Shown: in pieces, positions 1 through 64,000 of the stretch
How the letters are laid out: the number at the start of each line of letters is the position of its first letter
Numbering within the stretch: position 1 is the stretch's first letter
Virus record (IMG/VR): IMGVR_UViG_3300037419_001192
Span: 1-64,000 of that record
Reading direction: 5' to 3' (one strand)
DNA from: a virus
Length of the DNA stretch: 64,000 bases
Translations under genes and position numbers: made by a program
The notes under the pieces: model-generated
The model's input: only the letters and a program-made list of their open reading frames with translations
Told to the model about the DNA's origin: nothing
Database searches by the model: none

Positions 1-678
1 TTGAAGGAAGACCCATACCATGACCCAAAAAACGGACAATTCACTACCGCAGCCGGCGCAGGACATAGCGGAAGCAGCGTATCAGGAAATGGCGGCATCG
101 CACTCCGACCGCAGCAACCCGACGCCCTCCCACCCCAATCCGTCACCCACTACGGAAAACAAGCCGGCGTAACCGAACTCTCCGGTGCGTATTACGGCAC
201 TGGCATTCGCGGCGCGGAAGCCGAGCGGCTGGCAAAATCGAAAGATTTCAATATCAAGAACCGGGTGTATTTCTACCTGAATCCCCCGGATGGCAAGCTG
301 CCACGGAAGGAAGCCGGGCTCGGCAACAACGTGTACCAGACCACGTTATCCAACCTGTATGATCTGGCGAATGATCCGAAGGGCATCTTCGACAAGATCA
401 AGGGCATCGATGACCCTGCCACGAAATACAACACGATGGAGTCAGAGATAGTTAAGGCCGGCTACGATGGCTATATCTCGAAGGCATACAACATGGCCGT
501 GGTGCTGGGCAAGAACGTGCCCGTTCGAGAAATCAAGCAAGCTGCCGAGATTGACTATGCCGGCATGCTGCGCCGACGCAAGAAGCGCCAGCCGGGCAAG
601 GCAGGCTTCCAACAAGGGCAGATGGATTTGAACAGTGTCAACGCCAGCATGGCAGCCGCCAACGGGACTGGCAGTTGA
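1..678 (+). CDS. 5'-truncated protein with HDPKNGQF motif and possible ADP-ribosyltransferase-like domain
   Basis: ORF open at window start; PYHDPKNGQFT resembles HD/HPR-x-x-G-R/Q-F motifs of phage head-associated proteins; THY...RVYFY...LYD...GYDGY pattern resembles ART-fold domains of polyvalent phage proteins. Confidence 0.45.
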   Translation: MKEDPYHDPKNGQFTTAAGAGHSGSSVSGNGGIALRPQQPDALPPQSVTHYGKQAGVTELSGAYYGTGIRGAEAERLAKSKDFNIKNRVYFYLNPPDGKLPRKEAGLGNNVYQTTLSNLYDLANDPKGIFDKIKGIDDPATKYNTMESEIVKAGYDGYISKAYNMAVVLGKNVPVREIKQAAEIDYAGMLRRRKKRQPGKAGFQQGQMDLNSVNASMAAANGTGS

Positions 679-696
679 TTGCCAAGCGGGGGTGCA

Positions 697-963
697 ATGG
701 AACCCAGATTCTTCGAAAAGCAATTCAAGAAATGGGCCGCAATGCGCAAGCTGAATTTGCGCCGCACCCCCGATGGCAAGGATTTCCATTTCTTCCCAGC
801 CAAGCTGGCATGGCATAGCTGGCAAGTGCGCTCGATGTTGGCTACAAGCAACGAAGACGCCGAGATATTCAACCGGGCATTGCAACTGGCAAGCGAAGTC
901 GCATTTAATATGGCAGGGAAGGAAGTTGCCCAAGCCATCCAAAATCTAAAAATCAAAGAGTGA
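697..963 (+). CDS. hypothetical protein
   Basis: ATG at 697 within ORF 679..963; fits tight gene packing. Confidence 0.55.
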   Translation: MEPRFFEKQFKKWAAMRKLNLRRTPDGKDFHFFPAKLAWHSWQVRSMLATSNEDAEIFNRALQLASEVAFNMAGKEVAQAIQNLKIKE

Positions 964-964
964 T

Positions 965-1132
965 ATGGAAGTCGAAATCTTTTGCATCGTAGGAATCATC
1001 ATTACCGTCATAGCCGCAACGAAGATCGTGAATCAAGAAGATGGCACGATGACGTTTGCCGCATGGGCCGCAATGATGCTGGGCTTGATTTTGAGCATGG
1101 TTGCCGCGTATGAAGCCCAACTGCTGTATTGA
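965..1132 (+). CDS. small two-TM membrane protein (55 aa)
   Basis: Read manually: MEVEIFCIVGIIITVIAATK...AAWAAMMLGLILSMVAAY; fills gap before promoter. Confidence 0.55.
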   Translation: MEVEIFCIVGIIITVIAATKIVNQEDGTMTFAAWAAMMLGLILSMVAAYEAQLLY

Positions 1133-1156
1133 CAAACAGGATTAGTGTGTCATACT
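1129..1156 (+). promoter_or_regulatory. sigma70-type early promoter
   Basis: TTGACA(AAC)-N16-CATACT with TG extension. Confidence 0.7.
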
Positions 1157-1191
1157 GATGCTGTAGTCAGATCAATTTCAATGGAGTGAAT

Positions 1192-3075
1192 ATGAAACTG
1201 GTAACGATCTATGACGCCGAAGAACAAACGGCGGATTTCCTCGGAGGCAAGGGCTTTGGCCTGTGGAAGATGCAGCGCGAGGGCATCAACGTGCCACCCG
1301 CGATCATCATTCCGACCGAAGCTTGCCGCGAGTACATGAAAGACCCGAAGAAAGTGATGGGTCAAGTCAAAGACCGCATCAACGACATCACCGATTTCTT
1401 CATCGACAAGTTTGGCTATATGCCGCTCGTATCGGTGCGCTCGGGCGCGAAGATTTCGATGCCGGGGATGCTTGAAACGGTGCTAAATGTCGGGCTAGAT
1501 GGCGTGACGTTCGATTTCTGGAAAGAAAAGCTGGGTGAGGGTTGTGCAATTGATTGCCGCAACCGGCTGGCGCAGATGTATAACGAAACTGTGCTGGGCT
1601 TGAGCAAGGGTAATTGGGAAGCGCCCCCGGCAGCAGCGCTGCAATTGCTGAACTGCATCGAAGCGGTGTTCAAAAGCTGGAATGGCGAGAAAGCAAAAGT
1701 CTACCGTAAGCACCACGGCATTCCGGATGACTTGGGTACGGCAGTGACGATTCAAGCGATGGTGTTCGGCAATATGAATGAGCAATCCGGTGCGGGCGTG
1801 TACTTCACCCGTGATTGCAATACTGGTGACCCTTTTGCCGTGGTCAACTTTGCTGCCAATGCCCAAGGCGAGGATGTAGTGGCGGGCAAAGTGGCGGGCA
1901 TGCATGCGGGTGACTTTGCTGCGTGGAATCCGCCGATCTGCAATGAACTGTTTGAAATCGGGGAGAAGCTGGAAAAGAAAGAAAAGGATGTAGTTGATAT
2001 CGAATTCACTGTGCAGGATGGCAAGCTGTATATCCTGCAATACCGCAAGGCCAAGCGCACGGCGCAAGCGGCGGTGAAATTCGCGGTGGATTTCGCCAAG
2101 GAAGGCTTGATCAGCGAGGAAGAAGCGATCAAGCGGGTGAGCCGGCGTGATATCGATCTGGCTTGCTTGCCGATCATTGATCCGAGTTTCAAGGATAAGC
2201 CAGCGTACACCGGCATTCCGGCATGTTCGGGCGTGGCAATCGGTGTGGTGGTGAAGTCGGCGCAAGCGGCAATTGATTGCCAAAAGCCTTGCATCTTGGT
2301 AACGGACGAAACCACCCCGGATGACATTGCCGGCATGATTGCCGCCAAAGGTGTATTGACGATGAAAGGGGGCGAAACCTCGCATGCCGCAGTGGTGGCA
2401 AGGGGCATGAACAAGCCGTGCGTGGTCGGCCTCGGCAGCAGCACGGTGGACTTCGATGAAGGGGAAGTGATATCGATTTGCGGTGCCACGGGTCGTGTAT
2501 GGGTTGGCGCAGTGCCGATCATCGATGCCAGCGAGAGCCAAGACTTGAAGGAATTCAAGAACCTACTGTGGCAGCAGGCCGAGGCTATTGAAGTCGGGGG
2601 CAGCAATTACTTGCGCATCGATAGCATGTACCTGAATGACCCGAAGGAAATCGTGGCAAAGCTGGTTGCCAGCATCAAGGAGGCAGCGGGAGAAGTCTAT
2701 ATCGATATCCGGTTGCCGAAATACGATGATTCACTGAAGTTCTTCCTTACCTTTTTGAACCCGCAAGACTCGTTTGAAGACCCGATCATCAAGGGATTGG
2801 AGAAATCGCTGACTGAAAAAGACAAGGCACGGGTCAAGATTATCCGCAGCAGCATCGGCCCGATGGCGTTGCCGGAACTGGAATGGGTCTATACCTTGGA
2901 AGACTTGATTCTGGCAAAAGGCGAAATTCAAATGGAGATCAGCAATAGCGACACGGTGCAAAAAGTGCTGGAATGGAAGAAGGATGAAATTAGCCCGGTG
3001 TCAATTGGCGAACTGTTACCGGGGCAGAAATCGTTCATTTCGGAAGATCAATTGATTGCCCTGTTGCTGAAGTGA
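1192..3075 (+). CDS. pyruvate phosphate dikinase-like protein (ATP-grasp + phosphohistidine domains, no PEP/pyruvate TIM barrel)
   Basis: GGKG, SVRSGAKISMPGM, QAMVFGN, AQGEDVVAG, DIEFT, LYILQYRKAKRT, ETTPDDIAGM, GGETSHAAVVARGMNKPCVVG; C-terminal ~180 aa lacks PPDK barrel motifs; GGAG 5 nt before ATG 1192. Confidence 0.9.
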   Translation: MKLVTIYDAEEQTADFLGGKGFGLWKMQREGINVPPAIIIPTEACREYMKDPKKVMGQVKDRINDITDFFIDKFGYMPLVSVRSGAKISMPGMLETVLNVGLDGVTFDFWKEKLGEGCAIDCRNRLAQMYNETVLGLSKGNWEAPPAAALQLLNCIEAVFKSWNGEKAKVYRKHHGIPDDLGTAVTIQAMVFGNMNEQSGAGVYFTRDCNTGDPFAVVNFAANAQGEDVVAGKVAGMHAGDFAAWNPPICNELFEIGEKLEKKEKDVVDIEFTVQDGKLYILQYRKAKRTAQAAVKFAVDFAKEGLISEEEAIKRVSRRDIDLACLPIIDPSFKDKPAYTGIPACSGVAIGVVVKSAQAAIDCQKPCILVTDETTPDDIAGMIAAKGVLTMKGGETSHAAVVARGMNKPCVVGLGSSTVDFDEGEVISICGATGRVWVGAVPIIDASESQDLKEFKNLLWQQAEAIEVGGSNYLRIDSMYLNDPKEIVAKLVASIKEAAGEVYIDIRLPKYDDSLKFFLTFLNPQDSFEDPIIKGLEKSLTEKDKARVKIIRSSIGPMALPELEWVYTLEDLILAKGEIQMEISNSDTVQKVLEWKKDEISPVSIGELLPGQKSFISEDQLIALLLK

Positions 3076-3105
3076 AAGTAGAATGGCGGAAATTTCTTTC
3101 CGCCT

Positions 3106-3516
3106 ATGATCAAGATCGATTGCCCGAAGTGCGGCAGCCCACATGCGTATTACCAAGTCACGGAGTACGACAAGATACTCCGGTGCTTGTGCGGCTATCA
3201 CCGGGTTGTGGAAACCAAGCTACAGGAATTCACGGTCACGCATGCGGATGTAGCGGAAGATGCAAAGCTGCCCCGGCGCGGCAGCCATATCTGGAATACA
3301 TTGATGGCGCTGGCGAATCTGGAGCATGCGACTTCCGCCGAAGTCACGAAGCGCTTGATCGATCTGGGCCATCCCTTCGATATCTCGGATGTCTCCAGTT
3401 ACCTGACGATCTTGCGCAGCAAGGGGTTGGTGATTGCGGTGACGGTGCGGCGCGGCGTGGCGGGCGGATCGAGTTGGGAACTATCTGATGCATGTGATAA
3501 ACTGCTAGGCAACTAA
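3106..3516 (+). CDS. zinc-ribbon + winged-helix DNA-binding protein
   Basis: CPKC...CLC N-terminal; ATSAEVTKRL...ISDVSSYLTILRSKGLV...GGSSWEL wHTH-like pattern. Confidence 0.65.
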   Translation: MIKIDCPKCGSPHAYYQVTEYDKILRCLCGYHRVVETKLQEFTVTHADVAEDAKLPRRGSHIWNTLMALANLEHATSAEVTKRLIDLGHPFDISDVSSYLTILRSKGLVIAVTVRRGVAGGSSWELSDACDKLLGN

Positions 3517-3530
3517 CAATGGAGTGAAAA

Positions 3531-3797
3531 GTGGCTCTTTCGATAGGTATCAATGAAGGTAGCAAAATCCGGGTCGGCAACAAGCTACTGGTCGTGCAAC
3601 AAATTCCCGATGCCCGCCATGTCCATATCCTGTATGGCCGCGAGCCATTCCTGATTACGGATGAAGAACGCACCGAAGTCGAACCCGGCGTGTATATCCA
3701 GTGCGGCGTGAAAGCGGATCGACCGTTTCAAGAAAACTTTTCCCGGCTGGCGTTCGAAGCGCCGCGAGCGGTGGGCATCCACCGGATTCGAGACTGA
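3531..3797 (+). CDS. CsrA/RsmA-like RNA-binding protein with internal insertion
   Basis: N-term MALSIGINEGSKIRVG resembles CsrA MLILTRRVGETLMIG; C-term SRLAFEAPRAVGIHR resembles VRIGVNAPKEVSVHR, including the conserved HR. Confidence 0.6.
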   Translation: MALSIGINEGSKIRVGNKLLVVQQIPDARHVHILYGREPFLITDEERTEVEPGVYIQCGVKADRPFQENFSRLAFEAPRAVGIHRIRD

Positions 3798-3798
3798 C

Positions 3799-4140
3799 AT
3801 GGAAAAACTGCCGATGACCGATAAATTGGTGACCGAGGCAGTGTTGAGTATTGCGAAACAGGAAGGTATTTCTCCGGAAGAACTCGGGGAAATGGTGAAC
3901 CGGGCCGCGATTACGACGCATGAGCGCGGTAACCGCCGCTATCACGACTGGGTATTCAATGTTGAAGTTGGCGTGGTCAGGAATATGACGAAAGCCACGA
4001 TGGCGCATTTCAATGTGCCGGGCCGCACGATGGACTTGACCGTGGAAGATGTCTGCCCATATTGCGATGGCGAGGGCTGCAAGAAGTGCGGGCACATCGG
4101 ATTCGCCGTTATCCATTACGAAGCAAAAAAGAAGCGATAA
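3799..4140 (+). CDS. hypothetical protein with DnaJ-type Cys zinc finger
   Basis: CPYCDGEGCKKCGHIG. Confidence 0.65.
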   Translation: MEKLPMTDKLVTEAVLSIAKQEGISPEELGEMVNRAAITTHERGNRRYHDWVFNVEVGVVRNMTKATMAHFNVPGRTMDLTVEDVCPYCDGEGCKKCGHIGFAVIHYEAKKKR

Positions 4141-4163
4141 ACCAACAAACTAAGGAGTAGGAC

Positions 4164-4646
4164 ATGAATGGCGTTTTGAAGCTGCCAGCCTTGCTGGGTA
4201 AGCACTACACCGTGATTGGCGGCGCATATTCTCGCAAACTGCCGGGCACCGTGGGTGTGAAAATGGCACGGGAAATCAATGCCCACTGCGATATCGATAT
4301 CCCTACCAAAGATTTCTGTACTCCGGAAAAGGAATGGCTCGACAGGGGGCTGCTACAGGCGGTAGAAGCGATCTTGGCGGGCAAGCCAGTGTATGTCGGC
4401 TGCTATGCCGGCAAAGGCCGCACGGGGCTGTTTCTGGCCGTGCTGGCGAAAGCTTTCGGTATCGATCACCCGGTTGAATATGTCCGTGCCCACTACTACC
4501 CGCATGCGGTGGAAACTGCCGAGCAATACAAGTTCGTCACCCAGTATGCGATCCCGGAAGAAGTGAAGCGGCGCATTTTTCTTGCCCGCATCAAATCGAT
4601 CTTCACCTTCAAGAAGTCTTTGACAAACCTACCAAGTGCTGTATGA
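4164..4646 (+). CDS. dual-specificity/tyrosine phosphatase-family protein 1
   Basis: CX5R loop VGCYAGKGRTG; DIPTKDF acid loop; AVETAEQ. Confidence 0.88.
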   Translation: MNGVLKLPALLGKHYTVIGGAYSRKLPGTVGVKMAREINAHCDIDIPTKDFCTPEKEWLDRGLLQAVEAILAGKPVYVGCYAGKGRTGLFLAVLAKAFGIDHPVEYVRAHYYPHAVETAEQYKFVTQYAIPEEVKRRIFLARIKSIFTFKKSLTNLPSAV

Positions 4647-4647
4647 T
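4620..4647 (+). promoter_or_regulatory. sigma70-type early promoter
   Basis: TTGACA(AAC)-N16-TATGAT. Confidence 0.7.
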
Positions 4648-4697
4648 GACCGTGTAGCAGTAGCAAAAACAAAGTCAATGGAGTGAAGGAGTAAGCA

Positions 4698-5729
4698 ATG
4701 AGTGAATTTATTCCCAAGAACACGCTTGCGTACTACGATGCGCTGCCGCAAACGAAACTGATTTCCGTCGCGCATATCCCGGCCAAGAATTTGGCAATCA
4801 ATTGCCGCGCTTATCTGGATGGTTGCGGCACCCCGCATCCGGAAACCGAAGCGCTGAGTTTTTATGCGCTGAACCATTTGGCTTCGATTGTGCGCAAGAA
4901 ATTCACTGCGCATGAAGCCTTGCCGGACTGGGCGGAACAAGTGATGCGGATGTATGCCGAAGCGCTGGCGAAGTCGGGGCAGCGGGCGCTAATCTATCTG
5001 GCGCTGATTACGACCCGAGAAGTGCGGCATACCCAGAAATCCAGTGAAGAAAATATCAAGGCGCATCTGGATAAGGAATTCGGCAAGGAGGTCTGGAAGT
5101 ACATCAACAAGCTGCGCCCGTTCAAAGGCAATTCGACTGGCGCAGTCAACCATTTCATGGATACCCCGCCCGATCTGACGCTCGGCCAATGGTTTTCCGG
5201 CGTTACCTATGCCTTCAACAATGGCAGCTACCAGAATGGGTATGGCGGCGTGAAGTGGGGCAAGGTGGCCGAGCCATTGGAGGCATTCATCCACGGCAAG
5301 ATTTCGCTGGAAATGTTGCTGGATACCGTGTGGACGCTGGCGCATAACGGTGGGCCGATTTTCAACAAGGGCATGTGCTACGACCATTACGGCACGGAAC
5401 TGATCCGCATCCTCGATGTGCAGCGTTCCGGGCAGATACCGGAAATGGTGATGTATGACTGGGCGGGGCAGCAATACAGCGATTACACATTAAAGCATCT
5501 GGTAACAAAAGTGCGGGGTGTCTGCCCGGAAGAATTCGGCCCGGAAGTTGACTGGCATTTGGTGGAGGCACTGGGGTCTATAGGTTCCTATGGGAAAGAA
5601 AAGCAAGCCCAAAAAAATAAACCCCAACCTAAGCCCGTGATAATTGAAGGCATGGAAAAGATTGGCGAATACAAAGTCGCGCCGGGCATTGCCGTACCCA
5701 TCCTCTCACGCAAAGGAGTTGCAGCATGA
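4698..5729 (+). CDS. phage hypothetical protein (343 aa)
   Basis: Long ORF with AAGGAG RBS; motif-like YGGVKWGKVA and DTVWTLAHNGGPIFNKG. Confidence 0.75.
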   Translation: MSEFIPKNTLAYYDALPQTKLISVAHIPAKNLAINCRAYLDGCGTPHPETEALSFYALNHLASIVRKKFTAHEALPDWAEQVMRMYAEALAKSGQRALIYLALITTREVRHTQKSSEENIKAHLDKEFGKEVWKYINKLRPFKGNSTGAVNHFMDTPPDLTLGQWFSGVTYAFNNGSYQNGYGGVKWGKVAEPLEAFIHGKISLEMLLDTVWTLAHNGGPIFNKGMCYDHYGTELIRILDVQRSGQIPEMVMYDWAGQQYSDYTLKHLVTKVRGVCPEEFGPEVDWHLVEALGSIGSYGKEKQAQKNKPQPKPVIIEGMEKIGEYKVAPGIAVPILSRKGVAA

Positions 5730-6355
5730 AGAACTACAACTATGGAACGCAATACGATTTTGGTGAAGTCATCGAGAAATCGAAGAAGGTGGTGCCGAAG
5801 TGCTATGAATCGCACCCGGCACTGAAAATCGGGGAATATGAAATCTATGGCGGCTCTTGCAGCCATCCGGTCGTCAGCGATGCGGATATCTATGTCGGGC
5901 TCGATTACGGCATGACGTATTCCGCGAAAGCCTACCCATGGAATGGCGCGACCCGCACCGAGATTTATTTCCCGGTCACCGATATGTATGCGCCGAGCGA
6001 TCCGAAGGAGTTCCACAAGATGGTGTGCTGGTTGGCAGACAGGCTTCATGCGGGGGATAAAATCCATGTCGGCTGCATTGGCGGGCATGGCCGCACCGGC
6101 ACCCTGTTCGCGGCACTCGTCAAGCATATGACTGGCAATGAAAATGCGATCCAGTATGTGCGCGACAACTATTGCGAAAAAGCAGTCGAGACAGCCGAGC
6201 AAATTCAGTTTCTTGTGAAGCATTACGGCATCAAGTCGGTGAAGTCCACCAAGAAACCGTACAAGGGCGGCAGCCTGTTCCCGGTTGAAAAGGGATCACA
6301 TGGCACGGGCGGCACCGTTTATCCAGTGAAATCGAACAAGTCGATCTTCGGTTGA
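5726..6355 (+). CDS. dual-specificity/tyrosine phosphatase-family protein 2
   Basis: HVGCIGGHGRTG CX5R loop; FPVTDMYAP; AVETAEQ. Confidence 0.9.
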   Translation: MKNYNYGTQYDFGEVIEKSKKVVPKCYESHPALKIGEYEIYGGSCSHPVVSDADIYVGLDYGMTYSAKAYPWNGATRTEIYFPVTDMYAPSDPKEFHKMVCWLADRLHAGDKIHVGCIGGHGRTGTLFAALVKHMTGNENAIQYVRDNYCEKAVETAEQIQFLVKHYGIKSVKSTKKPYKGGSLFPVEKGSHGTGGTVYPVKSNKSIFG

Positions 6356-6384
6356 TTGACAAACCGCTCGATTGCACTGATAAT
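6356..6384 (+). promoter_or_regulatory. sigma70-type early promoter
   Basis: TTGACA(AAC)-N17-GATAAT. Confidence 0.7.
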
Positions 6385-6413
6385 AAGGGTGTTCAATCAA
6401 TGGAGTGAGAACA

Positions 6414-7232
6414 ATGGCGATCAATATCATGTACAAAGACCAAAAACCCGAAGACATTCTGTTCAAGGCGCTGCTGGACGATTACGACCTGACGCTCGTA
6501 CAGGAGTTGCGCGAAAAGCTGAATGTCCAATTCAAGATCGGTTTCTACGACCTCGAAATGACTGCCGGCGACAAGGAAACCAATATCACTTTCCCGGTTG
6601 CAACTACTTCCATCCTGAAGGGAAGTCTCAATGCCGAGCAGCGCAAGATATGCGCTTCGCGGTTGCAAGCCTTGCTGGGCAAGGGCATGACTTGGGCTGC
6701 CAATCCGGATATTGCCAAGGCAGCGGCAGCCGAGTATGACCCCACCAATGTCAACGATGTGATGGCAAAGCAAGATGGGTTGATGCCAGAAGCCGAGGCG
6801 TACTCCCAGTTCAAGAAAACTCAAGCGGCCTTGAAGGAATCGGAAGAACAACTCAAGACTGCTGGGGTTGATCTGGACAAGCCCATACCGCTGCGGGAAG
6901 CCACGAAGATCGGGCAGGCAGTGCGAGGCACCGATGCTGGCAGCGTCTATCATGTGATTGGCTTGTCGGATCGGTTGAAGATCGCGGCGCGGCGCAAGCC
7001 ACAAGCGGTATCGCTGCGCGTCGAAGGCGATTTCCTGACTTCAGATATCTCGAAACTGACCGGCGTGGGCTTCCAGCAGGGCAAAATGCCCGGTGGCAAG
7101 GTGTATTTCTCGATGCATGTGGGCACGGGCGATGTGCCGCTGCCGCGCATCGTCGGTTCCATCCTGTTCGGCTCGGGTATCGAATGGACGGAAATCATTA
7201 CGAATTACAAACAGATCAAGGAAGGCGCATGA
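6414..7232 (+). CDS. hypothetical protein
   Basis: Long ORF, TCAATGGAGTGA leader before ATG 6414. Confidence 0.75.
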   Translation: MAINIMYKDQKPEDILFKALLDDYDLTLVQELREKLNVQFKIGFYDLEMTAGDKETNITFPVATTSILKGSLNAEQRKICASRLQALLGKGMTWAANPDIAKAAAAEYDPTNVNDVMAKQDGLMPEAEAYSQFKKTQAALKESEEQLKTAGVDLDKPIPLREATKIGQAVRGTDAGSVYHVIGLSDRLKIAARRKPQAVSLRVEGDFLTSDISKLTGVGFQQGKMPGGKVYFSMHVGTGDVPLPRIVGSILFGSGIEWTEIITNYKQIKEGA

Positions 7233-7462
7233 AACTGACTGGCGAGCAAGCCCGGATATACCGGGAACAATTCGCGGCGCTGGCAGTTGGCAATCAATTG
7301 CCGCTGCCCAGCCCGTTCCCCGGCATCGATACGAAGGCCCAACTGTTCCTGATCGAAAAGACCGAGAATTGGTGGCTGTTCGAAGCCTATCTGCTGGGAA
7401 TCCGCTTCGGCAAGGTGACTGCCGAATTCCATGACGATGCAATGGAGTTCGAAGAAGTATGA
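7229..7462 (+). CDS. hypothetical protein
   Basis: ATGA overlaps at both ends. Confidence 0.6.
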   Translation: MKLTGEQARIYREQFAALAVGNQLPLPSPFPGIDTKAQLFLIEKTENWWLFEAYLLGIRFGKVTAEFHDDAMEFEEV

Positions 7463-7644
7463 ATCTGCCGCCGATTGATAGGAAACGACTCGAAGCGATG
7501 GCGCATAACGCGATAGCCCATCACCCTGAACTGGTGTACACGATCCGGCGCTTGATCAAGATCGCGGTGAAAGCCGGCATCAAGCCGGATGACAGCGATA
7601 TCGTCCAAGCCGAGCGTGTGCTGAAGAAAACGGAGAATTTATGA
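7459..7644 (+). CDS. hypothetical protein
   Basis: ATGA-coupled small ORF. Confidence 0.55.
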   Translation: MNLPPIDRKRLEAMAHNAIAHHPELVYTIRRLIKIAVKAGIKPDDSDIVQAERVLKKTENL

Positions 7645-8051
7645 CATCTGATTCCACCCTGTTCGCCATCGCGGACACCCTGAACATGCCGCTGCATCCG
7701 GTCGGGGAAGGTTACCGCAGCGTCAAATCCGTGAAGCTGCCGTTCGGCCCATGGCAACTCGAAATCGATATCACCGCAAAGTCCGATGTGCTGGAAAAAG
7801 ACAAGGCGGCATTCTTTGCCCATCTGCATGACGACCTATGGGCCTACATCATTTCCCGCAAGGGTGGCGATATTGCGCACCTGATCGTGTTCTCGGGCAG
7901 TGCGGCGAAGGTGGACAAGGGCACCCTGATCACGCCTTTCGTGCAGGGAGATTTGAAAGCCACGATCAAGCGGCTGCTGGATGCGGGCGGCGTCGCCTTC
8001 ACCCATACCAAGGGCAAGTGGGCTCTCGATCCTTCTGTGGCGAAACTGTAG
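7641..8051 (+). CDS. hypothetical protein
   Basis: ATGA-coupled ORF. Confidence 0.65.
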   Translation: MTSDSTLFAIADTLNMPLHPVGEGYRSVKSVKLPFGPWQLEIDITAKSDVLEKDKAAFFAHLHDDLWAYIISRKGGDIAHLIVFSGSAAKVDKGTLITPFVQGDLKATIKRLLDAGGVAFTHTKGKWALDPSVAKL

Positions 8052-8060
8052 GAGGCGGGC

Positions 8061-8237
8061 ATGGAAGACTCCAAGGTACAGGAAGTGATGCGGCTGGTCG
8101 AAGCCTATGCCGTGCGCCGCATCAACCATGCCGCACTCATTCTGTATAAATACGCCAGCCCAGAAGGCAAACTGCAAGCCGCCCGAGAAGTCGATGCGGC
8201 AGAGAAAAACCTGCGTGAATACCTGCAAAAACTATGA
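8061..8237 (+). CDS. hypothetical protein (58 aa)
   Basis: AGGAGG RBS, ATG 8061, stop overlaps polymerase start. Confidence 0.55.
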   Translation: MEDSKVQEVMRLVEAYAVRRINHAALILYKYASPEGKLQAAREVDAAEKNLREYLQKL

Positions 8238-10618
8238 AACCATTTTTTGTTTGGACGGATGACCCGCAAGCCAAAGTGCGGCAACGGCTTGCGCCGGTCT
8301 TCAAGAATTTCAACTCGACCAAGATCATCATTGGCAATCAATTGCCACCGTTCGGGCAAGAGCAACCGGGCACGATCCTCGCGCTCGGCAACTCCACCCT
8401 CGGAACACTGCAAGCGGAAGGCGTTGTGCCGAAGGGCCGCACCATCAATAGCTTGCGCAGCCGGGTATTCCCCATGCCGCAATCCGGCATCCCGGTGATG
8501 TTCTCGTATAGTTCCGGCATCGGGGAAATCGACTATGGCAAGTTCGTTGATCTGGAATGCGATGTCGCGGCGGCATTACGGCTGCATACGACTGGCAAGC
8601 TGGAACCGAATCTTGGCTATTACCGCTATGTTGAACATTTCGCTGAGACAATGGACGCGATTGAGAAGCGATTTGCCAAGACCAGCATCCCGGTCGAAGT
8701 GGCGCTCGACTTAGAGACAATTGGCCTCGATCCTTATCTGAAACCCAACGGCGACCATCCGGGCGCGTATATCGTCACGATCCAAGTCTCCCATACCATC
8801 GGGCAAGCGGATGTCGTGAAGTTTGAATCAGCGGCAGCGGCGCAGCACTGGCTATCCGACTTTCGACCCCACATCGAATACCTGCTGAATTCCACAAAGA
8901 TATCGCTGCGCGGCGCGAACCTGAAATTCGACTTGCATTGGCTGGCCGTGCATACCGGCATTGAATGTACGAATTTCAAGTTCGACACCAATTTATGTGG
9001 GTCTTGCCTCGATGAAAATCGCAGTAATGGTCTTGATGTCCACGCGAAACTTTACGCTCCAGAAATGGCAGGCTACTCTGACCAATTCGACAAGAGTGTG
9101 GATAAGAGCCGAATGGACTTGGTTCTGAAAGCCCAACCGGAAGAACTGCTGAAATACGCGGGGGGAGATACGGATGCTTGCTTACGAGTAGCCCAAGCCC
9201 AAAAAGCCGAGTTATTAGCCGACAATGCCCTTTGTGGTTTCTACGTCAATATTTTGCACCCTGCTGCCCGCGCTTTTGAACTGGTGGAGCGAGGCGGCGT
9301 TCTTGTTGACATGGAAGCCTACAAGGAACTCGAAGCGGATTTGACCAATACGATTCTCGGGCTGATACAAAGAGCCAAGAAGATCGTAGGAGGCCGGATC
9401 GCTGCCAAGCACACAGATACAACAAAACTCGGTGGGCTGAATCTTACCAAAGCGGCTTTCTTGATCGATTTCATGTTCTCCCCCATGGGATTGAATTTAC
9501 GCCCAAAAATGATGACGGAAGGGGGAGATGCGCCAAGCACAGCGGGCGAGCATTTATCCATGTTCAAGGATATCCCGGAGGCCAAGGAGTTCGTATCCCT
9601 GATGGAAGAATACTCATCGGCTTCCAAGATATTGAATACTTATGTCCATGGTTTCCAGAAGCACATTCGTAGTGATGGCAAGCTGCACCCCAGCTATTAC
9701 TTCTTCGTGGGCAACAGGGATAATGCGGAAGGGGGCGCGGTCACCGGCAGATTGAGCGCCCGCGACCCGGCCATACAAACAATCGTGAAACACGGAAAGT
9801 GGGGAAAACCGCTTCGTAGGTGCTTTCCTGCGCCACCGGGCCATGTCGTCACAGAAGCCGACTATGCGCAAGGAGAGTTGAAGGTCATCGCCTGCGTTGC
9901 TAACGAGCCCACGATGCTCAATGCCTATCTGAACGGCATGGATTTGCATGCTCTGACGGGAGGCAGGCTTGCCGGTCTGGAGTATGACCAGATGCTGGAG
10001 TTGAAGAACTCCCCTGATCCGGCCAAGCAAGAAATGTATGATGAACTTCGGCAGTTGGCGAAAGCTCTCAACTTCGGCCTGATTTACGGAATGGGGGCCG
10101 AAGGCTTCAAAGAGTATGCGGGGGCAGGGTATGGCGTTGACATCTCCCTCGATGAAGCTATCCGGGCTCGTAACACCTTTTTCGATACCTACCCCGGCCT
10201 GATCCAATACCATGAACAATATAAAAACTTGGCACGGATGTATGGCTATGTGCGCAGCCCTCTTGGTAGGATTCGCCACTTGCCCTTGATTAAATCCCCT
10301 AATCAACAATCAAGGAGCAAGGAAGAAAGAAGGGCGGTGAACTCCCCCATCCAATCTACCTTGTCAGACTGCATGATTTGGGCGATAGCCCTGTACACCC
10401 AAGCGGGCCATGCCAAGACTGCCCCCTGCTTCTGCGTTATCCACGATGCCAGCTATAACTATGTACCGGAGGATCAAGTCGAAAAATATGGCAAGCTAGT
10501 GGTGGACTCGATGGAAAATTTGCCCTTCGAGCGTGTGGGCTGGCAACCCCAGCTTCGTTTTACTGCTGATATCAAGGCGGGCAAAAACATGGCCGACCTT
10601 CAAAAACTGAAACTGTAA
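8234..10618 (+). CDS. family A DNA polymerase with 3'-5' exonuclease and N-terminal UDG-like remnant
   Basis: ExoI ALDLETIG, ExoII NLKFD, ExoIII YAGGD; TGRLSARDP; motif A ADYAQGELK; motif B RQLAKALNFGLIYG; motif C IHD. Confidence 0.96.
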   Translation: MKPFFVWTDDPQAKVRQRLAPVFKNFNSTKIIIGNQLPPFGQEQPGTILALGNSTLGTLQAEGVVPKGRTINSLRSRVFPMPQSGIPVMFSYSSGIGEIDYGKFVDLECDVAAALRLHTTGKLEPNLGYYRYVEHFAETMDAIEKRFAKTSIPVEVALDLETIGLDPYLKPNGDHPGAYIVTIQVSHTIGQADVVKFESAAAAQHWLSDFRPHIEYLLNSTKISLRGANLKFDLHWLAVHTGIECTNFKFDTNLCGSCLDENRSNGLDVHAKLYAPEMAGYSDQFDKSVDKSRMDLVLKAQPEELLKYAGGDTDACLRVAQAQKAELLADNALCGFYVNILHPAARAFELVERGGVLVDMEAYKELEADLTNTILGLIQRAKKIVGGRIAAKHTDTTKLGGLNLTKAAFLIDFMFSPMGLNLRPKMMTEGGDAPSTAGEHLSMFKDIPEAKEFVSLMEEYSSASKILNTYVHGFQKHIRSDGKLHPSYYFFVGNRDNAEGGAVTGRLSARDPAIQTIVKHGKWGKPLRRCFPAPPGHVVTEADYAQGELKVIACVANEPTMLNAYLNGMDLHALTGGRLAGLEYDQMLELKNSPDPAKQEMYDELRQLAKALNFGLIYGMGAEGFKEYAGAGYGVDISLDEAIRARNTFFDTYPGLIQYHEQYKNLARMYGYVRSPLGRIRHLPLIKSPNQQSRSKEERRAVNSPIQSTLSDCMIWAIALYTQAGHAKTAPCFCVIHDASYNYVPEDQVEKYGKLVVDSMENLPFERVGWQPQLRFTADIKAGKNMADLQKLKL

Positions 10619-10627
10619 GGAATAATT

Positions 10628-11236
10628 ATGGAAATCAAGAAACGCAAAGACATGGCGAAGCTGGGTCGCGCCGATATAGAAGAAGCGATCCGATACTGGC
10701 TGGCGAGCAAGGGCCGTTTGGTGGCCGGCAAGATCACTTTCCATTCGGATGTGCGGGCGGAAGTCGAACTGGAAGACGCAATTACGTTGCAAAATGGCGG
10801 GTCAGTGGAAGAACCAATCCATCCCAAAACTTACCAAGGCGGGGATGGCCCGGAAGCCCGGTATAAGGTCGGGGATGTGCATCCCAGCGCCGAGACTACC
10901 AAGATGCGTATGGCGGATGGTACAACGTTGGTGAGGCACCCCGATGGGGGCGAAGAATTTCACTACGAAAACGGCAGCAAACTGATCGTTGGTGCAGATG
11001 GGAGTCGCCGCTTTGAGCTTGCCCCCGGCACCGTGGTTACTGCCCATGACTTCCAGCCTGCCGGGTATGGCAAACCCTTTGTCGTAGTCGATCCTTCCTT
11101 CCCTAAATGGCCGTTCCCGGTGAAACGAAGCGGGGGTATCACCCCGGATACGCTTGACCGCAATGCGCTGCCGCAGAATGGCAATCAATTGCCGGATGCG
11201 AAGGGCTTCCCGCTGCCCCCGGAGTGCCAGCCATGA
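10628..11236 (+). CDS. hypothetical protein
   Basis: AAGGA RBS, 202-aa ORF. Confidence 0.65.
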   Translation: MEIKKRKDMAKLGRADIEEAIRYWLASKGRLVAGKITFHSDVRAEVELEDAITLQNGGSVEEPIHPKTYQGGDGPEARYKVGDVHPSAETTKMRMADGTTLVRHPDGGEEFHYENGSKLIVGADGSRRFELAPGTVVTAHDFQPAGYGKPFVVVDPSFPKWPFPVKRSGGITPDTLDRNALPQNGNQLPDAKGFPLPPECQP

Positions 11237-11739
11237 TTGAGGTTTGGAAGCCTATTCCGAGTAACCCTCGATACCAAGTTTCGTCGTTGGGGAGGGTGCG
11301 CTCCACCAAGGCCCTACGGGGGGGTGGAAAGCTAGTGAAAATTTGCACTAGCACTAAATACTACAGTTGTTGCTTATATTTTCAGGGTGGAGGTAGAAAA
11401 ACTCGAAACATCCACTCCCTAGTTCTGGAAACCTTTGTTGGAGAAAAGCCGGAAGGCATGGTGGCACGGCATCTTGACGATGATAGGTCGAACAACGTTG
11501 TATCTAATCTTTGCTATGGTTCCTATGCGGAAAATACGGCTGATAGGCGTAGAAACGGAGGGGATTGTCCGGGGGAGTTGAACGGAAACTCCCGCTTAAC
11601 CGAAGCCGCAGTGCGAGAAATCCGTTCCTCCCCTCCCCGTAAAAAGGGAGAAATTATCAAGCTAATGAAAAAGTACGAAGTATCTCGGGGGGCTATTGCT
11701 GATATTCGAGGGGGTAGAAGCTGGAGGCATGTGCCATGA
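11233..11739 (+). CDS. NUMOD4-HNH homing endonuclease
   Basis: EVWKPIPSNPRYQVSSLGRVRS (NUMOD4); HSLVLETF...RHLDDDRSNNVVSNL...EN (HNH); AT-richer codons. Confidence 0.9.
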   Translation: MIEVWKPIPSNPRYQVSSLGRVRSTKALRGGGKLVKICTSTKYYSCCLYFQGGGRKTRNIHSLVLETFVGEKPEGMVARHLDDDRSNNVVSNLCYGSYAENTADRRRNGGDCPGELNGNSRLTEAAVREIRSSPPRKKGEIIKLMKKYEVSRGAIADIRGGRSWRHVP

Positions 11740-12098
11740 CCATCAAATTAAATCCGAGCGGTATGCTCGTGGCTAAGGACAGGCAATGGGCTAATGCTCA
11801 CTTAACTCCACCCCAGTTAGGGAGTGTTGTGCGGGCATTGAGCCGGGATGGCATCGATGTCGGCAAGGTCACATGGAACCGGGATTCGATCCAGTATTAC
11901 GATGGCTGGGCACCGCTGGATAGCATCCCACCCGATATCAAGGCGCTGCAACTGAAACGCTACACCGATAAATACCCAGAACTATTCAAGGAGCAAGACG
12001 ATGGACAAGTATCAAGAGCTACGGATGAAGGCGCTACGGGTAGCACAGGAAGTCATGCACATGACGCTGATGGAGGCGCTGGATCACATAGCGGCTAA
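11736..12098 (+). CDS. hypothetical protein
   Basis: ATGA-coupled, GGAGG RBS; 3' end overlaps next ORF. Confidence 0.5.
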   Translation: MTIKLNPSGMLVAKDRQWANAHLTPPQLGSVVRALSRDGIDVGKVTWNRDSIQYYDGWAPLDSIPPDIKALQLKRYTDKYPELFKEQDDGQVSRATDEGATGSTGSHAHDADGGAGSHSG

Positions 12099-12222
12099 CG
12101 GACTGCGCAGCCGCGTGGTAGCGAGTAATGGGCATGCTGCTATGGTTACCGCTGATGTCCGAATGGATCGCATCGGCTTGCGCGTAATAGATAACGTGGT
12201 TGTATCCACGGAGCTAGGCTGA
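12001..12222 (+). CDS. hypothetical protein
   Basis: AAGGAG RBS before ATG 12001. Confidence 0.6.
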   Translation: MDKYQELRMKALRVAQEVMHMTLMEALDHIAANGLRSRVVASNGHAAMVTADVRMDRIGLRVIDNVVVSTELG

Positions 12223-12255
12223 CTGGCAATCAATTGCCAAACCAAGGAGTGGAAA

Positions 12256-12531
12256 ATGAAACTGACGCCGAAGGAGATCGAGCGCGAAGCCCGGATGATT
12301 CGTGATACGGAAGGCTGGCCGCTGATGAATGTGCTACCGATGAAACGTTACAACAAGGAAGCGGGCGCATGGCCCGGCTTCGGAATCATTCTTTACGGCA
12401 ATCTCACTGTTGTAAAACTGCTGTCTATCGATGCGTTTGTCAACACAAGAGGCAAAGACCTTGTTAAAATCCCGTCCCTGTCTTACAAGACCATTGAAGC
12501 CATGGTCGAAGATGGCTGGCTCGTAGACTGA
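12256..12531 (+). CDS. hypothetical protein
   Basis: AAGGAG RBS; ends MVEDGWLVD. Confidence 0.65.
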   Translation: MKLTPKEIEREARMIRDTEGWPLMNVLPMKRYNKEAGAWPGFGIILYGNLTVVKLLSIDAFVNTRGKDLVKIPSLSYKTIEAMVEDGWLVD

Positions 12532-12547
12532 ACCAATGGAGTGAACT

Positions 12548-13054
12548 ATGGAAACCCGCGAATACCGAACTTTCACCGAAAAAGCCAACTGGGGCGAAGG
12601 CCCGTGGGTGGCGGAACCCGACAAGGTGCAATACGCCGATCCGGATACCGGATTGCCGGCGCTGGTCGTGCGAAACCGCTTCGGAGCCCTTTGCGGCTAT
12701 GTCGGCGTATCAGAAGGCCACCCTTGGTTCGGCAAAAACTATGACGATGTTGATGCCGATGTCCATGGCGGGCTGACATTTGCGGGGCCATGCCAAGGCG
12801 GTTCTGAAGAAGGCAGCATCTGCCATATCCCCTCCGCTGGAGAGCCCGATAGTGTCTGGTGGCTGGGCTTCGATTGCGGCCATGCTTTCGACCTATTGCC
12901 GGCCCAAGCCTACCGGATGAGTCAACTTAGGAAACGAGCGGGACTGCCCGACTCCCCGTGGCCTACATGCGAACAAGAACAATACCGCGATCTTGAATAT
13001 GTGAAACAAGAAATCGCCCAACTCGCCCAACAGGCACGGGAGGCGTCAAAATAA
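12548..13054 (+). CDS. conserved phage hypothetical protein (VHGGLT / WWLGFDCGH family)
   Basis: LCGYVGV...HPW...DVHGGLTF...WWLGFDCGH. Confidence 0.75.
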   Translation: METREYRTFTEKANWGEGPWVAEPDKVQYADPDTGLPALVVRNRFGALCGYVGVSEGHPWFGKNYDDVDADVHGGLTFAGPCQGGSEEGSICHIPSAGEPDSVWWLGFDCGHAFDLLPAQAYRMSQLRKRAGLPDSPWPTCEQEQYRDLEYVKQEIAQLAQQAREASK

Positions 13055-13057
13055 TCT

Positions 13058-13085
13058 TTGACAAACCTCCGACTTGTGCTAAAGT
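13058..13085 (+). promoter_or_regulatory. sigma70-type early promoter
   Basis: TTGACA(AAC)-N16-TAAAGT with TG extension. Confidence 0.7.
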
Positions 13086-13169
13086 TAAGTCGTGGGGGGC
13101 AGAAACCTAGCCCTTCCGAAAAGAAGGAGCTAGGGAGTTTCGATAGATCAAGACGCAATGGAGTGCGAA

Positions 13170-13364
13170 ATGAAATCGTTGAACAAATGCAAGCGGGTCA
13201 TCCGCAAGGCTGCCAACCTGCACTGGTCGGCTCACGCTGGATACTTCGGGTTCGTTTTCTTCGAGGCACACGGTCACTACCGTTATTTCGCTGGCGTATT
13301 GCTGGTGCTGATGGTGATTGACTTGATTTTCCACGATGACGACGACAAAGGGGAGATAGCATGA
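13170..13364 (+). CDS. small membrane protein
   Basis: Hydrophobic YFAGVLLVLMVIDLIF; hairpin leader. Confidence 0.6.
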   Translation: MKSLNKCKRVIRKAANLHWSAHAGYFGFVFFEAHGHYRYFAGVLLVLMVIDLIFHDDDDKGEIA

Positions 13365-13513
13365 ACGCGATCCTGAAACGGATTGGCCTGCGCCGCCTGA
13401 TCGTCATCAAGCTGATGATCGCTATCGGCCTGTCGGCCAATTACTTCCTGCCGCCCGACAAAGCGGTGCATGTGAACTTCGCAGTGAATCTGCTGTGGCT
13501 GTTCATGTTTTGA
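13361..13513 (+). CDS. small membrane protein (50 aa)
   Basis: Read manually: MNAILKRIGLRRLIVIKLMIAIGLS...VNLLWLFMF; ATGA-coupled, followed by terminator. Confidence 0.55.
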   Translation: MNAILKRIGLRRLIVIKLMIAIGLSANYFLPPDKAVHVNFAVNLLWLFMF

Positions 13514-13517
13514 TGCG

Positions 13518-13542
13518 AGCCCGGAAAAATTCCGGGCTTTTT
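13518..13542 (+). terminator. intrinsic terminator
   Basis: AGCCCGGAA-AAA-TTCCGGGCT + T-run. Confidence 0.85.
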
Positions 13543-13544
13543 CA

Positions 13545-13573
13545 TTGACAAACCGCCCAAGTGCGACTAAGAT
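13545..13573 (+). promoter_or_regulatory. sigma70-type early promoter
   Basis: TTGACA(AAC)-N17-TAAGAT. Confidence 0.75.
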
Positions 13574-13612
13574 GAAGTTGTGGGACGAGATAAACAACCA
13601 ATGGAGTGTGAG

Positions 13613-13813
13613 ATGGGTATGAAATTCGCTGATTTGGAACGTAATCTGATTCGCATTAAGGAAATGGAAGGCCCGAACGCGCCAAAATATGCGTACTGCG
13701 AAGTGGGTCGTTACAAACCCTACAGCATCCCAGTCATCAAGGCTGCCGAGCGTCGCGGCTATAAAGTCGAATGCAAAATCCGGGGTGCCTTGTACTACGT
13801 CTACCCGAAGTAA
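13613..13813 (+). CDS. hypothetical protein
   Basis: CAATGGAGTG leader. Confidence 0.6.
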   Translation: MGMKFADLERNLIRIKEMEGPNAPKYAYCEVGRYKPYSIPVIKAAERRGYKVECKIRGALYYVYPK

Positions 13814-13840
13814 TTTCTAAAATACATCAATGGAGTGAAT

Positions 13841-14038
13841 ATGGACTACCAGAATCGCAATATCGGCTTCGTGATCGACAAGCCTGCCGCCCCGGTGCCC
13901 GCCCCCGTGGTGCAATACGATGAACCGGTGGTGCCGGAACGGGCCTTCGTCGCAGTGCTGGGCTATAACGCGTTGCTGGAGCGGGAATTGATTGCTCGCA
14001 ATGCCAAGGATGCCGGCCAACCGTTCTACTTGCAGTGA
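13841..14038 (+). CDS. hypothetical protein
   Basis: TCAATGGAGTGA leader. Confidence 0.6.
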   Translation: MDYQNRNIGFVIDKPAAPVPAPVVQYDEPVVPERAFVAVLGYNALLERELIARNAKDAGQPFYLQ

Positions 14039-14045
14039 GGCAATC

Positions 14046-14228
14046 ATGGCGAGCAAGTATTCGATCAAGGTTGGCAGCACTTGGAAAGATGCCAAGGGGC
14101 GCACATGGGAAATTATCGAAAAGATGCCCTTTGGACGCTGTCGGGTTCGCACGACTGACCGTACCCGCGTCGGAGAAATGAAGCTGGCCGATGCCCAGCG
14201 CATTTTTGATGCTGCAAATCAGAAATAA
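14046..14228 (+). CDS. hypothetical protein
   Basis: GAGG RBS, ATG 14046. Confidence 0.55.
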   Translation: MASKYSIKVGSTWKDAKGRTWEIIEKMPFGRCRVRTTDRTRVGEMKLADAQRIFDAANQK

Positions 14229-14249
14229 CCTAACCTCAATGGAGTGACT

Positions 14250-14501
14250 ATGAAAATCAATGTTCTCGGAGCAAATCGTACCGAAGCCGAATTCCCGAAT
14301 GGCGCTCGGGTGCTGTACTCGTATTCCACCCCGGTTGCCGCATATATCCCCGGCAAGGGCTATGTGAAGTCGGGACGGTTCTATTCCCGCACCACCAGCA
14401 AGCATATCGGCCAATGGCAGCGGGGAATCGAAGAAACCGTGCCGGAAGAATACCTGAAGGCACTGATTGAATCCGGCGCGGCCTCGCATGTGTTCGCATG
14501 A
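14250..14501 (+). CDS. conserved small phage protein (YSYxTPVA / YSxTTSKH family)
   Basis: VLYSYSTPVAA...FYSRTTSKHI. Confidence 0.7.
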   Translation: MKINVLGANRTEAEFPNGARVLYSYSTPVAAYIPGKGYVKSGRFYSRTTSKHIGQWQRGIEETVPEEYLKALIESGAASHVFA

Positions 14502-14531
14502 TCCGGCAATTGATTGCCAAAAGGAGCCCTG

Positions 14532-14783
14532 ATGAAAGTTGTATTCCGTGACCCGCTGATGCTGGTCAATTTCTATGACCCGGAGCATGGCAAATGGCTG
14601 GTGTCCATCGGGGAAGTCCCGTACTGGAGCCTGTCGGAAGACGACGCCATGCCGATCACGCTGGTCAATCTATCGAATCTGGTGCGCAAATATCCGGCAC
14701 TGGAAGATTGCATTGCCTACACCATCAAAGGAGTGAAAGATGAGCCTGACCATCAAGAAAGCAACAACGATCAGCATTCCTGA
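14532..14783 (+). CDS. hypothetical protein
   Basis: AAGGAG RBS. Confidence 0.5.
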   Translation: MKVVFRDPLMLVNFYDPEHGKWLVSIGEVPYWSLSEDDAMPITLVNLSNLVRKYPALEDCIAYTIKGVKDEPDHQESNNDQHS

Positions 14784-15111
14784 AATCACGAAGCCCGATA
14801 TCGTGTTCGGCACGACGAAGGGGCTGCCCGATTACGATACCGTGCCGGAAGACTTCAAGTACGGTAAAACCAAGTGGAACATGCTGTTCAACGATTGGTT
14901 TTACTCCGGTATCAGTGAACTACGCTTCGTCAAGCGCGAGGGTATCGATCCGGAGAAAGCCTATGACCATATCCAAGCGCTGATCAAATCATTTGGTTCA
15001 AAACACGAACACAAGGAAGCCGGCGTCGCCTATCTGCTATCCCAATATTTCAAGGATGTCTCTTACCGCAAGAAAGATGGCACCCTGATCGAATTTGAGC
15101 CGGAGGCATGA
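14740..15111 (+). CDS. hypothetical protein
   Basis: TCAAAGGAGTGA leader; SFGSKHEHKEAGVAYLL. Confidence 0.7.
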   Translation: MSLTIKKATTISIPEITKPDIVFGTTKGLPDYDTVPEDFKYGKTKWNMLFNDWFYSGISELRFVKREGIDPEKAYDHIQALIKSFGSKHEHKEAGVAYLLSQYFKDVSYRKKDGTLIEFEPEA

Positions 15112-15503
15112 CCATGGACTTCAGCAAATACGAAAACGATGTGCCCTATCCGCATCGCAATGATTACACCACGGTGCATGTGTACAAGGGTGGCGAAGTG
15201 CTCGGCAGCTACAACCAATCCTGCTTGAAAAAAGTGCCGGACGGTGCCGTGACGGAAAAGGTGTTCGATGAAGCTGGTTATAGGGTTGCAGTTAGTAAGC
15301 ACAACGCCCGGCAAGTGGAACTGGAGCAGCAATTCATGCTGGATGCCTTTACCGAACTCGGCCTGCAATCAAACCCGTTCGCCAGAAGGCTGTATGCCAT
15401 TGCATGGGAGCGGGGACATTCTTGCGGATACAGTGAAGTACTCAGCATCCTTGCCGATCTGGCGGAACTCGATGCCGTGGCCCGCGAAGTGTATGGCAAT
15501 TGA
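15108..15503 (+). CDS. hypothetical protein
   Basis: AWERGHSCGYSEV motif; stop codon lies in palindrome. Confidence 0.7.
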   Translation: MTMDFSKYENDVPYPHRNDYTTVHVYKGGEVLGSYNQSCLKKVPDGAVTEKVFDEAGYRVAVSKHNARQVELEQQFMLDAFTELGLQSNPFARRLYAIAWERGHSCGYSEVLSILADLAELDAVAREVYGN

Positions 15504-15517
15504 TTGCCAAAATCTCT

Positions 15518-15545
15518 TTGACAAACCTGTGAATTGTGGTATTCT
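15518..15545 (+). promoter_or_regulatory. sigma70-type early promoter
   Basis: TTGACA(AAC)-N16-TATTCT with TG extension. Confidence 0.75.
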
Positions 15546-15585
15546 GGAGTCGTAGTGATGACCAACCAATCAATGGAGTGAGAAA

Positions 15586-16194
15586 ATGGCCTACGGATAC
15601 CACAAGAATTACCAGAATTACCAACCGAAACCGAAGCTGATCCCCCCGGCTGATGTGGTGCAGTTCCTAAAGTTCGGGGAAGGCGTCACCAAGAATGAAT
15701 TCCTGCTGTCGCTGGCGCATCAGCTTGATAAAAACGGGGTGCTGACCCAAGCGCAGATCGATGCGGTCAAGCGCAACATCAGTAATGCTGCCGGCCAGAA
15801 AGCCGAGCCGGTCAAGCTGGCGGTGAATGTCGAAAAGATCGAGAAGGCTTTCGAAGCCGCCAAGGCAAGCGGCCTGAAGCGCCCGAAGCTGCATTTGGGC
15901 GACTTCCTGTTCAAGCCGGCCCCGCAGTTCGGCAAGAACCCCGGCTCGATCTATGTAACCGAAGGTGAGCAGTATCTCGGCAGGGTCTTCGGCGGCGAGT
16001 TCATCAAGGCTGGGCAGTGCAGCGACGAGCAACTGTACCGGGTCGTGAAGGTCTGCAATGACCCGTTTGGCGAGGCCATCAAGCATGGAAAACTGACCGG
16101 TAATTGCGCCTGCTGCGGCAAGGCACTGAGCGATCCGAAGTCGGTGGAAATGGGCATCGGCCCGATCTGCGCGAAGAAGTACGGATTCCTGTGA
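15586..16194 (+). CDS. protein with C-terminal DUF6011-like zinc finger
   Basis: CACCGKALSDPKSVEMGIGPICAKK. Confidence 0.8.
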   Translation: MAYGYHKNYQNYQPKPKLIPPADVVQFLKFGEGVTKNEFLLSLAHQLDKNGVLTQAQIDAVKRNISNAAGQKAEPVKLAVNVEKIEKAFEAAKASGLKRPKLHLGDFLFKPAPQFGKNPGSIYVTEGEQYLGRVFGGEFIKAGQCSDEQLYRVVKVCNDPFGEAIKHGKLTGNCACCGKALSDPKSVEMGIGPICAKKYGFL

Positions 16195-16205
16195 TGGAGG
16201 CCAGC

Positions 16206-16388
16206 ATGCGAGCCCTGCTTCTACTCTTGCTGCTGGCCGGGTGCGGCGGCGAGAATTCCCAAGAGATTTCCACCACCCGGATCGTCAACCCCGATGGGAG
16301 TTATACCGATTGTCGGACATGGACGTATCAAGGCGAGCGCCATACGTCTTGCTCCACGATTTACCAGTTGCCAGCGCCAAAAAGTTGA
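16206..16388 (+). CDS. small lipoprotein
   Basis: MRALLLLLLLAG-C lipobox; GGAGG RBS. Confidence 0.7.
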   Translation: MRALLLLLLLAGCGGENSQEISTTRIVNPDGSYTDCRTWTYQGERHTSCSTIYQLPAPKS

Positions 16389-16429
16389 TGTAACGTAAGA
16401 ATGTCTCCTGTGGTTCTCGTCCACGGTTT

Positions 16430-16453
16430 GCCCCGCCAAGTGCGGGGCTTTTT
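16430..16453 (+). terminator. intrinsic terminator
   Basis: GCCCCGC-CAAGT-GCGGGGC + TTTTT. Confidence 0.85.
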
Positions 16454-16480
16454 CTTAGGTGCAACCGGCACCGGTAGAAT
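16452..16480 (+). promoter_or_regulatory. putative late-class promoter
   Basis: TTCTTAGG-N15-TAGAAT; same geometry at 21217, 21865, 26043, 46262. Confidence 0.55.
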
Positions 16481-16501
16481 GGTGGTATTTCAAAGGAGGC
16501 A

Positions 16502-17860
16502 ATGATGGCGAAGCGACGAATTCCCTTGGCGGAAAATGGTAACTACTTGGTGGTGGATGAAAACGGTGTAGCGGTGGGCTTGTGCGGCCAGCGGGATAAC
16601 TCCACGTTCTTTGGCTTTGCCGGGAGTTCCAACAATACGAATTCCGGCATGCAGTCAGTTGTCGGGGGTGGCGATAACAATACATCCTCCGGGACATATT
16701 CCGCCATTGGCGGTGGCCGTCGTAATGTTTGTAGCGGGGTCGGGGCGGTCATTGCAGGCGGGGAAAATAATACGCTGGAATCAGGGGCTACGGGTGCTTT
16801 CATTGGCGCGGGCGACCATAACCTTGTCAAGCATGCCTACTGTTGTGTTCCGGGCGGTTCCGGCGCGGCGACAAAAGCCGATTTCAGCACGGTCATGAGC
16901 AGCGCCCCCTTCACCGACCATGGCATGCCGCAGTACGGCAGTGCCCAGATCGGCACCTATTATTTCCGGGGTGTACTCACCCCCGGTAGCTATTCAACGG
17001 GATCGGCGTTCGGCTTGAACCCGGTCATCGAAATCGGTTTCCGCGAATTGATGCGGTTTCGCGGGGAAGCGCAAATCTCTTTCGATAATGGCGATTTCGT
17101 GATCCTTACCTTCTCGGGTCACGCAATGTCCGGCCAGCAAATGGATGGCACATTCTTCCGCGAAGCCGCTTTCGATGCCAGCCCCGCCGTGGCCGCTTCG
17201 CGGGGCATCGGTAGCGATTACGGCATCACGCTACTCGGCCCGATTGCCGGTACGGATACTTGCACATGGCGGCTGATGGTCGTTCCCGGCGCGAACACCA
17301 GCCATGAAGCTCGTATCATGGCGCGGATCGATACGCTGGAAACGAAGTTCGCGTACATCAGCCCGCCGAGCAACAATTCCTATGCCGGGGCACAAGTCGT
17401 GTCGGGAACGCTGGCGGGAGCATCATCCGCCTCTATCACCATCGATGGCACGGTGGGCTGCGTACCGATCACGGATAGCTCCAACCCGCTGCGTGTTGCC
17501 TATAGCAACGATGTCGGCACCGCGTTCGCGCCGCGCTGGTATGCCGTGACGATACAAGGGCCATGCCATGTCGTTGCCACCACGGATAACATGGAAAATC
17601 CGGAAGGAACCATCTGGGATGCCAACATGGATACTGCCCTTGTTGTATTCAAGGGTGCTGACCCGGCAACGGCGGTCTATGTCGGCGGCAATGATGACGA
17701 TAATAATTCGAAGCCGGCCAGCCCGTCCGGGTACTTGAGTACGCTCCAGTTCAATGTGCCGAGCGGGGCGGCAGCCACTTATGTTATCGGGGTATCGGCA
17801 TACAACGGTAACTGGGTTGACGTTCCGATCAACCTGCATGTCGCCACGACCCCGATGTAA
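16502..17860 (+). CDS. putative virion surface/fibre protein (GGG-x-NN repeats, C-terminal PPC-like beta domain)
   Basis: VGGGDNN/IGGGRRN/IAGGENN/IGAGDHN repeats; DTALVVF...NDDD...STLQFNV...TYVIGVSAY. Confidence 0.6.
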   Translation: MMAKRRIPLAENGNYLVVDENGVAVGLCGQRDNSTFFGFAGSSNNTNSGMQSVVGGGDNNTSSGTYSAIGGGRRNVCSGVGAVIAGGENNTLESGATGAFIGAGDHNLVKHAYCCVPGGSGAATKADFSTVMSSAPFTDHGMPQYGSAQIGTYYFRGVLTPGSYSTGSAFGLNPVIEIGFRELMRFRGEAQISFDNGDFVILTFSGHAMSGQQMDGTFFREAAFDASPAVAASRGIGSDYGITLLGPIAGTDTCTWRLMVVPGANTSHEARIMARIDTLETKFAYISPPSNNSYAGAQVVSGTLAGASSASITIDGTVGCVPITDSSNPLRVAYSNDVGTAFAPRWYAVTIQGPCHVVATTDNMENPEGTIWDANMDTALVVFKGADPATAVYVGGNDDDNNSKPASPSGYLSTLQFNVPSGAAATYVIGVSAYNGNWVDVPINLHVATTPM

Positions 17861-17883
17861 GGGTTTGGCAATTGATTGCCACG

Positions 17884-17909
17884 GCCCGCTTCGGCGGGCT
17901 TTTTCTTTT
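17884..17909 (+). terminator. intrinsic terminator
   Basis: GCCCGC-TTCG-GCGGGC + T-run. Confidence 0.9.
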
Positions 17910-17972
17910 GTTCCTTAGAGCAACCCGGTGTCGTACAATAGGGCAACTTTCACGCTCCTACCGGTTTGCCAA

Positions 17973-19751
17973 ATGACGACCAAGACCCCTCCCGCGAAAA
18001 AGAGCCCCGGCTACCATGTAGTTACGAAAGCCATCGGGGAAGATACTTATCTCGTCCTAGCTGATAGTGCGACGCATCTGGAAGACCAGTTCGTATCGCT
18101 TTACGTTGCTTCCGGCACCAACAACGTGGTGCTGCCGCCGCCCTATTTGCCGGATCAGCTTCTTAGCTTCGTGTACCACAACAACATCCTGAATCAATGC
18201 GTGGAGGCAATGGAAGTCAACGTCGATGGCACCGGGCATAGCTTCGTGCCTATCGATGACGATATCACCGCCAGTCCGGATGAAGAAAAGCGCATGAAGG
18301 AGTTTTTCGATGAGCCGTACCCCGGCACTTCCTTCGTGCAAATCCGCCGCAAGTTGCGCCGCGATCTGGAAGGCATCGGCTATGCCGCGCTCGAAGTGCT
18401 GACGAATATCAATGGCGATATTCTCGGCTTGCGCAACGTGGATTCACACAATCTTCGGTTTGTCAGACTCGATGACCCGGTGATGGTCACCAAGCAAGTC
18501 GTGCGGGATGGCAAGCCGGTGGACTTGCAAATGCTCGACCGCGAGCGCCGTTTCATGCAGCGCATCGGCAACAAGTTCATTTATTACCGTGAATTCGGTA
18601 GCACCCGTGAAGTCGATAAGACCACGGGCCGCTGGGCGAACGAGGACGAGGAAATTCCCCCGGAGAATCGCGGCGGGCAATTGCTGATGTTCGGCATCTG
18701 CCCGGATATCACCAGCCCGTACTCGGTGCCCCGGTGGATCAATGAACTGCCTTCGGTGATCGGTAACCGCAAGGCGGAAGAACAGAACCTCGAATATCTG
18801 GATGCAGGCGGTGTGCCCCCGGCCATCGTCTTCGTGCAGGGCGGCACCCTTGCCGGCCAAGCCGCCGAGCAACTTCGCAACTACCTGTCGGGCAAGAACA
18901 AGTCGAAGCATCGCGCCGTGGTCGTGGAAGCCCAATCGTCTTCGGGCTCGATGGAATCGGCAGGCACGGTATCGGTGACGGTGGAACGCTTCGGTTCCGA
19001 GAAAATCCGCGATGCGATGTTCAACCAATACGACCAGAATACCGGGGAGCATATCCGTATCGGCTTCCGCCTGCCGGCCCTGTTCCTTGGCAAGACCGAC
19101 AATTACAACTATGCCACCGCAGTCGTGGCGTACATGGTGGCTGAAGAACAGGTATTCCAACCGGAGCGCACCCAGTTCGATGAAATCATTAACAAGAAAA
19201 TCCTGCGGGCGATGGGTATCAAGACCATCAAGATGCAAAGCAAGGGCATCACGCTGAAAGATATCGCAGCCCAAGTGCAGGCGCTGCAAATCGCGCTGCC
19301 GATTTCCGAAGGCAAGACCTTCATCGAACAACTCAATGAAGTCGCTGGCCTGTCGCTGGAATACAAGGCACCGGCTGCCGGCGTCGCACCGGATGGCTTG
19401 ACGCATCTTCCCGGAGCGAATAACACCACCCTGCCCGGTGCCGGATCGGCATCTGGCCGGGGCGCACAAGACCCTTCCGGCCAAGTGGGCTCGGTCAAAC
19501 CAGCAGTTGCATCGAAGTCGCTGAAGAAAGCCCATGAAATCGTGGAACTGGCAGTGTCCTACTGCGAAATCAAGGGATTGGTGACGGGATACGACCATTC
19601 CCCGGAAGATGCGGCTGCCGTGCTGACCGAAGTGGCGAAGCTGGAAGGCAAGGATTTGGATGCCTTCAATACGGTAGTGGCATCCACCGCGTTCAAATCG
19701 AACGATGCCGATCTGGTCAAGCTGATCCAATGCAACCATGCCAACAGTTGA
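17973..19751 (+). CDS. portal protein (PBSX-like)
   Basis: First gene of head cluster; PYSVPRWI...AEEQNLEYLDAGGVPP, FRLPALFLG...NYATA...FQPER. Confidence 0.85.
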   Translation: MTTKTPPAKKSPGYHVVTKAIGEDTYLVLADSATHLEDQFVSLYVASGTNNVVLPPPYLPDQLLSFVYHNNILNQCVEAMEVNVDGTGHSFVPIDDDITASPDEEKRMKEFFDEPYPGTSFVQIRRKLRRDLEGIGYAALEVLTNINGDILGLRNVDSHNLRFVRLDDPVMVTKQVVRDGKPVDLQMLDRERRFMQRIGNKFIYYREFGSTREVDKTTGRWANEDEEIPPENRGGQLLMFGICPDITSPYSVPRWINELPSVIGNRKAEEQNLEYLDAGGVPPAIVFVQGGTLAGQAAEQLRNYLSGKNKSKHRAVVVEAQSSSGSMESAGTVSVTVERFGSEKIRDAMFNQYDQNTGEHIRIGFRLPALFLGKTDNYNYATAVVAYMVAEEQVFQPERTQFDEIINKKILRAMGIKTIKMQSKGITLKDIAAQVQALQIALPISEGKTFIEQLNEVAGLSLEYKAPAAGVAPDGLTHLPGANNTTLPGAGSASGRGAQDPSGQVGSVKPAVASKSLKKAHEIVELAVSYCEIKGLVTGYDHSPEDAAAVLTEVAKLEGKDLDAFNTVVASTAFKSNDADLVKLIQCNHANS

Positions 19752-21213
19752 CCCACGGTTGCACCTGACGCTGGAGCGGACGCTGAACCGGCGTTTGCTG
19801 GAGGCGCTGCGACCGCTGCTGGAGAGTTATTACCGGGCGGTCAAGGCCCGCGTGGATGCCCATGACTGGGCTGGCGCAATCGACGCCGCGAAGCATTTCG
19901 ATGCCTCTCCCGTGGCGGGAGCGAACCGGGAATTCATCCGGTACATGCTTCTCTCCTTCGCCAACTTCGGCGCGAAACGCGCTTCTGGGGATTTGAATCG
20001 CAAGGTATCGGTAGACGCCTCGCCCGTGGTCAACCAAACAGCGGATACCATGGTGCAGGCGATCAGCCATGACTTGACGCTGGCGGTGATCAACGCGGCG
20101 CTGCAATTGATTGCCAAGTTGCAGGCGAACCCGGTCGTGCAAAAGAAGGAGCCGTGGGAGTATGTCCAAGATTTTGTCTCCTTTGCGCAACCCGGCAACG
20201 ATACGCTGAAGCTGATATCGAGCCAGAATTCTTCCCGGCTATCGACATGGGGATTCGTTGCTGAAGCCCAGACGGTCGGCGTGACGAAATATCGTGTAAC
20301 CGCTGTGCTGGATGGCCGCACCAGCAAATTCTGCCGCTTCATCAATGGGCATGTGTTCGAAGTCAAGGACGCGGCCCGCAGCATCGATGCCTCGCTATCC
20401 GTCGATGATCCAAATGACTTGAAAACGGTGCAGCCATGGCCGAGCCAAACCAAGGCGGCGATGGCCGAGTATGCGGATATGTCTACCCAAGACTTGGTGG
20501 ATGCCAATTTGCATATCCCGCCATACCACCCGAACTGCCGCACGATGCTCGTCAAGGTGAAAGACGATGCCGGAAATCCGGCTTCGGATCAGGCCGAGCA
20601 GAATTCAATTGAAACCGGCCCGGTTGATGCGAATGCATTCGAACCCTTCACCCTGACTCCTTCCGATGACCAATTGGCACATTGGAATGCGGTAATGAAT
20701 GCCAATCCCTCGGATATCTATGCCGCATTATCCGGCATGGATTTGCAAGCCCGCTATGGCAACGGCATCACGATGAAGGATAACGGCGATATCCAATTCA
20801 ATATCCGCACCGATGAAGTCAAGGGCCAATACCTATTCAATCCCTTCACCGATGTCTGGATGCTGACTCGGTTGGATTTCTCTGGCATTCCGCCCGAACG
20901 GCAGGATGAATATCTGCAAGCCGTGGTCACCGGGTATTACGAAGTCGGTGCCGCCACCCCAGCGCAGGAACTCGGGGTGCAGCCGGATTCCCCCGATATG
21001 ATCCGCTTCTGGACTGCCCAAGGCTTCTTGCCGACCCGCGCTGATTGGCAAGGCTTCAAGGATGCCGTGGGAGAACAGGAGCGGCAATCAATTGCCACCG
21101 CGCTGACTGGCAATGAACCGGATGGCTATGCCGAATTGGCAAGCCTGAATGACCCGGAAGCCGACCAATTGCTGGCCGATCATCCGCTCCCGCTATACAA
21201 GCCCGCCCGATAG
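19738..21213 (+). CDS. head morphogenesis protein (MuF/SPP1 gp7) with C-terminal extension
   Basis: AVLDGRTSKFCRFING and PPYHPNCRT; follows portal. Confidence 0.85.
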   Translation: MPTVDPRLHLTLERTLNRRLLEALRPLLESYYRAVKARVDAHDWAGAIDAAKHFDASPVAGANREFIRYMLLSFANFGAKRASGDLNRKVSVDASPVVNQTADTMVQAISHDLTLAVINAALQLIAKLQANPVVQKKEPWEYVQDFVSFAQPGNDTLKLISSQNSSRLSTWGFVAEAQTVGVTKYRVTAVLDGRTSKFCRFINGHVFEVKDAARSIDASLSVDDPNDLKTVQPWPSQTKAAMAEYADMSTQDLVDANLHIPPYHPNCRTMLVKVKDDAGNPASDQAEQNSIETGPVDANAFEPFTLTPSDDQLAHWNAVMNANPSDIYAALSGMDLQARYGNGITMKDNGDIQFNIRTDEVKGQYLFNPFTDVWMLTRLDFSGIPPERQDEYLQAVVTGYYEVGAATPAQELGVQPDSPDMIRFWTAQGFLPTRADWQGFKDAVGEQERQSIATALTGNEPDGYAELASLNDPEADQLLADHPLPLYKPAR

Positions 21214-21279
21214 CTGTTGCTCGGCAACATCTTGCTCTGTAGAATCTGCGGCAATCAATTGCCAATTGCGGAGCCCGCC

Positions 21280-21864
21280 ATGCCGTTCGTCATCAAAGCC
21301 GATCAGCCCGAGCAACGACTTGTATTCGGGGAAGTTTATGCCCCTTGTCGCCCGGACGCGGATCAGGAATTCATGACCGCTGATGAAATCCAGAAGATGG
21401 CGCATGCGTTCATTGCAAAAGGGATTCCGGGCGCGATTGACATCAACCACGACAATGAATTCGTGCCCGGCTGCACCGTGGTCGAATCCTTCATCGCCCG
21501 CAAAGGCGATCCAGACTTTCTGGAAGGCAGTTGGGTCGTCGGCGTCCATGTGAATGACGATGCGACATGGGAAGCAATCAAGAAAGGCGACATCAATGGT
21601 TTCTCGATGGAAGCCATGGTGGAGAAAGAGCCGGTCGAAGTCACGCTCGATGTGCCGCCGATTGTCAGCGGCCTGACCTCCAAGAGCGAAGACCACACCC
21701 ATGAATTCTATGTGTCCTACGACGACCAAGGCCACTTCCAAGGCGGCGTGACGAACGTGGTGAACGGGCACCGGCACATCATCAAAGGCGGCACCGTCAC
21801 GGATCGCGTCAACGGCCACACCCATACCTTTTCCTCGGTAGACACCGTTTCGATCACTAAATAA
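21280..21864 (+). CDS. XkdF-like prohead serine protease
   Basis: RLVFGEVYAP...DADQEFMTADEI, DINH, VVESFI, GSWVVG, IKKGDINGFSME; His-rich tail. Confidence 0.85.
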   Translation: MPFVIKADQPEQRLVFGEVYAPCRPDADQEFMTADEIQKMAHAFIAKGIPGAIDINHDNEFVPGCTVVESFIARKGDPDFLEGSWVVGVHVNDDATWEAIKKGDINGFSMEAMVEKEPVEVTLDVPPIVSGLTSKSEDHTHEFYVSYDDQGHFQGGVTNVVNGHRHIIKGGTVTDRVNGHTHTFSSVDTVSITK

Positions 21865-21893
21865 TTGCTAGGTGGCATTGCCACCAGTACACT
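21865..21893 (+). promoter_or_regulatory. putative late-class promoter
   Basis: TTGCTAGG-N15-TACACT; spacer overlaps inverted repeat GGTGGCA-T-TGCCACC. Confidence 0.55.
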
Positions 21894-21915
21894 TTCGCAC
21901 ATCTGGGAGCCCGCT

Positions 21916-23079
21916 ATGGAAGTTAAACGCAAGATGACCGAAATGAAAAACGCCGATGTGCGGATCATTTCGCTCGTCACCCGTGCTGCCAACCGGATTC
22001 CGTTTCGCGTAGTTAAACATGAGGAAAACACCATGGGCATCGACCTGACTTCCATCGGGCGTTTGGCTAAGAAGGCCGAAGCCAAGCCGCAAGTAACCGG
22101 CCTCGTCATCTTCAAACAAGAAGATGCCGAAGTCACCGCTTCCATCGAAGCGATCCTGAAAGCCGAAGGCTTCGCGGTCGAGAACCCGACCGAAAACGAA
22201 GATGGCACCGTGCTGTATGCGCAAGCGCCGGCAGCCGCCACTTCGACGCTGATCCGCCTGTCCGACAACATGGCAGTCGTGGTCAAGGGCTTCGAAAAGC
22301 AAGCCGAAGCGATGGCCGATGCTGCCGAGTTCTCGCCGGCCATCCCCGCCGAAGGTTTCTTCCATGGCCCCCGCGTTGCCTCGGCTGCTTATGCCGAAGC
22401 CTCCGCTGCCGTGGTCGCCAAGGGCGAATCGGTCGAAGCCATCACGAAGCAATACCAAGCGTACATGGGTGCAATGGCTGCCCTGCCCGCGTCTGTCTTC
22501 AAAGCCGATGCCCTGCTGGAAGAAGTCCTGAAAGGCAAGAAGTCTTCGAAGGCCAAGGCCATGGAAGCTGCCGATGCCAAAGACCCGGACAACGATGGCG
22601 ACGATGATTCCAGCCAAGCCGGCGACAAGGACAAGGATGCTGCGAAAAAGGGTGAAGTCACCGATCCCAAAGCGGTCGCCGGTTCCCCGTCCGACGACGA
22701 TACCCAGCGCGACAAGGCTTCCAAGCCCGCCGAAATGACCGGTATCGACCAAGACCCGACGCTGAAAGCCGATCCGGCCCAAGACCCGGCTGCCGATCCG
22801 GTCACCAAGCAAGAAGACCCGATGGCTGCGGTGCTGGCTGCGATTACCGGCCTGACCGAACAAGTCACCGCGCTGAAATCGGAAATGGCCGACCAAGCAA
22901 AAAATTTCCGGGAAGAACTTGAAAATGTTTCTCGGAAGTCAGAAGATGCGTCGAAAGCGGTGAAGAACACCGTTATCGCAACCGTTAAGGCGGATTCCGA
23001 GCCAGCCGTGAAGGTGAAAACCGAAAAGGCCGACCCCCGCACCGGATGCTTCGATAGCGCAACTTTCCGCCGCCGTTGA
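21916..23079 (+). CDS. capsid scaffolding protein
   Basis: ISLVTRAANRIPFRVVK N-terminus, acidic/coiled-coil C-half, between protease and capsid. Confidence 0.7.
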   Translation: MEVKRKMTEMKNADVRIISLVTRAANRIPFRVVKHEENTMGIDLTSIGRLAKKAEAKPQVTGLVIFKQEDAEVTASIEAILKAEGFAVENPTENEDGTVLYAQAPAAATSTLIRLSDNMAVVVKGFEKQAEAMADAAEFSPAIPAEGFFHGPRVASAAYAEASAAVVAKGESVEAITKQYQAYMGAMAALPASVFKADALLEEVLKGKKSSKAKAMEAADAKDPDNDGDDDSSQAGDKDKDAAKKGEVTDPKAVAGSPSDDDTQRDKASKPAEMTGIDQDPTLKADPAQDPAADPVTKQEDPMAAVLAAITGLTEQVTALKSEMADQAKNFREELENVSRKSEDASKAVKNTVIATVKADSEPAVKVKTEKADPRTGCFDSATFRRR

Positions 23080-23121
23080 TTTGCCAGTAGCAAGAGCCTG
23101 TAACTTAACCAAGGAAATATC

Positions 23122-24060
23122 ATGACCACCAACCAATCCCTGATTCAAAAAGCGGACATGGCTCTGGCTGATCTGGCAACTGCCGGTCACCTGAACCCGG
23201 AACAAACCGACCGCTTCATCCGTACCCTGATGGATTCCCCGACGATCCTGAATTCGGTGCGTACCGTGGCAATGCGTACCCCGGAAATGAAGATCAACAA
23301 AATCGGTTTCGGCTCGCGCATCCTGCGCCCGGCTGTGGAAGCCACCGCGCTGGCCGCTTCGGATCGCGCCAAGCCTGACCTGAGCCAAGTTGTGCTGAAC
23401 ACGAAAGAAGTCATCGCGGAAATCCGCATTCCGTATGCGGTGCTGGAAGACAATATCGAGGGCGGCAACATCAACGTGGGTATGGAGCAAGGCGCTGGTG
23501 GCCTGCACCAAACCATCGTGGACATGATCGCGGAACGCGCTGCGGTTGACCTCGAAGAACTGCTGATTTCCGGTGACACCGCTTCGGCAGACCCGTATCT
23601 GGCGCTGCAAGATGGTTACCTGAAAATGGCGTCGGCCAACGTACTGAATGCCGCTTCGGCCACCATCAGCAAAGACCTGCTGAAAAATGTCGTGAAAACG
23701 ATGCCGGCCAAATACCTGCGCAACCGTGCGGCGCTGAAGCACTTCGTTTCGGTCAACAACGAAACCGAACTGCGCGATCTGTACGCGAACCGGGTTGGTT
23801 CCTTCGGTGACAGCAACTTGCAAGGTGCGCTGCCGCTGTACATCTATGGCTCGCAAGTGCAAGCGGCCCCGCTGATGCCGGCTGCCAACGATCTGTTCAC
23901 CGACCCGCTGAACCTGATCTTCGGCATCCAGCGCCAGATCACCATCGAGTACGACAAGGACATCACCACCCGTACCTTCATCATCGTGCTGACCACCCGC
24001 GTCGCCACGGCAATCGAAGAAAAGAACGCGGTCGTGAAAGTTGTTGGTATGACCGGCTAA
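23122..24060 (+). CDS. major capsid protein (HK97 fold, XkdG-like)
   Basis: GHLNPEQTDRFI, LEDNIEG, DLEELLISGD; strongly biased codons; terminator after. Confidence 0.88.
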   Translation: MTTNQSLIQKADMALADLATAGHLNPEQTDRFIRTLMDSPTILNSVRTVAMRTPEMKINKIGFGSRILRPAVEATALAASDRAKPDLSQVVLNTKEVIAEIRIPYAVLEDNIEGGNINVGMEQGAGGLHQTIVDMIAERAAVDLEELLISGDTASADPYLALQDGYLKMASANVLNAASATISKDLLKNVVKTMPAKYLRNRAALKHFVSVNNETELRDLYANRVGSFGDSNLQGALPLYIYGSQVQAAPLMPAANDLFTDPLNLIFGIQRQITIEYDKDITTRTFIIVLTTRVATAIEEKNAVVKVVGMTG

Positions 24061-24087
24061 TTTCTGGGAGAACCCGGAGATTGAAGG

Positions 24088-24115
24088 GGGCGGGGAGAAA
24101 TCCCTGCCCTTTTTT
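24088..24115 (+). terminator. intrinsic terminator
   Basis: GGGCGGGGA-GAAA-TCCCTGCCC + T-run. Confidence 0.85.
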
Positions 24116-24177
24116 GTTGGCAATTGATTGCCAGCGCCGTACAATCCAGTTTCCTCTGACCAACAATGGAGTATTCC

Positions 24178-24534
24178 ATGGCGATCAATAAAACGGCTGC
24201 ACCGGCCAAAACCGAAGATACCTCTGTCGTGCTGGAACTCGCGCACTATGGCCGCTACTGGCACTGCGGCGAGATTTACGAAAAGGGCGAAGCCTACCGC
24301 TTCACCGCCGAGCAAGCTGACGATCTGCTGCAAGCGACCGATGAACATACGGGCCTGCCGGTGTGGCGGCGCTGGAAGCCGGCAGCCAAGCGGGTGATGG
24401 TCGAACGCGAAGTCGTGCCGAACGACATGACCTCGGCAGACCTGTCGCCTTCGACCGCCAAGGCAATTTCGGTGGGCGATGATGCCGATATCGCTGACCA
24501 TCTGGCTGGCGGCGAAGAAGCGCATACCGTGTAA
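24178..24534 (+). CDS. hypothetical head-associated protein
   Basis: GGAG RBS, position after capsid. Confidence 0.6.
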   Translation: MAINKTAAPAKTEDTSVVLELAHYGRYWHCGEIYEKGEAYRFTAEQADDLLQATDEHTGLPVWRRWKPAAKRVMVEREVVPNDMTSADLSPSTAKAISVGDDADIADHLAGGEEAHTV

Positions 24535-24548
24535 TCAAGGGGGCAGCA

Positions 24549-25154
24549 ATGGCTACCAAACTCTTTCTGGAACTGGAAGATGTGAAAGACCGGATGGCAA
24601 TCAATCCGGAACTGGAAGGCGTGGACGATAACCTCGAATCCGCCATCGTTGCTGCCCAGCTTCATCTGGAAACCCGGCTCGATTCGAAGCTGGCAAAGCA
24701 TGAATGGGTCAGTGTCTACCAGACCGATTCCGATTCCTATTCGGGCATCCAACCGGGCGGGCTATTCCGGCTGTACCTGAAATCCGGCTTTGTCTCCGAA
24801 GACATCGTGCCCATCGTTGAATTCGGCGGGGCATGGAATGATCCTGCTTTCCAACCGGTGCCGACGACCGATTACTACATCGATTTCGTGCGCGGCATCG
24901 TCTACGTCGATACCAAATATGGCGATGCCTTTTTCCGCGTCACCTATACCACGGGCTTCGACAAGGCATCGCAATTGCCGGGATGGACGCGGGAAGCGCT
25001 GCTGTCATTCGTGCCGCTGATCATCAACTTCAGCCAAGTCACGAATCGCAATGCCGAAGCGGCTGGCCTGTATAAATCGCTGGCCGCGCATGCGCAATCG
25101 GTCTATGCGCCGTATTACCGCAACCTCGGCTTTGTCACGCGGGCGATTTTCTGA
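24549..25154 (+). CDS. head-tail adaptor
   Basis: Synteny; DYYIDFVRGIV...RVTYTTGF pattern. Confidence 0.7.
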   Translation: MATKLFLELEDVKDRMAINPELEGVDDNLESAIVAAQLHLETRLDSKLAKHEWVSVYQTDSDSYSGIQPGGLFRLYLKSGFVSEDIVPIVEFGGAWNDPAFQPVPTTDYYIDFVRGIVYVDTKYGDAFFRVTYTTGFDKASQLPGWTREALLSFVPLIINFSQVTNRNAEAAGLYKSLAAHAQSVYAPYYRNLGFVTRAIF

Positions 25155-25588
25155 TGATCACGTTGAGCGTCCAAGTCGATGGGCAGGAAAGCATTGCCGA
25201 ATTGTTCGGCAGGCTGGAATCCGCGCTGGACACGAAAGCGATCCTCGATCAATCGGGCGCGATCCTGCTGGACAATATCCGCCGCCGTTATCTCTCCCAG
25301 ATCAACCCGGAAGGGCAGCGCTGGGAAGTCTCGAAAGCCTCGCAGCGCCGGGCGCGATTCGGGCTCGGGGGCGGAACGCTATACAACACAGGCACCCTGT
25401 TTCACTCGATTCAACTGGCAGACGATGGGGCGAATGGCCGGGCCATCAAGACCGATGTGCCCTACGCCATTTTTGCGAACTACGGCACCATCCATATGCC
25501 GGCCCGCGTTTTCATGGATTTCAACCCGGCTGACGTTGAACAAGTGATGAAGTTCATCAATGACCGGATCACCAAGGCGATAGGCTAA
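25154..25588 (+). CDS. virion morphogenesis / tail completion protein (Mu gpG-like)
   Basis: NPEGQRW, LYNTGTLFHSI, VPYAIFANYGT..MPARVFM. Confidence 0.8.
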   Translation: MITLSVQVDGQESIAELFGRLESALDTKAILDQSGAILLDNIRRRYLSQINPEGQRWEVSKASQRRARFGLGGGTLYNTGTLFHSIQLADDGANGRAIKTDVPYAIFANYGTIHMPARVFMDFNPADVEQVMKFINDRITKAIG

Positions 25589-25590
25589 TC

Positions 25591-26037
25591 ATGATCGATG
25601 CCGCTACCCTGTGCATGGCAGACCTGAAGACCGTGCTGCAATCAATTGCCAAATTGAAGGGCAAGATCGTCCAAGTCTACGATCACTCGGAATTGCAAGA
25701 CAAAGCCAAACCGCTGAAATTGCCGGCATGCGGCATCATTTACGAAGGTATGCGCTCGGTCGGAGAATCCGGCTCCAGCGCCAAGCTCGGCACATCCTGC
25801 GAACTGGTCGCCTCCATCATCATGATGGATACGCTGACCAACATGGGTGCAGCCAATACCTATGAGAATGCCCCGGCAATCCTCGATGCCATCCGTGAAG
25901 GCATGATGGGCCGGCGCAGCCCGACCGGCCACTTCTGGAAATTCATCGTGGAAGCGGCTGCCCAGCCGAGTCACGGAACTGTTTTGTGGGTTCAAAGATG
26001 GTCTTGCCCCGTTCAACTTGTTTCCGCGAAGTATTGA
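25591..26037 (+). CDS. tail terminator-like protein
   Basis: Synteny before tail tube; LPACGIIYEG. Confidence 0.6.
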   Translation: MIDAATLCMADLKTVLQSIAKLKGKIVQVYDHSELQDKAKPLKLPACGIIYEGMRSVGESGSSAKLGTSCELVASIIMMDTLTNMGAANTYENAPAILDAIREGMMGRRSPTGHFWKFIVEAAAQPSHGTVLWVQRWSCPVQLVSAKY

Positions 26038-26042
26038 CCTAA

Positions 26043-26071
26043 TTGTTAGGTAGTTTCTTCGAGGCTATACT
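26043..26071 (+). promoter_or_regulatory. putative late-class promoter
   Basis: TTGTTAGG-N15-TATACT. Confidence 0.55.
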
Positions 26072-26135
26072 CTCCCCAACATTTCAGGATTCCGGGTGAC
26101 CGGGTAGTAGTGAAACCAACTTTTAGGAGCATCAA

Positions 26136-26909
26136 ATGAGCACTTTCGACGGTAACAACCACTACTACAGCGGGCAAGGTGTGGTAATGGTAGGCAATCG
26201 TGACCCGCTGACCGGCAAGCCGCTCGGCCTGATCCCGGTGGGCAACGTGTCCGACCTGAAGATCGCCATCCAAACCACGGTGATCGAACACAAGGAATCG
26301 CAAACCGGCCAGCGCGGCATCGACTTGCGCCTGACCACCCAGACCAAGGCCACTCTGTCGATGACGATGGAGAACTTCAATGCGGCCAACCTCGCCGTGG
26401 CACTGCGCGGCACCGCTACCACGGTCGCTGGCGGCACCGTGACCGGTGAAGCCCACCAAGTCATTCCGGGTGGCGTGGCTCCGCTGGATCACATGAACGT
26501 GTCGGCTGTCACCGTGACCGGCGCGGGCACCGCGTATGTCGATGACATCACGACCCCGGACTGGGGCCACAAGATCAATCTGGATGCGGGCTCGGTGCTG
26601 GTGCGTGATACCAATGCCGGCACCAACGGTCTGGTGTCGATCACCGTCAACTATACCTACGGCGAGCAATACCAAGTCGAAGCGCTGAATGTCGGCATGC
26701 AAGAGAAGTATCTGCGCTTCGAAGGTCTGAACACCGCCGATGGCGATGCTTCCGTGGTCATCGAAGTGTTCAAGTTCTCGGTCGATCCGCTGAAAGAACT
26801 GTCGATGATTTCCGACACCGTGCAGCAGTTCGTGCTGGAAGGCAACGTGCTGGCCGACCAGCTTCGCACGACCGGCTCGAAATACTTCAAGGAAATGGCT
26901 ACCCGCTAA
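26136..26909 (+). CDS. major tail tube protein
   Basis: YYSGQG...VGNVSDLKI...EHKESQTGQR; LRFEGLNTA; siphovirus tail position. Confidence 0.85.
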   Translation: MSTFDGNNHYYSGQGVVMVGNRDPLTGKPLGLIPVGNVSDLKIAIQTTVIEHKESQTGQRGIDLRLTTQTKATLSMTMENFNAANLAVALRGTATTVAGGTVTGEAHQVIPGGVAPLDHMNVSAVTVTGAGTAYVDDITTPDWGHKINLDAGSVLVRDTNAGTNGLVSITVNYTYGEQYQVEALNVGMQEKYLRFEGLNTADGDASVVIEVFKFSVDPLKELSMISDTVQQFVLEGNVLADQLRTTGSKYFKEMATR

Positions 26910-26933
26910 TCGTTTCCTTGCTGTAATATCCGG

Positions 26934-26961
26934 GGGTGGCAATTGATTGCCACCCTTTTTC
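26934..26961 (+). terminator. intrinsic terminator built around the 14-bp palindrome
   Basis: GGGTGGCAAT-TG-ATTGCCACCC + TTTTT. Confidence 0.75.
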
Positions 26962-26977
26962 ATTTCTAGGAGTGATG

Positions 26978-27424
26978 ATGTCGATCAAGATTTCCGATCT
27001 GTTGCCGAAGACCACGATGGTCGATACCGGCAATGGCATGCTGCCGGTGCGCCCGATCAATCTGGAAGCGATCACCGAACTGATTCAAAACCACCGCGAT
27101 CCGCTGCTGGCACTGGTGGAATCGAGCATTGGCGGCAAGCCGAATTTCGGCAAGCTGCTGCAAAACGCCCCGGAACTGGTGGCAGCAATCATCGCCTATG
27201 GCGCGGATGCGAAGGGGCAGGAAGAAGTCATCAAGCAATTGCCGTTCTCGGTACAAGTCATCGCTGCGGCGACGATTTGGGAAGGCAGCGTGCCCGACGC
27301 AAAAAAGCTGGTAGACGTATTATCAGCGGTTCTGGCTCAAGTCAAACCCGTTCCCGTGCGCGCCCCGATTCCGACAGTGCCGGCAGCCACATCCACCGAA
27401 AGCCAAGTTACCTCGACCAACTAG
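26978..27424 (+). CDS. tail assembly chaperone (G-like)
   Basis: Between tube and tape measure; contains A-AAA-AAG slippery site. Confidence 0.8.
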   Translation: MSIKISDLLPKTTMVDTGNGMLPVRPINLEAITELIQNHRDPLLALVESSIGGKPNFGKLLQNAPELVAAIIAYGADAKGQEEVIKQLPFSVQVIAAATIWEGSVPDAKKLVDVLSAVLAQVKPVPVRAPIPTVPAATSTESQVTSTN

Positions 27425-27639
27425 AGGAAAGCTGGGCCGAGTCGGTGTCCTACCTGCTGGGGCGGGGGCACCGGCTGCAAGATGTCTGGGGTTATACGCT
27501 GCGCCAAATCGATGCCTTGGTGTCCCTCGGCCATAAAGAAGAAACCAGACAGCAGGTTTCTATGGTTTGGGGGAACCGGATTGCGTATCATGCAGATGGG
27601 AAAGATTACTCCCGGATCATGAAGCAATTACAGGGCTAA
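27301..27639 (+). CDS. -1 frameshift extension of tail assembly chaperone (GT-like)
   Basis: A AAA AAG at 27301-27307; -1 frame open to 27639 (GHRLQDVWGYTLRQI). Confidence 0.8.
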   Translation, partial: KKAGRRIISGSGSSQTRSRARPDSDSAGSHIHRKPSYLDQLEESWAESVSYLLGRGHRLQDVWGYTLRQIDALVSLGHKEETRQQVSMVWGNRIAYHADGKDYSRIMKQLQG

Positions 27640-27643
27640 CCCC

Positions 27644-30600
27644 ATGGCGACCTCCAATAACCAGCTTAACATCCTCATTACCCTAACGAATCAAACCAAA
27701 GATACGTTAGGGGAAATTCTTCAGGGACTCGCCTCGATCCAAAGCAGCGTGGATGGGCTGGGCCAAAATAGCGCCGGGGGCATCGACAAGCTTGGCAATC
27801 AATTGCAGGAAGTTGCCAAGCATACCGGGGAAGCTTCGGAGGCTGCCAAGGAAGCCGAAGGCGGTTTCAAGGGCTTCATCGAAAAGCTCAACGGCGCGAC
27901 CGAAGCGGTCAAGTTCTTTGCTGGCGGTTTCCTTGCTATGGAATTCGCGGAAACCATCAAGGAAATCGCTGACGTTGCCGCCCGCACTGAAACGCTCGGC
28001 ATCGTGTTGCAAACGGTCGGCCAGAATGCCGGCTATACCGCGCAGCAATTGTCCGAAGCCGATGCCGCCGTGCGCAGCATGGGCATCACTGCTGAAGCCT
28101 CGCGCCAATCGCTAACCCAACTGATTCAAGCTGGCCTGTCAGTGGACTTCGCGCCGCAACTGGCTCGCGCCGCGCAAGACCTCGCGGTTATCTCTGGGCA
28201 GAATTCTTCGCAAACGTTCCAGCGGCTGGTGGATAACATCCAGCAAATGGACACGCTGGGCCTGCGCTTCATGGGCATCATGGTGGATCGCCAGCAAGTG
28301 ATGGCGCAAGCCACTGCTGATGTCGGCCATGCCTTGACCCAGACGCAAGAAAAGCAGGCATTCATGAATGCCGTGCTGGCGGAGTCCACGAAGCTGACCG
28401 GCACCTATGAAAACGCGATGCAATCGGCGGGCAAGGCGTTGTCCTCGATGTCGCGTTATGTTGAGAATTTCAAGGATGCACTTGGCGAGAATATGCAGCC
28501 GGTGTATCTGCAACTGATTCTCGGCACCGAGCATGTCATTGAAGCACTGACCAATCTGGCAAAGGCATTCACCGAAGCAGCACCGAATGCTGACTTGTTT
28601 GGCGACGCCTACAAAAATGCGGCGGAGGAATACTCTCCGCTGGCCGAAGTCATCAAGAAAGTTGCCGACTCGATTGTTGATTTCGTCAACTTCCTGCGCG
28701 ACAACAAAGATTTCATTGCCGAATCGCTGTCGGTAATACGCGATTCTATCTATTCGATAGCAATCCTCGGCGGCGGCTTGGCAGTCATAGGCGGGCTGAC
28801 CAAGCTGATTGAAATTGCCACTCCGGTTGTAGCTGCGGTGCGTGGTATCGCGGTAACCATGGGGTTGATTGAGGGAGCATCCGCTGCCGCTGCGGGGGGC
28901 ATCGCTGCTGTTGAAGGGGCTGCTGTTGCTGCCGAAGGCGCTACCGCTGCGATGGGTGCCGGATTGCTGGCAACCCTTGGCCCGATTGCCGCTGTCGTAC
29001 TGGCTGTCGGGGGTTTGGCTGCCGCGTACTCCTACCTGTCTTCCAGTTCCGAAGAAGCGAAGCACCATGTCGAAATCGACCTAGATACGGTTGTTCAAGA
29101 TTACAAGGATGCGCTGAAAGCGGTCGAAGACGCGAAGCGGGCCAATGATCAGGCGCAAGCGACCCTGACCAAGCAAGCGAACCTGCTGACCAATGACCCG
29201 ACTGATGAATCCCAGCAAAATGCGGTAAAGCAAGCCCGCGCTGATGCCGAAGCCGCCAAGAAGGCGCTGAAAGAAGCTCAAGAAGAACTGCACCACTTCG
29301 AAGAAGCGCTGGCGAATAGCGAAGAACTGAAATACCAAGATGCGCTGAAGGAACAAATCAAGAAAGTTGCCGAAGCGCATGCCGAAAATGAAAAGGCAAT
29401 CAACGCCGAGAAGCAGGCACAAGCCGAACTGTCCAAGACGCTGCAAGCGGCAGGGATCGATTATCAGGAATACCTGAATGGCATCAGCGAAAAGAATTCC
29501 AATGCGTTCAAGGGGTTGTCGGAAGGTATCCGCGAACTCGGCAAGCTGAATGGCGAGAATATCGGTGATTCTATTCTGGCTACCCTTGAAGGCGGCGAAA
29601 ATCTTTCTTCGGGCGTCCGTACTGAAGCAGAACTGAAGAAGTTCATCGATCTGATGACGCAATTGGATGAAAGGGCCAAGCAGTTCGGCCTCGATATCCA
29701 TGAGCAAGTCGAAGGCTCGATCACCAATGCCCGCAGTGCGGCTGCTACGTTTGCGCAAGACCGGGCGCTTGGCGGTAGAGCCCGTGCTGCCGAACAAGCC
29801 GGTGTGGATCGTCGCGCCGCGCAGCAAAACCGCGCCGACCTGCTGCAAGAAGCCGATGAAGAAAAACTGCGGCAGCAGAAATTGCTGGACATCGATAAGG
29901 AAGCTTACGCGCACGGCCTCGTAGACCTGAACGATTATTACGATGCCCGGCAAAAGGCGATTGAAACCAATGCTCAATATGAGCAACGCGCCCAGCTTGC
30001 CTATATCCAAGGCTTGCTGAATGACCGCTACAACACTTCGGATACGGTCAAGCAAGCACAAATCGACCGCCAGATTGCTGAAGCCCATCGCAAGCTGATG
30101 GAAGCCGGCGATAAGGCCGATGAACAGATCACGCAAAACCAGATCGCCCGGCTTGAAGCCCGGCTGAAGCTGGAGCAAGACGTTGCCAAGGCGGCACAGG
30201 AAGTCAACCAGAATACTGGGAATGGCGACCTTGCCGTTGCCCAGCAAATCGATGACGCCCGGCGCAAGGAACTGGAAACGGTCAAGGCGCTGGGCAGCGC
30301 CGAAGCCGAGCGCATCGTCAACCGCAAATACGATATCGAACTGGAACAGAAGCAAGCGGCGCAAGCTGTTGCTGATCTGGATCGGGAATTGTCTCTGCGC
30401 CGCGCCGTATTCGATCTGGCCGAGTCACAAGCCAAGGTAGCGCTGGACGCCGGCCAGATCACCAGCAATGAAAATCAAGCGATCCAGAACGAACTGGCTC
30501 GCCAGCGCATCACCGCGCTGCAACAGGAATTCGATCTGCAACAGCAGATCAAGCAAAACGCGCTCGATGCCGGCGATGCCCTCGGGGCCGACAAAGCCAG

Positions 30601-33600
30601 CACGAAGCTGGCCCAACTGCAAAAGCAGATGGTCGATCTGTCGGGCACGATCAAGACGTTTGGCGATACGCTGCGCACGACTTTCGCGGATTCCTTTGCC
30701 ACCAACCTGCAATCGGCATTGGAAAAAGCGCAATCGTTCCGGGATGGCTTGTCGGCGGTGTGGAAGGATATCAACACCGCCATCATGAAAAACATCACGA
30801 AGGATATTGCCGAGAGCCTGACCCGCTCCATCGACAATGCCTTCAAGGATGACAAGGGCAATGGCACGTTCGACCGTCTCGGCCAAGCGGTGGATGGCGT
30901 ACCGCTGAAGAATCCCGACCTGTCGAAAAACAATGAAGCGCTGACCGCTGAAAGCGTTGGCAAGGGCGCGGCGGAAACCTACACGCCGGAAGTTGCGACG
31001 CGAGAATTGATCGATGAAACGGTCAAGGCGGCGAACTATGGTTCCCGCACCGCCGACGCCACCGAAGCCATGTATAAGCAGATGGTGGACGCGGAACGGC
31101 AGCGCGAAGCCAATCGTGCGGACAACAAGGGTTACGGCACCGTCAACCCCGGTATCACTGCTGGCAAGGGGGATGGTGCAGTCGGTGGCGCAGCCAAGAA
31201 CGAGCCGTTCGATTACGCTACTGCGCTGGAAGACCTCGATCTGGGCAAAGGCGGCATCAAGAAGCCTGACTTCGACAAGGCATTCGATGATGCGGCCAAG
31301 AAAGCTGGCCTAGACCTGTATGGCTACAACGGCGACATGCTGCGCCATATCGCCACGGTCGAAAGCCGGATGAATCCGAATGCGGAGAGCCCGGCTGGTG
31401 CCCTTGGCGTGATGCAGATCATGCCGGAAACGGGCAAGGCGCTGGGCCTGTCCGAAGACGACCTGCGCGATCCAATCAAGAATATCAATGCCGCTGCACA
31501 AATTCTCGCGGAAAACCTGAAGCGTCGTAACGGGGATATCGACCAAGCCCTGTCCGATTACAATGCCGGCCCGAAGGCCACGAATGCGGCAATTGCGAAG
31601 GGTTTCGATTTTGCCCAGAACAAGGAAACCACTGCATATGTCGGCAGGCTCGGTAGCGATGGTGTTGGGGCACGGGAAGTCAGCGCGGAAGAACCGAAAA
31701 ACCTTGGCCCAACCAAGATCACGGGCGGCGCGGTAGACGGTAACTTCGTTTCGGTGCCGATCTATAACGCGGCTGGCGATGTCGTTGGCTATACGCAGGA
31801 ACCCAAGAACGTTACGGCTCCCGATGTTGCTTCGAAGGGCACGGGCGGTGACGTATCGAATTTCGCAGTGCTGGATGAAGCTTCCGCGCCACAACCGAAG
31901 CCAAAGTCTGTGTCTGGCGTGGATTTGTCGGCAGTCGATGAACTCGGTCGCCCGATCAGCGGGTTGGTGGATGCCACCAAGGACGCCACGGACAAGACCA
32001 AGGCGCATACCGAAGCAACGCAAGATTCCGAGTCGGCAACGAAGGATGCAACGGCCAGCGAGCGGCAATCAATTGCCAGCACCGATGACCATACGACTGC
32101 GACGCATGCCGCCACCGATGCAGCAAAAGCGGGCACCGTAGCCGATCAGGATGCGGCGCAAGCGTCCAAAGCCAATGCCGATGCCCAGAAGGATACGGCA
32201 GGCGCAGTCAAGGCATCCGGTGATGCTTACAAGGGCGTGGGCGATGCCACCAAGGCGGCTGCGGAGGGTTCCAAAACACTAGGCCAAGCCGCAACCGATT
32301 CCGCTACGGCACAGGAAGATGCCAAGGACAAGACAGATGGGCTGGGAGATTCGGCTTCGCAGGCTGGCACCGCTCTGGATAACTCGGCATCGCAAGCGAG
32401 TGCCGCAGGCACGGCTCTAGCAGGCACGAAAGATGCCGCCAATTCCGCGAAAGAGGGCGTGGATGCGATTGGCAAAGCGCATAAAGACGCTGCCCCAATC
32501 ATCAATGCCACTTCAGGTGACACGAAGACGATGGGCGCGGCAGCCTCCGATGCCGCTCTGGCTATCCGCGATTTGAGTGATGCCGGTGCGGCAGCCGGGG
32601 CTGCTATCGGTGGCTTGAAAGGCTCGGGGGCTACCGGGGGTAACTCGGGGCCGGATAGCACTCCTGCCCCGGCAGAGCGCCCGGCAGACGCTCCCAGCAG
32701 TGGTGGTGATATTTCGATGGCGGGCGGAGGTAACGGGGATACCGCGTCGGATTCCGATGTAGAGGCGGCAAAACGTGCAGCAAGGGGTGCGGTAGACCCC
32801 GCCGCGTATGCCACGGGTGGAAATAAAAGTAGCGGTACTGGCGGCAAGAAGAATTGGCTAGAATCCATTGGCAGCGATTTGCTCCGTAGCGGTGAAACCC
32901 TGCTGGGGGCGACCATTGGCCGCGAAATTGGCGGCAAGTATGGCGCTACGATTGGTGCGCTGCTCGGGCGGCAACTGTCGAAGATCGATATGAAGGATAT
33001 CGAAGACTTCTTCGGCAAATTCAAGAACAAGATCAAGGATGGTTTCGATACCACCACCAAAGATGCCGAGAAAAACGCCGACGACACCAACAAAGCTATC
33101 GACAAAAGCGTTAGCGATACGCAAAAAACGGTAGCCGATGGTGCCGAGCAAACACAGCAAACCGTGGCGCAAGGAGCGGAGGATACGCAACAGTCCATCG
33201 CCACGGGAGCACAGCAAACTCAAGACGATATCGCGCTGTCAGCCAAGGATATCCAAGGAGAAATTCAGACTTCTGCGGAAAACATCAATCAGGAGCAAGG
33301 AGATTCCTTCGCGCAAGTCTCGTCCGACCTCGGCGGCGAGTTGCAATCAATTGCCACCACGGCGGATACCGGCTTTGCCGATGTCAGCGATTCCTCGGTT
33401 TCCGGGATCAATGATCTGACCTCGGGTATTGGGGATAACCTAGACAGTGGATTTTCCGATCTTTCTAGCCAAGCCTCGGATGGTGGTTTCGGCATCAGTG
33501 ATTTCTTTTCCGGCTTTGGCGATACGCTGCTATCCGGTTTCGCTGGCCTTGCCGGTATCGTCGGTAGCATCTTTGGCGGTAGCAAGGGTGGCCGGGAAGC

Positions 33601-35428
33601 CTCGCAAGCGGTCGGCTTGGTATCTTCCGCGTACAACACTTACAAAACCGGTTCCGCCGCCTATAACTGGCTGACAGGAGGCAGCACGGCTGCTGCCGGA
33701 GGCGCGGCTGCCGCTTCGTCCAGTCTGGGCGGCACGGCGGCGGTTGAGGCAGGGGCCAGCAACGGCGGCTTGGCTGGTGTATTGGGCGGCACCACTACTA
33801 CGGCTGCGGGAACAGCCGCAGGCACTACGGCAACGGGCACGGCTGCGGCGGGAGCCACCACTACCACCGCTGCTGCGGGTACTGCGGATACCGCTGCGGG
33901 GTCTAGTGCTGCTGGCGCTATCGGTGGTGCTGGGCTGGCAGCCGTAGGCTTCGTGGCGCTCGGCGCTTACCTGCTGGCGAACTGGAGCGATGGTGAAAAG
34001 TCGCTTGGCAATCAATTGCAGTACGACCCGACGAAGGGTGTCCAGAATACCCAGTGGGGCCGGCAAGGTGTCATCAATAACGACGGCACCACGATGGCGC
34101 TGAACGATAGCATCACGCAATTGAACCAACTGCTATCCCAGTTCGGCACCGGCACCCAAGTTGGCTCGCTCAATGCCGGCACCCGCACTTCGGACGATAA
34201 CCAAGCTTTTACCTATGCTGGCGGTTATCTGAGCAACGGCCAATCCTTCGGCCAACTCGGCGGCACCGGCAAGCAGGTTCCGCTGAAGAACCCGGATGGC
34301 TCGATCAAGACCGATGGCTATGGCAACCCGATCTATGGCGTCGATCCGAGTGCAAACGAGGGCGTGACGAACCATGGCACGGTCACCGATCCAACCACGA
34401 TGGCACGGAACTATATCGATGACTTGGATCGTTCCGTTCTTTCCGCGCTGCAAAACTCGCATCTGGTGGGCGATGTCGGTAACTACCTTGCCCAACTCGG
34501 TGATGTCACCAAGCTGACCACGGAACAGTTGGCTGCCGCGATGGCCTATGTGCGGCAAGCTGCTGCCTCGATCACCGATGCACAGCGGGCGGTGCAAGCT
34601 GCCGCGACTGCCAGCGCCCCACTCGTTACCGTCCCGCCGCCGCAACCCACTCCGGACATGGGTGGCGATGCGGGGCAAGCCACTTCCGGCCCCGGCGCTA
34701 CCTACACTCCGGATAACGGTGGTGACGCGGGTACTTCTGGTGGCGGTGCCGGCGCTATCTATACCGGCTCCACCGGGGGCGATGGCGCTCCGGCCCCGAC
34801 CGCGTATGTCGCGGATGCCGGTGGCGATGCCGGCACTTCCGGCTCGGCTCAGAACAGCGATGACTTCCACAAAGGCATACTCCGATATCTTTCTTCCCGA
34901 TTGGATTTGGGCGATGTGCTGCATCAATACCTGATGGGCCGAGATTGGAACTCGATGTCCGGGGATGAGCTAACGGCTTTCTATGACAATGCAGTGGTGC
35001 TGGCGCATCGGGCCGCTGACCAGAGCGGTATCCAACTGGCATTTGCCGAAGGTGGTCTAGTCACCGGCCCCGGCACCGGGACTTCGGATTCGATCAATGC
35101 CCGGCTGTCGAATGGCGAATTCGTGATCCCGGCTGAAGTCACGAAGAAGTATCTGCCGATGCTGGAAGCCCTTCGCACTGGTCGCTTCGATGACATGATG
35201 GGCAACTTGTTTGGCGGGATGCATATTGCCGTACCTCAAGCTCCAGCGTATGCTTCGGGTGGCTTGGTTGCGAGCAACAATTCTGTGGCAGCAAGCCCTG
35301 TGCGCCGCTCCGGCCCGGTCAATATCTATGTGACCACGAAGGATGCTGATTCTTTCCGCCGCAGCAAAGACCAAATCGTTGGCGAATACAACCAAGCCCT
35401 GAAACGCACTGATCGAAGGGATGCATGA
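27644..35428 (+). CDS. tape measure protein with SLT lytic transglycosylase domain
   Basis: 2594 aa, Ala-rich helical; VESRMNPNAESPAGALGVMQIMP...YNAG...ETTAYV; C-term GGLVTGPGTGTSDSINARLSNGEFV. Confidence 0.93.
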   Translation: MATSNNQLNILITLTNQTKDTLGEILQGLASIQSSVDGLGQNSAGGIDKLGNQLQEVAKHTGEASEAAKEAEGGFKGFIEKLNGATEAVKFFAGGFLAMEFAETIKEIADVAARTETLGIVLQTVGQNAGYTAQQLSEADAAVRSMGITAEASRQSLTQLIQAGLSVDFAPQLARAAQDLAVISGQNSSQTFQRLVDNIQQMDTLGLRFMGIMVDRQQVMAQATADVGHALTQTQEKQAFMNAVLAESTKLTGTYENAMQSAGKALSSMSRYVENFKDALGENMQPVYLQLILGTEHVIEALTNLAKAFTEAAPNADLFGDAYKNAAEEYSPLAEVIKKVADSIVDFVNFLRDNKDFIAESLSVIRDSIYSIAILGGGLAVIGGLTKLIEIATPVVAAVRGIAVTMGLIEGASAAAAGGIAAVEGAAVAAEGATAAMGAGLLATLGPIAAVVLAVGGLAAAYSYLSSSSEEAKHHVEIDLDTVVQDYKDALKAVEDAKRANDQAQATLTKQANLLTNDPTDESQQNAVKQARADAEAAKKALKEAQEELHHFEEALANSEELKYQDALKEQIKKVAEAHAENEKAINAEKQAQAELSKTLQAAGIDYQEYLNGISEKNSNAFKGLSEGIRELGKLNGENIGDSILATLEGGENLSSGVRTEAELKKFIDLMTQLDERAKQFGLDIHEQVEGSITNARSAAATFAQDRALGGRARAAEQAGVDRRAAQQNRADLLQEADEEKLRQQKLLDIDKEAYAHGLVDLNDYYDARQKAIETNAQYEQRAQLAYIQGLLNDRYNTSDTVKQAQIDRQIAEAHRKLMEAGDKADEQITQNQIARLEARLKLEQDVAKAAQEVNQNTGNGDLAVAQQIDDARRKELETVKALGSAEAERIVNRKYDIELEQKQAAQAVADLDRELSLRRAVFDLAESQAKVALDAGQITSNENQAIQNELARQRITALQQEFDLQQQIKQNALDAGDALGADKASTKLAQLQKQMVDLSGTIKTFGDTLRTTFADSFATNLQSALEKAQSFRDGLSAVWKDINTAIMKNITKDIAESLTRSIDNAFKDDKGNGTFDRLGQAVDGVPLKNPDLSKNNEALTAESVGKGAAETYTPEVATRELIDETVKAANYGSRTADATEAMYKQMVDAERQREANRADNKGYGTVNPGITAGKGDGAVGGAAKNEPFDYATALEDLDLGKGGIKKPDFDKAFDDAAKKAGLDLYGYNGDMLRHIATVESRMNPNAESPAGALGVMQIMPETGKALGLSEDDLRDPIKNINAAAQILAENLKRRNGDIDQALSDYNAGPKATNAAIAKGFDFAQNKETTAYVGRLGSDGVGAREVSAEEPKNLGPTKITGGAVDGNFVSVPIYNAAGDVVGYTQEPKNVTAPDVASKGTGGDVSNFAVLDEASAPQPKPKSVSGVDLSAVDELGRPISGLVDATKDATDKTKAHTEATQDSESATKDATASERQSIASTDDHTTATHAATDAAKAGTVADQDAAQASKANADAQKDTAGAVKASGDAYKGVGDATKAAAEGSKTLGQAATDSATAQEDAKDKTDGLGDSASQAGTALDNSASQASAAGTALAGTKDAANSAKEGVDAIGKAHKDAAPIINATSGDTKTMGAAASDAALAIRDLSDAGAAAGAAIGGLKGSGATGGNSGPDSTPAPAERPADAPSSGGDISMAGGGNGDTASDSDVEAAKRAARGAVDPAAYATGGNKSSGTGGKKNWLESIGSDLLRSGETLLGATIGREIGGKYGATIGALLGRQLSKIDMKDIEDFFGKFKNKIKDGFDTTTKDAEKNADDTNKAIDKSVSDTQKTVADGAEQTQQTVAQGAEDTQQSIATGAQQTQDDIALSAKDIQGEIQTSAENINQEQGDSFAQVSSDLGGELQSIATTADTGFADVSDSSVSGINDLTSGIGDNLDSGFSDLSSQASDGGFGISDFFSGFGDTLLSGFAGLAGIVGSIFGGSKGGREASQAVGLVSSAYNTYKTGSAAYNWLTGGSTAAAGGAAAASSSLGGTAAVEAGASNGGLAGVLGGTTTTAAGTAAGTTATGTAAAGATTTTAAAGTADTAAGSSAAGAIGGAGLAAVGFVALGAYLLANWSDGEKSLGNQLQYDPTKGVQNTQWGRQGVINNDGTTMALNDSITQLNQLLSQFGTGTQVGSLNAGTRTSDDNQAFTYAGGYLSNGQSFGQLGGTGKQVPLKNPDGSIKTDGYGNPIYGVDPSANEGVTNHGTVTDPTTMARNYIDDLDRSVLSALQNSHLVGDVGNYLAQLGDVTKLTTEQLAAAMAYVRQAAASITDAQRAVQAAATASAPLVTVPPPQPTPDMGGDAGQATSGPGATYTPDNGGDAGTSGGGAGAIYTGSTGGDGAPAPTAYVADAGGDAGTSGSAQNSDDFHKGILRYLSSRLDLGDVLHQYLMGRDWNSMSGDELTAFYDNAVVLAHRAADQSGIQLAFAEGGLVTGPGTGTSDSINARLSNGEFVIPAEVTKKYLPMLEALRTGRFDDMMGNLFGGMHIAVPQAPAYASGGLVASNNSVAASPVRRSGPVNIYVTTKDADSFRRSKDQIVGEYNQALKRTDRRDA

Positions 35429-36597
35429 TGGCACTGTTCAATGAAGCCCGGTTCAATACCGGCATTCGCTATGGCACCGTGGGCGGGCCGACTTTCTCCA
35501 CCGATGTCGAAACCGTGACCTCGGGCCAAGAGCAACGCAACGCCAACTGGAAAGACAGCAAGGGCAAATGGCAAGTCGGGGATGACTTGTTCAATCGGCA
35601 GGAAATCGACCATTTGATTGCCTTTTTCCGCGAACGCAAGGGTAAGGCGGGCGGTTTTCGCTTCAAGGACTGGTCGGACTACGAAGCCAAGTTCAATATC
35701 GAAACGCTGACCATCGAAGGCGTGGTAGTGGAAGTCGAAGGCACCACCGATCTACAAATGGCGAAGGAATACAAGGTGCCGAACGGCACGACGATCCGCC
35801 TGATCACGAAACCGGTGCCGGGCACAATCAAGTTCTGGCAGCCCTCGACCCCGGTGCAAGACCCGGTGACCGGTGTATGGACGTTCGGCACCGAAGTCAC
35901 CGGGGGCGGTATCGACTACACCACCGGCAAGATTGCGGGCGGCTCGACCGGCTTGCGCTGGACGGGGGAATTCGATGTGCCGGCCCGTTTCGATACCGAC
36001 CAGTTCAATTCGACCTTCGAAGGTTACCGGGATAGCGATGGCGAAGCCTTGTTCTCGGTATCGGGCTTGACCATCGTGGAAATCAACCAGAACCCGATCA
36101 CGATCCCGCTGACAGTGATTTCGACCATCGGTGGTGGGGTAGCCAACCCCGCTCCTTCTGGTGGCGGCACGGGCGGTTCTACGGGCGGCACGGGCGGCAA
36201 TACCGGTGGCTCGACGGGTGGCACGGGTGGGACTTCGACATTCACCGTGACGATTTCCCCGACCCCGCCGATTGTGACGACAGTTGCAACGAATACCGGA
36301 TCAGCCACGGTCACGACGCCGCCGATTACGGCAACCGCAGTGGGCGGGCAATCCGGCGCGGTCTACACCTATGTTTGGGAAAAGCTGGATGGCGATATCG
36401 ACCAGACCCTGACCGACAACAGCTATACCGGCGCGACCAAACAAATGACTTCGACGGTTACCACGACGCAAAACTCGGTGGCGACATGGCGGGTGCGCGT
36501 GACCGACCAGTATGGCACCACGGTCTACAGCGACAACATTTCCGTGACGCTGACTGCCACCGGCAGTTTGGCTTCGTGGGGCACCGCACCGCTGTAA
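35425..36597 (+). CDS. distal tail protein (DUF2460-like) with C-terminal Ig-like extension
   Basis: GGPTFSTDV...SGQEQRNANW, FF..RKG...GFRFKDWSD, EFDVPARFDTD; GGTGG linker then Thr-rich domain. Confidence 0.88.
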   Translation: MMALFNEARFNTGIRYGTVGGPTFSTDVETVTSGQEQRNANWKDSKGKWQVGDDLFNRQEIDHLIAFFRERKGKAGGFRFKDWSDYEAKFNIETLTIEGVVVEVEGTTDLQMAKEYKVPNGTTIRLITKPVPGTIKFWQPSTPVQDPVTGVWTFGTEVTGGGIDYTTGKIAGGSTGLRWTGEFDVPARFDTDQFNSTFEGYRDSDGEALFSVSGLTIVEINQNPITIPLTVISTIGGGVANPAPSGGGTGGSTGGTGGNTGGSTGGTGGTSTFTVTISPTPPIVTTVATNTGSATVTTPPITATAVGGQSGAVYTYVWEKLDGDIDQTLTDNSYTGATKQMTSTVTTTQNSVATWRVRVTDQYGTTVYSDNISVTLTATGSLASWGTAPL

Positions 36598-36606
36598 GGA
36601 GGCACC

Positions 36607-37929
36607 ATGCGATATATCTCTGCGGAATTGAAAGCGCATCTGGCGCAGGAGCAAACCACGATTGCCACTTGCTGGCGGGTGCTGCTGAAGAACGGCAAGA
36701 TGTTTGGCTTCACCGACCATACGCGGGATATCCTGCTGACCGAATCGCTGCCGCCTTCGATCCAAGCGCTGTTTGCCACCCCGATTTCCAGCGTCGATCT
36801 GGTGTATCAATCCTCGTCCGGCTATACGCCGAGCGCGGTGCAATCGTCTTCGATGCTGAATGTTGATAACCTAGAAATCGAAGCGATTTTGAATAGCCCG
36901 GTCGTGCAGGAGCGGGATTTGATCGCTGGCCTATGGGATGGGGCGCGGGTGCAGCAATTCATCGTCAACTACGAAGACCTGACGATGGGGCGCATGATTT
37001 TACGCTCGGGCTTCATCGGCAACATCACGATCAAGAATGCCAGTTTTGTCGCGGAAGTCCGTGGTTTGACGCAATATTACGCCAACAATATTGGCGAGTT
37101 GTATAGCCCGACTTGCCGCGCCCGCTTGGGCGATGCCCGCTGCGGCTTGAGCCTTGCCGCGTTCACCACGACTGGCACCGTGGATACGGTCAACAACTCC
37201 ACCGGTACGGTCTATAGCAGCGCAATCACGCAGCCGGGCGGTGCTTATACGTCTTCGATCACTGGCATATCGCAAGCCCAACGTGCCGTGGTCACGACTT
37301 CCGGGGCGCATGGCTTCATCAATGGCGATGTCGTGTATATCGATGGGGTACAGGGCGTGGTGCAAGTCGGCAGCCCCGGTGTTCTCGACCCCAGCGGCAC
37401 CCCGTATTTCGGCACCGGAGCAACGCTGAACGGCCAATCGTTCGTGATTGCCGATGTGACTTCGAATTCGTTTTCAATCCCGGTCGATACCCGCACCAAT
37501 GGCACGGCGGATGGCGTCGCCGGCCCGCTGTACAACATGATTTATTCCCCGTATCAAGGCGGCGGCACTGTTAGCCCGCAGGGCGAGAGCGGTTATTTTG
37601 CGTATGGCACCGTGACCTTCACTTCGGGCTTGAATGCCGGCCTATCGATGGAAGTCAAGCAATCCGCACCGGGCGGCTTCGTGCTGCAACTGCCGATGCC
37701 GTATGACATTGCGCCGGGAGATACTTTTTCGGCGGTGGCCGGTTGCTCCGGGCGTTTCAAAGAAGATTGCCAAACGAAATTCAACAACGTCATCAATTTC
37801 CGGGGCGAGCCCTACCTGCCGGGCCTCGATCATGTGCTGCAATACGGCACCCAGCCGCTGTGGCAAGCGCAATCCGAAGCGCTGGCGAGCGATCCCTCGG
37901 TGACCAACACGGGTGGCGGCGTGGTCTAA
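36607..37929 (+). CDS. tail hub protein (DUF2163/BR0599-like)
   Basis: ATCWRV...GFTDH, CRARLGDARC, GC...C..KFNNVINFRGEPYLPG. Confidence 0.88.
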   Translation: MRYISAELKAHLAQEQTTIATCWRVLLKNGKMFGFTDHTRDILLTESLPPSIQALFATPISSVDLVYQSSSGYTPSAVQSSSMLNVDNLEIEAILNSPVVQERDLIAGLWDGARVQQFIVNYEDLTMGRMILRSGFIGNITIKNASFVAEVRGLTQYYANNIGELYSPTCRARLGDARCGLSLAAFTTTGTVDTVNNSTGTVYSSAITQPGGAYTSSITGISQAQRAVVTTSGAHGFINGDVVYIDGVQGVVQVGSPGVLDPSGTPYFGTGATLNGQSFVIADVTSNSFSIPVDTRTNGTADGVAGPLYNMIYSPYQGGGTVSPQGESGYFAYGTVTFTSGLNAGLSMEVKQSAPGGFVLQLPMPYDIAPGDTFSAVAGCSGRFKEDCQTKFNNVINFRGEPYLPGLDHVLQYGTQPLWQAQSEALASDPSVTNTGGGVV

Positions 37930-37957
37930 GTTGGCAATCAATTGCCGGGAGAATTGC

Positions 37958-38401
37958 ATGGCTACAAGAGAACAGATCGTCGCAGAAGCTAGGAGTTGGG
38001 TCGGCACCCGCTGGCACCATCAAGCCCGCGTCAAGGGCCATGGCGTCGATTGCCTTGGGATGGTCACCGATTTATGCGAAAAGTTGAACCTGTCGCCGGG
38101 CTTCCGCTGGGGCGATTGCCCGGAATACCATGGCTACGGCATGCAGCCGGATGCCGACCAGTTGCTCGAAGCCGTGCATCGCTTCCTGATTCCGGTAGCG
38201 CTGACAGACATCCGGAAAGGCGATGTCGGGGTCTTTCGCTTCGATGGCGGGCCGCAGCATTTCGCCATCTTCACGCAAGAAGACCCGCTATACATCGTGC
38301 ATGCCTATGCCCAAGCAAGAAAAGTCGTAGAACATCGCTTCGATGGCACATGGAGTGCCCGGCTGGTGGGGGCATTCCGTTTCCCTAACACGGAGGATTG
38401 A
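37958..38401 (+). CDS. NlpC/P60 tail-associated peptidase
   Basis: ARSWVGTRWHHQARVKGHGVDCLG, PQHFAI, IVHAY. Confidence 0.92.
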   Translation: MATREQIVAEARSWVGTRWHHQARVKGHGVDCLGMVTDLCEKLNLSPGFRWGDCPEYHGYGMQPDADQLLEAVHRFLIPVALTDIRKGDVGVFRFDGGPQHFAIFTQEDPLYIVHAYAQARKVVEHRFDGTWSARLVGAFRFPNTED

Positions 38402-39259
38402 TTGACCACGTTGATCCTGAGTGCCTATGGCGCGGTGGCCCCATCGTATGTGAATTCTCCGGAACTCGGATTTCCTGCTGGATCGTTCCTCGGTGCCGCG
38501 ATTTCGCCGGATCGCAAGACCATCAATACCCGCAACTCGAATGACTTGCGCAACCAGTCTTCGACCTACGGCAACCCTATCCCTATCGTGTTCCCCAATT
38601 ACCGGGTAGCAGGAAATATCATCTGGTCGGATGACATGCTGGGCACCCAGACCGGCACTGGAACTTCTGCGGTGACCACCTTCACGCAATCGTTCGCGGT
38701 CGGCATCTGCGAAGGGCCAATCGTCGGGGTGCGGCGCGTCTGGGCCGATAACAAGCTGATTTACGATACCCAGAGCCCGGTGTCCGGCAGCGGCTCGGCG
38801 GGGCTCGCCTTCAAAGCCAAGGGCTTTCGATTGTATTTCGGCAGTGAAAACCAGTTGCCCGATCCGCTGATGGAATCCATTGAGGGCGTTGGCAACGTTC
38901 CGGCCCACCGGGGCATGGCGTACCTGATTATCGAAGACCTCGACCTGACCGAGTTTGGCAATCGATTGCCAGTGCTGAATTTCGAAGTGGTCACGACGAA
39001 TGGCTTGCTGCTGAAAGATGTGGTCACGCTCGTTTCCGAACGCTGCGGCTTGTCTGCCGATGATATCGATGTCTCGATGCTCGGCGCATCGCTGCATGGC
39101 TATGGCATCTTGCATATGACCGGCAGGAATGCCTTGGAGCCATTGATGCAGGCATTCTTGTTCGATGCGGTGGAAAGTGGCGAAGTCGTGAAGTTCGTAT
39201 TGCGCGGTAATCCGCCTGTGCTCACTATTGCAGCAGAAGAACTTTTGGAGTCTGCATAA
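38402..39259 (+). CDS. tail tip protein N-terminal module, paralog 1
   Basis: STYGNPIPIV..RVAGNIIW, FAVGICEGPI, QLPDP, VPAHRGMAY, FGNRLP, DAVESG..KFV.RG. Confidence 0.85.
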   Translation: MTTLILSAYGAVAPSYVNSPELGFPAGSFLGAAISPDRKTINTRNSNDLRNQSSTYGNPIPIVFPNYRVAGNIIWSDDMLGTQTGTGTSAVTTFTQSFAVGICEGPIVGVRRVWADNKLIYDTQSPVSGSGSAGLAFKAKGFRLYFGSENQLPDPLMESIEGVGNVPAHRGMAYLIIEDLDLTEFGNRLPVLNFEVVTTNGLLLKDVVTLVSERCGLSADDIDVSMLGASLHGYGILHMTGRNALEPLMQAFLFDAVESGEVVKFVLRGNPPVLTIAAEELLESA

Positions 39260-41346
39260 TGGCATCTCTCGCACTCGGATCAATGCAAGCGAATGCCGGG
39301 GTCATCATCCCCGGTGCCGGTGCATCCACCGGGTATATGTATGGCTCGTCACTGGGCACCGCGCTATTTCCCGAAGTGAAATCGGGCGGGCCTAGCCTTG
39401 CCGAATTGAAATTCCAAGATTCGACGCTAGGCATGACGATCCCCATCGTGTATGGCGCATTCCGAGTCGCTGGTAATGTCATCTGGGCGACCAGCCTGAA
39501 AGTCTCGACCAAGTATCCGGGCAAAGACCCGAACCACCCGAACTACACTTGTTCGTTCGCAGTTGGCGTGTGCGAAGGCGGTAAGGGTATCCGCAAAATG
39601 TGGTTCGATTCGAAGCTGGTGTATGACGCCAGTTCGGTGAAGATCATCCATGGCTTCCATGCGTCTTCCTTCAAGATTTACATGGGCACCGAAGACCAGT
39701 TGCCCGACCCGACCATCGAAATGGATAAGGGCGTTGGCAATGTGCCAGCATTCCGGGGGCTGGCCTATGTGGTGTTCAACACGCTGGAGTTGGTCGAATA
39801 TGGCAATCGATTGCCAAACATTTCTTTCGAAGTCGCGGATATCGATACTGGGCCGACGCTGACGCTGACCTACAGCCCCATCGTGGATTACATGGGCGGC
39901 ACCAGCAATCTCGCCAACATCACCTACTACCAAAGCATTGCCTACGATTCAATGTCGAATACGGTTTGGCAAATGCTGCTATACCAAGCCATCAAGCAAG
40001 ATGACCCCAAGCTGACCGGCACCTTTGCAATCATCGATGCGAAAACCATGACGGTACTTGGCACCACGACCGGGGAGCCCGGCTTTGGCCCGAATGGCAT
40101 CACCGATGGCACGTTGGCTTACCAGATGGAGCCGGGCTACCTGATCGCCAACCCGAAGGCGAATCAAATGATTTACTGGGAAAACGATTCGCCTCCGATT
40201 GTCCGGGCCTATAACGCGACGACCGGAGCATGGTTGTGGGACAAAAATTTCTATGATCCGGCTCACCCGCTGCGCTTTCCAGAACCTGACCCCTATAGCG
40301 ACCCGATGGATGGCTGCTGGGTCAACCAGTACGATGGCTCGATCTGGGTTTCCAGCGTGTATGGCATCCAGCAATTGAGCAATGCCGATGGCAGCATTCT
40401 CCGTACTTTCCCGCTGCCGAGTGCCCCCGCAACGGATGATGTTTTTGAAATGACCTTTTACAAGGACAAGTTCATTTACTACACCACTTCGGGAAATTCC
40501 GGCGACTCCACTACCGGCAGTGTTGTCTTCCATGTGCGCGGCCTGAATTTGTCCACGGGGCAAGTCGTGAATTACCTGAGCGGAAACACTTCTACCTCCA
40601 CGGGCTTTACAGTCAATTTTCGTAGCATTACCTGCGACACCCTGCGCAACCACTTCATCGTTCTGAAAGCCGAATCGCAAACCACGACGACCGTGGGGGA
40701 ATCGCTGCGGCTGATCGTTTATGATCCAGTTGCCATGATGGTAATCACAGATAAGCCGATCAGCTACACCACCCTCGATAACGGGGAGCAATCGACCGCC
40801 AACCTCGTCAATGCCATCCCGCAGTACGATCTGGCCCATGATTGTGTCTGGGTAACGAATTTTGTCACCGGCATGGATTACTTAAATAACGGCACGATTG
40901 CGAATGGCAATACCTTGGCAGCGCTCGATCCGGTGACGCTCGATTTGCTAATCCAGAGCGAGCCGATAGATATCGGCATTCAACCCGTAGCGATTGGCAA
41001 CGATACGCTGCCATGCGTGTATGTGAATACGGCGAATTACAACGGCACCGCGAAATATTGCTTTGGCACCCAGTCTCCGCCCGGCCCGGCCACCCTCGGG
41101 GAAACCCTGTACGATATGTCGGCGCGGATCGGTCTGGTCGGCCAAGCGGATACCAATGGCTTGTTCCAGAAAATCAAGGGTTTCGCAGTCACGCAGCAAA
41201 TGCCTTGCCGCAGCGCAATGCAGCCGCTGATGCAAGCCTACTATGTGGATGCGGTGGAATCCGGGGAAACGGTGAAATTCGTGCAGCGCGGCCAGCCCCC
41301 GGTAACTACGATCCATATGGATAACGCGATTCCGGAGGGACAATGA
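39259..41346 (+). CDS. tail tip protein N-terminal module, paralog 2, with ~400-aa beta-propeller-like insert
   Basis: Same motifs as paralog 1, with a long repeat-like beta insert after GNRLPNISFEV. Confidence 0.85.
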   Translation: MASLALGSMQANAGVIIPGAGASTGYMYGSSLGTALFPEVKSGGPSLAELKFQDSTLGMTIPIVYGAFRVAGNVIWATSLKVSTKYPGKDPNHPNYTCSFAVGVCEGGKGIRKMWFDSKLVYDASSVKIIHGFHASSFKIYMGTEDQLPDPTIEMDKGVGNVPAFRGLAYVVFNTLELVEYGNRLPNISFEVADIDTGPTLTLTYSPIVDYMGGTSNLANITYYQSIAYDSMSNTVWQMLLYQAIKQDDPKLTGTFAIIDAKTMTVLGTTTGEPGFGPNGITDGTLAYQMEPGYLIANPKANQMIYWENDSPPIVRAYNATTGAWLWDKNFYDPAHPLRFPEPDPYSDPMDGCWVNQYDGSIWVSSVYGIQQLSNADGSILRTFPLPSAPATDDVFEMTFYKDKFIYYTTSGNSGDSTTGSVVFHVRGLNLSTGQVVNYLSGNTSTSTGFTVNFRSITCDTLRNHFIVLKAESQTTTTVGESLRLIVYDPVAMMVITDKPISYTTLDNGEQSTANLVNAIPQYDLAHDCVWVTNFVTGMDYLNNGTIANGNTLAALDPVTLDLLIQSEPIDIGIQPVAIGNDTLPCVYVNTANYNGTAKYCFGTQSPPGPATLGETLYDMSARIGLVGQADTNGLFQKIKGFAVTQQMPCRSAMQPLMQAYYVDAVESGETVKFVQRGQPPVTTIHMDNAIPEGQ

Positions 41347-42170
41347 CTACCCTAGCCCTTTCCGGACAAACCGCCGCGCCCCCGCAAAAAACGGCGCAGG
41401 GCGGCTTGATGACGGGCTCGCTGATCGGCTCGTCATTATTCAAGAACACGAATAACTCGGGCAGCCGGCTATCGGACTTGAAGGTGCAATCCTCGGCTTA
41501 TGGCAATGCGATCCCGATTGTGTTTGGCAGCTACCGCGTGGCCGGCAATGTGATCTGGTCTACCAATCTGCAACAGGTCGGCACCGGTACTTCCTACATG
41601 GTGTCATGTGCGATTGCAATTTGTGCTGGCCCGGTGGTTGGCGTGACACGGGTATGGGCTGACAACAAGCTGATCTATAACGCCCGCACCGATATCGGCA
41701 CCCAAGGCCAAGCCTTGCCGGTCGGCGCAGTGACGTTTTATCCGGGCAGCGAAACCCAATTGCCCGACCCCACGATTGAAGCCTATGAGGGTGCAGGCAA
41801 TGTGCCGGCGCATCGCGGCATTGCTTATGTGGTGCTGACCGATTTGCAACTGGCACTCTTTGGCAATCGATTGCCAAACTTTACCTTCGAAGTCGGCGCA
41901 CCGACCCCAGTGCCCTTGCCGGTACGGGATGTGGTTGCCGAACTGAGTCGGCTATGCGGCATGGCCCCGGATCAACTCGATGTCGCGTCGATGCAATCGG
42001 TATTGCATGGCTTTGCGCTGACGCGGCAGCAACCATGCCGGGCGGCGCTGGAACCGCTGATGAAGCTTTTTCGATTCGATGCGGTAGAATCTAGTTCCAC
42101 AGTGAAATTCGTTGAACGCGGCAATCTGCCCGCCCTTGTGTTATCGATGGATACCACGATACCCGGCTAG
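41343..42170 (+). CDS. tail tip protein N-terminal module, paralog 3
   Basis: SAYGNAIPIV..RVAGNVIW, QLPDP, VPAHRGIAY, FGNRLP, DAVESS..KFV.RG. Confidence 0.85.
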   Translation: MTTLALSGQTAAPPQKTAQGGLMTGSLIGSSLFKNTNNSGSRLSDLKVQSSAYGNAIPIVFGSYRVAGNVIWSTNLQQVGTGTSYMVSCAIAICAGPVVGVTRVWADNKLIYNARTDIGTQGQALPVGAVTFYPGSETQLPDPTIEAYEGAGNVPAHRGIAYVVLTDLQLALFGNRLPNFTFEVGAPTPVPLPVRDVVAELSRLCGMAPDQLDVASMQSVLHGFALTRQQPCRAALEPLMKLFRFDAVESSSTVKFVERGNLPALVLSMDTTIPG

Positions 42171-42178
42171 GAAACCCG

Positions 42179-45100
42179 ATGAGCAAAATTAACATTGTCA
42201 GGCAACAAGAATCGGAATTGCCCGCGCTGGTATCGGTGCAGTACATCAACCAAGGTGCCAATTACCAGCAAGGGGTGCAAACCGCGAAACGCTTCACCGC
42301 GCATAGCAGCCAGCAAGTCACGATCCAATGCCCGATTGTCTTCACCGATCTGGAAGCCAAGCAGATCGCGGAAATCCTGATGTACAACGCATGGATCGAA
42401 CGCGACCGCTTTACGCTGACGCTGCCCCGGAAATATGCGTATCTGGAGCCGACCGATGTATTCAATATCTATGATCCGATCAACTCGTTCATCTTCACGG
42501 TGCGGATCGTATCGAAAACCGAATCCCGCACCGGCACCGTAGCGCTGGAATGCGTCGCTGACCATGCGCCGCTGTACAAGCAAAATGCCGCGACCTCGAC
42601 CGTGCAGGCGCAAGTGCAGACCGGCACTGTGGCCTCGCAAACCATCGTTGCACTGATGGACTTGCCGGCGCTGACGAGCCAGAACTATTCGACCGGGTAT
42701 TACCTCGCGCTGGGCGGTACGAACTCGGGGTGGACGGGCGGCTCGCTATACCAATCACTCGATGGTGGACAAACCTATACGCTGGTGCAATCCACGGCGG
42801 GTGCCGCGACGATGGGCACAACGCTAAATGCGCTCTCGCCATTCCCTACCGGGGGTATCGATACCACCGATACGTTGACCGTTTCTATCACCAGCGGCAC
42901 CCTATCTTCCACGAATGCCACCGGCTTGGCGAACGGCGTCAATACCGCATCGGTGCAAACGGTAGGCGGCTACGAAATCATCCAGTTCCAAACCGCAACC
43001 CTGCGCAGCAGCGTCGATGGCGTCGATACCTATGTGCTGTCTGGCCTGACCCGTGGAGAATATGGCACCGAATGGGCCACGGCGGGCCATGCGGTGGGCG
43101 ACCAGTTTGTATTGCTGGATTCCAACGTGATCCGGGTGCCAATATCCACAACGCAACTCGACCAGCCGATCCTGTACAAAGCGGTATCGACCGGGCAAAG
43201 CCTGTCCTCGGTATCATCGTTCACACTGTCGAATACCGGCGTGGCGATCAAGCCGTATGCACCGGTCAACGGCACGGCAACGCAGGCTTCCAGCGGCGAT
43301 GTGACGATAAGCTGGACGCGCTCGCTGCGAGTTGGCGAAACCAGTTCTTCGACCGCGACTTACCAAGTCGAAATCTTCGATGCCACATTCAACACGCTGA
43401 AACGCACGATCACGGGTATCACCGCGTCGGGCATGACTGCCGGCACCACGTACACGGTGGCGCAGCAGACGCAGGATTTCGGCGGCGTGATTTCCGAGTT
43501 GTATGCCCGGATTGAACAAATCGACCCGACCGTGGGCGTGGGCTACCCGGAACAAATCGATGTGCCGCTGCAAACCACGACTACCACGACCACGGGCGGC
43601 AAGTTTGCTGGCGTGGTGGAAGCAGCCAATGCGGCAACGAGTGCCGATGCCGATCTGGTGCCGGCTGCCGTTGGCGGATCGCAATGGAATCCTTCCGCCA
43701 CTGGCCCGGCTGTGACGTTGCTGAACAACAGCTATTCGATGGAAGTGCTGGATGGTGCAATTTCCACGACTAGCTGGGAAAGCGCCCTGTCGATTACTTC
43801 GCAAACCGCTGGCAAATGGTATGCGGAAACGATCTTCAACAATGTCGGCTACTACAGCGTCGGCTTTGGCGTGGGCACGGCGGCGCAAGCTCTCACCGGC
43901 AATACCTCGCCTCCGGGCAGCAATGCGAAAAACGCCTTCATCCTCGATTCCGGCAGCAGCACCAGCAGCTTCCGCTTCAATGGTGTGACCGATAACACAT
44001 TGCCGGGCATCCACAACAATGACCGCATCGCCATGGCAGTGGACTTGGATGCGCAACTGGTTTGGTACTCGGTCAATGGCGGCAACTGGAACAACAGCGC
44101 CTCGGCCAATCCCGCTACCGGGGTGGGCGGCAAATCGTTCGCCGGGATTGCTGCCGGCCCGTACTACTTGCTCGGTACGGTAGTGTCCTCGACCGGGTAC
44201 TCCAGCGGCGAAGTCACTCTCAGTTCGCAGAACTACCTGACGGTGCCAGCAGGCTTTTCGTCATGGGATAGCACCACGATCCAGCATCCGCCTAGCTCGC
44301 TGTCGGCCTCAATTACCGAAAGCAATACGGCAACGGATTCGATGGATAGCCAATGGACGCCGGCTGGCAGCGCAATCAAGGGCACGGCGGGGCTCACCAA
44401 GCTGTATGGCGATGCCAGCATGGACGATGGCTACCAGCAAATCACGATCCCATTCCCATTCAAATTCTTCAGCACCGATTACGGCAACGATGCGAATGGC
44501 GGCGTCTTCGTCGGCTCGAACGGGTATGTCACGTTCGGCCAAAGCAACACCGCGTATTCCGGCCTGACTGCCTCGGTTCTCGGCAGGGCACTGGCGATCC
44601 ATGCCGGCGACCGCAGCCTCCAGCGCTTGTATGGTGGCATGGATGGCAGCAATTACCGTATCCGCTATGAAGGCGATATCACTTCTGGCGGCACGGCGGG
44701 CAGCCCGACCGAAGTATGGGAATTGACGTTTGCCACCGATGGCCGCATGCAATTGGCGATGGGCGTCGAAGGCACGATTGCGGCGGGCGATGCAGGCGTA
44801 TCCGGTATCTCGAATAGCATCACGATTTCCCCGACCTTCAATCCGACCACATGGACGAGCTATGTATTGACGCCGGATGCGAATGGCGCGAACTGGGTGA
44901 TCACGACCGGCACGTTGACGAACGGCACTTCGGGTGGAACGTCTGGCGGCACGACGCTGACCCCAACCAAGTATGTGTCCCCGACCGGCAGCGATTCGAA
45001 TCCGGGTACGCAAGCAGCACCATGGCAATCGTTTGCCAAGGCGGTTGCCAGCGCGGTGCCGGGCGATGTCGTTGCCTTCATGGATGGCACTTATACCCAA

Positions 45101-46207
45101 GGCGAGATTGCAATCACGAATTCCGGTACGCAGGCCAATCCGATCACGTATATGTCGCTCAACAAGTGGGGCGCGGTGATCAACTCGACTTCTACCAATT
45201 CGTCTACCGGCGCACATCCGGGTATCTCGCTGTATGCAAGCTGGATTACGATCAAGGATTTCGTGATGCAGCCCGATGCCGGCACTACACCTACCACCAC
45301 ATATACTTCGGCAAACTGCGATATCCGTGCATGGGACAATGGCACTCCATCGGCATCGAACGACACGACCGGCTATGTCGGCTGCCATATCACCGGGGTC
45401 AAGTCGCTGTCCACCAGCAGCGCCCGTGCGATTGCATTCAAGTCGAATCAGGATTCGACCATCATCGAGGATTGCACTACGCATAACGTGATTGAAATCT
45501 TCAATTCGAAAAATTCGATTGTTCGGCGCAACACGATTCTCGGCCAAGACCAGAGTGGCATTTCGCTGTTGGCGAAGGGCGGCATCCGCAGTGCGCAAAT
45601 TTATGGCAATACGATCCACAATATCTTCAGCGGCGGCTGGGCGATTTGCATCGGCGGCACGACTGCGCCGGGCAACTTCTATGACAATACCGCGCAAATC
45701 GAAGCCTACAATTGCGTCGCCTTCAGTAACGTGGTCGTCAATGAATCGTCTGGCGGCTGTGAAGCCTTGCTATTCTGCGGCGCGAAGGATTCGGCATTCT
45801 TCAATAACACGGTGACTGGCTTCTGTACCGTGGGCTCGCGCAGCAGCCCGAACAATCTGGTGGCCTCGACCAACCCGACGCTGAAGAACAATATCTTCAA
45901 GGGCACGGGCGGCAACTGGGAAGGAGGCTATTCCTTTGCATCGGGCTGGGCTTACAACGGTACTTCGACCATCGATTACAACGATTTCTATAACTATGGC
46001 TCGACCCCGACGCAGACCCATGGCTTGACCAGCGATCCGCTGCTGGTGAATGCCTCGTCCGATTGGCATTTGCAATCGGGCAGCCCGTGTATCGGTGCCG
46101 GTGCAACGCTGACCTTCACCGGCTTCTATGGCGAGTCAATTACTGTCTCGACCGATCTGGCTGGAGATACCCGCACCGCGCCATGGTCGATGGGTGCCTA
46201 CAAGTAA
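42179..46207 (+). CDS. tail tip C-terminal module / central fibre with SPRY-like, beta-sandwich and beta-helix domains
   Basis: [25 protein letters not shown]...[21 protein letters not shown]; GKWYAE...MAVDLD (SPRY-like); [17 protein letters not shown] beta-helix start. Confidence 0.85.
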
Positions 46208-46227
46208 GCTGGCAATTGATTGCCACG

Positions 46228-46260
46228 GCCCGCACGGTACGCCCTGCGGGTTTTTTCTTT
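46228..46260 (+). terminator. intrinsic terminator
   Basis: GCCCGCA...TGCGGGT hairpin + T-run. Confidence 0.75.
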
Positions 46261-46261
46261 C

Positions 46262-46290
46262 TGGTTAGGAAGTTTTCCGTGGTGTATTCT
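46262..46290 (+). promoter_or_regulatory. putative late-class promoter
   Basis: TGGTTAGG-N15-TATTCT. Confidence 0.5.
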
Positions 46291-46341
46291 TGGGGGCAAT
46301 TCTTTCTGGCAATCAGTTGCCGCAACCTCAAGAGGAATACC

Positions 46342-46917
46342 ATGGAAAAGATGAATGGCACCGATGCTTGCGGCGCTGCCGTGCAACGTGGCGCTGGTAT
46401 GGGCGAGCAAGCCCAAGCCGAAGGTTTTTATGTGGTCGAATGCCGCGATGCGGATGGCAACCTGAAATGGGCCGATGACATTCACAATCTGGTCACGACC
46501 GAAGGCAAGAATTACAACCTCGATACCTTCCTCGCTGGCGCAGCTTATACCGCTGCATGGGCGCTGGGCCTGATTTCCTCGGTCGGCTATTCCGCTGTCG
46601 CCGCAGGAGACACCGCTGCGCAAATCAATGGCACCAACGGCTGGAAAGAAGCCGGCAACGCCAACGCCCCGACCTACTCGCAAACGGCGCGTCCGACCCC
46701 GGCATTCTCGGCAGCGGCAGGCGGCTCGAAATCGACTTCTTCGGCAGTGGCGTTCTCGATCACTTCGAGCGGCACCGTCAAGGGTTGCTTCCTTTGCTCG
46801 TCTACGACCAAGGATGGCACGACCGGCAAACTGTACAGCGCGGGCCTGTTCTCCGGTGGCGACAAGACCGTGGGCAATGGCGACACGCTGTCCGTAACTT
46901 ACGCCAGTTCCCTGTAA
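46342..46917 (+). CDS. putative virion fibre/filament subunit
   Basis: [23 protein letters not shown] pattern; biased codons; own promoter and terminator. Confidence 0.65.
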
Positions 46918-46934
46918 GCAACATTTCACCAAGG

Positions 46935-46978
46935 GCGGGGTGGAGTGGCAATTGATTGCCGCCACCCCGCTTGTTTTT
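46935..46978 (+). terminator. intrinsic terminator enclosing the 14-bp palindrome
   Basis: GCGGGGTGG..GGCAATTGATTGCC..CCACCCCGC + TTGTTTTT. Confidence 0.7.
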
Positions 46979-46996
46979 GATGCAGCGGAGTAAGGC

Positions 46997-49150
46997 ATGA
47001 CGATCTTCTATCTTGACTATGAGGGCGGCAACGATACCTTGGATGGAAAATCGTTCGCTAACCGCCGTAAAACGATTTCATCGCTGACCGCAACGCAGAC
47101 GCTGGCCGCAGGCGACACGGTACGGGTGATGGCATCCCCCGACCCGACGCTGGTGGGAAATGCCACATGGACGCAATACAGCAAGACCGTCACGTTGGCT
47201 GCTGCGGTGACAGCGACAATTTCCCAATGCGAAACCGCATGGACGCCCTCCACGAATATCACGGCATCGACCACGACCAGCAATAAGCAAGGTACGAATG
47301 CGATCACCCTTGCTGTGGGCGCGTCGTTTACCACCGGCAAAATGGCTTATTCGGCCACGGGCACTCTGGATTTATCGGCGTATCAACAAGTCACATTTTG
47401 GATAAAAAATACCGTTGCCATCACGGCGGGGCAGTATAGCCTGCGCCTGTGCAGCGATACCGCTGGCGCTACCTCGGTACATACGGTTGCGATCCCGGCG
47501 ATACCCTCGACCTCTGAATTCGTGGCGCTGACGGTGAACCTGAGCGCGAATATGTCTTCCAGCATTCAGTCGGTTGCTATGTACCGGGATTCCGGCACGG
47601 GCACCCCGACAATTACGCTGGATTGCATCCTCGCCTGCAAGGCATCCTCCAGCGCAGATTCACTATCGCTGACCAGCCTGATCGGCAAGATGTGCAATTT
47701 GTCATGGGTGGCTTCGACCACCTATGCCTCGGGGGATCAGTGCCGCCCGACGCAGCCGAATCGCAATGGCTACCGTTACCAAGCCAGCGCCGGCACCACC
47801 GGCACTACGGAACCCACATGGCCTAACGAGTTGAATGCTACCGTGACCGATGGCACGGTGACTTGGACTTGCATTGGACTAGAAGATACTTGGTATTGCA
47901 TCCAGTCGATCAGCGGTACGACTGTAACCTTGGATAGCGATGTAAATAGCTCAGCGACCACGGGTCAGGGCTATCCCCGCGCCACCGAAACTGTCGCCAC
48001 TTACAAGCGCGAACCCGTAGCGACTGCCATGGCAAGCAGCTCGGCAACCACGGTGCATCAAACCAACGTCGCTGGTACTTCGGAAACCGCGCTCGTTACC
48101 TATACCGGGGGGTGGAGCCGCACCGATATGTCTACGCAGACCGGCGAAACGTGGTACAGCGGGCAAAACGGTTGGGGTTACGCCTTCTTTCAGCAAAACG
48201 CGCAGCCCTTCATCAAGTTCCAGAATTTAAGCCCGGTTCGGTATAGCCAAGGATTCGGCTTGTACGGGGCCAATTCGTACCTGTTCAACTGCCACAGCAA
48301 TAGCAACTCCGGGAACGGCGTCAATACCAACAATGCCAATCCGCTGATGCGGTTTGTCGGATGCTGCTTTAGTCATAACAGCACATCAAATTTTGCGGAT
48401 AGCCAATATGGCCGCAGAGAATTCATTGCCTGTAGCGCAAATTGCTCGGCCAACACGAGCGGTTGGGAATTTACGGGAACCAACGCTATTTCCGGAGAAT
48501 GGAACACGATTGATGCGCTCAACAACTGGCTTTATGGCGTAAACAAAGGAAACCCTTCCCCGCTCACGATCCGTAACCTGACTACCGCGAATAGCCATTC
48601 CACTATTGGCGTTTCCGCGCAGTCGGGCGCACTGACGTTGGTGAATCCGTCGATTGGCGAATCAACCCCGTTCAATACTCTTACCTATCCGGGCGACAGC
48701 TACGTTTATTGTCAGAAATACCAGCGCACAGCGGATAACCACTACATCGTGACCGACAGCGGCACGATCAAGTCCGCGACCGACCAACGCCATACCGCAT
48801 CCGGCATCAGTTGGAAGTTCAACCCGACCGGTACAAACCGCAAGTCGGGCTACCCGCTGCGCTTGGCACTAGGACGTTACCTGCTGGCGGCTAATACCAC
48901 GGCCACGTTCTCAATCTGGGTGCGGCGCGACAACACGAATATCAATGGCCGCTTGATGGTGGCCGGTGGGCAATTGCTGGGCATGCCCTCCGATACCACG
49001 GTGGACTGCGCCCCGGCGATCAATACATGGGTGCAGTACAGCCTATCGGTGACCCCGACTGAAATCGGTGTGGTGGAAGTGGTTTTCTTGTGCTGGGATG
49101 GCGTCGGCACGACGAATAGCTTGTGGATAGATGATCTAGCCAAGGTGTAA
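46997..49150 (+). CDS. putative fibre/adhesin with carbohydrate-binding and beta-helix regions
   Basis: FYLDYEGGNDTLDGKSFA; WVASTTYASGD...GTTGTTEPTWP...DGTVTW; Asn-rich beta-helix. Confidence 0.65.
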   Translation: MTIFYLDYEGGNDTLDGKSFANRRKTISSLTATQTLAAGDTVRVMASPDPTLVGNATWTQYSKTVTLAAAVTATISQCETAWTPSTNITASTTTSNKQGTNAITLAVGASFTTGKMAYSATGTLDLSAYQQVTFWIKNTVAITAGQYSLRLCSDTAGATSVHTVAIPAIPSTSEFVALTVNLSANMSSSIQSVAMYRDSGTGTPTITLDCILACKASSSADSLSLTSLIGKMCNLSWVASTTYASGDQCRPTQPNRNGYRYQASAGTTGTTEPTWPNELNATVTDGTVTWTCIGLEDTWYCIQSISGTTVTLDSDVNSSATTGQGYPRATETVATYKREPVATAMASSSATTVHQTNVAGTSETALVTYTGGWSRTDMSTQTGETWYSGQNGWGYAFFQQNAQPFIKFQNLSPVRYSQGFGLYGANSYLFNCHSNSNSGNGVNTNNANPLMRFVGCCFSHNSTSNFADSQYGRREFIACSANCSANTSGWEFTGTNAISGEWNTIDALNNWLYGVNKGNPSPLTIRNLTTANSHSTIGVSAQSGALTLVNPSIGESTPFNTLTYPGDSYVYCQKYQRTADNHYIVTDSGTIKSATDQRHTASGISWKFNPTGTNRKSGYPLRLALGRYLLAANTTATFSIWVRRDNTNINGRLMVAGGQLLGMPSDTTVDCAPAINTWVQYSLSVTPTEIGVVEVVFLCWDGVGTTNSLWIDDLAKV

Positions 49151-49159
49151 GGGGGCGCG

Positions 49160-51148
49160 ATGACCGCGACAATGAATCTCGACTATGCGTTTGGCGGGCA
49201 ACCCTATGCGGTGGATGCTCCCAGCGACACGACCCCGGATACCCTTGATTATGCGTTTGGCGGGCAGCCCATCTATGTACCGTCATCCTCTACGGCGTCT
49301 TCGTATTCGGTTTCCGTATCGGAATTTGCCACGGCGGCGGATACGCTGTCGGCAACGGATTCCACCGCTGCCAGCATTACCGAAGCCGCTACGGCGGCGG
49401 ATTCCCCTGCCACCACAGTTGCCACGGCGGTCAGCATTCTGGAAAGCAATACCGCCTCGGATTCCGTTACCGGGGGCAATGTCACCACGGCGGCACAATC
49501 TGAGCCCGCTGCGGCGGGGGATGCCCCCACGGTAGCGGTCAATTTTGCACCCTCGATCACCGAAGCTAATACCGCGCTCGATACACTGACTACTGCGGTG
49601 ACATCGGCAGCCACGGTATTGGAAGCCGCCACGGCGGGGGATAGCACCGATGCCGGCGACCTCGTATCCGATAGCGTGGTGGAGGCTGCTGCCAGCGCCG
49701 ATACGGTTGCCGCGACTTGGCAATCGATTGCCACTGCCATGGAAGCCGCAACAGCCGCAGATGCAGTTGGGGTTTCTATACTGGGAGGTTCTTTCAGCGT
49801 TGCCGAGCCCGCCACGGCGACTGACCAAAGCAATGCGTCGGCTATTTATTTGATCAGCGAAGCGGGCGCAGCCACCGATGCGGTGTCAGCGGGGCGTATC
49901 GTTGCAGCTTCGGTTACCGAAGCGGCCACGGCGGGCGATGGCCTCGATCTGCAACAATCGCTGGGCGTCGCCATCACTGAAGCGGCGGTTGCTGCGGATA
50001 GCGAAACCGCTGCCTTCCATACCGTGCTGCGCCAAAGCGAAACGGCGGCAGCGAATTCGACGCAAGCCAGTACGTTGGTCACCGCAGCCAGCATCAATGA
50101 AGCCGCTGCTGCGACCGATAAGCTATCGGCCACGATCCCCAAGAGCCATCAAGTCAAGGCCAGCTTGGCTGAAGCGGCTGCCGCCAAGGATACGGTATCG
50201 ACCGGCCCGACCAAGACCACGGCCACCATCACTGAAAATGGCTTGGCGGCAGATCAAGTGTCTTCCAGCTATATCGGCCAAGTCACGCCGAATGCCGAGG
50301 CCATGGCTGCCTCCGATCAAGCTGGCAGCACGATGGTTACCCTTGCTACGGCGGCGGAAGCCGCGCTGGCGGATGACCTTGCCGATGGCACGTTGGTATC
50401 GACGCAAGGGGCAGTGGATGCTGCTGCGGCGGCAGATTCCTTATCTGCTGGCGTAACAACGGCGGCTGCTGTGCTGGAGATTGTTGCGGCAGTCGAAATA
50501 GTATCGGGCACTCTCGTCACGGCGGCGGGCGTTACGGAAGCCGCTGCTGCCCTCGATACCGAACAGCAGACCAAGGCGCTGGCCCCGCTGGCAATGCATC
50601 TGGAAGTTGCGCAAGCACTGGATGTCGTGGCTGCGGATCGTATCGTGCTTGCCGATGTCGCAGAGCCGACCGACTACCTGACCGAAGCAACTGATTCTTC
50701 GTTGATCGAACTCTCGGTGCAGCAACTCGAAAAGCTGCATGCCACCGATGCCACCGATGCCGGCTATGCGATCCCGCTGGCAGATACCGAAGCCGCGAAT
50801 GCGAAAGCCATGGTATCGGCAGGCTTGCTGGCGGCAGCAGAGCAATGGGATTACGCGGCAGCACAGGATGACGTCGATGCCGGGATCACGTACCAAGTCA
50901 GCGTGGCTGAAGCCGCCTTCGCTACGGATAGTACCGATGCCGGCGTGATTCGCCTTGCCATCACTGTGGAAATCGCGGCGGCGAGCGATGCCAGCAACCG
51001 CGCCATCGAAGAAATCAAGCCGATCAAGACTGGATTGCATTTCGCCCATATCGGACACGGCAGCTTGAATTGGCAATCAATTGCCAAGCGCGAGGCGAAC
51101 TTTAGTTCGGTGCGCCGTTATCAAGTACCATTTTCCGATGAGCAATAG
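49160..51148 (+). CDS. Ala/Thr-rich repeat fibre protein
   Basis: Many E-x-A-x-A-x-D repeats at roughly 18-20 aa period; duplicated LDYAFGGQP at N-terminus. Confidence 0.65.
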   Translation: MTATMNLDYAFGGQPYAVDAPSDTTPDTLDYAFGGQPIYVPSSSTASSYSVSVSEFATAADTLSATDSTAASITEAATAADSPATTVATAVSILESNTASDSVTGGNVTTAAQSEPAAAGDAPTVAVNFAPSITEANTALDTLTTAVTSAATVLEAATAGDSTDAGDLVSDSVVEAAASADTVAATWQSIATAMEAATAADAVGVSILGGSFSVAEPATATDQSNASAIYLISEAGAATDAVSAGRIVAASVTEAATAGDGLDLQQSLGVAITEAAVAADSETAAFHTVLRQSETAAANSTQASTLVTAASINEAAAATDKLSATIPKSHQVKASLAEAAAAKDTVSTGPTKTTATITENGLAADQVSSSYIGQVTPNAEAMAASDQAGSTMVTLATAAEAALADDLADGTLVSTQGAVDAAAAADSLSAGVTTAAAVLEIVAAVEIVSGTLVTAAGVTEAAAALDTEQQTKALAPLAMHLEVAQALDVVAADRIVLADVAEPTDYLTEATDSSLIELSVQQLEKLHATDATDAGYAIPLADTEAANAKAMVSAGLLAAAEQWDYAAAQDDVDAGITYQVSVAEAAFATDSTDAGVIRLAITVEIAAASDASNRAIEEIKPIKTGLHFAHIGHGSLNWQSIAKREANFSSVRRYQVPFSDEQ

Positions 51149-51156
51149 GAGCCGCC

Positions 51157-51465
51157 ATGAGCTATACCCTTGTTGAAAATGATACCGGTGTACAACTTGA
51201 AGTCACTTGCACCGAGAACGATCCGCCGACGCCCATCGACTTGACCGATTGCACCGTGCTGATTCGCTGGCAAAACATCAATGGCACTTTCGAGCGACAG
51301 ATGACGATCCTCGATATCGCCGGGGGCGTGGTCACGTATACCTTCGGCGCAGCGGAAATCGTCGCGCCTGATATGGAATTTGAATTACAAATTACCAACC
51401 TTGCGGGCAATGTTCGTACTTCTTTGCAAACAATTCGTGAAAGAGTGCGTGAAAGACTCGGTTAA
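51157..51465 (+). CDS. BppU-like fibre attachment protein
   Basis: ENDTG..LEVT...PIDLTDCTV...GVVTYTF...EFELQIT. Confidence 0.6.
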   Translation: MSYTLVENDTGVQLEVTCTENDPPTPIDLTDCTVLIRWQNINGTFERQMTILDIAGGVVTYTFGAAEIVAPDMEFELQITNLAGNVRTSLQTIRERVRERLG

Positions 51466-51545
51466 TACCAAAAATCAGAACGATTAGTGTTGTTCGGAGG
51501 AAATGGTCAGACTACGCTTCGGATAGGTAACCAACGGAGTCTGCC

Positions 51546-51791
51546 ATGCCCGGAATAGGACAACGGCCCGAAGACCATTCGGATATCAAGGTGGACATCG
51601 CCATCCTGAAGAAAGAAGTCGAAGCGGCGCGAGAAATGATGAAGCGGGAATTGGATACGGTCAATTCCACCCTGAAAACCCTTGTCACCCGGATTGAATT
51701 CACCCCGATCAAGATCATCGTGTACGGCCTCGTCGGCTCGATCATGACCGGAGTTCTCGGTGCCATCTTGGCGAATGTGATACGAAAATGA
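51546..51791 (+). CDS. small coiled-coil + TM protein (holin-like)
   Basis: VTRIEFTPIKIIVYGLVGSIMTGVLGAIL. Confidence 0.6.
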   Translation: MPGIGQRPEDHSDIKVDIAILKKEVEAAREMMKRELDTVNSTLKTLVTRIEFTPIKIIVYGLVGSIMTGVLGAILANVIRK

Positions 51792-52258
51792 TACCCCACG
51801 GCATGAAGCAAGCGGTCAGGCAAGAATTCCCGGTGCTGCTGGCAGTCTGTTTCGTCGCCCTGATCCTCGGCGGGCTCGGCGCAATCGGTTGGCTGTATGT
51901 TTTCGAACAGCCTTACCTCGAATACCGCAACATTCCCTTTCCGATCACGGACAACCCGGTGCGGGCCGGCGATTCGGTGCCGTTGACGGTATCGCGGTGC
52001 AGCCGGGCTTCAACGCCGCGCACCTATACCCTCACGCACTCGCTGGAAAACATCAAAACGCATGCCGTGGTGCTGCTGCCCGAAACGCAATCGTATATCC
52101 AGCCGGGTTGCTCCATCGGCCTATCCTCGCTGCATACGGTGCCGAAAGGCACTCCGACCGGGCGCTACCGCGTCTATGGCTTGGCTGAAGTCCGCACCAG
52201 TTTCCGTACCCATTACGTCGAATGGTATAGCCAAGAATTCGATGTGATTGGCAATTGA
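51788..52258 (+). CDS. membrane-anchored periplasmic protein in lysis region
   Basis: N-terminal TM then beta domain with two Cys. Confidence 0.6.
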   Translation: MIPHGMKQAVRQEFPVLLAVCFVALILGGLGAIGWLYVFEQPYLEYRNIPFPITDNPVRAGDSVPLTVSRCSRASTPRTYTLTHSLENIKTHAVVLLPETQSYIQPGCSIGLSSLHTVPKGTPTGRYRVYGLAEVRTSFRTHYVEWYSQEFDVIGN

Positions 52259-52273
52259 TTGCCGGATGCCGCC

Positions 52274-52738
52274 ATGCAAATCTCCGACAACGCCGGCAAG
52301 ATACTGAAGCATTACGAGCAAGGGCCGGGCGGCGATTTTGCGCCGAATCCTTACCTGTGCCCGGCTGGCAAGAGGACGGTGGGCTGGGGCCATGTCATCC
52401 TTCCCTTCGAAAAATTCAACTTCCCGATCAGCCGCGATGAAGCGGATTCGATCCTGCAAACCGATTTGGCAAAGGCACTGATCGCCGTGATGTCCGGCAT
52501 CAAGGTAGCGCTGAACCAAGGCCAGATCGATGCCATTACCTCCTTCACGTTCAATGTCGGGGATCACGCCTTCCTGACATCCACGATGCTCAAGTACATC
52601 AACGCCTCGAAATTCCAGTTGGCTGCCGCCGAGTTTGGCAAATGGGTCTTCGCGGGCGGCATGGTGCTGCCGGGACTGGTGCGGCGCAGAAACTGCGAGT
52701 CCCATTTGTTTTTAACCGGGGAATTGCTGCTGTTCTAA
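52274..52738 (+). CDS. endolysin, phage lysozyme (GH24)
   Basis: HYEQG...YLCPAGKRTVGWGH, SFTFNVG, STML, W.FAGG.VLPGLVRRR. Confidence 0.92.
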   Translation: MQISDNAGKILKHYEQGPGGDFAPNPYLCPAGKRTVGWGHVILPFEKFNFPISRDEADSILQTDLAKALIAVMSGIKVALNQGQIDAITSFTFNVGDHAFLTSTMLKYINASKFQLAAAEFGKWVFAGGMVLPGLVRRRNCESHLFLTGELLLF

Positions 52739-52750
52739 CAGGGAGGGGCT

Positions 52751-53233
52751 ATGGAAAAGCTGATATTGTTTTTTCAGTTGTTTCGCCAAGGGTCTGAAGT
52801 CGCTGATCCTGCAAAGTGGAAGTCGCGCCAGATCACGGCCACGATGCTCGTCGGCGTGTTCGTCATCCTGCAAAAAATTGCCAAGAGCTTCGGCTATGAA
52901 ATCCCGCTCAATGAAGGCGACATGGCTACGGTGGGCGGCGCGATTGTGGTTATCGTCAATGTGGTGCTTACCATGGTCACCAGCAAGCGGGCAGGCTTTC
53001 CCATCCCCGCCGACCAACCCCCATTCCAGCCTGTGGAGCCAGACCGGGTTATCGGCACCGAATCTCGCGGCCCTGTCACGGTTGCAACCGGCAACAATGA
53101 AGACATTGCCTCGTTCACCGTCACGACCAAGAAGCGGGATCAAACTGGAGTGGATCGACCCGCTGCCAAGGCAGACGCGCCATTGCAGCCCGTCGCTAGA
53201 ACCCCTCGCCCGGACGATACCTATTTCGGGTAG
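52751..53233 (+). CDS. two-TM membrane protein (holin-like)
   Basis: GGAGG RBS; two hydrophobic segments; next to lysozyme. Confidence 0.6.
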   Translation: MEKLILFFQLFRQGSEVADPAKWKSRQITATMLVGVFVILQKIAKSFGYEIPLNEGDMATVGGAIVVIVNVVLTMVTSKRAGFPIPADQPPFQPVEPDRVIGTESRGPVTVATGNNEDIASFTVTTKKRDQTGVDRPAAKADAPLQPVARTPRPDDTYFG

Positions 53234-53319
53234 TATTGCGGTGCAGCTACCTTCCGGTGGGGAAATCTATCTGACCGGTATCCAATTCAAGATCAAATGC
53301 ATTTACTAAGGAGTGTGAA

Positions 53320-53592
53320 ATGAGCAATTTTACCGATATCGTCAAAGCCGCCGCCGAAATCCTGCCGGTCGTTGCCTCGCTCGTGCAAGCCGTGGAAGCG
53401 GTGATGCCGCAATCGGGCCAAGGCTCGGTCAAGCTGGCTGCGGTGCGCGTGATGCTGCAAAACGCTTACAACCAAGTCGAACATGCTTCCGCCGCCTTCG
53501 ATCAGGTATGGCCGCTGGTACAGCCGGCGATTGCCGCAATGGTCACTGTCTACAATGCAACTGGCCTGTTCCACAAGCCGCAGCAGGCTTGA
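53320..53592 (+). CDS. hypothetical lysis-region protein
   Basis: AAGGAG RBS; LVQAVEA..P.SGQGSVKL. Confidence 0.65.
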   Translation: MSNFTDIVKAAAEILPVVASLVQAVEAVMPQSGQGSVKLAAVRVMLQNAYNQVEHASAAFDQVWPLVQPAIAAMVTVYNATGLFHKPQQA

Positions 53593-53617
53593 CAAACAGA
53601 TCGGTCGGTGCTAACCT
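53589..53617 (+). promoter_or_regulatory. sigma70-type early promoter with no convincing downstream CDS
   Basis: TTGACA(AAC)-N17-TAACCT with TG extension. Confidence 0.6.
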
Positions 53618-53622
53618 GAATT

Positions 53623-53693
53623 TGGTTTAACCGACCGAAGCATTCTCTACTCTGCCAACCCCGATGCGTGTAATAGCCATCGGGGTCTTTTTT
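53623..53693 (+). ncRNA. candidate ~70-nt small RNA
   Basis: Between promoter 53589 and terminator 53658-53693; no RBS or ORF. Confidence 0.35.
53658..53693 (+). terminator. intrinsic terminator
   Basis: ACCCCGATG-loop-CATCGGGGT + CTTTTTT. Confidence 0.85.
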
Positions 53694-53696
53694 CGC

Positions 53697-53960
53697 CTAT
53701 GCAGGATCGTATTCCGCCACTACCAGCGGCGCGTTAGCTTCCTTCGGTCTGACGATCCTGCCATCTTCATCGACGTAGGTTCTCGGATCGACAGAATGGA
53801 CGCGCCAGCCTTTCGGGGCTCGGTATTGCCCGGCTTCCTTCAAGGCCAGTTTTGCCGCAGCGATATCCTTGCCCTTGCCCCAGTAACCGGAGGAAGTGCT
53901 GATCAATAGGAAGTCACCTTCGCGGGCAGGGACGAGCGTGTTCGGGATTGGTTTAGCCAT
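53697..53960 (-). CDS. hypothetical protein (only well-supported minus-strand gene)
   Basis: TCAATGGAGTGA leader and consensus promoter on minus strand. Confidence 0.75.
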   Translation of the reverse strand: MAKPIPNTLVPAREGDFLLISTSSGYWGKGKDIAAAKLALKEAGQYRAPKGWRVHSVDPRTYVDEDGRIVRPKEANAPLVVAEYDPA

Positions 53961-54007
53961 TTCTCACTCCATTGATATCCGGCAGGAACAATTCCCACCG
54001 ACAAACC

Positions 54008-54037
54008 CAGTATAACACACAACAAATGGTTTGTCAA
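54008..54037 (-). promoter_or_regulatory. sigma70-type early promoter (leftward)
   Basis: TTGACA(AAC)-N17-TATACT on minus strand. Confidence 0.8.
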
Positions 54038-54071
54038 ATACAACCGTGCGGCAATCGATTGCCAAAACCCT

Positions 54072-54099
54072 TTGACAAACCGTATAGATGTGATAATAT
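54072..54099 (+). promoter_or_regulatory. sigma70-type early promoter (rightward)
   Basis: TTGACA(AAC)-N16-TAATAT. Confidence 0.75.
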
Positions 54100-54137
54100 G
54101 AAGTCGTAGTGATGACCAACGATCAATGGAGTGAGAA

Positions 54138-54338
54138 ATGACTGGTAACGAGATTGTCCGAAAAGTTCGCGCCCATCGCGGCAAAGTGCAGATGCCGGTG
54201 CTGTTCCCGAATGACACGGTGTATATGTACGTCGAAAAAGCCGACATCATCGATAGGTTCAAACGGTACGGAAATGAAGATTCGGAAATGGTTTTCGAGA
54301 TTAGGGGCGAGGATGCCTATATCGACCGCGCTTACTGA
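54138..54338 (+). CDS. hypothetical protein
   Basis: TCAATGGAGTGA leader. Confidence 0.65.
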   Translation: MTGNEIVRKVRAHRGKVQMPVLFPNDTVYMYVEKADIIDRFKRYGNEDSEMVFEIRGEDAYIDRAY

Positions 54339-54380
54339 CCAGAAACAGGTTTATACTGGGCAACTTCTACGGAGGTTGCC

Positions 54381-54662
54381 ATGCAACGAATCGATCTGTC
54401 GAAACATCATGTTGTGCGCGGCATCGCCAGCAACAAGTCTGATTGGCATGAAATGCCGTACAAGATTCAATGGCAGCAGCCGGACTCGTTAGATTTGTGG
54501 ATTCTCACAGAGCCCGGCTTATACCAGTGGCGCGGCTTGATCAACAAGGTCACCGGCCAGCGCATGACCTATCAGCATGATTGGGTTGGAGCGCTCGGGC
54601 AATTCCAATTCTTTGGCGGCATCCTCGGCGTGGAGTATGATTTGGTGCTTGTCGTGAAGTAA
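54381..54662 (+). CDS. hypothetical protein
   Basis: GGAGG RBS. Confidence 0.6.
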   Translation: MQRIDLSKHHVVRGIASNKSDWHEMPYKIQWQQPDSLDLWILTEPGLYQWRGLINKVTGQRMTYQHDWVGALGQFQFFGGILGVEYDLVLVVK

Positions 54663-54680
54663 GACCTTCAAGGAGTGAAC

Positions 54681-54908
54681 ATGACTGCCCAGCAAGCCCG
54701 CGTCTTGAAAATACTGATTGCCCGCGACCGTTTGTACCGCAGCAAAGTGTTTTATCAAGTCCCTGTCGAAAAGAAAGACATGGGCGTGGCAATCGGCGTG
54801 GTGGCGAATCGCCAGACCGCTGATTCCCTCGTTGCATGCGGCTTGGCTGAAGTCCGAGACTTTGATGGCCGGCTGTATGTGTGTTTGAAAAGTAACCTTG
54901 GCAATTGA
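54681..54908 (+). CDS. hypothetical protein, possibly wHTH-like
   Basis: AGGAG RBS; MTAQQARVLKIL...RQTADSLVACGLAE. Confidence 0.6.
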   Translation: MTAQQARVLKILIARDRLYRSKVFYQVPVEKKDMGVAIGVVANRQTADSLVACGLAEVRDFDGRLYVCLKSNLGN

Positions 54909-54932
54909 TTGCCATTTTCAATGGAGTGGCTG

Positions 54933-56129
54933 ATGCTCATTGAAACTGCCTTGAAGGCAAAATTTCCTGTGATTGCTGTTACCACGGACGATTGCATATC
55001 CGTGCCGCAAGTGCTGACCGCATGGACTGGATTCAAAGCCGCCGAACTATCCAGCAAGACCCAGATACCGGCGATCCACACGATTTACTATTGCTTCGAT
55101 GCCGACCTGATCACGATCAAGCTGTATGAGAAATTCAAGGATGCGGGCCGCAGCGTCGTGCTGGTGAATCCAGAAAAGAAATGTCAGATGGCATTCGAGG
55201 CCGGCGAACTGACGGTGCCGGAAGCGATGTTCCGCGAACATCTTGCCGCCCTGACCAATGAAGAAGTTGGCGGCATGCTGTACCCGGTATTGAAAGGCTT
55301 GTCGTTAAAAACCGCTGAAGAAGTGTTGATGATTGCGCAAGTGCAATTCAATTCGGTGCTGCCCGCCGATGTGAAGCGGGCGCGGACGATGTTGAAAGGG
55401 CTGGAGCATGGACTGCATACCATCGATACCGATTATGATTTCTATCTGTTCCCGGAAAAGCTGAAGGAATGGCTGGAACTCAACCGGGATTACTTCCTGA
55501 ATCCGAAAACACCGGCCAAGCTGGTGCCGCGTGGCGTGATGCTCGAAGGCTATCCCGGCACCGGCAAGTCGATGGCGGCAAAAGCAATTGCCCGCTATTT
55601 CGGGGTGCCGCTATACCGGCTCGATGTTTCCACCGCCATTACGAAATACCAAGGGGAATCGGAAAACCGCGTCGCCCGCATTCTTGCCTCGCTGGAAAAG
55701 GAAGCCCCGTGCGTGTTGTTGCTCGATGAAGTCGAAAAGATTTTCTCCGGTATATCCGGGGAATCCACCGGGGTCATCACCCGTATCCTGTCGCAACTGC
55801 TATGGTGGCTGGCCGAGCATCGCAGCCGTATTATCACGGTGATGACCACCAATAATTTGACGCACATCCCCCCGGAGTTGTACCGCAGTGGCCGTTGCGA
55901 CATGGTAATGAAAATCCCTCGCATGAGCCTGCAAGAAGCGCATTGCTTTGCTATTCGAGTGTACGAGAGTGTTTTAGGGCAAAAACCTTCAATGAAGGTT
56001 ACAACGATGCTAAAAGAGGCATTGAAAACCCAGAATGCCGCCGAGTTCGCCCATAGCGATGTTGCTGAAGTGGTCTATTTCCTGATAAAAAAACACAACT
56101 GGTTATCCCATGGCTCAATTTCCGTTTAA
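54933..56129 (+). CDS. AAA+ ATPase (Ycf46-like)
   Basis: GYPGTGKS Walker A, YQGESE, LLLDEVEK Walker B, MTTN sensor 1, PPELYRSGRCD. Confidence 0.92.
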   Translation: MLIETALKAKFPVIAVTTDDCISVPQVLTAWTGFKAAELSSKTQIPAIHTIYYCFDADLITIKLYEKFKDAGRSVVLVNPEKKCQMAFEAGELTVPEAMFREHLAALTNEEVGGMLYPVLKGLSLKTAEEVLMIAQVQFNSVLPADVKRARTMLKGLEHGLHTIDTDYDFYLFPEKLKEWLELNRDYFLNPKTPAKLVPRGVMLEGYPGTGKSMAAKAIARYFGVPLYRLDVSTAITKYQGESENRVARILASLEKEAPCVLLLDEVEKIFSGISGESTGVITRILSQLLWWLAEHRSRIITVMTTNNLTHIPPELYRSGRCDMVMKIPRMSLQEAHCFAIRVYESVLGQKPSMKVTTMLKEALKTQNAAEFAHSDVAEVVYFLIKKHNWLSHGSISV

Positions 56130-56724
56130 AGACCTGACTTTCCAAACTTTTGGAAAGTTAAAAGTTTTGTACCAGTCTGCTATTAAGAAACATAACCGGG
56201 TGACTTGGGTATGCCGGTGTTCTTGTGGAAACCAATGCTTGGTCACTGGAAATGCTCTTGTTATGGGTAATACGTCTTCTTGCGGGTGTGGGCATTACGA
56301 GGGGATAACTACCCACGGCCTTTCAAAAACTCCAACCTATAAGAGTTGGAATGCCATGGTGGGCCGCTGCACAAAACCCAACTGGAAGGATTATGCGCGT
56401 TATGGGGCAATAGGTATCACGGTATGTGGGCGGTGGCTGGGGGAAAAGGGATTTGAAAATTTCCTTGCCGATATGGGTACTCGTCCGGAAGGAACTACCC
56501 TTGACCGCTACCCTAATAATGCTGGCAATTATGAGCCCGGAAACTGCCGATGGGCTACTCCACAGCAGCAAAACACTAATCAAAGGCATCTAGTGTTTTA
56601 TGAACACGAGGGCAAGAGAATGACAATCACCGAATGGGAACGTGAACTAGGGTTTAAAAAGACAACCCTCCGCGCCCGGATACAACGGTATGGCATGACC
56701 TTTGAAGAAGCCATAAAGAAATGA
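56110..56724 (+). CDS. HNH homing endonuclease
   Basis: WVCRCSCGN...SCGC, YKSWNAMVGRC, GITVCGRW, FENFLADMG, TLDRYPNNAGNYEPGNCRWAT; AT-rich. Confidence 0.9.
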   Translation: MAQFPFKDLTFQTFGKLKVLYQSAIKKHNRVTWVCRCSCGNQCLVTGNALVMGNTSSCGCGHYEGITTHGLSKTPTYKSWNAMVGRCTKPNWKDYARYGAIGITVCGRWLGEKGFENFLADMGTRPEGTTLDRYPNNAGNYEPGNCRWATPQQQNTNQRHLVFYEHEGKRMTITEWERELGFKKTTLRARIQRYGMTFEEAIKK

Positions 56725-56752
56725 TTGACAAACCGGATAGTGAGAGTAAGAT
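56725..56752 (+). promoter_or_regulatory. sigma70-type early promoter
   Basis: TTGACA(AAC)-N16-TAAGAT. Confidence 0.7.
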
Positions 56753-56787
56753 GGGTCTGTCGCAAACAACCAACCAATGGAGTGAAA

Positions 56788-57357
56788 ATGACTGAATTTT
56801 TGAAATCCGTTCTTGGCGATTACAAGCCATTCGAATTCATCCACGGCACCGGCAACCGCTACATTGTCATCGGGAAAGTCGGTGACAATAAAGTGGCGAT
56901 CCATATCGAAGCCGGCACCGGGGCCGTACCGTACAAGGGCAACAAGCTGGCAACGACCGGGCTGGCGCTGCGGCTAATCGAAATCGGGGAAGATTCCCTG
57001 CTGGGTAAAGCCTTCGGGCATCGCGGCCATGCGCAGTTCGCCACCCCGGATGGGGAAGTCCTCGAAGGGCATCGGCTGATCAAGACCTTTTTGCCGGTCA
57101 CCAACTACCCGACTTCCGGCGCGACGTTCCACAAGTTTCTGGCTGTAGCACTGCCGAAACTCGCCACTTTCATCAAGGAAAAACTCGAAGGCGCGGGCGG
57201 CAAACTGACGATTTCCCTCGATGAACTGGAAACCGCAATGAAATGCAACCTCGATCTGTACGATAACCCCGACCTCGATCTGTTCCATTTGCCGGGGCAA
57301 AAGCCGGATTGGCTCGAAGCCAAGAAACCGGAACCGCCTGCCGAGAGTGGCAATTGA
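56788..57357 (+). CDS. hypothetical protein
   Basis: CAATGGAGTG leader; stop within palindrome. Confidence 0.7.
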   Translation: MTEFLKSVLGDYKPFEFIHGTGNRYIVIGKVGDNKVAIHIEAGTGAVPYKGNKLATTGLALRLIEIGEDSLLGKAFGHRGHAQFATPDGEVLEGHRLIKTFLPVTNYPTSGATFHKFLAVALPKLATFIKEKLEGAGGKLTISLDELETAMKCNLDLYDNPDLDLFHLPGQKPDWLEAKKPEPPAESGN

Positions 57358-57677
57358 TTGCCACGATTGACCGGTTCTTCCTATGGTCGGGAGCCACCCA
57401 TTTTTTCTTGCTCCTGACCTTCGGCTTCGATGCCATACTTGCTGTTTTCTTAATCAACCATTGGAGATTATCCGTGTCGCACAAGTGTTCCAAATGCACG
57501 ATGAAGTTCAATTCCGCCAAGCAAGCGCAGTGTTCCCGGATCGGCTGCCCCGGCAATCGGGTCACGAAGAATTTGCAGGAAACTGCGGATATTCCCGAGT
57601 ATGACTTCGGCGGCATCTTGCAAATGGATTCAACGAGCGAACCACTGGCTGATCGGGGAGAAATAGATGGGTACTGA
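57354..57677 (+). CDS. membrane-anchored zinc-finger hypothetical protein
   Basis: Hydrophobic stretch then CSKC...CSRIGC; start uncertain. Confidence 0.45.
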   Translation: MIATIDRFFLWSGATHFFLLLTFGFDAILAVFLINHWRLSVSHKCSKCTMKFNSAKQAQCSRIGCPGNRVTKNLQETADIPEYDFGGILQMDSTSEPLADRGEIDGY

Positions 57678-57909
57678 AGCGCATGCAGCCCGGCATGGCT
57701 GCTACAACCGGCAGGTAAGCAATACCTTGGTCGTGCAAGTCGGCTGGACACGGGTCAGCAATTACGGCATGGGTTACACCACCCGCGAGCCGTTATTGAA
57801 GGAAATCCCGAGCCTGATGAGCAAGGATTGCAAATATAGCAAAGAGCATTACGACCCCAAGTGTTCCGGGTGCCTTTGGAACACAACCAACCTGAAGTCC
57901 AACCCGTAG
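57667..57909 (+). CDS. Cys-rich hypothetical protein
   Basis: HGCYNR...MSKDCKYS..DPKCSGC. Confidence 0.6.
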   Translation: MGTEAHAARHGCYNRQVSNTLVVQVGWTRVSNYGMGYTTREPLLKEIPSLMSKDCKYSKEHYDPKCSGCLWNTTNLKSNP

Positions 57910-57931
57910 TTCACCTAAAGGAGTAGTCAAA

Positions 57932-58360
57932 ATGAAAAGTGCAACCGACAAAGACCAAAGCGCCGAAGAATTCTTTTACAACCGGGGCTTCAAGCCATGC
58001 TTCCACGATGGCTTGTGCAGCCACCATACCTATCTGGTCGTGGCCTGCAAGGAAGCCCGCGCCTACAACTGCATCGGCATCCGCAATGTCGGCAGGTATT
58101 TCCGCGTCCATGCTTACCCCAGCTTCGAATTCTTCGGCCTGACCGATATCGATTCCTATGGCCCGAAAGAAGATGTGAACGGCATCAGCTATGAAGGCGT
58201 CCATTTCAACCAGCAACAAATCATCGCCATGCTGACAACACTGCAAGAAGATGATCTGGTGAAAGTCGCGCCGCTCGACCAGATATTCAGCGTGGTCGAT
58301 CAGGGGTATGATCCCGAGTCGGCGGACAGTGCCAACGAACAGGTGAGCGAAGACGACTGA
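57932..58360 (+). CDS. hypothetical protein
   Basis: CTA-AAGGAG-TAG leader. Confidence 0.65.
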   Translation: MKSATDKDQSAEEFFYNRGFKPCFHDGLCSHHTYLVVACKEARAYNCIGIRNVGRYFRVHAYPSFEFFGLTDIDSYGPKEDVNGISYEGVHFNQQQIIAMLTTLQEDDLVKVAPLDQIFSVVDQGYDPESADSANEQVSEDD

Positions 58361-58628
58361 GCGGCCCGTGGCGGCACGAACGCCACCGGGTTGATACCTG
58401 CCTACTACCCCGCTCGGAAAACCTCCCAGCGGGGCTTCCTTTTGGAGACAGCCGTGACAATAAAAATGAAGCTGGCATTCGAACAATGGAAACGTCTTGC
58501 GGTAGAGCATGTTGGAGCCCATTGGCCGACATGGTGCGGTGCTTGGATCATCCAGCAACAAGAAATCGACCGCTTGATTTGCGAAAACATGCGACTGGAG
58601 CGCCGCTTGAACGAACTGGAGAAAAACA

Positions 58629-58778
58629 ATGGAAATCAAATGGCTTTGCATCATGGCAGCGGTAATGATGGTAGCGATGTTCGGCTCGATAGGCGTAACG
58701 GAATACCAGAAGGGCCAAGCCAAGATCGCTTGCTATGAAGCGGCAAAGACCAACCCGAAAATCAATTGCAAGGAGTGA
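58629..58778 (+). CDS. small membrane protein (49 aa)
   Basis: Read manually: MEIKWLCIMAAVMMVAMFGSIGV...C..AAK...C. Confidence 0.5.
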   Translation: MEIKWLCIMAAVMMVAMFGSIGVTEYQKGQAKIACYEAAKTNPKINCKE

Positions 58779-58781
58779 ACC

Positions 58782-59042
58782 ATGACAACGTGGAATTATC
58801 GGGTGATGGACATCCGCCACAACGATGGCAGCGGTGGGGTGGAAACGATCCGTGCCATTCATGAAGTCTATTACAACGAGCATGGCGAGCCGATCAGTTA
58901 CACGCTGAACCCGGTGCAAGTGCTGACGGTGCTGGAAACCGATTCTCCGAATGCGCTGATGGAAACGCTGGACAAGATGCGCGAAGCCCTGTCGAAGCCG
59001 GTGATGACGCCGGTAGATTTCCATAGCCAGAAAGCCCCTTGA
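58782..59042 (+). CDS. conserved small phage protein (WNYRV / HEVYY family)
   Basis: WNYRVM...IHEVYYNEHGEP...ALSKPVM. Confidence 0.7.
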   Translation: MTTWNYRVMDIRHNDGSGGVETIRAIHEVYYNEHGEPISYTLNPVQVLTVLETDSPNALMETLDKMREALSKPVMTPVDFHSQKAP

Positions 59043-59275
59043 AGGAGATACCCGTGATTGGAAAATGGGATCACCGAGTCGTGGAAGTGCAGAACGGTGC
59101 GGAAACCGTAAAAATGATTTGCGAAGTGTTCTATGACGCTTATGGCAAGCCATGGGGGCGCAACGATGGGGCGGTAGTGTTTTGGGGCGAAGGTCAAGAC
59201 CCGCTGGGCTACATCGAGATGATGAAGACCGCTCTGGATAAGCCGGTGCTGACCGATAAGGATTTCAGGAAGTGA
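59039..59275 (+). CDS. paralog of preceding protein
   Basis: WDHRVV...ICEVFYDAYGKP...ALDKPVL. Confidence 0.65.
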   Translation: MKEIPVIGKWDHRVVEVQNGAETVKMICEVFYDAYGKPWGRNDGAVVFWGEGQDPLGYIEMMKTALDKPVLTDKDFRK

Positions 59276-60384
59276 ATATTTCACCATATCAATTGCTGAA
59301 CCTGATCGAAGGGGGTGGCGCAGCCACTTCCCTCCGTATGGTGTACGTCGATATCGCTGGTGGGGACATCAATGCTGGCTTGCTGCTAACCCAGATCGCT
59401 TACTGGAACAAGCCGGACAAGGGCGGAAACGATACCAAGTTGCGGGTGGAAAAGAATGGCAGGCTATGGCTGGCAAAGAAGCGCACCGACTGGTACGCGG
59501 AAATCCGCCTGACAGAGAAGCAATACGACCGGGCCATCCGCATTCTGCAAGACCTTGGCATCGTGGAAGTCCAACTGTTCAAGTTCAACGGGCACCCAAT
59601 ACCGCATATTTGGCTCAATATCGACACGCTTTACCATCTTGTCGGCCAGATTCAGTACGGTAAGGATGGACTCCCCATTTTACCTAAACAGGAAAATGGA
59701 CTTTCCCCAAACGGTAAAATGAGTTTTACCCAAACGGTAAAATCTTTAACAGAGACTACTACAGAGAGTACAACAGAGACTACAGACCTTGGGCTTTGCC
59801 CAACCCCACCCGATGTTAAAAAAGAATTAAAACCGGGCAAGGAAGATTTTAAGATAGGAGTAGAAAAAATGGCAACGGTTAAAGAGGTATTGGAAAATAA
59901 GCAAATTAAGAAAAGTGAAAATTTGGCTACCCCGAAGTTGGCTGCCAAGAAGTCGGATTTATACCTGCGCTGGAAACAGCAAGCTGCCCAATACCATGGC
60001 GGCAAAGCCAAGGAGTTGACTGGCAAGGATGAGGGGCAACTGAATCATGTGTTCAAGGCGGTTGGTGCGGATTCGATTCGGCTGATCGATTTTGTCTGGG
60101 GCCATTGGAAGAAATTCGCCAACAAGGTCGCGGAGAACAAGGGGATTGCTCTTATCCCCGGTGAGCCTTCGCTGCCGTACTTCTGCACCCACTACGATGT
60201 GGCGTGGCAATTGATTGCCAAAGCTGATGCTGCCCAACAACCGGTAAAAAAATTACAACCTGCAATTGACAAACAAGGTAAAGTCAACGACACTCCGGGT
60301 ATTAAGGAAAAGCCGTACATCCCTTCCCCGGAAGAACTGGCTGCACTTTCTGAAAGTCTGAAGAAGCCGGGGGTGGAAATTTAA
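59272..60384 (+). CDS. replication initiator (wHTH, lambda O-like organisation)
   Basis: AGLLLTQIAYW...WLAKKRTDWYAEIRLTEKQYDRAIRIL; internal DNA iterons; TETTTESTTET linker. Confidence 0.8.
   Translation: MNISPYQLLNLIEGGGAATSLRMVYVDIAGGDINAGLLLTQIAYWNKPDKGGNDTKLRVEKNGRLWLAKKRTDWYAEIRLTEKQYDRAIRILQDLGIVEVQLFKFNGHPIPHIWLNIDTLYHLVGQIQYGKDGLPILPKQENGLSPNGKMSFTQTVKSLTETTTESTTETTDLGLCPTPPDVKKELKPGKEDFKIGVEKMATVKEVLENKQIKKSENLATPKLAAKKSDLYLRWKQQAAQYHGGKAKELTGKDEGQLNHVFKAVGADSIRLIDFVWGHWKKFANKVAENKGIALIPGEPSLPYFCTHYDVAWQLIAKADAAQQPVKKLQPAIDKQGKVNDTPGIKEKPYIPSPEELAALSESLKKPGVEI
59678..59743. repeat. putative replication-origin iterons
   Basis: Three units at 23-bp period (59678, 59701, 59724), consensus TTTTACC-CAAAC-GGTAAAA (internally palindromic), followed by A-rich tract ~59815-59930. 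Confidence 0.75.
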
Positions 60385-60394
60385 GGAGCATTTG

Positions 60395-60946
60395 ATGGGA
60401 ACTTTCGAAAATTCGATTCTCGACCCGGAGCGCCATGCTGCGATTTTGCGCAACAAGGACATGATCCTCCGTGTTGCCAATTTGAATGAGAAATACCTGC
60501 ACCAATCGATGAAGAATGGGGTATCCACCCAATCCGAAATCGATTGGGTCAAGAATTTCAATATCCATCGCAAAAATAATGTCGCCGGGCTGGCAATGGT
60601 TGGCGTCGAGAATGCTTCCGAGAAACAGATGGAAATGTGCGGCGCACTGCTGCGTTACTTCATCGATGGCCGGGTGATGACGCTGACCAATGTGCTGGGG
60701 CATTTGGAAGATGGCAACATGCCCGAGCCTTCGGCACTGTTCATCCCGAACTTCTTCGTGAAGATGCCGGGAGGCAGCCCGCTGCCCGGTTTCAAGCTGG
60801 GCTGGCTGTACGATCTGCTGCTGGATCGGCATATCGCCAACAAGCCTACCTGCCTGTATATCGAAAGCATGGCTGGGATGACCGATGCCTATGGCTCTGC
60901 CATGGCTGATCTTATCAAGGGGCAATACCTTATCGCGGAGGATTAA
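60395..60946 (+). CDS. degenerate DnaC/IstB-like helicase loader
   Basis: Between initiator and helicase; SALFIPNF and LYDLLLDRHIANKPT resemble DnaC, but Walker A/B are not intact. Confidence 0.55.
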   Translation: MGTFENSILDPERHAAILRNKDMILRVANLNEKYLHQSMKNGVSTQSEIDWVKNFNIHRKNNVAGLAMVGVENASEKQMEMCGALLRYFIDGRVMTLTNVLGHLEDGNMPEPSALFIPNFFVKMPGGSPLPGFKLGWLYDLLLDRHIANKPTCLYIESMAGMTDAYGSAMADLIKGQYLIAED

Positions 60947-62248
60947 GTGTCTTTCAAGGTCGGTTACAAACTATTAAAACGGTTGTGCCAAGATCAAAAA
61001 CCACTCGCTTGGCACCAATGCAAACTCACCAAAGAGTTGTTTGACGGAACGGAAGAACAGCAAGCGTATCAATGGGTCGATGCCCATATCACGAAGCACC
61101 ATGCCTTGCCCTCGGTCGATACGCTGGGGCAGGCATTTCCCGAGTTCAAGCAATTCGATGCACCCGAGCCGGTCAGCTATTACCTCGAAACGGTAGAGCG
61201 GCGCTTCAAGATGCGGGTCATGAACCAAGCCAATATCGCCAGCCAAGCGATTTTGAAAGAAGCGCAATCGGATTTGGTTGGCGCTCCTGCCAAGGTCGAA
61301 GAAGCGGCAAAGATATTGCGCGAAGCCACTGACAAAATTACCCGGAATGCTTTCCGCACGAAGCTGATCGATTTCGGTGTCGAAGGCCCGAGCCTTGTGT
61401 TGCAGGAATACCACTCGCTGAATGCGAAGGAAAGCAAGGTCGTCTTTGGCTGGCCGTATCTCGATGATCAATCCGGTGGAGCGCTGCCCGGCGATTTGAT
61501 TTCCTTCGTTGGTCGCCCGGCATCCGGCAAGACGTTCATGGGCTTGAATGCGGCACTGAAGAATTGGATTCAGGGCGCGAACATCTTGTTCGTTTCCATG
61601 GAAATGAACCCGATGGCAATTTCGCAGCGCTTGACCGCGATGTATGCCCATGTGTCATTGACCGCGCTGAAAACGAGTGGCTTTCCGACTGCCAGCTACA
61701 AAAAATTTGCCGGCAGCCTGCAATCAATTGCCAATGAAAAGGCGAAGTTGTATATCGTCAATGGCAACTTGGCCGCGACTTGCGAAGACATTTATACGCT
61801 GGCCGATCAACTGCAAGTCGATGCGGTGTTCAACGATGGCGCGTATTTGATGAAGCACAAGAATCCCCGGCTGGATCGCTTCACGAAAGTGGCCGAGAAC
61901 ACCGAAATGATGAAGCACTTTACCGAAGTGCTTGCCATCCCGACATTTGCTTCATGGCAGTTGAACCGTGAAGCGGCCAAGAAAGTCAAGAAAGACAAGG
62001 AAACCGTTGGACTCGAAGATATTTCAATGTCCGATGCGATTCCCCAAGCATCCTCGATGGTGCTAGGATTGTTCCAAGAAGAAAGTGTCGAAACCAGTGA
62101 AGGCCGGATCATCGAAGTCATGAAAGGCCGCGATGGGCAAGTGGGCCGGTTCTTGATCCACTGGGATTTCGAAAAAATGAATTTCGATCAAATCGTGGAT
62201 ACGGAAGCGGCACCGCTGCCATCCCCGGAAGATGAACAATACATCTAG
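60947..62248 (+). CDS. DnaB-like replicative helicase
   Basis: GRPASGKT, FVSMEM, NDGAYLM, WQLNR, MKGRDG. Confidence 0.92.
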   Translation: MSFKVGYKLLKRLCQDQKPLAWHQCKLTKELFDGTEEQQAYQWVDAHITKHHALPSVDTLGQAFPEFKQFDAPEPVSYYLETVERRFKMRVMNQANIASQAILKEAQSDLVGAPAKVEEAAKILREATDKITRNAFRTKLIDFGVEGPSLVLQEYHSLNAKESKVVFGWPYLDDQSGGALPGDLISFVGRPASGKTFMGLNAALKNWIQGANILFVSMEMNPMAISQRLTAMYAHVSLTALKTSGFPTASYKKFAGSLQSIANEKAKLYIVNGNLAATCEDIYTLADQLQVDAVFNDGAYLMKHKNPRLDRFTKVAENTEMMKHFTEVLAIPTFASWQLNREAAKKVKKDKETVGLEDISMSDAIPQASSMVLGLFQEESVETSEGRIIEVMKGRDGQVGRFLIHWDFEKMNFDQIVDTEAAPLPSPEDEQYI

Positions 62249-62278
62249 TAACAGCTAGTCACCACAACGGAGTGAGAC

Positions 62279-62572
62279 ATGCTTTCCTTGAGTTCGATCA
62301 ATGGTTGGCACTTGCTGGTTGCCTCTGGGTCATTGTTGCTCCTATTCTGTATCCTGTTGTACAGCAAGCCCCCCAGTAGTGCGAAGGGCCGGTGGATCGC
62401 AGAAGTCTGGACTGTCTCCCCGTTCAACCATGGCACTCAAGTCCGCTGGCGACGCCGCTATAAATACCGCTGGCAAGCCGTATGGGCAGCCAAAGCCGAA
62501 GCCCGGTTGATGGATCATATCGGCGCGGTTCACTGGGAATTCGGTATCGACTGGGGAGTGCGCGGGCTTTGA
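62279..62572 (+). CDS. membrane-anchored hypothetical protein
   Basis: N-terminal TM; CA-ACGGAG-TG leader. Confidence 0.55.
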   Translation: MLSLSSINGWHLLVASGSLLLLFCILLYSKPPSSAKGRWIAEVWTVSPFNHGTQVRWRRRYKYRWQAVWAAKAEARLMDHIGAVHWEFGIDWGVRGL

Positions 62573-62597
62573 CAAACTGGTGAGTGTCGTTTATACT
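62569..62597 (+). promoter_or_regulatory. sigma70-type early promoter
   Basis: TTGACA(AAC)-N17-TATACT. Confidence 0.8.
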
Positions 62598-62630
62598 TCC
62601 ATCTGATCAATCAAACCATGGAGGGGCAAA

Positions 62631-63101
62631 ATGACACTCGTAGTCAAACGCAAGGCAGGCACCGTCACCATTACCGAAACCGAGCAAGTCGCGCAGCCGG
62701 TTGCCAAGATCAAGTCCGGCATCATTACCGAAGAACAGCAGAAGATCGACCGATTCGTTGCACTGAACCAACAGATCGAGGATTCGGGCATCTTGCCGCT
62801 GATCGAGGAACGCGAAACGCTCAAGAAGGAATTGGCTGCCGTTGCCAAGGATTACCCACCCGAAAAGAATGTGGTTCTAAAGGGAACCATCGGGGAAGCC
62901 GAATTTTCCCGCGCCAGCAACACCACCGAGATTGTCGATAAAGCTGGTTTGATCGAGAAATTGGGTCAAGCCGTTTTCAATGAATGCGCCAAGATCGGTA
63001 TCGAGGAATTGAAGAAATACCTTTCCGAAAACGAACTGGCGCAGTTCACAGCATCGGGCTATGGATCGCGCCGCTTACAGGCGATCCGTCCCTATGAATG
63101 A
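62631..63101 (+). CDS. hypothetical protein
   Basis: CC-ATGGAG-GG leader; coiled-coil. Confidence 0.7.
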   Translation: MTLVVKRKAGTVTITETEQVAQPVAKIKSGIITEEQQKIDRFVALNQQIEDSGILPLIEERETLKKELAAVAKDYPPEKNVVLKGTIGEAEFSRASNTTEIVDKAGLIEKLGQAVFNECAKIGIEELKKYLSENELAQFTASGYGSRRLQAIRPYE

Positions 63102-63276
63102 TGCCCAACTCCCCCCGCTATCCGAAGCGCTTCAACGTGTGAAATATGCAGTCCGTCCGGATGTCATTGATTTCTTCCGGACGCTGCATGGCAAGCTGGA
63201 TCAAGCCACCACCGTCGATGAATTGAAACCGATCATTGAAGTCCTGATGCTGACCCTTTTTGACGAGAGGCACTAA
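63094..63276 (+). CDS. hypothetical protein
   Basis: Coupled small ORF. Confidence 0.5.
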   Translation: MNDAQLPPLSEALQRVKYAVRPDVIDFFRTLHGKLDQATTVDELKPIIEVLMLTLFDERH

Positions 63277-63716
63277 TGGCAACAAGAAAAATTGGCAAGA
63301 CCAAGGCTGGCGCAATCATCACGATTGGCCGCAGCGATTCGAAAGGGCTGGAAGGCACTTACGAGAATTGCGATGACCATGCGGAAAACCTGATCCCGCT
63401 GGTGAAGTCGCTGCTGCCGATGGCGAAAACCGTCGATGTGAAAGAATGGCGTCAGTTCAACAATGTCCACTATCTGTTTTGCCATAGCGGGCGCATCCTA
63501 TTCTTCGAAGGCCACAAGGTCAACCGGGAATATGTTGGCATTCGCTTCGGTATCAAATACTGCGGCTTGAAGGTGCCGCTGTTCTTGTACACCGACACGG
63601 AACAGCTACTCGATTTCTGGCAATTGATTGCCATCCTCGCCGCCGAGCCGAACATCATCGGCAAATCGATCATCAATCTGGAAACGCAAGAATCCTGCGA
63701 AGAAGCCAAAGTTTAA
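63276..63716 (+). CDS. hypothetical protein
   Basis: TAATG coupling, GAGG RBS. Confidence 0.6.
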   Translation: MATRKIGKTKAGAIITIGRSDSKGLEGTYENCDDHAENLIPLVKSLLPMAKTVDVKEWRQFNNVHYLFCHSGRILFFEGHKVNREYVGIRFGIKYCGLKVPLFLYTDTEQLLDFWQLIAILAAEPNIIGKSIINLETQESCEEAKV

Positions 63717-63739
63717 GCTGGGTTGGACGCCAAGCTTTC

Positions 63740-63763
63740 CCCCGCTTTCGGGCGGGGTTTTTT
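63740..63763 (+). terminator. intrinsic terminator
   Basis: CCCCGCT-TTCG-GGCGGGG + T-run. Confidence 0.85.
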
Positions 63764-63793
63764 ACATCCCTACTATTACCAAGAGGAAACGCT

Positions 63794-64000
63794 ATGTCAG
63801 TCGCTCGTTTGAATAGCACCCTGTATGACTCGGTTCGAGCCGCCTGCGATGCAATGAGTGCGGGCATCACCGAAACCGTTGAAGTCCTGCAATCCATTGT
63901 CGGTGCCAATGGGTTTGGCTTGATCAACCAGCCGGGCGGCAAGAAAATCACCGGTATCCAGCAGCCGGATGGCTCGTATCCTGTACTCGTTGCGCTCGGT
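63794..64000 (+). CDS. 3'-truncated hypothetical protein
   Basis: GAGG RBS, ATG 63794, open to window end. Confidence 0.6.
   Translation, partial: MSVARLNSTLYDSVRAACDAMSAGITETVEVLQSIVGANGFGLINQPGGKKITGIQQPDGSYPVLVALG

Follow-up and report, generated by a model that had tools for sequence, protein, structure and literature searches.

Introduction

Stoperators of Cluster A mycobacteriophages are asymmetric sites with the same orientation as transcription, to which the immunity repressor of the integrating temperate phage binds, such as gp71 of L5 (summarized in PMC4351075). The USS and DUS of Haemophilus and Neisseria are asymmetric words on bacterial chromosomes that are read by the competence machinery. 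Cluster O mycobacteriophages carry a 17-bp dyad, TGTTCGG-N3-CCGAACA, which is present in 34 copies in Corndog (PMC4351075). The protein KorB of plasmid RK2 can clamp and slide only with its N-terminal CTPase domain, and its partners are KorA and the ParA-type IncC (PMC11790492). The phage genome described here contains an array of the same 14-letter mirror-symmetric word every few kilobases, both in genes and between genes, and no published description of this motif was found in the literature. An earlier note on this DNA had set the array apart from stoperators, and its sites are indeed symmetric, yet they sit at stop codons and in short intergenic gaps much as stoperators do.

Results and discussion

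Copy number and form of the motif

The window, which is the whole stretch analyzed, comprises the first 64 kb (64,000 nucleotides) of the 102,690-bp phage genome. The exact word GGCAAT-YR-ATTGCC (GGCAATYRATTGCC) occurs 28 times in the window, with 13 TG, 10 CA, and 5 CG centers, and is absent from 100 dinucleotide shuffles of it. The 12-bp core (GCAATYRATTGC) occurs 35 times in the window (15 TG, 15 CA, and 5 CG) and 60 times in the whole genome (CA, 29; TG, 23; CG, 8; TA, 0), compared with none in shuffles. The earlier note had reported at least 39 copies, with 17 TG, 16 CA, and 6 CG centers. The excess far beyond chance and the three types of center are borne out, but a total of about 39 is reached only when one-mismatch copies are included, and the center counts agree with neither the exact nor the core set. 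The first copy, at 670, reads TGGCAGTTGATTGCCA, with one mismatch; the copies at 45024 and 46308 are likewise imperfect. All phage genes lie on one strand, and every copy is thus transcribed. The core copies in the window, followed by the three one-mismatch copies, are as follows.

1545..1558, TG center, in the PPDK-like gene 1186-3075 (CAIDC); left outer base T
2268..2281, TG center, in the PPDK-like gene (AAIDCQ); same codon in Summit, DLP5, and G001
4793..4806, CA center, in gene 4698-5729 (LAINC)
7289..7302, CA center, in the gap after gene 6405-7232
8333..8346, CA center, in the DNA polymerase gene 8234-10618 (GNQLP); the aligned Summit codons lack the site
11180..11193, CA center, in gene 10628-11236
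12225..12238, CA center, intergenic, beginning 2 nt past a TGA stop and 18 nt before the next start
14505..14518, TG center, occupying the gap between two small genes
15495..15508, central TGA ends gene 15108-15503; the -35 element of promoter TTGACAAAC at 15518 follows about 10 bp downstream
17867..17880, TG center, intergenic, upstream of the portal gene; abuts the terminator-like hairpin 17884-17907
20102..20115, TG center, in the MuF-like gene 19738-21213 (ALQLIAK); same codon in Summit, DLP5, and G001
21083..21096, CA center, in the MuF-like gene 19738-21213
21250..21263, CA center, near the start of the protease gene 21217-21864; 167 bp from the preceding site
24119..24132, TG center, intergenic, after the major capsid gene, where Summit also has a site; immediately 3' of the terminator-like hairpin 24088-24117; left half provides the TTGGCA of a promoter-like TTGGCA-N17-TACAAT
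25637..25650, CA center, in gene 25591-26037 (LQSIA); same codon in Summit and DLP5
26938..26951, TG center, after the major tail gene 26136-26909; extended to GGGTGGCAA/TTGCCACCC plus a T run, it forms the stem of a terminator-like hairpin (26934-26963)
27794..27807, CA center, in the tape-measure gene 27644-35428; right outer base A
32064..32077, CA center, in the tape-measure gene
33342..33355, CA center, in the tape-measure gene; left outer base T
34007..34020, CA center, in the tape-measure gene; right outer base A
37933..37946, CA center, at the junction of genes 36607-37929 and 37913-38401
38957..38970, CG center, in the tail gene 38402-39259 (FGNRLP)
39802..39815, CG center, in the tail gene 39259-41346 (YGNRLP)
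41862..41875, CG center, in the tail gene 41343-42170 (FGNRLP)
46211..46224, TG center, beginning 3 nt past the stop of the tail gene 42179-46207; abuts the terminator-like hairpin 46229-46258
46947..46960, TG center, just upstream of gene 46997-49150
49719..49732, CG center, in gene 49160-51148 (WQSIA)
51072..51085, CA center, in gene 49160-51148 (WQSIA)
52250..52263, central TGA is the stop of gene 51788-52258
54050..54063, CG center, about 10 bp upstream of the -35 element of promoter TTGACAAAC at 54072
54900..54913, central TGA ends gene 54675-54908; the AAA ATPase gene starts here
57349..57362, central TGA is the stop of gene 56725-57357
60206..60219, TG center, in the DnaD/O-like initiator gene 59272-60384 (WQLIAK); same position in Summit and DLP5
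61719..61732, CA center, in the DnaB-like helicase gene 60947-62248; left outer base T
63619..63632, TG center, in gene 63276-63716
670..683, one-mismatch copy GGCAGTTGATTGCC; its half-site GGCAGT corresponds to the TGCAGT variant common in RcZahn
45024..45037, one-mismatch copy GGCAATCGTTTGCC
46308..46321, one-mismatch copy GGCAATCAGTTGCC

The consensus extends to 16 bp, YGGCAATYRATTGCCR (YGGCAAT-YR-ATTGCCR), and the site is an inverted repeat of 14 to 16 bp with two half-sites of 6 to 7 bp around a YR step that is present in every copy. Ten core positions are unvarying in 60 of 60 copies, and near misses are scarce in the genome, with about 11 one-mismatch copies versus 60 perfect ones. A core that varies so little would be as fitting for an enzyme target as for a binding site. 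The CA and TG centers (29:23) stand in the 3:2 ratio predicted from the avoidance of TGA in one frame, a matter of coding constraints alone; the sites are symmetric and unoriented. The sequences support a site that acts as two separately read half-sites around a flexible YR step, the behavior expected of the genome-wide dimeric DNA-binding protein that the earlier note had postulated.

Selection on the DNA sequence

The motif is under strong selection as DNA and not as a peptide, as had been proposed, and this is evident from both synonymous-codon shuffles and codon-level comparison with relatives. The codon-preserving shuffles retained 9.1 copies in the window, compared with 35 observed, and 20.1 (maximum, 26) in the genome, compared with 60, the survivors being mostly intergenic copies, which the shuffling leaves untouched. 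The copies are read in different frames, and 39 of the 43 occurrences of QSIA, QLIA, AIDC, AINC, GNQL, and GNRL in the proteome are encoded by the motif. In aligned relatives, sites were gained by substitution without indels, imposing peptides such as LQSIA, AIDC, and GNQLP. At protein identities of 33 to 48%, 5 of the 12 testable intragenic sites occur at the same codon in Summit or DLP5, and 2 of these are also found in G001.

Spacing and placement relative to genes

The spacing of the sites is far more regular than that of random placement, with a coefficient of variation (CV) of the gaps of 0.59 in this genome and 0.46 to 0.49 in Summit, G001, and DLP5, compared with about 0.95 at random (P ≤ 1e-4). 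The gap CV is also low in Y1_11, SIO-2, TM16, and VcaS_HC, and even spacing is not significant in RcTiptonus (CV, 0.92) or HJ05 (CV, 0.76). The largest gap in the whole genome is 4.3 kb and lies within the tail genes, leaving no site-free "immunity" region. About 60 to 70% of the copies are intragenic, as the earlier note had stated for most of them, but it missed a 3- to 4-fold enrichment between genes and a clustering at stop codons: noncoding DNA, which makes up 8% of the genome, holds 16 sites versus 4.8 expected, and a stop codon is found no more than 12 nt away from 19 sites, versus 2.5 expected. In five cases, the central TGA of the motif is itself the stop codon of a gene. Four of nine terminator-like hairpins touch a site, namely, all four in the late region, a link that drops to roughly P 0.05 after allowing for the general intergenic preference.

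This placement bears on the possibility that the word functions as RNA, in which case a hairpin with a 5- to 6-bp stem and a UYRA loop would serve at gene ends as a terminator or attenuator, an RNase site, or a 3'-end stabilizer. The transcription of all copies, their enrichment directly after stop codons, the extended copy with a T run at 26934-26963, the three further late-region terminators that adjoin a copy, and the terminators placed beside two copies in the Summit annotation are consistent with such an element. However, the bulk of the copies lie within open reading frames, including four in the tape-measure gene, and the outer positions (-1/+12) show no covariation, being GC in 49 copies, TC in 7, GA in 4, and TA in none, with 14 T.C mismatches at these positions in G001. 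Most copies in SIO-2, VcaS_HC, and RcZahn carry stem-breaking mismatches (A.C or A.G) and not G.U, and it is the sequence of the stem, not merely its pairing, that is conserved across alpha- and gammaproteobacterial phages. The half-sites thus vary independently without base-pair covariation, which argues against an RNA hairpin, and we consider this explanation unlikely.

Of 17 sigma-70-like promoters, 14 have no site within 150 bp, and the distance from a promoter to the next site is not shorter than expected by chance in this genome, so a simple repressor role is not indicated. Another possibility would be classical immunity, in which a different phage repressor, such as a MerR-like protein of 141 amino acids (genome positions 68845-69270), binds the sites and silences a plasmid-like lysogen, in the manner of the L5 repressor at stoperators. 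In favor of this, DLP3 and DLP5 were reported to be temperate, and DLP5 was obtained as a phagemid (PMC7326821). No core protein other than the MerR-like one carries an annotation as a transcriptional regulator, and the placement of the sites is stoperator-like, as described above. Nevertheless, this protein is absent from the motif-bearing phages RcZahn, RHph_Y1_11, and RcTiptonus, and no Cro/CI-type helix-turn-helix (HTH) was found with Pfam among 106 small ORFs. The lack of a site-free region, the symmetric and unoriented sites, and a genome in which no integrase, ParA, or ParB_N was seen also speak against immunity, which we regard as quite improbable.

Distribution of the motif among phages

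The motif is common to a wide family of relatives with genomes of 80 to 120 kb. The TGCAA-N4-TTGCA family is the top repeat in phages of Stenotrophomonas, Rhodobacter, Vibrio, Rhizobium, and Aeromonas and in many uncultured phages; it ranks first among the repeated words of Summit, DLP3, DLP5, G001, RcZahn, SIO-2, RHph_Y1_11, RHph_TM16, HJ05, and RcTiptonus, as it does in about 35 of the 49 uncultured loci of 20 kb. The half-sites are shifted by lineage (GGCAAT, CGCAAT, TGCACT, TGACAT, and TGCAAC), and the sites of SIO-2 and VcaS_HC typically combine one perfect and one imperfect half. A capsid-related Bacillus phage lacks the motif.

The conservation of a nearly identical half-site, TGCAA, in phages of five such different genera would be expected if a host protein conserved across Proteobacteria read the sites, as a recruited factor or with the sites as a decoy or sink. 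However, a scan of one genome per species gave only scattered single chance matches, with no bacterial genome dense in copies among the matches listed. In addition, phages of the same Rhodobacter capsulatus strain differ in their centers, with CG in 25 of 27 sites in RcTiptonus and in 0 of 19 in RcZahn, which has CA or TA instead, and lineage-shifted half-sites are the pattern of a coevolving phage-encoded reader. A likeness to sigma-54 (-24/-12) promoters also fails, because TGGCAA-N4-TTGCC has GG-N9-GC and not GG-N10-GC and the TGCAA sites of relatives lack the GG. We consider a host reader very unlikely.

A phage DNA enzyme that modifies, nicks, or cuts the sites, for example, to start recombination-dependent replication or packaging, would make the word more than a place for passive binding and would account for the invariant core and the scarcity of near misses, which are typical of enzyme specificity. 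DLP3 DNA resists 15 restriction enzymes (PMC7326821), which shows that DNA is modified in this clade. A RecA-like protein, an exonuclease, and two resolvases are encoded in the clade, with a ligase in addition in Summit, and the genome is circularly permuted in the assembly. However, resistance to 15 enzymes points to global rather than site-specific modification, and the clade has no universal methyltransferase or nickase. Nicking of a symmetric site would produce double-strand breaks every 1.7 kb, strict enzyme sites would not be as degenerate as the half-sites of SIO-2 and RcZahn, and the excess and even spacing of an enzyme's own target would still lack a reason. An enzyme target seems to us about as improbable as immunity.

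A candidate reader of the motif

A protein of 275 amino acids, p275, is encoded outside the window at genome positions 74521-75348. p275 is present in all motif-bearing relatives examined and absent from the motif-free Bacillus phage, and it is the only universal protein without an assigned role when all proteins are compared with 11 relatives using jackhmmer profiles. Other universal genes co-occur with the motif equally, and so this profile narrows the choice without proving p275. The gene is capsid-like in its codon usage and has a strong promoter of the sigma-70 type to itself.

Searches with the p275 sequence profiles found nothing significant in Pfam, NCBIfam, or PDB. In the AF2 model, which has a pLDDT of >90 over most of residues 30 to 165, a disordered N terminus is followed by helices only. 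VIA-align matched the model to the ParB DNA-binding domain (DBD) with parS (6s6h; Z, 8.2), Spo0J (1vz0; 7.8), the KorB DBD with its operator (1r71; 7.1), KorB (8qa8; 6.2), P1 ParB (1zx4; 4.7), and VirB (3vwb; 4.5); a RuBisCO chaperone domain scored higher (9.3), and since Z values below 13 may be unspecific for helical domains, the fold matches (Z, 7 to 8) are moderate. Foldseek returned 6sdk (probability, 0.60) and ParB and KorB look-alikes, and Atlas returned HTH_ParB and DUF3102 look-alikes (TM, 0.35 to 0.40). The central domain of p275 is thus predicted to fold like the HTH DNA-binding domain of ParB and KorB. Changes in the recognition helix coincide with altered half-sites in a few lineages (RTI in this phage versus RKA; L241 and L242), a match that is confounded by phylogeny, with position 97 also varying among phages with the standard motif.

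The predicted fold of the sole universal unassigned protein lends some weight to the parS-like reading in the earlier note, but the N-terminal CTPase domain and the ParA partner of such a system are missing: ParB_N (PF02195) gave nothing in the whole genome at E ≤ 0.1, with control genomes positive, and PF01656 (CbiA/ParA) gave nothing in the genome. The AAA protein encoded at 54909-56129 is Ycf46-like. The winged-HTH protein encoded at 3106..3516, previously suggested as the binder, has no Pfam, PHROG, or PDB match and is absent from the motif-bearing RcZahn, SIO-2, and Rhizobium phages. p275 is the best candidate for the reader of the motif.

Proposed function

We somewhat favor the explanation that the motif is a docking site on double-stranded DNA, the two half-sites of which are read by a dimer of a phage-encoded protein, with p275 as the best candidate, and that the array marks and organizes the chromosome and punctuates transcription. 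About 60 copies of YGGCAAT-YR-ATTGCCR would then offer binding sites at unusually even intervals around the phage chromosome. p275 may be made early and in quantity and fill all sites, so that a bound dimer would be found within about 4 kb of any stretch of phage DNA. Bound p275 would mark and organize the chromosome, and at gene ends and late-region terminators it may dampen or punctuate the transcription, which runs in one direction. Its mode of action would be like that of KorB on dispersed OB operators or of stoperators rather than that of a promoter-proximal operator.

A broader proposal, which we put forward tentatively and consider rather doubtful, is that a widespread family of 80- to 120-kb siphophages tags its own chromosome with a regular lattice of palindromes, written through coding sequence at the protein's cost, with an HTH-only derivative of the ParB fold as a reader that needs neither CTP nor ParA, which would constitute a previously unrecognized system of organization or self-recognition. 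If so, its roles may include organizing replication, recombination, or packaging, and the lattice may place boundaries of topology or transcription along a genome of 100 kb that is read in one direction, or it may counter host silencing. Such a tag system would be distinct from both immunity operators and partition centromeres.

Comparison with known systems

The likeness to USS and DUS is one of resemblance only: the motif occurs about once per 1 to 2 kb, more evenly than by chance, runs through genes in all frames, shapes local peptides, and is enriched at gene ends and terminators, and the general idea of a "self" tag on DNA is shared, whereas nothing found here links the phage motif to DNA uptake. 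With the Cluster A stoperators it shares dozens of copies of 13 to 14 bp and a preference for short intergenic gaps and stop-codon overlap, but the phage sites are symmetric and unoriented, and neither a repressor of that kind nor an integrase was found in the genome.

The OB operators of KorB on the IncP-1 plasmid RK2 are likewise short palindromes dispersed around a replicon of 60 to 100 kb, with many copies distant from promoters (PMC11790492). As for KorB and ParB, and also for Noc on NBS and VirB, the reader would be a dimer with a ParB-type HTH, and the p275 model matches the KorB and ParB DBD-DNA complexes at Z values of 6 to 8. The 14- to 16-bp inverted repeat is also of the size of ParB/KorB-type cognate sites, which are palindromes of 13 to 16 bp. 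In contrast to KorB, the phage has neither ParB_N nor ParA/CbiA, p275 is HTH-only in its model, and the sites number 25 to 60 rather than about a dozen, lie mostly in ORFs, and are evenly spaced.

The dyads of Cluster O mycobacteriophages share with the phage motif invariant inverted arms, at least 30 copies through a siphophage genome, a share of about one-third to two-thirds of the copies in ORFs, the absence of a tie to promoters or of orientation with transcription, and a predicted dimeric binder (PMC4351075). The two differ in sequence, phage lineage, and hosts, which are Actinobacteria for Cluster O, and the Cluster O dyads are denser at one genome end and occur in one tight phage cluster only (PMC4351075), whereas the motif described here is evenly distributed and spans alpha- and gammaproteobacterial phages with lineage-specific half-sites.

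Copy number of the palindrome and selection on the DNA

The earlier note had reported at least 39 copies of the dispersed palindrome GGCAAT-YR-ATTGCC; the motif is real, and the figure of 39 is reached only when copies with one mismatch, such as that at 670, are counted. The exact word GGCAATYRATTGCC has 28 copies in the window, compared with 0 in 100 shuffles, and the 12-bp core GCAATYRATTGC has 35 copies in the window and 60 in the genome. Ten core positions are identical in all 60 copies, and the site consensus widens to YGGCAATYRATTGCCR. The centre, which is the middle YR dinucleotide between the half-sites, is CA, TG, or CG in this phage and never TA. The note had also held that selection acts on the DNA and not on a peptide, and in this it agrees with codon shuffles, peptide counts, and an alignment with the related Stenotrophomonas phage Summit. 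In the codon-preserving shuffle that it had proposed, performed with synonymous codons within genes, 20.1 copies remain (maximum, 26) versus 60 observed, and the survivors are essentially the untouched intergenic copies. The peptides QSIA, QLIA, AIDC, AINC, GNQL, and GNRL occur 43 times in the proteome, with 39 of the 43 occurrences being motif copies. In the Summit alignment, sites are created by substitutions and never by insertions, and proteins are altered to fit the site, as in the large terminase (GQSIAD versus GQKIHD) and DnaB (LQSIAN versus MQQLAF). Five of the 12 intragenic sites in genes with Summit homologs lie at the same codon in Summit and DLP5, versus approximately 8% expected to have a neighboring site by chance, and two of these five are also shared with G001, a motif-rich IMG/VR relative, at protein identities of just 33 to 48%; the central dinucleotide at these shared codons is at times switched between CA and TG. 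A DNA-level signal can strongly override protein sequence, and about 40 peptides of this proteome owe their existence solely to the motif.

Three sites (genome positions 82366, 82773, and 83179) lie 407 and 406 bp apart, and this regularity suggests a higher-order protein-DNA structure. They bracket a nonconserved gene (206 aa) immediately before the large terminase gene and reach the terminase start, and the stretch is possibly a packaging-related region. In addition, two sites (genome 101700-102030 and window 1-30) lie within a longer repeat, GGCAATC[AG]ATTGCCA[AG]AGTC[CT]TGAAGTTCAACAAAT, which in one frame reads QSIA(K/R)VLKFNK(Y/W)HD, the repeated "VLK" motif of a long ORF crossing the contig ends.

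The phage genome and the motif in related phages

The record comprises 102,690 bp, of which the window is the first 64 kb, with a GC content of 54.6%. The contig ends share 127 identical bp (window 1-127; genome 102564-102690). What looks like a "direct terminal repeat" thus probably arose in assembly, where the two ends of a circular or circularly permuted genome of 102,563 bp overlap. The phage is a siphophage, and 121 of its 124 confident genes, called by codon score, are on the + strand.

Gene modules of the phage
17.9-51 kb: portal, MuF-like, protease, capsid, tail, and 2,594-aa tape-measure genes
From ~59 kb onward: replication and recombination module

The nearest cultured relatives are Summit and the other Stenotrophomonas phages DLP5 and DLP3 (Delepquintavirus; capsid identity, 67 to 68%), followed by Rhodobacter phage RcZahn, SIO-2-like Vibrio phages, and Rhizobium phages. 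A megablast search of 20 kb against phage records returned the Summit capsid gene (73%) as its sole match. Adjoining the DNA polymerase gene, window 1186-7232 holds a PPDK-like phosphotransferase, two DSP/PTP-type phosphatases, and a 343-aa protein (phrog_20946). This block is kept in 9 of 11 relatives and is missing in RcTiptonus and HJ05. DLP3 DNA resists 15 restriction enzymes, and DNA modification has been reported for it (PMC7326821); the block may be related to modification of this kind.

A search of related phages had been proposed in the earlier note, and de novo k-mer counts place the same word family as the top repeat in every relative.

Forms of the motif in relatives (phage, host, motif, copies)
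Summit / DLP5 / DLP3, Stenotrophomonas: TGCAATCAATTGCA, 26 / 27 / 24
G001 (IMG/VR contig): KGCAAT-YR-ATTGCM, 26
RcZahn, Rhodobacter: TGCAAT-YR-AYTGCA, 19
SIO-2, Vibrio: perfect TGCAAT half plus imperfect half, 25
RHph_Y1_11 / RHph_TM16, Rhizobium: TGCAAC-AW-ATTGCA and kin, 30 / 17
HJ05, Aeromonas: TGCAAC-YR-GTTGCA, 16
RcTiptonus, Rhodobacter: TGCAATCGATTGCA, 27

Among 49 uncultured 20-kb loci (L-numbers), gathered via homologs of p275, a 275-aa protein of this phage, TGCAA-N4-TTGCA is the top 5-N4-5 palindrome in approximately 35, and some lineages have shifted half-sites (TGCACT, TGACAT, CGCAAT, and TGCAAC). The densest array observed is in L249 (IMGVR_UViG_3300025572_000001, 66939-87616), with 29 copies of TGCAATTAATTGCA in 20.7 kb, or one per 0.7 kb. 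The TA centre, never found in this phage, is used by a subgroup comprising L247, L252, L255, L256, L260, and L261. On the coding strand of G001 (IMGVR_UViG_3300035562_000082), the asymmetry of the outer bases has an orientation: TGCAAT…ATTGCC occurs 14 times and GGCAAT…ATTGCA 3 times, which hints at a directional component or coding constraints. A 16-mer pattern scan of IMG/VR gave mostly single chance matches, with G001 as the sole motif-rich contig, and a search covering one genome for each bacterial species turned up scattered single chance matches, with no host or prophage among the matches listed. A capsid-related Bacillus phage has neither p275 nor the motif. Full-text literature searches for the motif letters returned primers only, with no paper naming the word, and neither the DLP3 nor the RcZahn paper refers to the repeat.

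Duplex DNA or RNA hairpin

The outer positions vary without pairing-preserving covariation, the -1/+12 combinations in this phage being GC (49), TC (7), GA (4), and TA (0). In G001, a T.C mismatch is the commonest outer combination, and in SIO-2, VcaS_HC, and RcZahn, most sites carry a stem-breaking, non-G.U mismatch. The arm sequence itself, beyond complementarity, is conserved across phages of alpha- and gammaproteobacteria, and the YR step belongs to the most deformable dinucleotide class. The lack of covariation, the conserved arms, and the YR centre together point to a protein dimer that recognizes two half-sites on duplex DNA. A terminator stem is also formed by one copy, so that some copies may have an RNA role. 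Judged from sequence, the sites as a whole are somewhat more probably a DNA-level lattice bound by a phage-encoded dimer on duplex DNA than anything else.

Placement, spacing, and transcription signals

Approximately 60 to 70% of the copies are intragenic, in all three frames. Noncoding DNA, which makes up 8% of the genome, holds 16 sites versus 4.8 expected (3- to 4-fold enrichment), and this enrichment is repeated in Summit, DLP5, and RcZahn. For 19 sites, versus 2.5 expected, the nearest stop codon is no more than 12 nt away, and five sites provide the stop codon with their own central TGA. The regularity of spacing, which the earlier note had left to be checked, is clear: the gaps are far more even than those of random points (CV of 0.59 in this genome, 0.47 in Summit, 0.46 in G001, and 0.49 in DLP5 versus approximately 0.95; P ≤ 1e-4), and every region holds sites, with no gap longer than 4.3 kb. 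The gap CV is also low in RHph_Y1_11, SIO-2, RHph_TM16, and VcaS_HC; by this measure, even spacing was not found in RcTiptonus and HJ05.

The phage has its own strong, sigma-70-like promoter family, TTGACAAAC-N12-13-(TG)-TAnnnT, with approximately 17 copies, all intergenic and on the + strand and often followed by a similar leader (…GTCGTAGTGATGACC / GTCGTGGG…).

Promoters of the family
Window 1129, 4620, 6356, 13058, 13545, 15518, 54072, 56725, and 62569, + strand
Genome 66367, 74451, 77471, 87417, 89861, 93806, and 98166, + strand

The structural block (16.5 to 53 kb) has no promoter of this family, the exception being a weaker TTGGCA/TACAAT at 24117 that overlaps a palindrome, and late transcription must therefore use something else. 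TTGACAAA words are also overrepresented in several uncultured relatives (L250, L253, and L259). A palindrome lies within 20 bp of only three promoters, sites do not follow the approximately 17 promoters sooner than chance, and no conserved -10 element was found downstream of the palindrome. The palindrome was rejected as a promoter itself on account of this missing -10 and the clear separate family, and a sigma-54 reading was rejected because the spacing is wrong. A promoter-operator role is disfavored.

The phage has nine terminator-like hairpins, and the four that touch a site make up the whole late-region set.

Late-region hairpins with a site
Upstream of the portal gene
Downstream of the capsid gene
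Downstream of the major tail gene, with the extended palindrome itself as the stem
Downstream of a tail-fiber gene

The association has a P value of <0.001 against uniform placement and approximately 0.05 when intergenic preference is allowed for. A second overrepresented word, CAATGGAGTGA, has 21 copies here, spread across the window and beyond (for example, at 24160 and from genome position 88986), and 16 in Summit. It is located at ribosome-binding sites, sometimes as CTCC-AAT-GGAG, a form that could sequester the SD.

Candidate readers of the site

A host protein is unlikely to read the sites, because two phages of the same R. capsulatus strain differ in centre preference and the half-sites drift by lineage. 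Within the phage, jackhmmer searches of every protein of at least 60 aa against 11 motif-bearing genomes gave a universal set comprising DNA polymerase, portal, protease, capsid, large terminase, a Ycf46-like AAA ATPase, DnaB, primase, an SSB-like protein, helicase, a RecA-like protein, two resolvases, an exonuclease, and p275 (genome 74521-75348, outside the window), which is its only member without an assigned function.

The 136-aa protein (window 3106-3516) that the earlier note proposed to test for binding did not hold up; it has no family or PDB match and is missing in RcZahn, SIO-2, and the Rhizobium phages. A MerR-like 141-aa protein was set aside for its weak MerR_1 match and its absence from RcZahn, RHph_Y1_11, and RcTiptonus, and a 61-aa ORF with a Sigma70_r3 fragment (genome 101560-101745) is unconserved, with an unconvincing HTH. 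A DnaD/O-like initiator (59272-60384) as an iteron binder was undetected in SIO-2, VcaS_HC, and RcTiptonus, and no origin-like cluster of sites was found. The AAA ATPase was rejected since no DNA-binding domain is seen in it, and the 106 small ORFs contain no Cro/CI-type HTH recognizable by Pfam. A strict ParB/parS system was rejected because the genome has neither a ParB_N nor a ParA domain, and the proteins with a "ParB domain" in DLP3, DLP5, and Summit do not occur in all relatives; a classical partition system is disfavored.

The p275 gene has a strong promoter of its own 70 bp upstream and a codon score per residue equal to that of the capsid protein, and a site starts 10 nt past its stop codon. 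More than 333 homologs exist, mostly on 95- to 120-kb contigs and none with a Pfam domain, and sequence profiles gave nothing significant in Pfam, NCBIfam, or PDB. The AF2 model is confident for residues 30 to 165. VIA-align against 48,161 chains placed ParB DBD-parS (Z, 8.2), Spo0J (7.8), KorB DBD-operator (7.1), and KorB (6.2) within the top eight, with P1 ParB and VirB lower, and Foldseek and ESM Atlas independently gave low-scoring resemblances to ParB, KorB, HTH_ParB, and DUF3102. The Z score of a RuBisCO chaperone domain is higher still (9.3), and middling Z values come easily to helical domains, so the ParB/KorB-type fold predicted by the model is a supported lead and not proof. Unusual half-sites go with unusual residues in the putative recognition helix, residues 92 to 99 of this p275 (RTI for RKA here, R97E in L241, and R97F in L242), an association confounded by phylogeny. 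Autoregulation was not evident: 23 of 51 loci carry a site in the 400 bp ahead of p275, versus 7.8 expected, with no excess over the general intergenic enrichment. p275 could plausibly be the reader, an assignment that we make tentatively. The record of one homolog, P0036, places it on a contig of 374,533 bp with sources in NCBI, ENA, and Logan; it could be an integrated or misbinned copy, and the contig might reveal a host or lysogenic state.

Possible role and relation to known systems

If the sites form a protein-read lattice, global marking may organize the chromosome and punctuate or dampen one-directional transcription at gene ends, in the manner of KorB, Noc, or stoperators. Within the lattice reading, such marking with punctuation is one possible role, held with rather low confidence, and a self-tag for replication, recombination, or headful packaging of the permuted genome is slightly more doubtful. 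A lattice of this kind would be a conserved layer of control or organization across a phage group, some of whose members are candidates for therapy against Stenotrophomonas maltophilia and aquaculture vibrios. The system is unusually tractable, with a short exact site and one small candidate reader having hundreds of natural variants, and a specificity code could be read directly from the lineages whose half-sites have shifted. In metagenomes, the motif also serves as a simple marker for members of the group.

Among described phenomena, the nearest parallel is the 17-bp dyad repeat of Cluster O mycobacteriophages, which has 34 copies, invariant arms, no promoter link, and an unknown function (PMC4351075). 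The lattice, if real, would give a testable handle on the role of dozens of promoter-independent dyad repeats, a question first raised for those phages. The closest described mechanism is that of KorB with its dispersed OB operators on RK2. KorB requires its CTPase domain, KorA, and a ParA-type partner (PMC11790492), whereas the phage array has none of these; with the required parts missing, the array may work like KorB without being a member of the KorB family.

Follow-up and report, generated by a model that had tools for sequence, protein, structure and literature searches.

Why do so many non-structural genes of this virus carry the same short sequence across their Shine-Dalgarno (SD) sites, and does the phage itself encode the protein that reads it? 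The window, by which we mean the whole 64,000-nt stretch analysed, holds 16 copies of CAANGGAGTG where 0.33 are expected and the maximum in 100 shuffles is 3, and these copies are confined to the coding strand. Copies of CAATGGAGTG lie on the plus strand at 1179, 3517, 4676, 6398, 12534, 13156, 13599, 13828, 14237, 15571, 54124, 54919 and 56775 and on the minus strand at 53974, with CAAAGGAGTG at 14726 and CAACGGAGTG at 62265. With the pattern widened to CA-A?-N-GGAG-TG, 38 copies lie on the plus strand and 2 on the minus strand of the whole 102,690-bp soil phage, where 2.7 per strand would be expected, and a wider scan of the window returns 27 hairpin-SD sites. The proposed operator is an 11-nt RNA element, C-A-[A-(U)-G-G-A-G]-U-G-(A), that places the SD GGAG within the loop of a 2-4-bp hairpin at about 40 early/middle genes. 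At nearly every site the motif is the SD itself, and in the window it lies 3-7 nt upstream of the ATG or GTG that opens the reading frame.

The shared leader (T)CA-ATGGAG-TG(A) had been described in a first-pass annotation, all of whose coordinates hold. The form TCA-ATGGAG-TGA occurs at 6397-6408 (272-aa gene, ATG 6414; promoter-like site 6356-6384), 13827-13838 (65-aa gene, ATG 13841), 14236-14247 (83-aa gene, ATG 14250), 15570-15581 (202-aa DUF6011 gene, ATG 15586; promoter-like site 15518-15545) and 54123-54134 (66-aa gene, ATG 54138; promoter-like site 54072-54099), all on the plus strand, and at 53964-53975 on the minus strand (87-aa minus-strand gene, ATG 53960; promoter-like site 54037-54009). 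The remaining sites are all on the plus strand. A longer version, TTCA-ATGGAG-TGAA at 1177-1190, precedes the PPDK-like gene (ATG 1192; TTGACA promoter-like site 1129-1156), and the shorter CA-ATGGAG-TG is found at 12534-12543 (intercistronic; 168-aa gene, ATG 12548), 13599-13608 (66-aa gene, ATG 13613; promoter-like site 13545-13573) and 56775-56784 (189-aa gene, ATG 56788; promoter-like site 56725-56752). Single-base departures comprise TCA-ATGGAG-TGG at 54918-54929 (AAA ATPase gene, ATG 54933), TCA-AAGGAG-TGA at 14725-14736 (123-aa gene, ATG 14740) and CA-ACGGAG-TG at 62265-62274 (97-aa gene, ATG 62279). Six sites with a 5-nt loop are additional to those first described: CTA-AGGAG-TAG at 4150-4160 (phosphatase gene, ATG 4164), GCAA-AGGAG-TTGC with 4 bp at 5710-5722 (second phosphatase gene, ATG 5726), CCA-AGGAG-TGG at 12242-12252 (91-aa gene, ATG 12256), the weak variant TA-AGGAG-TG at 53307-53315 (90-aa gene, ATG 53320), TTCA-AGGAG-TGAA with 4 bp at 54667-54679 (75-aa ORF, start 54681) and CA-AGGAG-TG at 58769-58777 (86-aa gene, ATG 58782).

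The element marks early/middle non-structural genes, is strand-specific and overlaps the SD. The strict motif precedes 30 of the 103 starts that are not late and none of the 20 late ones (Fisher p=0.003), which bears out the earlier statement that structural genes essentially lack it. The packaging, virion and lysis block at 16200-53250 (+), with the portal gene at 17928-19751 and a 2594-aa ORF of tape-measure size at 27644-35428, uses mostly GGAGG-type SDs and lacks the motif apart from a single weak hairpin-SD site at 36593. Phage Summit has the same split, every motif site lying beyond 29 kb, past the portal-to-spanin block. Between 1 and 16.5 kb and between 53 and 64 kb there are 10 exact-TTGACA promoter-like sites, and each is 19-70 nt upstream of a motif. 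Many motif sites sit in short leaders behind host-type (sigma-70-like) promoter-like sites. An invariant GGAG, placed at the SD and restricted to early/middle genes, would also suit a target for an endoribonuclease that disables early transcripts in the manner of T4 RegB, which cuts GGAG within the SDs of early genes (reviewed in PMC3014915). We regard a nuclease target as very improbable here: late-gene SDs also contain GGAG (as GGAGG), a RegB-like nuclease was not identified, though without a dedicated search, and the co-inheritance of a CsrA relative described below would be left unexplained.

Covarying pairs close the A-N-G-G-A-N loop that contains the GGA. Covariation across related phages had been named as a check on the leaders, and the stem does covary, with a score of 0.252 (78 sites, 9 genomes) against 0.103±0.015 in shuffles, none of 500 reaching the observed value, and 0.014-0.095 in slid controls. 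The second stem pair is CG at 58 sites, UA at 8, AU at 2, GC at 2 and GU at 1, and is unpaired at 5; the observed pairing of the outer stem pairs is reached by 8 of 5000 within-genome shuffles. The pairing-preserving variants proposed in the window are present, namely CGCA-ATGGAG-TGCG (4 bp, -2.8 kcal/mol) at 13154-13167 (64-aa gene, ATG 13170; promoter-like site 13058-13085), the compensatory CTA-AAGGAG-TAG at 57915-57926 (142-aa gene, ATG 57932) and CC-ATGGAG-GG at 62616-62625 (156-aa gene, ATG 62631; promoter-like site 62569-62597). The description of these leaders as hairpins holds as regards pairing and less so as regards stability: the stem in this phage is 2-3 bp, and the free hairpin, at +1.1 kcal/mol, is unstable alone; in relatives whose stems have 4 bp the value is -1.2 to -3.3 kcal/mol. 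Because the free hairpin is energetically marginal, the SD would be open unless clamped by something. In Summit, L009 and L010 the stem is reduced to two pairs plus a conserved 3' A, so it is possible that the binder recognises sequence instead of the hairpin.

A hairpin too weak to hide its SD, in a motif that doubles as the SD almost everywhere, invites a protein-independent explanation, a clade-specific ribosome binding site in which the looped GGAG and its flanks tune 30S recruitment, standby binding or mRNA stability; the genes would be early by virtue of host promoters, and the CsrA-like protein would act elsewhere, for example on host mRNAs or sRNAs. If one rRNA base bulged, AAGGAG-UGA could, as we read the sequence, pair with the tail of the 16S rRNA. 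However, before ATG codons GGAGTGA occurs 28 times and the perfect anti-SD complement GGAGGTGA, which is avoided, 0 times, and no other match to 16S is longer than 7 nt. The covariation of the flanks as base pairs is unexplained by ribosome pairing, and late genes are presumably translated without the element in the same cell. At 4675-4686 (TCA-ATGGAG-TGA; ATG 4698; TTGACA promoter-like site 4620-4647), moreover, the element lies upstream of a separate SD, as first reported: its GGAG is 14 nt from the ATG, and a second AAGGAG (4686-4691) is 6 nt from the same ATG. We consider the ribosome-binding-site design somewhat unlikely. The simpler proposal that the motif is an extended anti-SD complement, raised at the outset as a way in which the idea could fail, does not hold as it stands, given the 28 to 0 count and the canonical 16S 3' end of a bacterial genome that carries such a phage region. 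Within that 4.7-Mb genome 9 of 16 CAANGGAGTGA copies fall in the 24 kb of the phage part, and a general bacterial signal was rejected on this distribution.

What might clamp such a loop? The gene at 3531-3797 (+), with a GTG start, encodes an 88-aa protein (P0001) that is a divergent long-form CsrA relative, not canonical CsrA. The protein itself scores 12.2 bits against Pfam CsrA, below the threshold of 27. Its family, which numbers at least 315 clusters at 50% identity, matches Pfam CsrA in 84 of 133 members (best E 1.8e-7), this being the sole recurrent match, with 3 for the next family, and a neighbouring Atlas cluster with a TM 0.80 match carries PF02599 on 91% of its members. Among solved structures, the chains closest to the phage protein are RsmF/RsmN of Pseudomonas aeruginosa (PDB 4kji, 4krw, 4k59; Z 4.0-4.5, rmsd 2.3-2.4 Å over 49-50 residues, 30-31% identity), although Foldseek returned nothing significant for the protein, these chains included. 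The earlier description, CsrA-like at both ends with an insert of about 30 residues, stands in that the family profile aligns to both ends of solved CsrA, but the extra part is about 40 residues forming four β-strands, the C-terminal helix is absent, and the mapping of the N-terminal part onto CsrA is ambiguous. The N-terminal MALS is conserved across the family, and near-invariant residues include L3 and R72...A77-P78...I83-x-R85, a segment corresponding to R-I-G-V-N-A-P...V-H-R of CsrA with Arg44, a residue whose role in CsrA was reportedly described by Mercante et al. (2006). Arg6/Arg7, the basic residues in β1 of CsrA, are unconserved in the phage family, position 6 being Gly. In RsmN/F an inserted helix lies between β2 and β3, whereas the extra part of the phage protein, four β-strands and a loop, comes after the CsrA-like N-terminal strands and before the β4-β5 segment. 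RsmN/F provides a precedent for a CsrA-family member rearranged by internal insertion, in that case of an α-helix (PMC3791407).

Throughout the phage clade, with cultured Stenotrophomonas phages among the relatives examined, the motif and the protein are passed on as a pair. Enrichment of the motif reaches at least 10-fold in each of 13 related phage contigs or genomes, including the cultured Stenotrophomonas phage Summit, and the named ones (Summit, L003, L006-L010, L012, L020, L022-L024) all encode the CsrA-like protein at 40-58% amino-acid identity in the same syntenic module; megablast between the phage and these relatives gave no nucleotide match. The conserved early order is PPDK-like gene, small gene, CsrA-like gene, small gene, phosphatases, and the CsrA-like gene is syntenic with CPT_Summit_142 and DLP05_139. 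The co-occurrence comes from a single clade and so may reflect shared descent only. The out-of-clade family members L025 and L027-L029 show no such motif within 5-12-kb flanks, which favours the ribosome-binding-site design, as does the fact that the CsrA-like gene's own leader usually lacks the motif. That leader does carry CA-ATGGAG-TG in this phage, at 3517-3526 (+) before GTG 3531, as first noted, but the motif is absent from it in 8 relatives, and the proposed autoregulation is therefore not a conserved feature.

The element looks like a CsrA docking site, to which the phage protein may bind. The A-N-G-G-A-N loop over the SD is the form reported for RsmE and CsrA sites (Schubert et al. 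2007; Dubey et al. 2005), and a canonical CsrA (39.5 bits) is encoded in the bacterial genome that carries a phage region of this kind. Host CsrA/RsmA could supply the binder, tying early translation to host Csr/Rsm or being titrated by the abundant leaders, with the phage protein a competitor or modulator and not the main binder. Xanthomonadaceae, the family that includes Summit's host genus, possess RsmA (PMC3937308). Against host docking, a phage would pay heavily for letting an abundant host protein repress its early genes, and the phage clade always has its own CsrA relative. The closing pair and the invariant last loop G and 3' UGA are, moreover, unlike the host consensus, yet all are conserved across phages of 45-64% GC. 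We judge it quite unlikely.

As in CsrA/RsmA/RsmE leaders (the RsmE-hcnA SD hairpin; CsrA-glgC and cstA), a pair-closed A-N-G-G-A-N hexaloop overlaps the SD, the candidate partner belongs to the same superfamily and is likewise small and β-rich, and blocked 30S binding would be expected. Unlike in those systems, the partner is a phage-encoded 88-aa protein that lacks a C-terminal helix and has extra β-strands, the loop closes with A-U then C-G and not with C-G, the last loop base and 3' UGA are fixed, and the evident regulon is the phage's own set of about 40 early/middle genes. A canonical CsrA dimer usually spans two sites, but most leaders here offer one. A sponge RNA was looked for in this phage system and none was found. 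A PSI-BLAST survey (Sobrero and Valverde 2020, PMC7366521) reported csrA alleles in 30 of 2517 phage genomes; those alleles are likewise CsrA-family genes on phages but of canonical size, as with RsmM, and that survey has no Stenotrophomonas phage among its entries and does not describe target sites or function. Plasmid pQBR103 also carries its own CsrA-family translational regulator, RsmQ (PMC9928087), which is canonical and has host targets, in contrast to the phage system. Our literature search found no functional study of phage CsrA-hairpin regulons.

We give roughly even chances to a phage-owned translational repressor-operator system like that of RegA, and we infer that the protein binds the element, that the effect is repression, and its timing. 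The 88-aa protein would accumulate from the conserved early module and clamp both the GGA loop and the pairs that close it, in the way that RsmE clamps the hcnA SD; 30S binding would then be blocked and translation of the early/middle set turned off, while virion and lysis genes, with plain GGAGG-type SDs lacking the flanks, would escape. RegA sites are AU-rich and unstructured, whereas the operator here is a defined GGA hairpin, and the two proteins share no homology. The outcome would nevertheless resemble that of T4 RegA, described in PMC3014915 as a phage protein that silences many early mRNAs by binding their translation-initiation regions. Since all examined relatives share the hairpin SDs and the long CsrA-like protein, the phage probably runs its own translational switch.

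A short leader element of the form CA-AUGGAG-UG(A), in which the Shine-Dalgarno (SD) sequence GGAG lies inside a small hairpin loop, recurs at the start codons of this phage far more often than expected by chance. The sequence CAANGGAGTG is present in 16 copies in the window against a shuffle mean of 0.33 and a shuffle maximum of 3, and a re-scan of the window found every motif position and variant reported in the first-pass annotation to be correct. Each copy lies on the coding strand with the ATG or GTG start of an ORF 3-7 nt downstream, a spacing that identifies the GGAG of the motif as the SD. The one clear exception, as had been remarked, is at 4675, where the GGAG of the motif is 14 nt from the start and a second AAGGAG supplies the SD. 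The loop reads A-(U/A/C)-G-G-A-G, so that, as in CsrA-type operators, the GGA of a short hairpin's loop overlaps the SD; the arrangement of at least two GGA sites per leader that would permit bridging by a dimer is not seen. Each gene has a single site, the exception being 4675-4691, with a pair of GGAG 8 nt apart. Under a wider definition (loop A-(N)-GGAG, at least two closing pairs, start codon nearby) the window holds 27 sites, and genome-wide CA-A?-N-GGAG-TG occurs 38 times on the plus strand and twice on the minus strand, versus 2.7 expected per strand.

The element is also partitioned by gene class. The strict motif accompanies 30 of the 103 SD-type starts outside the packaging, virion and lysis block and none of the 20 inside it (Fisher p=0.003), in keeping with the earlier claim that structural genes are nearly free of it; a single weak site, at 36593, falls inside the block. 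The portal gene (17928-19751) and a 2594-aa ORF of tape-measure size (27644-35428) belong to this block, and the genes for a family A DNA polymerase (8234-10618), an AAA ATPase (54933-56129) and a DnaB-like helicase (60947-62248) lie outside it. Function as a DNA-level site was rejected, since a fixed distance to the start codon, together with the bias in strand, points to a role in RNA. A mini-ORF was likewise rejected: the commonest motif form holds the two codons ATG-GAG-TGA, and the AAG/ACG variants, like the forms with a 5-nt loop, lack the ATG, which makes its presence probably incidental.

Promoter-like sites with an exact TTGACA in the regions 1-16.5 kb and 53-64 kb (1129-1156, 4620-4647, 6356-6384, 13058-13085, 13545-13573, 15518-15545, 54009-54037 on the minus strand, 54072-54099, 56725-56752 and 62569-62597) are followed 19-70 nt downstream by the motif in 10 of 10 cases, and many motif copies thus occupy short leaders behind host-type promoters. 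All ten point toward a motif-bearing gene, several have an extended -10 TG, and two form a divergent pair at 54.0-54.1 kb; some motif copies are intercistronic, for example at 12534. A repeated promoter-leader cassette was considered and rejected because the promoter-to-motif sequences differ. A separate repeat, the palindrome (T)GGCAAT-YR-ATTGCC(A), stands before many genes in more than 39 copies genome-wide (for example at 12227-12240, 15494-15509 and 54899-54914) and often abuts the hairpin-SD, as does the copy at 54899-54914, with TCAATGGAG next, at 54918. Words akin to it (ATCAATTGCA) are over-represented in front of genes of the cultured Stenotrophomonas phage Summit as well, and the palindrome probably acts at the DNA level, as an operator or promoter element.

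In this phage the consensus UCA-AUGGAG-UGA forms three pairs at a computed +1.1 kcal/mol and would not fold stably by itself. Pairing is nevertheless kept where the letters change (CTA/TAG twice, TGA/TCA, CAA/TTG, GGA/TCC, CGCA/TGCG and CC/GG), and relatives have stems of 4-5 bp such as CTCA/TGAG, CGCA/TGCG, TCCA/TGGA, CCCA/TGGG and CGCTA/TAGCG. The covariation analysis across related phages that the first-pass annotation had proposed was run on 78 sites from 9 genomes, selected solely by A-[ANGGAG]-T beside a start codon, and gave 0.252 versus 0.103±0.015 in shuffled sets (reached by 0 of 500), with slid controls at 0.014-0.095. The second pair in this set is CG at 58 sites, UA at 8, AU at 2, GC at 2 and GU at 1, and is unpaired at 5; cells changed on both sides number 60 versus 30.7±4.2. 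The outer pairs, which played no part in site selection, are paired in 42 of 87 cases versus 33.2±2.9 in within-genome shuffles, a level reached by 8 of 5000 shuffles. In Summit and two contigs of relatives (L009 and L010) the stem consists of CA..UG alone (2 bp) with a conserved 3′ A, which leaves the 11-mer CA-AUGGAG-UGA, closed by two pairs, as the smallest conserved unit.

An extended match to the anti-SD, the objection that the annotation raised against its own proposal, is not borne out. A bacterial genome carrying a phage region of this clade has the canonical GGAUCACCUCCUUU at the 3′ end of its 16S; the perfect complement of this end, GGAGGTGA, is found before ATG 0 times in this phage versus 28 for GGAGTGA (2 versus 18 in Summit), and the longest other complementarity to the same 16S is 7 nt, so that extended anti-SD or other 16S pairing was rejected as the main explanation. 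Within this 4.7-Mb genome CAANGGAGTGA has 16 copies, 9 of them within 24 kb of the phage-like part. That part is the first ~50 kb of a 374-kb contig of an Acidobacteriaceae metagenome-assembled genome (MAG; G001:C20:1-50000, including L030-L032 and L012); it has a GC content of 0.55 versus 0.58-0.66 in the rest of the contig, is without a virion module and may be a prophage remnant or an assembly chimera, for which reason the Acidobacteriaceae label was not used for host range. Judged from these sequence comparisons, the element is more than a good SD. A ribosome-binding-site design independent of any protein appears rather unlikely to us. GGA hairpins of this kind are enriched in the phage's own genome and are inherited along with the CsrA-like protein, which is indirect evidence that the protein may bind GGA in hairpin loops.

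The window is the first 64 kb of the phage's virus record, which measures 102,690 bp and carries direct terminal repeats. Identical DNA is present in soil and rhizosphere metagenomes in a search of sequencing runs, and among the runs listed as holding it none is an RNA run. Its portal DNA leads to the Stenotrophomonas phages Summit, DLP_3 and DLP_5 (genus Delepquintavirus) as distant kin, and megablast of 12 kb against phages found no near-identical deposited phage. An early module at 1192-6355, syntenic in all relatives, comprises a PPDK-like gene (1192-3075, with PPDK_N and the PEP-utilizers mobile domain only), two small genes around the CsrA-like gene (P0001, ORF 3531-3797 on the plus strand) and two DSP/PTP-type phosphatases (4164-4646 and 5726-6355). 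The order PPDK, small gene, CsrA-like gene, small gene, phosphatase is common to Summit, DLP_5 and this phage, and the homologues CPT_Summit_142 and DLP05_139 are both annotated as hypothetical. The 113-aa ORF at 3799-4140 begins 2 nt past the stop of the CsrA-like gene and is without a Pfam match; its positional counterpart in DLP_5, DLP05_140, carries the annotation transcriptional repressor.

Counted in Summit, five IMG/VR contigs, four clade metagenome contigs and the MAG region, the motif is at least 10-fold enriched in every case and nearly always on the coding strand (Summit 22/1, L003 11/0, L006 5/0, L007 4/1, L008 5/0, L009 8/0, L010 5/0, L012 8/0, L020 3/0, L022 8/1, L023 1/0 and L024 5/0); a fifth clade contig of just 2.9 kb, L021, has 0 copies. 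The counted contigs range from 45 to 64% GC and have the syntenic module in common at 40-58% amino-acid identity, and megablast gave no nucleotide match. The annotated portal-to-spanin block of Summit (41-28,979) contains 0 motif sites. A 5-nt loop (CA-AGGAG-UG) is preferred in some relatives, with no obvious link between loop length and protein similarity. The annotation had placed the motif in the leader of the CsrA-like gene, and this is true here and found in this phage only. Flanks of distant family members in unrelated contexts (L025 and L027-L029) have no repeated SD motif. Summit has a cluster of tRNAs, one of them annotated as a suppressor (Summit 49872-50527; L005 1872-2527). A tRNA scan of the DNA beyond the 64-kb window found one tRNA in this phage, a tRNA-Cys (L017 11420-11500) in an ORF-poor stretch at ~74.5-76.6 kb of the whole phage (L017 10500-12600), where neither an Rfam match nor a GGA excess was found.

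P0001 is 88 aa long and begins MALSIG, the conserved N-terminus of a family for which a profile search at E<=0.001 retrieved representatives of 315 clusters, almost all 85-100 aa long. Against the CsrA family PF02599 it scores 12.2 bits (E 0.19, residues 69-85 only), below the gathering threshold of 27 bits; 84 of 133 relatives match PF02599 at E<=1 (best 1.8e-7), and the runner-up family is matched by 3. The description of the ORF as CsrA at both ends with a ~30-aa insert holds in part: the family profile aligns residues 1-28 and 70-87 with 1-29 and 30-47 of a solved CsrA homologue, but the extra residues number ~40 and the N-terminal register is ambiguous, three methods placing the N-terminal half on CsrA in three different registers. 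Near-invariant positions are M1, L3, G6, V22, V54, G59, R72, A77, P78, I83 and R85, of which A77 never varies and R72, P78, I83 and R85 reach at least 90% conservation. The C-terminal S-R-L-A-F-E-A-P-R-x-x-x-I-H-R, aligned to CsrA 28-47, carries the β4-β5 signature and mirrors V-R-I-G-V-N-A-P-K-E-V-S-V-H-R of CsrA, with R85 in the position of Arg44, an RNA-binding residue of CsrA. In β1, where CsrA has Leu2/Leu4 and Arg6/Arg7, the family has L3 (conserved at 90% or more), but Gly at position 6 and no Arg pair. The hhalign probabilities against CsrA are 17-25%, low because the CsrA homologue search gave only near-identical enterobacterial sequences. A tandem duplication forming a single-chain pseudo-dimer (2 x 44 aa) was dropped, as the halves fail to align (hhalign P 0.24). 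PHROGs returned no match to P0001, phmmer against the PDB gave chance matches only, and no canonical CsrA was found elsewhere in this phage. All three cultured phages that were checked annotate the family as hypothetical, and metagenome matches bear no informative name.

The fold comparison suggested by the annotation gave mixed results on a relationship to CsrA. AlphaFold yields a confident all-β model (pLDDT 89.9 and 93.8) with nine strands and no helix, compared with ~60-75 aa, five β-strands and a C-terminal α-helix in CsrA. A structural aligner matched it to RsmF/RsmN chains with Z 4.0-4.5, rmsd 2.3-2.4 Å over 49-50 aligned residues and 30-31% identity, by far the highest identity in its lists, although generic β-sandwiches outscore these chains with Z up to 8.9. 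Foldseek against the PDB, run twice, returned nothing significant (E about 0.5, probability 0.85). The automatic name of P0001's own cluster in the ESM Atlas is carbon storage regulator family, and a mostly viral 98-aa cluster there, with PF02599 on 91% of its members, matches at TM 0.80. The compact monomer model (pTM 0.79-0.83) would fit a monomer or a dimer alike. On the family profile, conserved residues, fold comparisons and ambiguous N-terminal mapping taken together, P0001, whose ~40 extra residues form four strands, is not a canonical CsrA, and we class it as a divergent long form within the CsrA superfamily.

In sites of RsmE/CsrA, pairs closing the loop over the SD can reportedly be stabilized by the bound protein. 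The element resembles such sites as a pair-closed A-N-G-G-A-N hexaloop over the SD, and differs from them in its closing pair, its fixed last loop G and its 3′ UGA. The most economical reading of the sequence evidence, which we hold to be evenly poised between right and wrong, is that the co-inherited CsrA relative would bind the element and block initiation on the early/middle set, and that late genes, with plain GGAGG-type SDs, would escape the block. Binding by host CsrA/RsmA is distinctly unlikely in our estimation; a canonical CsrA is encoded in the MAG, but the element has the departures from RsmE/CsrA sites just described. That the element is instead the target of a RegB-like nuclease seems highly improbable. 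A phage sponge RNA was rejected, as no GGA-rich cluster and no Rfam match was found, the ORF-poor 75.3-76.7 kb included.

Temporal control in phages is understood mostly at the level of transcription, and T4 RegA is, to our knowledge, one of few global translational repressors described in them. The outcome of the proposed switch by the phage CsrA relative would be like that of T4 RegA (PMC3014915). Canonical csrA alleles have been described in 30 phages, with targets not given and Stenotrophomonas phages absent from the list (Sobrero and Valverde, PMC7366521). Our literature search turned up no functional work on a CsrA regulon in a phage. Four things are new here: a protein family of the long form, a regulon of this size and with this gene-class specificity, formal evidence of covariation, and the finding that cultured phages carry both parts. 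Sequence reveals a defined operator, in ~40 copies, together with a candidate regulator, and both are conserved across very different base compositions. Since both parts occur in cultured phages (Summit, DLP3 and DLP5) of a tractable host, the idea is directly testable.

More broadly, and with confidence somewhat short of even, we propose that a widespread clade of ~100-kb soil and Stenotrophomonas phages may switch its own genes globally by means of a long-form CsrA, remodelled and possibly with a single site, which would clamp one GGA hairpin on about one third of the genes to turn early and middle functions off in a RegA-like manner, with an operator code, CA-AUGGAG-UGA, distinct from that of the host. 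If true, this would show that the fold of a bacterial global regulator has been remodelled for viral use through a long form with extra β-strands, would give a function to a family of at least 315 clusters, and would provide a compact, orthogonal protein-RNA switch.

Follow-up and report, generated by a model that had tools for sequence, protein, structure and literature searches.

The megatron tail-tip protein of an uncultured long-tailed phage with a 103-kb genome was found to be spread over four genes, three encoding N-terminal (N) modules and one encoding a C-terminal (C) module, an arrangement that suggests a tail tip of unlike subunits as opposed to three identical ones. The solved GTA-type and lambda/T5-type tips are described as threefold-symmetric and built from one hub or megatron chain. 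The genes lie in the window analyzed here, a stretch of 64,000 nucleotides from IMG/VR record IMGVR_UViG_3300037419_001192, and a comparison of the region with GenBank phages gave no megablast match. The features of the locus are the following:

35425..36597, + strand: DUF2460 distal tail protein, upstream context (PF09343, E 1.9e-41)
36607..37929, + strand: baseplate hub protein of the RcGTA g13 type, attachment domain and BR0599 (PF09931, E 6.9e-51; PF09356, E 1.1e-23)
37913..38401, + strand: small NlpC/P60-like tail peptidase at the g14 position (weak PF00877 match, E 0.0088; phrog_329 minor tail protein, E 3.3e-14; synteny)
38402..39259, + strand: N1, insert-less N module of 285 aa with a TTG start, preceded by GGAGGA
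39259..41346, + strand: N2, N module of 695 aa with a peripheral insert of ~411 aa, ortholog of the single N gene of IMG/VR contig L115
39847..41079, + strand: propeller-like insert of N2, ~residues 197-607 (alignment gap; Atlas structural matches; homologous insert in the N proteins P0187 and P0026)
41343..42170, + strand: N3, insert-less N module of 275 aa (AF2 model against 6TBA g15 residues 63-840, Z 15.8)
42179..46207, + strand: C module of 1342 aa, with tube-like hub (central) domain, Rcc01698_C fibre-binding domain, fn3, middle part and C-terminal beta-helix lyase-like domain
42179..42560, + strand: C head, residues 1-127, complete tube-like hub domain (AF2 pLDDT >92; Foldseek matches)
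44966..46204, + strand: C-terminal right-handed beta-helix, polysaccharide-lyase-like, ~residues 930-1342 (5OLQ match; weak Chondroitinase_B match; conserved in the L115 C module)

N1 comprises an N-terminal iris/penetration segment, an adhesin-like plug domain and an alpha/beta hub domain. A Shine-Dalgarno sequence is present before each of N1, N2, N3 and C; the junctions are TAATG (N1/N2), ATGA (N2/N3) and an 8-nt gap (N3/C). The earlier note had described three tandem genes of 285, 695 and 275 aa, each encoding the N-terminal part of a GTA-type tail-tip protein up to a common stop point, followed by a gene starting where a single chain would continue, and the ORFs are exactly so. According to Pfam, positions 1-49 of PF13550 are found in each N, the three ends falling at positions 47-49, while C starts at position 55 and carries the domain to position 157, followed by PF23666 (E 1.1e-22). 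The R-x-QE-x-ELP at the start of C is the family consensus at the corresponding point. A propeller-like insert had been assigned to the second paralog only, and this was also borne out: the N2 insert resembles 7-bladed YncE-type propellers (TM 0.55-0.73), a match that comes from an Atlas predicted model and is to be taken as a lead only.

The baseplate of the phage is of the RcGTA/R4C type, with a DUF2460 distal tail protein, a g13-type hub and a small peptidase, and the four genes keep the position of the RcGTA-type megatron directly after these three. The megatron is a C3 trimer, the iris of which is formed by N-terminal helices (PMC7296036; PMC10276861). Synteny is the same as in Rcc01698/g15 of RcGTA (6TBA/6TEH) and in roseophage R4C (8GTC), and the iris/adhesin-like part, the central PF13550 and the fibre-binding PF23666 are homologous. 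The iris/penetration and adhesin-like part, present in N1, N2 and N3, is homologous to g15 residues 1-229, with a phmmer match to 6TBA residues 22-202 (E 1.8e-32) and a VIA Z of 15.8 for residues 50-270 of the N3 model against chain residues 63-840. N3 covers g15 residues 22-202 and 762-830, and residues 4-460 of C align with g15 851-1300. However, the RcGTA/R4C megatron is a single polypeptide that assembles into a C3 homotrimer and bears a TIM-barrel-like peripheral domain, whereas here three paralogous front halves and one rear half are encoded by four genes with their own starts. Only one N, namely N2, has a peripheral domain, and it is propeller-like where RcGTA has the TIM barrel; a Pfam search of the split megatron genes gave no match to the TIM-barrel-like peripheral domain PF13547. 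The peripheral domain is variable among fused relatives too. The rear half is extended by ~880 aa, including the lyase-like beta-helix, and its C-terminal region resembles rhamnogalacturonan lyase 5OLQ (E 3e-4).

The split proved to be real, but the notion that it interrupts a domain had to be corrected. In AlphaFold models the cut falls in a low-confidence linker (pLDDT <50 for N3 residues 263-275). Upstream of the linker, the N3 tail (residues 190-260) is predicted to adopt an alpha/beta fold like that of N0/VgrG domains and of gp27 domain 2, and downstream of it residues 1-127 of C are predicted to form four strands, a helix and four strands, a complete tube-like hub domain. In these predicted models the megatron cut is located between two structural domains and none is interrupted. 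The N3 model gave VIA Z 9-13 to T5 pb3 and lambda J and 5-6.5 to N0/VgrG domains, while the C head was matched by Foldseek to the megatron, T5 pb3, lambda J, Mu gp44 and VgrG, with probability 1.00 to 9IOZ, 8K35, 3D37, 1WRU and 4MTK. The hub-domain folds of the gp27/Tal/baseplate-hub superfamily (tube-like beta-sandwich and alpha/beta) are present in the predicted models, as the alpha/beta and tube-like folds of T5 pb3, lambda gpJ, Mu gp44, T4 gp27 and T6SS VgrG recur in the N tail and the C head. In those proteins, however, the hub domains are on one chain; in GTA-type tips they are on hub and megatron, and in this phage on three gene kinds.

Mis-assembly, sequencing frameshifts or pseudogenisation could also produce such a locus; alternatively, frameshifting or protein splicing might join the pieces again. 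The frame changes by -1 at every junction of the split genes, and apparent frameshifts occur at a few related loci (L014, L075). Against this, each gene combines its own Shine-Dalgarno sequence with a start at the homologous N-terminus, the N2 and N3 proteins were found identical on 7 contigs, dN/dS is below 1 and the same cut recurs in other phages. A frameshift fusion was rejected, the slippery heptamer being absent before the N3 stop, and no intein features were found at the four megatron genes. An invertible or shufflon cassette was rejected as well: the only inverted repeats are a genome-wide palindrome, and none flank the N genes. Assembly artefact and decay, both raised in the earlier note, are excluded as far as can be judged from sequence, and we consider this explanation scarcely credible.

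The same split, which had been proposed as something to look for in other phages, was detected in IMG/VR contigs L115 and L116. There the genes run TMP, Dit, hub, peptidase, followed by an N of 776 aa and a C of 848 aa that begins at the identical residue. In addition, clustering at 50% identity, window genes included, gave 29 clusters of N-only proteins that stop 0-6 residues away from this point. The single-N split megatrons of L115/L116 and the P0187 clade agree with our phage in the cut point, the motif at the C start, the propeller on N and the beta-helix end of C, but L115/L116 have one N gene where three are found here. Independent duplication of N also seems to have taken place in other split lineages, at least three of them; the co-location of the N-only proteins P0005, P0146, P0204/P0111, P0224/P0246, P0183/P0234, P0184/P0031, P0027 and P0028 is presumed from contigs of identical length. 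The contigs of these proteins were not recovered in scans of IMG/VR with P0030 and P0028 or of JGI metagenomes with P0030 and P0224, and the C head as query found nothing in IMG/VR. A search of GTDB genomes with P0026 returned fused prophage genes only, a search with P0175 gave a fused relative, and the placement of P0005/P0146 differs between FastTree and IQ-TREE. In the isolated Erythrobacter phage XM05 and Brevundimonas phage Marchewka, two megatron-type genes follow the peptidase in tandem; each copy, however, is complete (~1150-1200 aa) and unsplit.

N1, N2 and N3 are paralogs with 41-49% identity that share the end motif DAVES..VKFV.RG in the alignment, their most divergent stretches being the loops of the adhesin-like domain. 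Judging from alignment and tree, N2 is the ortholog of the single propeller-bearing N, and N1 and N3 are later insert-less duplicates. N2 aligns with P0187 across head, propeller and tail, and N1 and N3, both lacking the insert, are sister copies (support 97/86). For N2 as sister to N1 and N3 versus sister to the other propeller-bearing N proteins, neither placement was preferred (AU p 0.485). It may also be observed that the retained insert-less sisters N1 and N3 flank the ancestral N2, which speaks in favour of position-specific roles. Recent gene conversion between the copies was rejected, the best DNA stretches being only 67-76% identical, with no long DNA identity. By these sequence measures all three N genes are intact and constrained, as conserved motifs are intact in each of them and dN/dS among the paralogs is 0.21-0.51, with dS saturated; together with the Shine-Dalgarno sites, this supports a real, working split in which one C module is accompanied by three N paralogs.

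It could be argued that N2 is the sole structural tip subunit and that N1 and N3 are accessory, for instance as chaperones or placeholders in assembly, as membrane-penetration proteins that are ejected, or as decoys. Consistent with this, the related L115 has one propeller-bearing N, and stand-alone plug/head domains of ~200 aa are common in the megatron family (41 clusters; e.g., L087, L090 and L091). However, nothing that makes up a complete N module is missing from N1 and N3, which have both the alpha/beta hub domain and the docking motif at the end, and they have evolved under purifying selection; we find accessory roles for them improbable.

The reading we prefer, to which we give something approaching an even chance, is an inherited split megatron in which N1, N2 and N3 occupy the three N positions of the same, heteromeric tip. 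The chain is cut at a flexible linker. To the alpha/beta hub domain of the N module are attached the iris/penetration segment, the adhesin-like plug and, in some cases, a peripheral domain, whereas the C module opens with a tube-like hub domain and continues with the fibre-binding domain and the lyase-like spike; the two modules would reassemble non-covalently on a hub3-C3 ring. Given the shared iris segment, the common docking motif and one translationally coupled operon, N1, N2 and N3 most likely belong to the same tip, where they would fill three equivalent N positions. The simplest tip would have N1:N2:N3 = 1:1:1, with threefold symmetry broken and one propeller domain rather than three, and the two retained insert-less paralogs would suit two non-equivalent neighbours of a unique N2. 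Such a tip would need three copies of C for every copy of a given N, and no sign of a threefold C amount was seen in the sequence. A stricter form, put forward tentatively and as less likely than not, is an obligate N1-N2-N3 heterotrimer in fixed order on a C3 hub-C ring; the tip would then be asymmetric by design, with just one propeller adhesin and a channel plug of three non-equivalent parts. The cement proteins gp48 and gp49 of phage T1 form a 1:2 heterotrimer, shown by cryo-EM (PMC11945409), and combine a short paralog and an extra-domain paralog in one trimer, similarly to N1/N3 and N2. In T1, however, a capsid decoration protein is concerned and co-assembly was seen, whereas here a tail tip is concerned and co-assembly is deduced from the genes. 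A literature search found no paper on megatron heterotrimers or paralogs.

Alternatively, each N paralog may make its own homotrimer on a hub3-C3 ring common to all, or mixing may be random, and one infection would then yield mixed virions that differ in adhesin-like surface and in the presence of propellers as a form of host-range bet hedging. Several receptor-binding proteins per phage are common, which counts for such alternative tips, as do the concentration of N divergence in the adhesin-like-domain loops and the existence of two-paralog lineages and tandem full-length megatrons. The adhesin-like domain is plausibly a receptor binder, and its diversification into alternative specificities would be equally natural. 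Furthermore, with two apparent N paralogs or two full-length megatrons elsewhere, neither count matches three positions one-to-one. On the other hand, co-translated paralogs with a common docking motif would need a strong homotypic preference against mixing, and this reading gives no specific reason why two insert-less paralogs should both have been kept. We regard alternative tips as rather unlikely.

If the ordered heterotrimer is correct, splitting of the megatron at the hub-domain linker would have made symmetry breaking evolvable, which would explain the repeated duplication of N in split lineages. The recurrent break points show real domain boundaries in a family that Pfam models as continuous. 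Moreover, a plug-and-adhesin half on a separate gene, duplicated in several lineages, may offer a modular route to alter the receptor-facing end that leaves the tail-docking part untouched, and the putative non-covalent N-C joint would be a ready place at which to engineer or swap tip modules of laboratory phages. We believe that the four-gene megatron is a concrete candidate for a symmetry-broken tip.

The IMG/VR record is complete, 102,690 bp long and bounded by direct terminal repeats, the window being its first 64 kb, and the late genes of the window all lie on the + strand. The gene order is that of the RcGTA/R4C baseplate. Directly downstream of an NlpC/P60-like gene lie three paralogous genes (N1, N2 and N3) for the front half of the megatron, the RcGTA-type tail-tip protein (g15/Rcc01698), which is one chain in RcGTA and R4C; a single gene (C) for the rear half follows:

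27644-35428, + strand, tape measure protein (2594 aa)
35425-36597, + strand, distal tail protein, DUF2460
36607-37929, + strand, g13-type hub (phiJL001 gp84_N and BR0599)
37913-38401, + strand, NlpC/P60-like protein (162 aa)
38402-39259, + strand, N1 (285 aa)
39259-41346, + strand, N2 (695 aa)
41343-42170, + strand, N3 (275 aa)
42179-46207, + strand, C (1342 aa)

The tape measure protein, at 2594 aa, implies a very long tail, and far exceeds the 1751 aa of a related split-megatron phage (contig L115).

Our analysis bore out the earlier note in that three tandem N genes (285, 695 and 275 aa) share a common end motif. Their pairwise identity is 41-49%, and 90 columns are invariant across all three; among these are an M-[TA]-[ST]-L-x-L segment at the N-terminus, FGNRLP, and DAVES..VKFV.RG at the other end. 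All four genes carry a Shine-Dalgarno sequence and start codon of their own (N1 GGAGGA-TTG, N2 GGAG-ATG, N3 GGAGGG-ATG, C AGGAA-ATG), and their successive junctions are TAATG, ATGA and a spacer of 8 nt. For N1, TTG is considered the correct start because the homologous N-terminus begins there. C takes up where a single chain would continue, as had also been claimed: in Pfam, the last 45-49 residues of each N match positions 1-49 of PF13550, while the start of C matches positions 55-157, followed by PF23666 (Rcc01698_C). In the alignment to RcGTA g15, N3 accounts for two stretches, 22-202 and 762-830, while C accounts for 851-1300. The insert is likewise found only in paralog N2 (approximately residues 197-607), N1 and N3 being insert-less, and is predicted to be propeller-like: structural matches of the N2 Atlas model include 7-bladed YncE-type propellers with TM 0.55-0.73. 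It occupies the slot of the RcGTA peripheral domain (residues 230-744; PMC7296036). The end of C (window 44966-46204, residues ~930-1342) is a right-handed beta-helix, polysaccharide-lyase-like domain, also seen in L115 (13800-14874), whereas the RcGTA megatron lacks it; approximately 470 residues without domain assignment separate it from the fibre-binding domain.

The Pfam matches alone suggest a cut within a domain. Contrary to this, the AF2 models of the C head and N3 place the cut in an interdomain linker. In the model of the first 210 residues of C (built on an alignment of 64 sequences, pLDDT 91), residues 1-127 form two sets of four strands with a long helix between them, a predicted complete tube-like hub domain which matches the R4C and RcGTA megatrons, JBD30, Chi, T1, T5 pb3, lambda J, Mu gp44 and VgrG. 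The N3 model (pLDDT 73) matches RcGTA g15 residues 63-840 with Z 15.8; its last folded part, residues 190-260 (beta-alpha-beta-beta-alpha-beta-beta), resembles secretin N0 domains, VgrG residues 104-181 and Mu-type hub residues 108-182, and residues 263-275 have pLDDT below 50. As modelled, the N module consists of an alpha/beta hub domain with the plug (adhesin-like) domain and, optionally, a peripheral domain inserted into it, and the C module opens with the next, tube-like hub domain.

Almost all of the 91 IMG/VR loci with relatives carry one fused chain, and the same holds for isolated phages and for prophages in MAGs. With clustering at 50% identity, one exhaustive profile-free search and two indexed ones gathered 29 N-only clusters (the three genes of the window counted in) ending 0-6 residues from the window N ends; 4 lack an insert (270-292 aa) and over 20 have one (600-790 aa). 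One of them, P0187, is encoded on IMG/VR contigs L115/L116 in the order TMP, Dit, hub, peptidase, N (776 aa), C (848 aa), with an ATGA overlap at the locus. Their C begins at the same point as that of the window and is 38% identical to it from residue 1, both with the terminal beta-helix, and N2 matches P0187 across the head (42%), the propeller and the tail (31%), with the same end residue. Furthermore, identical N2 and N3 proteins are recorded on 7 contigs. As far as the sequence evidence goes, the split is not an assembly artefact, and an origin by artefact or recoding is highly improbable. Another break also recurs, this one following the adhesin-like domain; it yields 41 head-only clusters, many of ~195-210 aa, and is seen in loci such as L087, L090 and L091. 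In L087 (7935-13572) and L091, a 205-aa head-only gene and a 543-aa head-bearing gene precede a separate gene opening with the alpha/beta hub domain and central domain, that is, two head paralogs with a cut point unlike that of the window. Locus L045 (4725-12800) has a full fused megatron and then a second copy divided between a head gene and another with a partial N tail and central domain.

Duplication also appears to recur in other lineages. Matching size and source of the longest contig (22,699, 93,091, 6,952 and 8,714 nt, respectively) suggest that four pairs of N-only clusters each share a contig, namely P0204 (292 aa)/P0111 (788 aa, LVIVD-propeller Pfam), P0224/P0246, P0183/P0234 and P0184/P0031. 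In IQ-TREE the members of each of the first two pairs are sisters (99/87 and 100/94), while the last four clusters pair up as orthologs across contigs (100/98 and 100/99), indicating that a paralog pair was retained through speciation. Erythrobacter phage XM05 and Brevundimonas phages have two full-length megatrons in tandem; in the cultured phages XM05 (L098, 2623-10561) and Marchewka (L099, 3390-10417) they measure 1183 and 1199 aa, with a small fibre gene between, and 1185 and 1156 aa, respectively. Our literature search found no paper mentioning megatron paralogs or heterotrimers; as far as we have seen, split and duplicated megatrons are recurrent in sequence data yet apparently undescribed.

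Regarding the history of the copies, a tree of head and tail regions (IQ-TREE) made N1 and N3 sisters (97/86), grouping weakly with insert-less P0005/P0146; the tree gave N2 no firm position, and a clade of all three was not rejected (AU p 0.485). The best stretches of inter-copy DNA are just 67-76% identical. Decay had been raised as a possibility, and Nei-Gojobori dN/dS between copies of 0.21-0.51 (dS 1.4-2.4) points instead to old and constrained genes. Together with the orthology of N2 and P0187, the tree and AU results suggest, as the simplest account, that a fused, propeller-bearing megatron split into N and C, that N duplicated with loss of the propeller, and that another duplication produced N1 and N3 flanking N2. 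A 16-nt palindrome, YGGCAATYRATTGCCR, could have served as the recombination point for insert gain or loss: perfect copies at 38956-38971 (N1), 39801-39816 (N2) and 41861-41876 (N3) encode FGNRLP where the plug domain ends, immediately ahead of the insert slot, and since the flanking DNA is only ~70% identical the codons seem chosen to preserve it. With at most two mismatches it has 31 sites in the 64-kb window, against 0.06 expected (e.g., 8332, 12224, 15494, 17866, 24118, 26937, 38956, 39801, 41861, 46210, 49718, 54049, 54899 and 63618), both intergenic, at gene ends and starts, and intragenic in all three frames (GNQLP, WQSIA or AINC). It was found in none of the 117 compared loci from other records, and looks like a putative genome-wide protein-binding or hairpin signal.

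The RcGTA/R4C baseplate has a C3 tip of three hub and three megatron chains, its channel closed by the megatron N-terminal helices acting as an iris (PMC7296036; PMC10276861). In the window, the four genes are separate, intact and coupled, and the iris segment and terminal motif are retained in every N copy. N and C would reassemble without a covalent bond on the hub3-C3 ring, with N1, N2 and N3 filling the three N positions. As the copies are probably co-expressed and retain the same docking elements, we tentatively favour their co-assembly in one tip; the T1 gp48/gp49 cement heterotrimers (PMC11945409) offer a likeness by analogy only. Alternative or randomly mixed tips, diversifying the receptor-facing adhesin-like surface, are the main competing explanation and somewhat less probable, and an accessory role of N1 and N3 is less probable still. 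Under co-assembly in one tip, the two positions next to the unique N2 would be non-equivalent, which would account for the retention of a pair of insert-less paralogs rather than a single one.
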